Positions 1-20,536 of a stretch of 20,536 nucleotides of DNA are shown here, in pieces. Source of the stretch: Thermodesulfobacteriota bacterium. Lineage in GTDB: Bacteria > Desulfobacterota > Desulfobulbia > Desulfobulbales > SURF-16. A model generated the notes under the pieces. It made no database searches. It saw only the letters and a list, made by a program, of their open reading frames with translations, and had not been told where the DNA came from. Location of the stretch: the NCBI GenBank assembly GCA_039715015.1, contig JBDLIE010000048.1, forward strand, positions 1-20,536, written 5' to 3'. Each line of letters starts with the position of its first letter. Position 1 is the first letter of the stretch. A program made the translations under genes and the position numbers.

Positions 1-686
1 GTTTTTGTGTCTTGCAGGGAAAGGCTTCTATTGTCGAGATCAACCTGTTTCCAGCGGAGCTTTGCCGCCTCATCGGTCCGCATCCCGGTTTGCAAGAGGG
101 TGAGGATGAACGGGTGGAGCTTTTGGTTGCGGCTTTTTGCACATTCCTCAATAAGCCGATGTCCTTCTTTGATAGACAAAAATCTCTTGCGCCCCTTTGG
201 TGCTGGAGGCCGCTTGATAGCTTTGACCGGATTCTCCACCGGCAGCTCCTGCTCCATTTTTTCAATATTGAACAGATCAGAAAGTAGGGCAAGCTCCTGC
301 CGGACACTGTAAGCGCTGATCTCTTCTAGGCGGTCATCTCGATATTGCGCCATCACTGCCGGGGTTATTGCGCTGATCGGGGTATCTTTGCCCAGGCCTT
401 TTGCGAGCCGAGCAATGGATCTTTTTTCTCTGTCATGGGTAGTAGCAGCCTTCTTGGCGCTCACTTTGTCCTGGTATTTTTGCAGGGTAGCCCCCAGTGG
501 TACCTAGTCTGCCAATCTTGGGTCTTTATATCTCCTGGCCAGGATAGCAGCCTCTATTTCCCCTGCCCAGGCTCTGGCCTTCATTTTTGAGGGAAATGTT
601 CTGCTTACTGCCCGGTGACCTTTCATGCGCACCGTTGCTGTTACCGATGTTTTTGTCTTTCCCTTCCTGACCTGGTAGGTTGCCAC
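1..686 (-). pseudogene. Tyrosine recombinase/phage-type integrase, interrupted by one in-frame TAG (504-506); 3' end runs off the window
   Basis: Manual translation from GTG at 686: MATYQVRKGKTKTSVTATVRMKGHRAVSRTFPSKMKARAWAGEIE (arm-binding-like N-terminus)...PRLAD*VPLGATLQKYQDKVS...TPAVMAQYRDDRLEEISAYSVRQELALLSDLFN...NPVKAIKRP...LLQTGMRTDEAAKLRWKQVDLDNRSLSLQDTK. The frame stays open from 503 to the window edge and contains the TGMRxxE catalytic-Arg box. It lies next to a tRNA 3' fragment. Confidence 0.9.
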
Positions 687-693
687 GCTCTTT

Positions 694-760
694 TGTTGAC
701 AAATGTTGTATTTTTGTTGCACATCTTTTCAAAAAGTTACCAAAAGCTACTAAAAGAACC
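694..760. repeat. Two sets of short direct repeats with ~10-bp period, putative integrase arm-type binding sites
   Basis: TGTTG x3 at 694, 704 and 715; AAAAAGTTAC/CAAAAGCTAC/TAAAAGAACC at 731-760. They lie between the tRNA fragment and the integrase start. Function is inferred. Confidence 0.5.
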
Positions 761-779
761 AACAACAATTAAGACAATG

Positions 780-820
780 AAAAAAGCCCGAACCCCTTTA
801 TTTTCTTAGGGGTTCGGGCT
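780..820 (-). terminator. Rho-independent terminator downstream of the tRNA-Leu fragment
   Basis: Perfect 13-bp inverted repeat AGCCCGAACCCCT (785-797) / AGGGGTTCGGGCT (808-820) with an A-run at 780-785 (U-tail on the minus strand). Confidence 0.85.
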
Positions 821-829
821 GTGTTGTGC

Positions 830-884
830 TGGTACCGGAGGTCGGGATCGAACCGACATGGGGTTGCCCCCGCGGGATTTTGAG
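830..884 (-). mobile_element. 3' half of tRNA-Leu(CAA): att-site duplication, not an intact tRNA
   Basis: Minus strand reads CTCAAAA TCCCG C GGGGGCAACCCC AT GTCGG TTCGATC CCGAC CTCCGGT ACCA: anticodon loop with CAA, long variable arm, T-arm and CCA end. Similarity stops at the anticodon loop; no D-arm or 5' acceptor strand is present. Confidence 0.9.
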
Positions 885-1083
885 CATTTCTCATGGAGCC
901 TTTTGCTGCAATAGCTTAATTTCAATTTTCTTATATTAATAGGCTTGTAACGTGTCTGCTAAAATAAGGTCTATTCACAATGTGCCACTCGTTTCCTCTG
1001 AGGGATAAAACCAGCCCTCTTCTGGCTCCTCATTGATGACTGATGTTTCTTGTTTTCACGCTGCAAACCTTGAACGACCATTT

Positions 1084-1099
1084 TGTAGCTCACAGAACA
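1084..1099. promoter_or_regulatory. NifA upstream activator sequence for nifV
   Basis: TGT-agctcacaga-ACA, exact TGT-N10-ACA, ~120 bp upstream of a -24/-12 promoter. Confidence 0.7.
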
Positions 1100-1217
1100 T
1101 GCAGTTTTACATAAATGTTATTCCACCCCATGGAACACTTGGCCTTGCCTTATTTTCTGCAACGAACTATCCCACACTTAACAAGGGAAAGAATATTTCC
1201 CGCTTTTCTCTCGTCTG

Positions 1218-1233
1218 TGGCATGCCTTTGGCA
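1218..1233 (+). promoter_or_regulatory. sigma54 (-24/-12) promoter of nifV
   Basis: TGGCATGCCTTTGGCA: GG-N10-GC spacing, close to the TGGCACG-N4-TTGCA consensus. Confidence 0.7.
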
Positions 1234-1398
1234 ATAACTATTTCTAACAGGCGAGGATGGTTGTCTTACTTCCCATGACGCAATTCTTCCTCGCACAAGT
1301 TAATAGCCATCTCCACCTTCCTCCAAGTCCCTGGATACCTTAATGGTAGGGTATCCAGGGTGGGGCTTTACAGGAGATGGTACCCATGAGACGTCACA

Positions 1399-2520
1399 TT
1401 GCTCAGACTCATAGACACAACTCTGCGCGAAGGAGAACAGACCTCTGGTATTCACCTCTCTCTTGCAGCTAAGAAGCAGATCTTCGCCGGATTGGCAATG
1501 ATCGGCGTTGATGAGATTGAAATGGGTGGAGCCACCGTTGCCAATCCGGACCTTGCCAAGCTGTCTAGATATGTTGGTGAACATTTCCCCGGACAGTCCG
1601 TTTCACTTTGGTGTCGGTGTCTTGAAGCCGATATCCGTTTTGCAGCAACGCTCAGGCCTTCCGTGCTTTCTCTTTCCATCCCGGCCTCGGACCTCCATCT
1701 TGCCAAGAAGTTTGGCAAAGACCAGGTCTGGGCCTGTGCCAAAGTTGCGGCCTCAGTGCGTCTTGCTCTTTCTCTAGGTATTAAGAAGGTGGCCCTGGGA
1801 CTTGAGGATGGCAGTCGGGCTGACCGTGACTTTCTTCGCCTGCTTGGCAAGGTAGCCAAGGATGCCGGGGTTTTTCGAGTCCGAATTGCCGATACGGTTG
1901 GTGTTGCTGATCCAACGATGATGGCCGAGCTTGTTGGGTTAATTGCTGAAACAGGTTTGGATGTGGCAGTGCATTGCCATAATGATTTCGGCATGGCCAC
2001 GGCAAATACAATCACGGCCTTTGGCGCCGGTGCCAAATGGGGGGACGTGACCATCCTTGGCCTTGGAGAACGAGCCGGCAATAGCAGGCTCGAGGAAGTC
2101 CTTGCTTATCTTGTCCTCCAGAAAGGATCGACAAAATATAATCTTGAAGAGGTCGTCAAACTCTGCCGTCAGGTGGCCCAAGAAACCGGGCGGCATATCC
2201 CCAGCCATCAGCCCTTGTTAGGCGAAGCCATTTTTGCCTGTGAGTCGGGCATTCATCAGCAAGGGCTGTTGGCCGACCCCACCACCTACGAGCCCTTTGC
2301 CCCGGAGCTTATTGGCAAGAAAAGAACATTATTGCTAGGTTCAGGCAGTGGCCGTCATGGCCTGCGCGCCACCCTAGAGCGTTTGCAGATTCCTAAGCCT
2401 GACGATGGCGATTTTCTTCATCTTTGGAAACGGATGCGTACGCAGGCCGCCCACCTCAGGCGTCCCCTCCATGACCGGGAAATCTACCAGCTGGCTATTA
2501 ATGGCAGCAGCCTTTTGTAA
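1399..2520 (+). CDS. nifV: Homocitrate synthase (NifV, DRE-TIM family)
   Basis: DTTLREGEQ, IADTVG, HCHNDFGMATAN, GLGERAGN and ESGIH motifs; nif context. The TTG start is uncertain (see findings). Confidence 0.88.
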   Translation: MLRLIDTTLREGEQTSGIHLSLAAKKQIFAGLAMIGVDEIEMGGATVANPDLAKLSRYVGEHFPGQSVSLWCRCLEADIRFAATLRPSVLSLSIPASDLHLAKKFGKDQVWACAKVAASVRLALSLGIKKVALGLEDGSRADRDFLRLLGKVAKDAGVFRVRIADTVGVADPTMMAELVGLIAETGLDVAVHCHNDFGMATANTITAFGAGAKWGDVTILGLGERAGNSRLEEVLAYLVLQKGSTKYNLEEVVKLCRQVAQETGRHIPSHQPLLGEAIFACESGIHQQGLLADPTTYEPFAPELIGKKRTLLLGSGSGRHGLRATLERLQIPKPDDGDFLHLWKRMRTQAAHLRRPLHDREIYQLAINGSSLL

Positions 2521-2533
2521 GCAACCCAGCCTG

Positions 2534-3589
2534 TTAGTAAAGCCTGCGAAAAGCCGAAGCCTTAATCACTGCCACTACTTCAGCACCTTTTTTGATATCA
2601 AGTTCGCGCACTGATTCCGGCACGATCTGGGAGACGATACTGCCGCCATTAATGGCCAATTCCACCCCCATCCTATTGCCGTCGCCAAAGACATCCAAAA
2701 TCAGACAAGGCAGGAGGTTGCGGGCACTGGTGGCCTCAGGGTGCTTCTTAAAGAGGGTGACATCCTTGGCGCCCAGTTCAAAGAGGTTGTCGCCCTTGTC
2801 GCCAGGCTCGGCAAGGATAAGCTCGCTGCTCCCCCACCTATAAGACCAAAGATCGCCATGTGGGCTCGGAGAGCTTAGGTTCAGGAGATTGGCATAACCC
2901 CGGCTGCCTGATACCAGATGACGGCGGGCCAGATCTTCGACAGCCATGCGCTGATCCAGCCGGCCATTATCAAAAACCAAGACCTCGTCGGTCATCAAGC
3001 GGATCTCCTCAAGGGAATGGCTGATAAAGAGAAGGGGAACCTTAAACTGCTCCAGGACCTTTCGCAGGTAGGGGATAATCTGGAATTTCAGCTCCTGATC
3101 AAGGCCGGTCAGGGGTTCGTCCATCAAGATGAGGCGCGGATAGGCAAGCACGGTTCGCCCCAGGGCAACCCGTTGCCGCTCGCCGCCGGAAAGCCTGTTC
3201 ACTCCACGATCCAGGAGATGCTCAAGGTTGAGGGCCTTAATTATTGCTTCCGGGGTGATGCGCCGCTGCGCTGCCGGAGTGCGCTGCCAGCCGTACATTA
3301 GATTGCGGTGGACATTCATGTGCGGGAAGAGGTGGGAGTGCTGAAAAACCACACCGATCCGGCGCTCTTGAGGTGACAGGTTGATCTTTTTTTCGCTGTC
3401 AAAAAGAGTGAAGTCATCAAGGATAATCCTACCCTTGTCTGGTCTAAGCAGCCCGGCCAGGATGTGCATGAGGGTGGATTTACCGCTGCCAGAAGGGCCG
3501 AAAATGCCGCATTTTTCTCCGGCCAGACTAAAGGCAACCTGCAGGGAAAAATCGCCTATGTTTTTTTCGACATCTACCTCAAAATGCAC
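2534..3589 (-). CDS. modC: Molybdate ABC transporter ATP-binding subunit with C-terminal TOBE domain
   Basis: Walker A GPSGSGKST, LSGGERQRVALGR, LMDEP, ISHS; C-terminal 'ELDIKKGAEVVAVIKAS' TOBE-like segment. Confidence 0.95.
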   Translation of the reverse strand: MHFEVDVEKNIGDFSLQVAFSLAGEKCGIFGPSGSGKSTLMHILAGLLRPDKGRIILDDFTLFDSEKKINLSPQERRIGVVFQHSHLFPHMNVHRNLMYGWQRTPAAQRRITPEAIIKALNLEHLLDRGVNRLSGGERQRVALGRTVLAYPRLILMDEPLTGLDQELKFQIIPYLRKVLEQFKVPLLFISHSLEEIRLMTDEVLVFDNGRLDQRMAVEDLARRHLVSGSRGYANLLNLSSPSPHGDLWSYRWGSSELILAEPGDKGDNLFELGAKDVTLFKKHPEATSARNLLPCLILDVFGDGNRMGVELAINGGSIVSQIVPESVRELDIKKGAEVVAVIKASAFRRLY

Positions 3590-3593
3590 GCCT

Positions 3594-4277
3594 CTACCTC
3601 TTCCTAAATGAACGGGCCGAAGCCTCGCTGATCAGCAGCACAACAAACGAAAGAGCTATGGAGACCAAACAGAGCGACAAGGCCATACTGTCGCCTCCCG
3701 GCGTGTTGGTATATTCATAGATGGCCAGGGGAATGGTCTGGGTAACACCGGGGATATTGCCGGCCAGGATAATAGTTGCGCCAAATTCGCCGAGGCTTCT
3801 GGCAAACATCAGGGTCATACCGGCGACAATGGCCCGCCCGGAGAGGGGCAGGATAATGGTGTACACACTGTCCCACCACTTGGCCCCTAAAGTTCGGGCT
3901 GCCTGAAGATAGTGTCCGTCGATGCCCTCCATGCCGATACGGATGGAGCGGACCAGAAGCGGAAAACCCACCACAGAAGAGGCAATCACCGCTCCCTTCA
4001 GAGTAAAAATAATCCGCAGGTCAAGAAAGCGCAGAGCCGGACCAAGGGTGCCGGACTGGCCAAAGAGCAACAGGAGCAGATAGCCGATAACCACTGGTGG
4101 TAATACCAGAGGCAGGTTGACGATCCCTTCTAAAAGGGTGCGGCCTGGAATCCTGGTGAAGACCAGCAGGTAGGCAGTGGCAATGCCAAAGGGCAGGGAG
4201 AGCAGAGTGCCAGCCGTGGCAACTTTGAGTGACAGAACAATGGCCTGTATATCCTGAGGGGTGAGCGATAACATCAT
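3594..4277 (-). CDS. modB: Molybdate ABC transporter permease
   Basis: LPLVLPPVVIGYLLL, AARTLGA (EAA loop), FARSLGEFGATI, NIPGVTQTIPLAIY. Confidence 0.95.
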   Translation of the reverse strand: MMLSLTPQDIQAIVLSLKVATAGTLLSLPFGIATAYLLVFTRIPGRTLLEGIVNLPLVLPPVVIGYLLLLLFGQSGTLGPALRFLDLRIIFTLKGAVIASSVVGFPLLVRSIRIGMEGIDGHYLQAARTLGAKWWDSVYTIILPLSGRAIVAGMTLMFARSLGEFGATIILAGNIPGVTQTIPLAIYEYTNTPGGDSMALSLCLVSIALSFVVLLISEASARSFRKR

Positions 4278-5089
4278 CTTTGCTGCAAATCAGGATCGGG
4301 CACCGATGCAGTCTCAAAACCATAGTTGGTGAGTATTTTGCTGGCTTCGTGGCTCTTGAGAAAGCTAAAAAATGCTTGGGCCGCGTTGTTTTTAGCGCCA
4401 TGAAGAGTGAGGCCCATGGGGTAGACTATTCGCTCATGGAGCTCTGCCGGAACGTTGAAAAGAATTGTAGCATGGCGGCCAAGCAGGGCATCGCTGCGGT
4501 AGACAAAGGCGCCGTCCACTTCGCCGCGCTCGGCATAAATCAATGCCTGGCTGACATCCTTAGCCATGACCAGCTTATGTTCCCTGACCATCTGTTGGTA
4601 AATCCCAGCCTTTGTCATGGCCTGGGCAGCATACTGGCCGGCCGGTACACTCCGTGGGCTGCCGATGGCTATGTGGGACAGAGAGGCCACATCCTTCATG
4701 GTTTTTATCCTTGTCTGGTCTCTGCCGACAAAAACAAGGGCATTATAGGCAAAATCATGGACTGTTTGTGGCTTGATGGCCTTTTTTGGGACGAGATAAT
4801 CCAGCCATTTCTGGTTGGCAGAGATGTAGATATCAGCAGGCGCTCCTTGGAGGATCTGTTTGGCCAGGGAGCCTGACGAGGCAAAATTGGGAAGAATCGT
4901 TATGTCGGGGTTTTCTTTGGTGAATGATCTGACCAATTCTTTGACCGCGTCGTTCATGCTGGCAGCAGCCGAAAGCCGCACCTCAGCAGAAAGGGCCGGC
5001 AGCGGCACCAGTAGCAAGGCCAGGAGCAGCATTATTGCCATGGATAAAATGCTGCGCCCTATTTTCGTTGGTCCTGCCACTCTTGCCAT
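4274..5089 (-). CDS. modA: Molybdate ABC transporter periplasmic binding protein
   Basis: Signal-peptide-like N-terminus, SAAASM, NFASSGSLAKQI, APADIYISAN, SVPAGQYA, AFVYRSDA; GGAG RBS; 4-bp overlap with modB. Confidence 0.95.
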   Translation of the reverse strand: MARVAGPTKIGRSILSMAIMLLLALLLVPLPALSAEVRLSAAASMNDAVKELVRSFTKENPDITILPNFASSGSLAKQILQGAPADIYISANQKWLDYLVPKKAIKPQTVHDFAYNALVFVGRDQTRIKTMKDVASLSHIAIGSPRSVPAGQYAAQAMTKAGIYQQMVREHKLVMAKDVSQALIYAERGEVDGAFVYRSDALLGRHATILFNVPAELHERIVYPMGLTLHGAKNNAAQAFFSFLKSHEASKILTNYGFETASVPDPDLQQR

Positions 5090-5138
5090 TGCTCCGTCTC
5101 TTCTTTTAAAAAATTCTCAAGTCGTTGTTGGCTCTGCC

Positions 5139-5169
5139 AAAAATAGGCAAGCAGCCCCTCGCCGCTTGC
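5139..5169 (-). terminator. Possible weak terminator/attenuator between nifA and modA
   Basis: Minus strand GCAAGCGGC-GAGGG-GCTGCTTGC (9-bp stem, one G-U pair) followed by CTATTTTT. Confidence 0.4.
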
Positions 5170-5236
5170 TGTCAGCCGCGCCCCACTGCAAAGTATGACG
5201 GGTGTGCAAGCCCTTATTGGGCAAGTGCTCAGGGGG

Positions 5237-6871
5237 TTAACTCCCTTCATCCAGGGCAAAGCTGGGCCGGACCAGGTTAAACTTCTTGATTCGATAGCCC
5301 ATCTGGCGCTGGGTAAGCCCCAACGCCCGGGCAGCCCGGGCCTGTACCCAGCCGTTGCGACGCAGAGCGGCCTCAATCTCCTGGCGTTCCATATCGCGTA
5401 ACGAGCTGGGGGCAAGGGGCTGAGAAAATGGTGTGTTCTGGGGCATACTGACTGGTACCTCTGGCATACTCTCCGGTGCCTGAACATGAGGCACCCGACC
5501 CATATGGTCGTGAAGATCCATGGGCCTGATCACCATATCATCAGCCAAGATCACCAACCGCTCAACTAGGTTCTGCAACTCCCGGACATTGCCGGGCCAC
5601 GAATAATTGACCAGGTAATCAAGGGCATCATGGGCCAGAATCACATCCTTATCATTACGCTCATTGCTGGAGCGCAGAAAATGCTCAAGGAGCAAAGGGA
5701 TATCATCCCTTCTCTCTCTAAGGGGCGGAAGGCTGACCGGTACCACATTGAGGCGATAGAAAAGATCGCTGCGGAACTGACCACGGTTGACCGATTCCTC
5801 AAGATCAATATTGGTGGCGGCAATGATGCGCACATCAACGGTGATGGTGCGGGTGCCGCCGATCCGCTCAAACTGGCTTTCCTGTATTACACGCAGGAGC
5901 TTGGCCTGGAGGAGGAGCGGCATCTCGCCGATTTCATCTAAAAAAATGGTGCCGCCGTGGGCCAGCTCAAAGCGGCCAGGCTTGGCGCTACTGGCCCCGG
6001 TAAAGGCACCTTTTTCATGACCAAGGAGTTCGCTTTCCAGCAGATTTTCCGGTAGAGCAGCACAGTTAACCTTGATAAAGGCCCCATCTTTTCTGGGACT
6101 GGCCTCATGGATGGCCCGAGCCACAAGCTCTTTGCCGGTACCTGATTCCCCCAAGAGCAGAGCGGTTGCCTTGCTGGGCGCTACCTTTTCAATGGTCCAG
6201 AATACCTCCTGCATGGCATGTGACTTGCCAATGATGTAATGGCGGTTAAAGCGGCTATGGAGCTCTGCCTTAAGTGATTTATTCTCCTCCACCAGCCGTT
6301 CTTCCTTCTGGGCAATGGACTTGTGAAGGACGAGAAACTGGCTGATCAGGGTGGCAAGGACATTTAAAAAGCTGACATCCTCCTCAAAGGCAACCTCAGG
6401 GCCAAAGAGACAATCCACAGTGAGAACTCCGACGGGCCTGCTCTCCACAAAAAGTGGCACGCCGATAAAGGAGAGTTTCTTTTTGCTGATTCTTCGCGCC
6501 CCGGTGCGGTTCAAAAAGAGGGGTTCACTGTTGACATCCGGCACCACGCAGGGTGAGCCAGTCTGAAAAATCTGACCGCAGACACCCTCTGACAACCCGT
6601 AGATGCCCCGGCGCTCCTCTTCGATACTGAGACCATAGGAGGCCTTGATGCTCAGGCGTTTTCTCTTAGGATCGACAAGAACCAGGGATGCTCTCTCCAT
6701 GCGGAGAATATCGTGGAGGACCTGCAGCACTCGGCCCAGGGTGGTATCTAAGTGGACGGCCTCGCCAATGAGTTTGCACACCTCAGAAAGGGCCCGAATT
6801 TTCAGGGTCTCCAGATGAGGGGGCGCTGGTGGCATGTCGGCGGCCAGTGTCGTTTTATCCATATAATCCAT
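5237..6871 (-). CDS. nifA: NifA-type sigma54-dependent activator (GAF-AAA+-HTH)
   Basis: N-terminal GAF domain, [35 protein letters not shown] and C-terminal HTH ([23 protein letters not shown]). Start moved from 6985 to ATG at 6871 because GAGAGG precedes it and a sigma54 promoter lies inside the longer ORF. Confidence 0.93.
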
Positions 6872-6952
6872 GTTCAACCTCTCATTGCCGACCATGCAGG
6901 AAGTCCTGCGGCCTCTCTCCAGACCATAATTGTCGGCTTTCGACCAAGGTAG

Positions 6953-6968
6953 AGCAACATACGTGCCA
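6953..6968 (-). promoter_or_regulatory. sigma54 (-24/-12) promoter of nifA
   Basis: Minus strand TGGCACGTATGTTGCT, a full match to the consensus. Confidence 0.85.
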
Positions 6969-7191
6969 TGTCGTAAAAACGCCATTTTCGGGCCATTTTT
7001 GATAGAAATGACTACTTTTTTGTAGGTGGAGGGGTGGGATTTCTACAATTTTGTCTTTTTTCGTTGTTTTGAAGAGGGGCGCTAGGGGAAAAGATGATTG
7101 CTCAATTTGGTTTCTCAGAATTTCGTGATGAACCTTCTGTTCCCGTAGTGATCATTTCATAGTTTTGGCTTCCTAAATTGCTCTACCTTTT

Positions 7192-7226
7192 TGTCATCTT
7201 TCTTCCAAAATGTCGGCAACGTCACA
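7192..7226. promoter_or_regulatory. Tandem NifA UAS upstream of nifH
   Basis: Exact TGT-cggcaacgtc-ACA at 7211-7226, preceded by near-match TGT-catctttctt-CCA at 7192-7207. Confidence 0.75.
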
Positions 7227-7316
7227 AAATGGCGGATGCCGATTCGAGTTCTTTTCAACAGGCCAATAGCCGCTTAACCCTTGCTGGTAAAGGAAAATAA
7301 AAAAAATATTTCTCAA

Positions 7317-7332
7317 TGGCACAACCCTTGAA
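7317..7332 (+). promoter_or_regulatory. sigma54 promoter of the nifH operon (variant -12 GA)
   Basis: TGGCACAACCCTTGAA: GG-N10-GA, ~90 bp downstream of the UAS with an A/T tract between them. Confidence 0.75.
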
Positions 7333-7398
7333 ATTGTTCCTGCTGTACCTCGGAAGCAAGGGGCTCCCTTCTAGCGCAAAGAGACCCGAAACAAATAA

Positions 7399-8286
<888 letters not shown>

Positions 8287-8291
8287 GCAGA

Positions 8292-8432
8292 CAGGATGTT
8301 GAAAAACTACTGCGCTTGGCAATGCGGCGTCAGAGAACGTTGAAGAATACTCGCGTATTTCATATACGCTCCGTTTCTTCAACGCCCTCTTCCTTGCTTT
8401 GCCGGCGCTCGTGAACTTTTTCAATCACCCTG
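8292..8432. repeat. ~141-bp nested palindromic (MITE/REP-like) element
   Basis: Ends CAGGATGTTGAAAAA / TTTTTCAATCACCCTG; inner pairs CGTTGAAGAA (8338-47) / TTCTTCAACG (8375-84) and GCGTAT (8353-58) / ATACGC (8364-69). Confidence 0.75.
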
Positions 8433-8528
8433 CGCGTTCCTCAAAAATTATTGATTCCCGGCTACACGGGTATCGAAATAGATAAACAATAAGTGTTGGT
8501 CGAGGACGGCCAATGTGGAGATAAAACA

Positions 8529-8879
8529 ATGCTAACTATGATCAGATCAATCATTCGTCCTGAAAAAGCGGACGCCGTGCTTGCCGCTCTTATGGATGCA
8601 GGCTTCCCAGCTGTTACCAAATATGCTGTTGCCGGTCGCGGTAAACAACGCGGCATTAAAATCGGCGAGGTCACCTATGATGAGCTTCCCAAGGTCATGC
8701 TGATGAGCGTGGTCAAAGCGGAGGACAAGAATTTCGTTATTGAAACCATTATGGATACCGCCCGTTCCGCAGGTAAAGGTGCCTTTGGTGACGGCAAAAT
8801 CTTTGTCAGCGAAGTGGAGGAATCCTACACCATTAGCTCCGGTGTCAAGGAGACCGCTGCAGAGGAGGTGGCGGCATGA
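8529..8879 (+). CDS. nifI1: PII-family nitrogenase regulator NifI1
   Basis: IIRPEK, GRGKQRG, YDELPK, GAFGDGKIFV; located between nifH and nifD; GGAG RBS before ATG at 8529. Confidence 0.92.
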   Translation: MLTMIRSIIRPEKADAVLAALMDAGFPAVTKYAVAGRGKQRGIKIGEVTYDELPKVMLMSVVKAEDKNFVIETIMDTARSAGKGAFGDGKIFVSEVEESYTISSGVKETAAEEVAA

Positions 8880-9250
8880 AAGAGGTGATCGCCGTTGTGC
8901 GCATTAACATGATGAACCAGACCAAGCAGGCCCTCACCGATTGTGGTGTAGATGCCTTCTTTGCCCACGAGGCCCATGGCCGGGGTCTTGGCTTCGTCAA
9001 TCCCCAGATCTTGGAGGGCGCGGAGCAAGGCTATGAAGAGGCCGCTACCCTCCTCGGTGAAAAGGGCAAGCTCTACCCCAAGCGGATGATTACTGCCGTG
9101 GTGGAAGACAGCCAGGTGGCCTGCGTAGTGGAAACGATTGTCAACACAAACCAGACCGGCATGCCGGGCGACGGTAAGGTTTTTGTCTTGCCCATAAGCG
9201 ATGCAGTCCGGGTCAGGACTGGTGAGGTGGGCGTTAAGTCCATTTCATAA
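8876..9250 (+). CDS. nifI2: PII-family nitrogenase regulator NifI2
   Basis: MKEVIAVVRINMMNQTK, GRGLG, PKRMI, NQTGMPGDGKVFVLP, VRVRTGE; ATGA overlap with nifI1. Confidence 0.92.
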   Translation: MKEVIAVVRINMMNQTKQALTDCGVDAFFAHEAHGRGLGFVNPQILEGAEQGYEEAATLLGEKGKLYPKRMITAVVEDSQVACVVETIVNTNQTGMPGDGKVFVLPISDAVRVRTGEVGVKSIS

Positions 9251-9262
9251 GGAGGAAATATA

Positions 9263-10897
9263 ATGGCAACAACAAAAAAGCTGGTGCAGTGGGATCCTGC
9301 CGACATTAAGGCGGAACTTATAGCAAAGTATCCGCCCAAGGTGGCCCGCAAACGTGCCAAGCAGATAATGATAAATGAAGCCCTGCAGAATGATACCCCC
9401 TCGCTCACCGCAAACGTGCGCACCATTCCGGGGATTATCACCATGCGCGGCTGTACCTACGCCGGATGTAAAGGCGTTATCCTGGGGCCAACCCGTGATA
9501 TCGTCAACATCACCCACGGCCCTATTGGTTGTGGATTTTACTCCTGGCTCACCAGACGTAATCAGACCGATGCCGGGGCGGACGGCGCAAACTTTATGCC
9601 CTACTGCTTTTCGACGGATATGCAGGAACAAGACATCATCTTCGGCGGTGAAAAGAAGCTGGAAAAGGCGATTCAAGAGGCGTACGATCTCTTTCATCCC
9701 AAATCTATAGCCGTATTCGCTACCTGCCCCGTAGGTCTTATTGGCGATGATATCCACACCGTGACCGCCAACATGAAGAAAAAGCTCGGCGACTGTAATG
9801 TCTACGCCTTTTCCTGTGAAGGATACAAGGGAGTCTCCCAGTCAGCCGGCCACCATATCGCCAACAACCAGGTGTTCAGGCATATTGTCGGCGAAAATGA
9901 CGAGGAAAAACCAGGCAAGTACAAGATCAACCTGCTCGGCGAGTACAACATCGGCGGCGACGGGTTCGAGATTGACCGGATCTTTGCTAAATGTGGGATC
10001 AGCTGTATCTCCACCTTTTCCGGTAACTCCACTTATGATCAGTTTGCCTCTTCCCATACCGCTGATCTCAATGCGGTCATGTGTCACAGGTCGATTAACT
10101 ATGTAGCTGATATGATGGAGACTAAGTACGGCATCCCCTGGATCAAGGTAAACTTCATCGGTGCCAAGGCCACGGCCAAGTCTCTGCGCAAGATTGCCGA
10201 GTATTTCGGCGAGCAGGAGCTCATTGACAAAGTGGAAGAGGTCATTGCCGAAGAGATGCCAGCGGTTGAAGCATCACTTGTTGATATCTTGCCACGCACC
10301 GAAGAAAAAACAGCCATGATGTTTGTCGGCGGCTCCCGGGCCCATCATTACAAGGAGCTTTTTGACGAGCTTGGCATGAAGACTATCTCGGCCGGTTATG
10401 AGTTTGGCCATCAGGACGACTACGAAGGTCGCCAGGTGCTGCCCAACATCAAGCTCGATGCTGACAGCCGCAATATTGAGGAGATCACAGTCGAAGCAGA
10501 CGAGACCCGCTTCAAGCCACGCAAGACCGACAAAGAGATGAAGGCGCTTGATAAGGCCGGCTTCAAATTCAAGGAATATGACGGTCTGTCTGTGGATATG
10601 GACAAGGGCACCATCATTGTTGACGACCTCAATCAGTACGAGGCCGAGAAGCTGGTGGAAATCATGAAGCCGGATATCTTCTGCGCCGGTGTCAAAGAAA
10701 AGTACTCCATCCAGAAACTGGGTGTGCCCATGAAGCAGCTCCATAGCTATGACTCCGGCGGCCCATATGCCGGTTTCCAGGGTGCCATCAACTTCTACAA
10801 GGAGATTGACCGCCTGGTGAACTCCAGGGTTTGGAGTTATATGAAGGCCCCTTGGCAGAAGAACGCTCAGCTGACGGCATCGTACAACTGGGAGTAA
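9263..10897 (+). CDS. nifD: Nitrogenase MoFe protein alpha chain (long group II type, 544 aa)
   Basis: P-cluster Cys motifs RGCTYAG, GPIGC and ATCP; FeMo-co ligands VMCHRS and LHSYD; extra segment after YEFGHQDDY as in clostridial-type NifD. Confidence 0.98.
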   Translation: MATTKKLVQWDPADIKAELIAKYPPKVARKRAKQIMINEALQNDTPSLTANVRTIPGIITMRGCTYAGCKGVILGPTRDIVNITHGPIGCGFYSWLTRRNQTDAGADGANFMPYCFSTDMQEQDIIFGGEKKLEKAIQEAYDLFHPKSIAVFATCPVGLIGDDIHTVTANMKKKLGDCNVYAFSCEGYKGVSQSAGHHIANNQVFRHIVGENDEEKPGKYKINLLGEYNIGGDGFEIDRIFAKCGISCISTFSGNSTYDQFASSHTADLNAVMCHRSINYVADMMETKYGIPWIKVNFIGAKATAKSLRKIAEYFGEQELIDKVEEVIAEEMPAVEASLVDILPRTEEKTAMMFVGGSRAHHYKELFDELGMKTISAGYEFGHQDDYEGRQVLPNIKLDADSRNIEEITVEADETRFKPRKTDKEMKALDKAGFKFKEYDGLSVDMDKGTIIVDDLNQYEAEKLVEIMKPDIFCAGVKEKYSIQKLGVPMKQLHSYDSGGPYAGFQGAINFYKEIDRLVNSRVWSYMKAPWQKNAQLTASYNWE

Positions 10898-10923
10898 CCC
10901 TCTAAATTGAGCGAATAAAGTCA

Positions 10924-11034
10924 GGGGACAGATTTTATTTTTCCAGCTCCGAAGCCGGGGACAGAATGATTTTCACCAAACCCGTGAAATAAATTCAGTC
11001 CCCTCAAATCGGAGAAAAATTAAATCTGTCTCCC
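10924..11034. repeat. Nested GGGGACAGA-type inverted repeat (REP-like) element
   Basis: GGGGACAGATTTTATTTTTCC (10924) and GGGGACAGAATGATTTTCAC (10957), followed by inverted copies GTGAAATAAATTCAGTCCCC and AAAAATTAAATCTGTCTCCC. Confidence 0.75.
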
Positions 11035-11069
11035 GGTTCGAATCAACAAAAATCATTGAGGATAGATCA

Positions 11070-12443
11070 ATGTTATTACGACATACACCAAAAGAAATCA
11101 CCGAGCGCAAAGCCTTGACCATTAATCCGGCCAAGACCTGCCAGCCCATCGGTGCCATGTATGCGGCTCTGGGCGTCCACGGATGCCTACCTCATAGTCA
11201 TGGTTCCCAGGGCTGTTGTGCCTATCATCGCAGCACCTTAACCCGGCATTATAAAGAGCCTATCTCTGCCGCCACCAGCTCGTTCACCGAGGGTGCCTCG
11301 GTGTTCGGCGGTCAGGCCAATATGTTGCAGGCCATCAACAATATATTCAACGTCTATGAGCCAGAGGTGATAGCTGTTCATACCACCTGTCTGTCCGAGA
11401 CCATCGGTGACGATCTGCCCCAGATCAAGAAAAAGGCGGCGGACGAAGGCAAGATCCCTGAGGGTAAGCATGTTATCAGCTGTTCCACGCCGAGCTACGC
11501 TGGCTCCCATGTCACAGGCTTTGCCAGTATGGTTAAGTCCATGGCCATGATGGCCGAGACCACAGGCAAGAAGAACGGTAAGGTCAACATAATCCCTGGT
11601 TGGGTGGAGCCTGCCGATATGGAGGAACTCAAGCGGATGACTGCCGTCATCGGGGTCAATACCATTCTCTTCCCAGACACCTCCGGCGTGCTGAATGGCC
11701 CGCTTTCCGGCGAGTACAAGATGTTTCCTGAGGGCGGAACTACTGTTGCCGAGTTGCAGAGTTGTGGCGACTCCATGGGTACCCTGGCCCTGGGCGAATG
11801 GTGTTCGGCCGATGCGGCCAGGTCGCTCGATACCGCCCACAAGGTGCCCTGCTCGGTTTTGGACATGCCCTTCGGTCTCATGGCCACCGATCGTTTCATC
11901 GATGCCTTGCGGACCATTGCCGGGGTAAGCATCCCTGACGAGATCGCCCATGAACGCGGCCAGCTGGTGGACATGATTTCCGATATGCACCAGTACCTGT
12001 ATGGCAAAAAGGTTGCTCTTGTGGGTGACCCGGATCAGCTCATTGCCATGACCGAGTTCCTGGTCTCCATGGACATGAAACCAGTTCATATTGTCACCGG
12101 TACACCGGGCAAGAAGTTCGAGAAACGGATCAAGGAAATCACCAAAGACATGGGCTGCGAGGTCAATGTCAAGGCCAAGGGCGATCTCTTCCTGCTCCAC
12201 CAGTGGATCAAGAACGAGCCTGTGGATCTGCTGCTCGGCAATACCTACTGCAAGTATATTGCCCGTGACGAGGATGTGCCTTACGTACGCTGGGGTTTCC
12301 CCATCTTAGATCGTCAGGGTCATCAGTACTTCCCCACTGTCGGCTATAAGGGCGGCCTGCGTCTCCTTGAGAAGATTCTTGGTGTGTTGATGGATCGCAT
12401 GGATCGCGATGCCCCGGAAGAGAAGTTCGAACTTGTCCTTTAA
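11070..12443 (+). CDS. nifK: Nitrogenase MoFe protein beta chain (short group II type)
   Basis: INPAKTCQPIGA, HGSQGCCAY, HTTCLSETIGDD, STPSY, GFPILDR. Confidence 0.98.
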   Translation: MLLRHTPKEITERKALTINPAKTCQPIGAMYAALGVHGCLPHSHGSQGCCAYHRSTLTRHYKEPISAATSSFTEGASVFGGQANMLQAINNIFNVYEPEVIAVHTTCLSETIGDDLPQIKKKAADEGKIPEGKHVISCSTPSYAGSHVTGFASMVKSMAMMAETTGKKNGKVNIIPGWVEPADMEELKRMTAVIGVNTILFPDTSGVLNGPLSGEYKMFPEGGTTVAELQSCGDSMGTLALGEWCSADAARSLDTAHKVPCSVLDMPFGLMATDRFIDALRTIAGVSIPDEIAHERGQLVDMISDMHQYLYGKKVALVGDPDQLIAMTEFLVSMDMKPVHIVTGTPGKKFEKRIKEITKDMGCEVNVKAKGDLFLLHQWIKNEPVDLLLGNTYCKYIARDEDVPYVRWGFPILDRQGHQYFPTVGYKGGLRLLEKILGVLMDRMDRDAPEEKFELVL

Positions 12444-12452
12444 TTAATATCC

Positions 12453-12555
12453 GTAGGAGCACCCCAAGGGTATTTCCTCCGAGGCACCCGCCCCTGCGGG
12501 CGATAAGAATTCACGCTTCTTGGGGCGATCATCGCCCGCAGGGGCGGTCTCCTAC
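12453..12555. repeat. GTAG-type REP doublet; left copy split by a 27-bp insert
   Basis: Left GTAGGAGC[12461-12487]CCGCCCCTGCGGGCGAT versus right copy (12531-12555, reverse complement GTAGGAGACCGCCCCTGCGGGCGAT): 24/25 identical once the insert is removed. Confidence 0.8.
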
Positions 12556-12581
12556 ACCAATTTTTAAATTGAGTTTAACCA

Positions 12582-13739
12582 ATGACCATTATCCCCATCA
12601 AAGAAAATAGCGATGGTGGCGGCTGCGGCTGCAAGGTCCCGGCGTGGATCACCCTGCCGGTGGCCCCCCATGCCGCAGCCCGTTCCCGTTTCGGCGGGGA
12701 CGAGAAATTGCCCCAGGCGATTCCTCTTTATGGAGCCCTGACCTGGGTGGACGACCTGCAGGAAAGGGGTAGGTCCATCGCCGGGCTGGATATTAATGGC
12801 CCGGGAGATCCCCTGGCTACCCTGCCCATGACCTTGGAGATCCTGGCTATGCTGCGCGAGAAGCATCCGGAATTTGCCTTTGGGATTACCACCCTGGGCC
12901 TGGGTCTTGCCGAGAATGCTGATCTGTTGGCCGAGCATGGTGTGAGCAAGGTCACTCTGCTGGTGGATGCAGTTAAACCGGAGACGATGAAGAAGCTGTA
13001 TGCCTGGATTCGGCCCGGCAAACGGAATATGCCACTGGCCAAGGCCGCTGCAACCCTAATTGATGAACAGGGCAAGGGTATTTCGGCTTGCCACGCTGCT
13101 GGAATAGAAGTGGCTGTCCATACCACGGTTTATCTTAACGTCAATGAAGGAGAGGTGGAGGAAATAGCCCGCCTCGTCTCCAGCCTCGGCGCAGAGTCCA
13201 TGATCCTGTTGCCCGGCAAAGGCTGGTCTGAGGGTGAAGAGAAGCTCTCCCTGGCCTTGCCTGCACCAGAAACAATGGAGCGCCTGAGCGAGTCGGCGGC
13301 AGGGCACCTTACGACTGCCCAGCCCCTTAAAGCGGAAGGCCTTGGAGAAATAACACCCCAGGACTCCTGCGAAACCATGGCCCTGCCCAAGGCCACTGCT
13401 GACCGCCCCAATGTGGCGGCATTGAGCTCCAACGGCATGGATATCGATCTCCATCTGGGCCAGGCCATTAAGGCTCTGATTTATGGCCCAAGGGAAGACG
13501 GTTTGGCCTGTCTGCTTGAGGCCCGAGATTTGCCTGAGCCTGGCGGCGGCGAAAGCCGTTGGCAGCAGGTGGCCGAAACTTTAGACGATTGTTTTGTCCT
13601 TCTGGCGGAAAGTGCCGGCCAGAAGCCCCGCGACATTTTAGGCCGGCACGGCCTGCCTATCGTCCTCATTAATGACAATGTCGAAGGCACGGTTGACGTT
13701 CTTTATGGCGGCGGCAAAAAAGAAAAATGTAAAAAATAA
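12582..13739 (+). CDS. NifB-like protein: degenerate radical-SAM domain without CxxxCxxC plus C-terminal NifX/NifB-type domain
   Basis: Aligns by eye to NifB in this window: LPVAP, GPGDP, HGVSKVTL, KKLYAWIR, RPNVAALSSNGMDIDLHLGQA, LDDCFVLL. Confidence 0.85.
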   Translation: MTIIPIKENSDGGGCGCKVPAWITLPVAPHAAARSRFGGDEKLPQAIPLYGALTWVDDLQERGRSIAGLDINGPGDPLATLPMTLEILAMLREKHPEFAFGITTLGLGLAENADLLAEHGVSKVTLLVDAVKPETMKKLYAWIRPGKRNMPLAKAAATLIDEQGKGISACHAAGIEVAVHTTVYLNVNEGEVEEIARLVSSLGAESMILLPGKGWSEGEEKLSLALPAPETMERLSESAAGHLTTAQPLKAEGLGEITPQDSCETMALPKATADRPNVAALSSNGMDIDLHLGQAIKALIYGPREDGLACLLEARDLPEPGGGESRWQQVAETLDDCFVLLAESAGQKPRDILGRHGLPIVLINDNVEGTVDVLYGGGKKEKCKK

Positions 13740-13762
13740 ATTAAAATATCAACTCGTCAAAT

Positions 13763-13860
13763 CCCCTCTCCCAAGATTGGGAGAGGGGTGGAAATCTGAA
13801 GGAGTTCCATCCTTTCTGCTCACCCCTCATCCTAGCCTTCTCCCCTCGAAGGGGCGGAGT
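13763..13860. repeat. CCCTCTCCC/GGGAGAGGG-type palindromic intergenic element
   Basis: CCCCTCTCCCAA-GA-TTGGGAGAGGGG (13763-13788), then CCCCTCATCCTAGCCTTCTCCCCTCGAAGGGG. Confidence 0.6.
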
Positions 13861-13896
13861 AACTTAAGGAAAACGGAAATAATAAGGAGATACATC

Positions 13897-14202
13897 ATGG
13901 CAATCCCGGAAAGACAGATCATAGTCTGCCAGAGCTTTCGCGTCGCAGGTGACAAGAAAGGCATCTGCCATAAGCAGACGGACGGTTTTTTACAATACAT
14001 CGAAGAAGAGGTTCTTGATCGCGGCTTGGACTGTCTGATCACCGCCACCACCTGTCTTAAACAGTGTGACAGTGGGCCGATCATGGTCATTCAGCCTGAG
14101 AACTGGTGGTTCAAGGGTGTGAACAGCGAAGAGATAATCGATACCATCCTTGATGGTCTGGAAGACGGCGAACCTGCGGCGGAGTATCTCATCTCATCAT
14201 AA
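13897..14202 (+). CDS. Thioredoxin-like [2Fe-2S] ferredoxin
   Basis: IIVCQ...GICH...TTCLKQCDSGPIMVIQPENWWFKGV matches the thioredoxin-fold 2Fe-2S family; AAGGAG RBS before ATG at 13897. Confidence 0.88.
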   Translation: MAIPERQIIVCQSFRVAGDKKGICHKQTDGFLQYIEEEVLDRGLDCLITATTCLKQCDSGPIMVIQPENWWFKGVNSEEIIDTILDGLEDGEPAAEYLISS

Positions 14203-14222
14203 ATACTGAGCAAGGAGAAGCA

Positions 14223-14528
14223 ATGACCTCCAAACCCTTAGGAAAACTCAAAACTATCGTTGAGGCAGCAGGTACGGATATCTCCTATGCCTATGAGGAT
14301 CTGGTATTTCTGGCGCACAACTCCTTTCTGCTCCAGTTTACCGAAAGCGACAAGGAGATTCTGATCCATGTAAACAGCGAGGCAGATAGAGCTATGGTGA
14401 GTCGCGATACCGAAACATTAAAGGAGATCGGCCTCAGCCATGAAGTGCGCTTTGCAGATGGAAGTTTATACACCCTGACCCAGGATGATGATGAAAGCAT
14501 CCGCATCGAATTTGGGGAGTGCGCCTGA
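14223..14528 (+). CDS. Hypothetical protein (101 aa, acidic)
   Basis: AAGGAG RBS, tightly spaced within the operon; no motif I can assign. Confidence 0.8.
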   Translation: MTSKPLGKLKTIVEAAGTDISYAYEDLVFLAHNSFLLQFTESDKEILIHVNSEADRAMVSRDTETLKEIGLSHEVRFADGSLYTLTQDDDESIRIEFGECA

Positions 14529-14538
14529 AGGGCAGGCC

Positions 14539-15012
14539 ATGACAACTACTCGTATCCGCCCAGCCCAGACCGCCGATCTTGATGCGTTGGTGGGCCTGCT
14601 GCGTATCCTCTTTGCCCTTGAGGAGGATTTTGACTTTGACACAGTCTGCCAGCACCAGGGCCTTGCCATGATGCTGGCCCATGAGGGCGCCGTTATCATG
14701 GTGGCTGAGGCCGAGGGTCGGGTATTCGGCATGGCCACTGGCCAGCTCACCATATCAACGGCAGAGGGAGGAGCTGCCCTGCTGGTTGAAGATGTGGTGG
14801 TTGCCAAGAAATGGCAGGGCCTGGGTGTGGGGCGAAAATTGATGAAGGCCCTGGAGCAGTGGGCTGGAGAGAGAAAAATAGGGCGACTTCAGCTCCTTGC
14901 TGATCGCAAAAATAAAAACGGCCTGGAATTTTATAAGGCACTCGGCTGGCAGACCACGGAGCTTATTTGTCTCCGCAGGCGGCCTACCGGCGTAAAATTT
15001 GTGAGGAGGTAA
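14539..15012 (+). CDS. GNAT-family N-acetyltransferase
   Basis: TRIRPAQTADL N-terminus, VEDVVVAKKWQGLGVGRKLM acetyl-CoA motif A, NKNGLEFYKALGW motif B. Confidence 0.9.
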   Translation: MTTTRIRPAQTADLDALVGLLRILFALEEDFDFDTVCQHQGLAMMLAHEGAVIMVAEAEGRVFGMATGQLTISTAEGGAALLVEDVVVAKKWQGLGVGRKLMKALEQWAGERKIGRLQLLADRKNKNGLEFYKALGWQTTELICLRRRPTGVKFVRR

Positions 15013-15016
15013 AGCC

Positions 15017-15463
15017 ATGCTGCAAACACAGACATCCCCAGCGGTCAACTTGGTCGGCTTTAGCGATATCAAGAGAGATCCCATCGGCGGCTGGCAGGAG
15101 TTTCTGCAGGAGGGCAATCAATTTCTGGCCACGGCTACTAATGCTTATTCCGGAGGGCGTCAGGCCTTTACCTCCGAGATTCTCTACAACTTGGTGGCTA
15201 TGGCCATTGAAAAATTGATTATGGCCCTGCTCATGAAGAGCGGCAACCTACCCTATAACCACACTATGCACGATCTGGTGGAATCTATGGGTGAGTTTTT
15301 ACCCGGCGGCCTGGCCGGTCTTGGCGAAGAACTCAAATCTCTAGATGCCTTTCAAGAGATTTGTGATGTGGACAGCTATACCATCACACCTCCTACCATG
15401 GCCGAGGTGGCCGGTATGCTAGAGCTTGCCGGGGAAGTACAGGCCCTTACGACAAACCTATAA
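15017..15463 (+). CDS. Putative HEPN-domain protein
   Basis: Helical pattern MAIEKLIMALLMKSGNLPYNHTMHDL resembles the HEPN 'A.EK.lkA.l...g....tH.l..L' signature; GAGGAGG RBS. Family assigned by eye. Confidence 0.6.
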   Translation: MLQTQTSPAVNLVGFSDIKRDPIGGWQEFLQEGNQFLATATNAYSGGRQAFTSEILYNLVAMAIEKLIMALLMKSGNLPYNHTMHDLVESMGEFLPGGLAGLGEELKSLDAFQEICDVDSYTITPPTMAEVAGMLELAGEVQALTTNL

Positions 15464-15496
15464 GCAAATTAATCTTAATGTATAAGGAGAAAAACC

Positions 15497-15718
15497 ATGG
15501 CAAAGAAAGATGTTGAAGACCTACTTGTTGCCGGTGGCGAGGACAAAAATGTACGCGCTAAATACGATGTTCCCGCAACCATGGAGGAGTTTGTAACCCT
15601 GGCTGCTGAAGATGGCTACGACTTCACCGTTGAGGAGCTTGACTCTGTCCTCAAAGAATCGGGCGATGTTTTTGAGAAAAACGGCAACCCGGCCAAACGT
15701 CAGATTTGGTGGGTGTAA
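15497..15718 (+). CDS. Nif11-like small protein
   Basis: EEFVTLAAEDGYDFTVEEL matches the Nif11 leader motif; AAGGAG RBS. Confidence 0.8.
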   Translation: MAKKDVEDLLVAGGEDKNVRAKYDVPATMEEFVTLAAEDGYDFTVEELDSVLKESGDVFEKNGNPAKRQIWWV

Positions 15719-15801
15719 AGCCCATGTAATTTTGCTTATGATAGTGGTGGAAATGGCCCATAGTCATCATAGCTTTATACCAGAATAGATTTCCCCTTAA
15801 C

Positions 15802-15839
15802 CCACGACTCTCTTGCTTTTGAGAATCGTGGTTTTTTTT
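15802..15839 (+). terminator. Rho-independent terminator ending the nifH operon
   Basis: CCACGA-C-TCTC / GAGA-A-TCGTGG stem followed by T8. Confidence 0.75.
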
Positions 15840-15890
15840 GTCATTTCCCCTATAAACCAGACAAACAAAAGAGAATCCCCCTTTCCTTTT

Positions 15891-15906
15891 TGTAACCTTT
15901 CCTACA
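15891..15906. promoter_or_regulatory. NifA UAS for nifENB
   Basis: TGT-aacctttcct-ACA, exact TGT-N10-ACA, ~90 bp upstream of the promoter. Confidence 0.78.
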
Positions 15907-15995
15907 ACTCCCTCCCCCTCTCTCACAACCTCACAAATCACCAAAACGCAATCTATACCCCTGATCTAGCGCCATTCCAAAAGAAAAAATCCTTC

Positions 15996-16011
15996 TGGCA
16001 CAGCCATTGCT
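15996..16011 (+). promoter_or_regulatory. sigma54 promoter of nifENB
   Basis: TGGCACAGCCATTGCT, GG-N10-GC. Confidence 0.85.
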
Positions 16012-16064
16012 CTCTACTGTTATCAACGTCTACCCACGACAGATAACTCAACGAGAGAATATAT

Positions 16065-17420
16065 ATGGAAGCTGCCCTCAAAGAACGCCAAGACCAGATC
16101 CACCGCACCGGTGAGCAGCCCTTTAACCTGGTCTGTAATAAAGATTCCCTGGCCGGGGCGGTCAGCCAGCGGGCCTGCGTGTTTTGCGGCTCGCGGGTGG
16201 TGCTCTACCCCATTGCTGATGCCCTCCACCTTGTCCACGGCCCAATTGGCTGTGCGGTCTATACCTGGGATATCAGAGGAGCCCTGTCTTCCGGACCGGA
16301 ACTCCACCGCCTCTCCTTTTCCACTGACCTGCAGGAAATGGATGTCGTCTTTGGCGGCGAGAAGAAGCTCTATGCCGCCCTTACCGAACTTATAGAGCGC
16401 CATAGCCCCAAGGCCGCCTTTGTCTATTCCACCTGTATTGTCGGCATTATTGGTGATGATCTGGAGGCGGTGTGTAAGAAGGTAGAGGAAGAGACCGGCA
16501 TCCCGGTGATCCCTGTGAAATCAGAAGGCTTTAAAGGCAATAAGCGGGCTGGTTATACTGCGGCCTGCAATGCTATGGCCCGGCTCATCGGCACCGGCGA
16601 CACCACGGGCATCTCCCCCCATTCTATTAATATCCTCGGCGACTTTAACCTGGCTGGCGAGATCTGGATGATCCGCGATTATTTCAACAAGATCGGCGTT
16701 GAGGTGGTGGCCAACATCACCGGCGATGGCCGGGTGGCTGATATAAAGCGGGCTCATGGCGCTGCCCTGAACGTGGTGCAATGTTCCGGCTCCACAATGG
16801 ACTTGGCCCGGATGATGGAGGACGAGTATGGCGTGCCTTCCATGCGGGTCTCCTATTTCGGCGTTGAGGATATGGCCCAGGCCCTCTATGACGTCGCCTC
16901 TCATTTTAACGATCCTGACATCCTCCGCCGCACCCAGAAGCTGGTCAAGGAAGAGCTTGAGGTTCTGCTTCCCAAACTTGAATTCTACAAAAAGGCGCTG
17001 ACCGGCAAGAAGGCGGCCATCTATGTGGGCGGCTCTTTTAAGGCCTTTTCCCTGGTTAAGGCCTTCCGGCTGGTGGGCATGGAGGTGGTGATGGTCGGTT
17101 CCCAGACTGGCACTGAAGAGGAGTACAGGGAGCTTGCCGAGATCACTGACCCGGGCACCATCATTGTTGATGACACCAACCCTCTGGAACTCACCAGTTT
17201 TCTTGAAGAAAAAGATGTGGATATCTTTGTGGGCGGCGTCAAGGAACGCCCTATTGCCTATAAGCTGGGGGTTGGTTTTTGCGACCATAACCATGAACGC
17301 AAGGAGGCCCTGGCCGGCTTTGTCGGCATGCTTAATTTCGCCGAAGAGGTCTACTCATCGGTGATGAGCCCGGTCTGGCGTTTTACCGAAAGGTTTAAAA
17401 GAGGTAGTTCAGATGACTAA
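16065..17420 (+). CDS. nifE: FeMo-cofactor scaffold subunit NifE
   Basis: SQRACVFCGS, HGPIGCAVYTWDIRG, YSTCIVG, VQCSGS; paralogous to NifD. Confidence 0.96.
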   Translation: MEAALKERQDQIHRTGEQPFNLVCNKDSLAGAVSQRACVFCGSRVVLYPIADALHLVHGPIGCAVYTWDIRGALSSGPELHRLSFSTDLQEMDVVFGGEKKLYAALTELIERHSPKAAFVYSTCIVGIIGDDLEAVCKKVEEETGIPVIPVKSEGFKGNKRAGYTAACNAMARLIGTGDTTGISPHSINILGDFNLAGEIWMIRDYFNKIGVEVVANITGDGRVADIKRAHGAALNVVQCSGSTMDLARMMEDEYGVPSMRVSYFGVEDMAQALYDVASHFNDPDILRRTQKLVKEELEVLLPKLEFYKKALTGKKAAIYVGGSFKAFSLVKAFRLVGMEVVMVGSQTGTEEEYRELAEITDPGTIIVDDTNPLELTSFLEEKDVDIFVGGVKERPIAYKLGVGFCDHNHERKEALAGFVGMLNFAEEVYSSVMSPVWRFTERFKRGSSDD

Positions 17421-18780
17421 GAATCTCAAACCAAACTACATATCCACCACCAACGCCTGCAAGCTCTGCACCCCTCTTGGCGCAGCCCTCGCCTTTAAGG
17501 GCATTGAGGGCGCTGTTCCCTATTTGCACGGCTCCCAGGGCTGCGCCACCTATATGCGGCGCTATATCATCAGCCATTTTAACGAGCCCATTGATATTGC
17601 CTCGTCATCGCTCTCTGAGAAGCATGCGGTGTACGGCGGTGGCCCTAATCTCAAGCTTGGTCTGATGAATGTCACCAAGAAATATCAACCCAAACTCATC
17701 GGCATTGCCACCACTTGCCTTACCGAAACCATTGGTGATGATGTTCGCCTCTTCCTCCACGAGTATGACCGCGAGGTGGCGGGTGACAAACCGCTGATGG
17801 TTCAGGTTTCCACCCCCAGCTATAACGGCACCCATATGGAAGGCTTTCACGATGCCGTCGCCTCGGTGGTGGACACCCTGGCCGGCAAAGATGACAAGAA
17901 GCCCGACACTGGTGATACCATCAACATCCTGCCTGGTTTTGTATCGCCTGCTGATATCCGCTATCTCAAAGAGATTGTCGCTGATTATGGCCTGAATGCC
18001 ACTATTTTGCCTGATATCTCCGAGACCATGGATGGCACGGCTGCCAAGACCTATGAGAAGATCCAGTCTGGTGGCACCCCCCTTTCTGTCATCAAGGCCA
18101 TGGGCGACAGCCTGGCTTCCCTGGAATTTGGCCACACCATGGCCGAAGAGAGCGCTGGCGCCATCCTTAAAGAAAGATTTCAGGTGCCTCAGGAGCAGAT
18201 GCCACTACCTATGGGCATCACCGCCAGTGACCGATTTTTTCAGACCCTTGCCGAACTAAGCGGCCAGCCAACGCCCAGCAAACACGTTTTGGAGCGGGGA
18301 CGGCTAGTGGACAGCTATGTGGACGGCCATAAATACATCTATGGCAAGCGCGCCATTGTTTACGGCGAGGAAGATTTTGTTGTTGGCCTTTGTGCCTTTC
18401 TGGCCGAGATCGGTGTGATGCCGGTGCTCTGCGCTTCGGGCGGTAAGAGTGGCAAGCTCGCTGAGAAGATTAGCGAGGCCACAAGCGACATCCTGCCTGA
18501 GCAACCCCAGGTCTTTGAGGGTATGGACTTTTTCGATATCAGCGAGATGGCGGAGGAGCTAGCACCCGACCTATTGGTGGGCCACTCCAAGGGCTATCCC
18601 CTGGCTCGTAAGCTTGAGATCCCCATGATCCGGGTGGGTTTCCCCATTCACGACCGCATGGGCGGCCAGCGCATCCTCCACCTTGGTTACCGGGGGGCGC
18701 AGAGCCTCTTTGACATGGTGGTAAACGCCATGATCGCCAGGAAGCAGAGCGATTCGCCGATTGGCTATTCCTATATGTAA
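17413..18780 (+). CDS. nifN: FeMo-cofactor scaffold subunit NifN
   Basis: NACKLCTPLGA, HGSQGCATYMRRY, TTCLTETIGDD, GFPIHDR; 8-bp overlap with nifE. Confidence 0.95.
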   Translation: MTKNLKPNYISTTNACKLCTPLGAALAFKGIEGAVPYLHGSQGCATYMRRYIISHFNEPIDIASSSLSEKHAVYGGGPNLKLGLMNVTKKYQPKLIGIATTCLTETIGDDVRLFLHEYDREVAGDKPLMVQVSTPSYNGTHMEGFHDAVASVVDTLAGKDDKKPDTGDTINILPGFVSPADIRYLKEIVADYGLNATILPDISETMDGTAAKTYEKIQSGGTPLSVIKAMGDSLASLEFGHTMAEESAGAILKERFQVPQEQMPLPMGITASDRFFQTLAELSGQPTPSKHVLERGRLVDSYVDGHKYIYGKRAIVYGEEDFVVGLCAFLAEIGVMPVLCASGGKSGKLAEKISEATSDILPEQPQVFEGMDFFDISEMAEELAPDLLVGHSKGYPLARKLEIPMIRVGFPIHDRMGGQRILHLGYRGAQSLFDMVVNAMIARKQSDSPIGYSYM

Positions 18781-18816
18781 ACACAGGACTATTTAAATAT
18801 AAAAACGGAGCACACC

Positions 18817-20103
18817 ATGAAGACAATCAACACCATATCACCTGACCTGAGCCGCCATCCCTGTTTCAATGCCAAGGTAAAGGGCAAATTCGGACGGGTC
18901 CATCTGCCGGTAGCTCCCAAATGCAATATCAAATGTAATTATTGCAACCGTAAGTATGACTGTGTGAACGAATCACGCCCAGGTGTCACCTCCACCATCC
19001 TGTCACCTGAGCAGGCCGTAGTCTATATGGAAAAGGTGCTGATTGCCGAGCCGCGCATCAGTGTGGCCGGGATTGCCGGGCCTGGCGACCCTTTTGCCAA
19101 TGCCGATGAGACCTTGGGCACCATGCAACTCTTGCGTCGCAAATACCCTGATCTCATCCTCTGTCTATCCAGTAATGGCTTAGGAATAGCACCCCATGTG
19201 GACGAGGTGGCTGATATTGGTGTCTCCCATGTCACGGTGACCGTGAACGGTATTGATCCGCGGATCACCAGAAAGATCTACACCTTTGTCCGGGACGGCA
19301 ATATCGTCTACCGCGATATCCAGGCAGCTGAGCTTCTCCTGGCCCGCCAGATGAAGGCCATTGAGAAACTGAAGAGTCGCGGCGTCACGGTGAAGGTCAA
19401 TTTCATCACCATCCCCGGGGTCAACGATCACCATGCCGAAGAAACAGCCAAAGCCATGGCCTCTATGGGTGTTGATCTCTTTAATTGCATGGCCATGCTG
19501 CCCAACGCCGATACCCCCTTTGCAGATCTCGGCGAACCGGATAAACCCACCATGAATAAACTACGCAATAAATGTGAAGAATATCTGCCCCAGATGCGCC
19601 ATTGCAAGCGCTGCCGAGCCGATGCCGTGGGCCTGCTTGGCAAGGACCGCTCCGGCGAGATGGCCGGGTGTTTGAATGCCTGCTCTACCATGCCGGCTGC
19701 CACCTATAAACCGAGGCCTTATGTGGCGGTATCCAGCCTGGAGGGCATGCTGGTTAACCAGCATCTTGGTGAGACCACCAAGTTTTTGATCTATGGTCAT
19801 GAAGGAGAGGGTTATAGGCTCATTGAGGAACGCCCTGCACCCATTCCTGGTGGAGGTATTGGCCGCTGGCAGGCCTTGACCAGGCTTCTGCATGATTGCC
19901 GGGCCGTGCTGGTCAGTGATATGGGCGAGTCTCCGCGCCAGGTTTTTTCCGATGCCGGGATAAAGCCGGTGACCATGTCTGGCTTTATTGAGGTGGGGTT
20001 AAAGGCCGTTTATACGGGTGAGGGAATAAATACCATGAAGAGACGGGCGAAGAAGAGTTGCTCTGGTGGGAGCTGCCAGGGGACCGGGACTGGTTGCGGC
20101 TGA
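18817..20103 (+). CDS. nifB: Radical-SAM FeMo-cofactor biosynthesis protein NifB with C-terminal NifX-like domain
   Basis: HPCF, CNIKCNYC, ESRPG, AGPGD, TVTVN, HCKRCRADA, VNQHLG. Confidence 0.97.
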   Translation: MKTINTISPDLSRHPCFNAKVKGKFGRVHLPVAPKCNIKCNYCNRKYDCVNESRPGVTSTILSPEQAVVYMEKVLIAEPRISVAGIAGPGDPFANADETLGTMQLLRRKYPDLILCLSSNGLGIAPHVDEVADIGVSHVTVTVNGIDPRITRKIYTFVRDGNIVYRDIQAAELLLARQMKAIEKLKSRGVTVKVNFITIPGVNDHHAEETAKAMASMGVDLFNCMAMLPNADTPFADLGEPDKPTMNKLRNKCEEYLPQMRHCKRCRADAVGLLGKDRSGEMAGCLNACSTMPAATYKPRPYVAVSSLEGMLVNQHLGETTKFLIYGHEGEGYRLIEERPAPIPGGGIGRWQALTRLLHDCRAVLVSDMGESPRQVFSDAGIKPVTMSGFIEVGLKAVYTGEGINTMKRRAKKSCSGGSCQGTGTGCG

Positions 20104-20155
20104 GAATCCCTTTGTTTCTTTACACCCTTTCGCGGTTGCATGCCCACAGAGAAGA

Positions 20156-20187
20156 TAACCAACAACGACCAGAGAGCGACCAGAAAC
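20156..20187. repeat. Short direct repeats, putative arm-type sites
   Basis: TAACCAACAA / CGACCAGAGAG / CGACCAGAAAC; same position relative to the terminator and tRNA fragment as the repeats at the left end. Confidence 0.45.
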
Positions 20188-20225
20188 AAAAAAAGGGTTT
20201 GTAGCCAAAAAGCTACAAACCCTTT
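20188..20225 (-). terminator. Rho-independent terminator downstream of the tRNA-Phe fragment (may also serve nifB)
   Basis: Perfect 14-bp inverted repeat AAAGGGTTTGTAGC (20192-20205) / GCTACAAACCCTTT (20212-20225) with an adjoining A-run. Confidence 0.82.
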
Positions 20226-20232
20226 AATGTCT

Positions 20233-20288
20233 TGGTGCCGGGACCAGGAATCGAACCAGGGACACACGGATTTTCAGTCTGTTACTCT
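20233..20288 (-). mobile_element. 3' portion of tRNA-Phe(GAA): att-site remnant/pseudo-tRNA
   Basis: Minus strand AGAGTA ACAGA CTGAAAA TCCGT GTGTC CCTGG TTCGATT CCTGG TCCCGGC ACCA: GAA anticodon, T-loop and CCA end. There is an A-C mismatch in the anticodon stem, and no 5' acceptor strand (GCCGGGA) upstream. Confidence 0.87.
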
Positions 20289-20536
20289 CGAACATATTCA
20301 ATGTTCACGTTACTCTTTAGCCATAAAACATTTTTCCCCGATGCAACCTGTTTTTCGGTGCCAAAACAGTCTAGCTGGGCCCGTTATGTGGGTACCTTAA
20401 ATGTTAACTTTATCGATGGGTTTTAATGGCCATAGAAGTAGTCCTTGGTATGCACCGGACAACAATCACAATATTAATTCAGGGTTAATTTAATTAACTT
20501 TTCAAAATGAATATTGATAACTCTGTTATGCGTTAA

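Follow-up and report, generated by a model that had tools for sequence, protein, structure and literature searches.

Nitrogen fixation genes flanked by tRNA gene repeats in a Desulfobulbales genome appear native to their lineage

RESULTS

Gene content of the nif cluster

The window, the whole stretch of 20,536 nucleotides that was analyzed, is contig C48 (JBDLIE010000048.1) of a MAG (G000; 100 contigs, 3.0 Mb) that represents a sulfur-cycle bacterium of the Desulfobulbales. Its nif cluster opens with what appears to be the native nifV upstream region (981..1398, plus strand), which contains a NifA-type TGT-N10-ACA site at 1084-1099 and a sigma-54-type -24/-12 element near 1218 and aligns with the nifV upstream region of the congener G003 (score 189, against a shuffle maximum of 39). 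The homocitrate synthase gene nifV follows (1399..2520, plus strand; best match TIGR02660, 327 against a cut-off of 463). On the minus strand lie the molybdate ABC transporter genes modA-modB-modC (2534..5089; NCBIfam matches above cut-off) and nifA (ORF limits 5237..6985; TIGR01817 above cut-off), whose true start is probably near 6871. All remaining genes of the cluster are on the plus strand: nifH (7456..8286; NCBIfam above cut-off); two PII-family genes with weak family matches (8493..9250), which from their position we take to be nifI1 and nifI2; the Mo nitrogenase genes nifD and nifK (9263..12443; TIGR01282 and TIGR01286 above cut-off); and nifE, nifN, and nifB (16065..20103; E and B above the NCBIfam cut-off, NifN at 317.5 against 326.8). 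NifN and NifV were thus named from strong matches that fall under the NCBIfam cut-off. The minimal set for a Mo nitrogenase is nifHDKENB; all six of these ORFs are open in the window, and the predicted genes cover the set.

Between nifK and nifE (12582..15718, plus strand) are a NifB-like ORF that lacks the radical-SAM cysteines, a 2Fe-2S ferredoxin gene, a 101-amino-acid ORF, a GNAT gene, a 148-amino-acid ORF (no Pfam match), and a gene for a Nif11 peptide. A reading made from the sequence alone had described the cluster as complete and everything in it as nif related. The second part is fair, because the small unnamed ORFs recur in the nif loci of 24 relatives (148-amino-acid ORF in 18, Nif11 in 14, GNAT in 11, 101-amino-acid ORF in 9); completeness has to be qualified, as a NifX-family gene that comes next after nifB in four congeners is absent from G000. 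A candidate ModE-like gene at 5059-5487 found no confirmation: it had no family match, and its C-terminal part was present in 0/24 of the relatives' loci.

A direct repeat of tRNA-Leu(CAA) spans the cluster

ARAGORN found no whole tRNA in the window, in line with the 3' fragments of the sequence-only reading; a relaxed threshold returned noise only, and an Rfam scan of the window gave no tRNA and two weak matches at chance level. Upstream of nifV there is instead a tRNA-Leu(CAA) 3' fragment (829..884, minus strand), placed correctly by that reading about 200 bp before the activator site at 1084. The fragment is intergenic, forms the junction of the nif segment with a neighboring element (element B, below), begins precisely at the anticodon loop CTCAAAA (878-884), and is identical at 56/56 positions to C8:168-223. 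Contig C8 carries the intact tRNA-Leu(CAA) on the minus strand (C8:169-255; joined coordinates 20606-20692), with pgsA and core genes beyond it, so the prediction of such a gene to the right of the window was borne out. The repeat measures 56 bp at a spacing of 19,776 bp, both copies lie on the same strand with the fragment downstream of the intact tRNA, and no further match of at least 14 nt to this tRNA end occurs in the G000 genome.

The two contigs share 99 nt (20438..20536, equal to C8:1-99), which places the intact tRNA 69 bp beyond the window. G000 has 25 such 99-nt overlaps, every one of which links exactly two ends, and in 7 of the 19 overlaps tested a stop-free frame of 138 to 693 codons crosses the join. 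The C48-C8 join, the sole support of which is its own overlap, is probable.

Between the Leu fragment and the nifV upstream region lies an AT-rich spacer of 96 bp (885..980) that has no homolog and is a P-arm stub at most. No P-arm doublet of the element B type was found left of the Leu core, where the anticodon stem matches at 1/8 bases, and the spacer aligned with the P arm of G058 no better than shuffles did. Because the doublet is absent and the alignment is at shuffle level, the left junction is unproven as a product of site-specific recombination. At the other copy, C8 carries beyond the overlap an arm-like CTCTCCCCA motif (103-111), a terminator (T1), and then the intact tRNA. The combination of T1 and CTCTCCCC recurs in G058, where it sits at a tandem junction (score 83, shuffle maximum 32), and in G093, where it stands at the left end of an island (score 64, shuffle maximum 40), a similarity made up mostly of the shared terminator. 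Hairpins like T1 are found behind this tRNA in many island-free genomes, and T1 together with a worn tRNA-Phe half is present in G003; the terminator could therefore be a native one. Neither junction carries an IS-like repeat common to the rest of the genome, and in this fragmented assembly the surroundings of the far flank expected on C46 gave neither a third Leu fragment nor a Phe attR.

A check of relatives for an empty site had been proposed, and such a site exists: the tRNA-Leu site is empty in G003, G004, and G007, i.e., in three of the six congeners in which the tRNA is assembled, G003 being scored as empty although it carries T1 and the worn Phe half. G002 and G005 have different cargo there; the gene after the tRNA in G005 encodes a Fic protein (Pfam), not an integrase.

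The tRNA-Phe fragment is a separate left end

A tRNA-Phe(GAA) 3' fragment (20233..20288, minus strand) starts 130 bp past the nifB stop at 20103, as described from the sequence alone. Positions 20233-20279 match the 3' end of a congener's tRNA-Phe(GAA) exactly (47 nt; core CTGAAAA at 20271-20277), and a looser match runs to 20288; this worn 5' side matches the degenerate tRNA-Phe 5' half at the empty site of G003. A terminator and CTGGTCG repeats trail the fragment (20162..20230, minus strand), 90% like the stretch after the intact tRNA-Phe in G005, and the repeats may be arm-like. Other tRNA-Phe fragments in the G000 genome have drifted to 83 to 86%. The Phe fragment constitutes an att-like left end of its own; its anticodon-loop core differs from that of Leu at 1/7 bases. 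The view that the two fragments are no matched pair and point to a tandem or nested array is upheld. The further expectation of an intact tRNA-Phe to the right of the window failed: in 6/7 congeners the gene follows the ortholog of C12:95-748, which indicates that the intact tRNA-Phe of G000 lies in unassembled sequence beyond the end of C12. A Phe attR was not found near the locus in the fragmented assembly.

Depth immediately inside the Phe terminator is 91 (15 of the 91 being variant) and matches single-copy depth. The Logan contigs listed end at 1056 and 20244 and bridge neither fragment. In the contigs of two Logan runs from one study, no joint of the two segment ends was among those listed; the contigs of one run neither reveal nor rule out a circle, and the other run had too small a share to be used.

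The integrase heads a second, phage-type element

A tyrosine integrase follows the Leu fragment, as had been noted (1..686, minus strand; Pfam PF24624 and PF00589), and three qualifications apply: it runs off the contig end, it has an in-frame TAG (amber) at 504-506 where 17 aligned homologs have no stop, and the sole PF00589 match on C48 (6-182) lies outside the Leu-Leu repeat. Pyrrolysine read-through of the TAG was considered and rejected, since a PylRS motif had no match and homologs have S, Q, N, or other residues at that position; we treat the TAG as a probable nonsense change. The C-terminal half of the integrase occurs nowhere else in the assembly.

The integrase matches at 65% its counterpart in G004, which belongs to a prophage of 40.7 kb lying at tRNA-Leu(TAA). 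Between it and the fragment, 701..820 (minus strand) comprises an arm-type region with a TGCAACA doublet near 704-723 and a terminator hairpin at 779-820; this stretch is 72 to 73% like its counterpart in G004 and G124. Of 30 loci of this integrase family, 21 are directly preceded by an intact tRNA-Leu, 2 by a tRNA-Leu fragment, and 6 by tRNA-Arg, and the remaining locus has neither tRNA type in front of it; their layout agrees with that of the window from 884 to 686. On this comparison the integrase belongs not to the nif segment but to a second tRNA-Leu element of phage type, element B, running leftwards out of the window. A related-locus search based on the integrase returned two distant, uninformative loci. 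No relaxase or type IV secretion gene is among the window ORFs; the G000 assembly, in which element B is unassembled, has no match to relaxase PF03432 or VirB4-type PF03135, the families searched, and the structural genes of the G004 phage have no homolog there.

Most nif genes group with the genus, and their position is derived

All seven congeners have nif genes (NifD, NifH, NifV, and NifB each present in 7/7), as does much of the family (nifH in 25/39 genomes). In the NifENB, NifA/V/B-like, and NifB trees, G000 falls inside its own genus, in agreement with RpoBC. Fourfold-site distances to the congeners are 0.32 to 0.49 for nifDKENB, against 0.29 to 0.51 for nine housekeeping genes; nifV and nifA are somewhat further diverged (0.43 to 0.63). 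In tetranucleotide composition, 32% of 111 genome windows are equally or more distant, and the composition test of the nif segment gave a GC content of 53.0% against 50.2%. None of the three marks of a horizontally acquired nif island (absence in relatives, discordant phylogeny, atypical composition) was found. The proposal that nitrogen fixation arrived with a module is thus contradicted by the presence of nif throughout the genus, by the grouping of the Nif proteins, and by distances like those of housekeeping genes.

The comparison of NifHDK with the species tree gave a mixed outcome. NifH departs from it, grouping with G016 of another genus rather than with the congeners (support 100/98), and the NifDK tree, with weak support, inserts G016 between G000 and four of the congeners; monophyly of the genus is neither rejected nor demonstrated by AU tests (p 0.076 and 0.078). 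The exchange signal looks confined to nifH, and a recent transfer of nifH from G016 was rejected because the fourfold-site distance is 0.54.

In relatives the cluster is sited elsewhere, which makes the position in G000 derived. A GATase gene flanks nifV in 11 family genomes of other genera and in 2 congeners, and lies about 85 kb from nifV in G000; in the two RpoB-nearest congeners the gene next to nifB has its G000 ortholog at C10:29462-29785, with no nif adjacent there. At least five different nif-cluster flanks exist among the eight species of the genus. BLAST of 716 kb from the nif loci of 31 relatives detected no tRNA or tRNA fragment. Another family includes three genomes in which the nif cluster adjoins tRNA-Ser(CGA), and NifDK and NifB of these clusters group with the family of G000, hinting at repeated landing at tRNAs. 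A tRNA-Ser repeat closing the cluster was sought in one of them, G322, and was absent from 32 kb and genome-wide, as was an integrase motif. The idea that nif in G016 lies within a tmRNA island was also dropped: the tmRNA fragment closes a mini-island ahead of nif.

DISCUSSION

Our results suggest that the nif cluster is the lineage's own and was relocated into an integration hotspot, with no newly gained trait. We favor, with a probability of roughly 0.6, the interpretation that an array of tandem and nested islands, now decayed, occupies the tRNA-Leu(CAA) hotspot, that the window represents its inner part, and that the nif cluster within it is native. Within the genus, tRNA-Leu(CAA) serves as an integration hotspot. 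In the history that we propose, phage-type element B with the window integrase would have integrated there by crossover at the anticodon loop; element A, marked by T1 and the arm-like motif, would then have entered the same tRNA and displaced the left end of B downstream, leaving the 56-bp repeat. An element of tRNA-Phe type may have used a worn tRNA-Phe copy near the left end of A to form the Phe junction. Native nif genes now fill the interior; they would have replaced it from the species' gene pool, with breakpoints at most about 60 bp from the nifB stop, where the NifX-family gene was lost, and at most 96 bp from the Leu core. The segment has no integrase, recognizable P arm, or transfer genes and the neighboring integrase is broken, so it is probably largely anchored by now; loss could still occur through recombination of the 56-bp repeat, with selection for diazotrophy retaining the segment.

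The locus could instead have arisen by replacement: the nif genes of an unsampled congener or close sister, carried in a composite Phe/Leu element, would have integrated at tRNA-Leu(CAA) in the ancestor of G000, after which the resident cluster was lost. We consider this doubtful, if a serious contender. The perfect fragments (56/56 and 47/47), set against the drifted Phe copies, indicate young junctions; both ancestral-type sites (GATase and C10) are empty in G000; nifH looks foreign; and the NifB type is common to genera of another family, one with its cluster adjoining tRNA-Ser. Synonymous sites, however, show no unusual closeness to any of the seven congeners sampled, the NifA/V and NifENB trees place G000 as RpoBC does, and the assembly lacks the transfer and phage structural genes that were searched for. 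Acquisition of nitrogen fixation as one 19-kb module by a nonfixing lineage would explain why a tRNA and a direct repeat enclose the whole cluster with tight borders and why congeners have empty sites, yet nif in every congener and most of the family, with trees and synonymous distances that fit vertical descent, refutes it at the genus level; it could persist solely as a loss and subsequent regain, equivalent to replacement, and we find it scarcely credible.

Element A itself might be dispensed with. Ordinary rearrangement would have moved nif behind tRNA-Leu, and B would have used a 7-bp core (CTCAAAA) in front of nifV as a secondary site, making the 56-bp repeat the left end of B and no island boundary. 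The order of fragment, terminator, arm, and integrase is exactly the left-end layout of the integrase family, the sequence left of the core lacks the doublet and the anticodon stem, and the many nif flanks in the genus imply that the cluster moves without tRNA sites. Against this, chance would have to place a secondary site, in a genome of 3.0 Mb, 19.8 kb from the cognate tRNA and on its strand, the Phe junction is left unexplained, and none of 15 doublet-like sites forms a matching right end (doublet, then core); we judge the idea improbable. An assembly artefact, with C48 not continuous with C8 or misjoined at one or other tRNA repeat and nif really at tRNA-Phe or elsewhere, is very unlikely. 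The MAG of 100 contigs has no intact tRNA-Phe, the Logan contigs stop short of both fragments, and a contig break is a sign of a branch in the assembly graph, but the overlaps are unambiguous and in part crossed by reading frames, neither tRNA repeat reaches 99 nt, depth at the Phe terminator is that of a single copy, the worn Phe site behind tRNA-Leu is common to G000 and G003, and the Leu fragment lies on C48 itself, with the C8 tRNA as its sole match.

Several known systems resemble the locus in part. Islander-class islands pair an intact tRNA with a same-strand downstream 3' fragment over 2 to 200 kb and have a tyrosine integrase; tandem arrays are a recognized class, with 125 counted (PMC4383910, PMC12424338), and the anticodon loop is a described integration subsite (PMC4383910). 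The locus shares the anticodon-loop fragment, a length in that range, the intergenic position, and the empty site in relatives; unlike such islands, its cargo is apparently native and the adjacent integrase is broken and outside, and, there being no integrase inside the interval, it fails the Islander integrase filter. The symbiosis ICEs of Mesorhizobium likewise have nitrogen fixation genes bounded by tRNA att sites, ICEMlSym of R7A at tRNA-Phe, and the alpha regions of tripartite ICEs are described as lacking an integrase and bounded by sites of several integrases (PMC8627217). In the same account those elements span 66 to 854 kb, carry genes for conjugation, a relaxase, and control of excision, and are proven to transfer, whereas the present segment is 19.8 kb, with no such genes found and no matched second att pair; the three attL/attR pairs and three integrases of a tripartite ICE have no counterpart near the locus, where neither a Phe attR nor a third Leu site was found. 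The nitrogen fixation island of Pseudomonas stutzeri is also a compact nif block, likely anchored, without integrase or transposase; it occupies a conserved cobS-gshP site with short repeats only and no tRNA tie (PMC4174501), whereas the site in G000 is lineage specific with a true tRNA repeat. Among sulfate reducers, a Nitratidesulfovibrio vulgaris plasmid (NC_005863.1) and three related plasmids carry a related NifH (85.6%) on an accessory replicon of 175 to 202 kb; the present carrier is a chromosomal tRNA island.

That the 19.8-kb segment is a still-mobilizable nitrogen fixation cassette seems improbable to us. If it were, an incoming tRNA-Leu or tRNA-Phe phage integrase or the 56-bp repeats could loop out a circle that would fit into a phage head, the locus would be a snapshot of nif becoming portable in Desulfobulbales, and the cluster next to tRNA-Ser(CGA) in the three genomes outside the family would represent an earlier landing of this sort.

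Nitrogenases have been recorded in Desulfobulbales before (PMC8170396), and our literature search turned up no description of a nif cluster bounded by tRNA sequences in the order. The locus is a precisely mapped case in which the marks of an island (a tRNA, a direct repeat, an integrase, and an empty site) are real but do not imply gain of the trait, a caution for inferring nif transfer from nearby mobile genes, as has been done for seep MAGs (PMC9391474). It also illustrates how native nif genes can come to lie between repeats capable of recombination, a path that may contribute to the patchy distribution of nif in the family, and it offers two PCR-testable junctions.

Anatomy of the locus

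The window is all of contig C48 of a genome (G000; 3.0 Mb in 100 contigs, 50.2% GC) whose proteins share 90% clusters with proteins bearing names that point to Desulfobulbales, probably Desulfurivibrionaceae. The nif genes lie inside a direct repeat of tRNA-Leu(CAA) with a spacing of 19,776 bp, as follows from the join between the window's right end and contig C8. The window ends with the 99 nt that begin C8, which carries an intact tRNA-Leu(CAA) on the minus strand (C8:169-255), followed by pgsA and core genes; the 3' part in the window (829-884) is identical over 56 nt and begins with the anticodon loop, CTCAAAA. The assembly contains 25 overlaps of this 99-nt type, each joining exactly two ends; a stop-free frame of 138 to 693 codons crosses 7 of the 19 tested and none crosses the other 12, the one between the window and C8 among them. 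A sequence-only reading had predicted the intact tRNA-Leu(CAA) on the minus strand right of the window, and this was borne out, as were all of its coordinates. It had also predicted an intact tRNA-Phe(GAA) there, which is not what we found: in six of seven congeners (G001 to G007) that gene comes after the ortholog of C12:95-748, a context that puts its spot in G000 beyond the 5' end of C12, where it is unassembled.

The tRNA-Phe fragment at 20233-20279 agrees in all 47 nt with the 3' end of one congener's tRNA-Phe, and the terminator and CTGGTCG repeats after it are 90% like those behind tRNA-Phe of G005. The worn 5' side of the fragment matches, at 19/20 and 15/18, a degenerate 5' half of tRNA-Phe that G003 carries about 130 bp behind tRNA-Leu; a perfect 3' side with a worn 5' side would be the expected trace of integration into a pseudo-tRNA. 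A right end matching this fragment was not found. G000 has additional tRNA-Phe 3' fragments of 83 to 91% (C77:3904-4010, C66:13838-13923/C91:5-90, and C8:75236-75271), that on C77 adjoining, by inspection, toxin-antitoxin-like and ParA-like open reading frames, as well as 3' fragments of tRNA-Pro(GGG) (47/47; C7:79089-79135), close to a tyrosine recombinase, and of tRNA-Cys (52/52; C57:16655-16706), at a contig end.

Ancestry of the nif genes

The sequence-only reading described the nif, mod, nifA, and PII genes correctly. Its proposal that nitrogen fixation arrived with a module was not upheld: the NifENB, NifA/NifV/NifB-like, and NifB trees and the fourfold-site distances are lineage-like, and NifD is present in all seven congeners and, if matches of any level are counted, in 19 of 24 genomes of the family (two of these being partial or NifE-level matches), with NifH in 25 of 39. 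G000 falls inside the clade of its genus, g1, for NifE+N+B (88/82), NifA+V+NifB-like (100/100), and NifB alone (82/99), and likewise in the RpoB+C tree. Fourfold-site distances to the congeners are 0.32 to 0.49 for nifD, K, E, N, and B, 0.43 to 0.63 for nifA and nifV, and 0.29 to 0.51 for nine housekeeping genes; no congener reaches the closeness of a recent donor, and the composition of the segment is ordinary. These comparisons indicate that the nif cargo is native to the lineage.

NifH and NifDK fit this picture less cleanly. NifH is 98% identical to that of G016 (sister genus), 96% to that of G038 (another family), and 90 to 93% to those of six congeners, and it groups with G016 (100/98). 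The synonymous distance of 0.54 argues that any exchange with G016 is old; NifH would have been exchanged singly, or replaced, long ago in part of the genus. The NifDK tree places G016, with weak support, between G000 and four congeners, with G002 outside; AU tests gave p values of 0.076 and 0.078 (G002 left out of the tested clade). G007 has two nifH-nifI copies in one bin (L009 and L166), either a duplication or bin mixing. A NifX-family gene stands behind nifB in G001, G002, G003, and G007 and is missing from the G000 cluster, the G000 genome having no ortholog above 32%. The NifB-like open reading frame behind nifK (12582-13739) has no CxxxCxxC radical-SAM motif in any of the 23 copies compared, that of G000 included, and is apparently a conserved, noncatalytic NifB paralog with a weak NifX-type tail.

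The position of the nif genes in G000 is a derived one. A GATase gene, mostly inside a glnK-amtB block, flanks nifV in the congeners G005 and G006 and in 11 genomes from other genera of the family, and the block lies 27 to 43 kb upstream of pgsA in four genomes; in G000 about 85 kb separate the GATase gene from tRNA-Leu and no nif adjoins it, and G001, too, has lost the GATase-nif link. In the congeners nearest by RpoB, G001 (94%) and G007 (93%), nifB and NifX adjoin a small CXXCH gene whose G000 ortholog is on C10 with no nif beside it. At least five different nif flanks occur among eight species of the genus. In the nif loci retrieved from 31 relatives (716 kb, many of the loci truncated at contig edges), BLAST detected neither a tRNA nor a piece of one, and ARAGORN gave one doubtful intragenic call (G015) and a tmRNA 2 kb from nifB (G016). 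Behind the G016 tmRNA (L013:9563-10688) lies an AbiEii mini-island of one gene, which ends in a tmRNA fragment; it lies about 1.3 kb from nifB. The nif segment of G000 has tight borders: native nifV promoter DNA starts at 981, 96 bp off the Leu core, and Phe arm-like repeats start about 60 bp beyond the nifB stop.

Integration, age, and mobility

The tRNA-Leu(CAA) site is a hotspot, as its differing contents in the congeners show: the ortholog of C46:17466-18404 lies within 70 to 240 bp after the tRNA in G003, G004, and G007, while G002 has a 12.8-kb insert with AAA/DUF3696 genes and G005 a Fic gene plus other noncore genes (the G006 contig ends there, and G001 is without that tRNA). In G000, C46 stops 3 kb beyond this gene, in accessory DNA, and carries no tRNA-Leu fragment, which means that the array's left end is either unassembled or eroded.

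The window's integrase runs from 686 to the contig end and contains an in-frame TAG at 504-506; no stop stands at that place in any of 17 homologs. Its family is present in 82 of 401 genomes of the order; among the best 30 loci, 21 begin about 140 to 180 bp past an intact tRNA-Leu, 2 past a tRNA-Leu 3' fragment, 6 past tRNA-Arg, and 1 past neither. The family order of tRNA end, hairpin, TGCAACA-type doublet, and start codon is that of window 884-686, and its nearest relative with a full assembly (65%) stands at the head of a 40.7-kb G004 prophage, which has genes for sheath, baseplate, portal, and terminase as well as a proper right end. This layout and kinship mark the tRNA-Leu fragment, the terminator, and the integrase as the left end of a phage-type element (element B) leaving the window. 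The integrase stands behind the left tRNA fragment, as the sequence-only reading had it, and belongs to this next element rather than to the nif segment. Homologs of the prophage structural genes are absent from the G000 assembly, as is a right-end doublet of element B left of the Leu core in the window. The G004 prophage (L143-L145; G004:C36) is complete-looking and contractile-tailed and lies at tRNA-Leu(TAA) with both att sites.

A further island in tRNA-Leu(CAA), element A, is postulated. Its support comes from the terminator type T1 and the CTCTCCCCA motif behind the intact tRNA, which occur likewise at a tandem junction in G058 and at the left end of an island in G093, whereas G004, G006, and G007 have a different terminator type there; T1-like hairpins are, however, frequent behind this tRNA in the order as a whole, and in G003 T1 occurs with no island, which counts against it. 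The G058 island (L211; G058:C252) is 13.5 kb long; an integrase lies toward its right end, and its tandem junction carries a second arm type. Most likely, element B would have integrated first and element A then entered the same tRNA, a Phe-type element would next have entered a pseudo-site close to A's left end, and the interior would then have been replaced by the native nif cluster. For this last step, relocation inside the species and replacement by way of a close but unsampled donor look alike in the present data.

The junctions are, by their sequence, young: with 0 of 56 nt changed, the rule of three bounds divergence near 5% if neutrality and absence of conversion are assumed, compared with 30 to 50% at fourfold sites between congeners. 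The nif segment contains no recognizable P arm, integrase, or transfer genes, G000 giving no PF03432 (relaxase) or PF03135 (VirB4-type) hit, and is therefore probably anchored. In Logan contigs, the single run holding the segment has a flat depth near 80, and the pieces listed include no end-to-end joint and bridge neither fragment. At window 4254, 5469, and 19325, among the positions listed, run X1 has different letters at full depth, and it may represent a near-identical population, not the source.

Comparison with known islands

The locus is best read as a decayed tandem tRNA island holding native nif genes; the anatomy of the sequence-only reading stands, and its inference that nitrogen fixation came with the island is unsupported. 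The locus has the signature of Islander tRNA islands (PMC4383910) but fails the Islander integrase filter, has neither the size nor the transfer genes of the Mesorhizobium ICESyms (PMC8627217), and differs from the P. stutzeri island (PMC4174501) by its real tRNA repeat and lineage-specific site.

A parallel occurs at tRNA-Ser. Among 60 nifB loci of two other families, 4 lie within 1.5 kb of a tRNA or tRNA fragment, and 3 of these belong to one genus, counted as one event, in which nifB and tRNA-Ser(CGA) are convergent and about 140 bp apart, with the polarity seen in G000 (G322, L315:2493-2700; G399, L317; G328, L289). The G322 NifB falls inside the g1/g4/g10 clade, its NifDK groups with G195 of the family of G000 (97/96), and its cluster ends in a GATase flank of that family's type. 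This looks like an older interfamily transfer that landed at a tRNA; neither a closing repeat nor an integrase was found for the G322 cluster. The NifB type of g1/g4/g10 is common to three genera in another family, f17 (L285-L295), at 76 to 85% to G000, the remaining f17 matches being at 53 to 65%.
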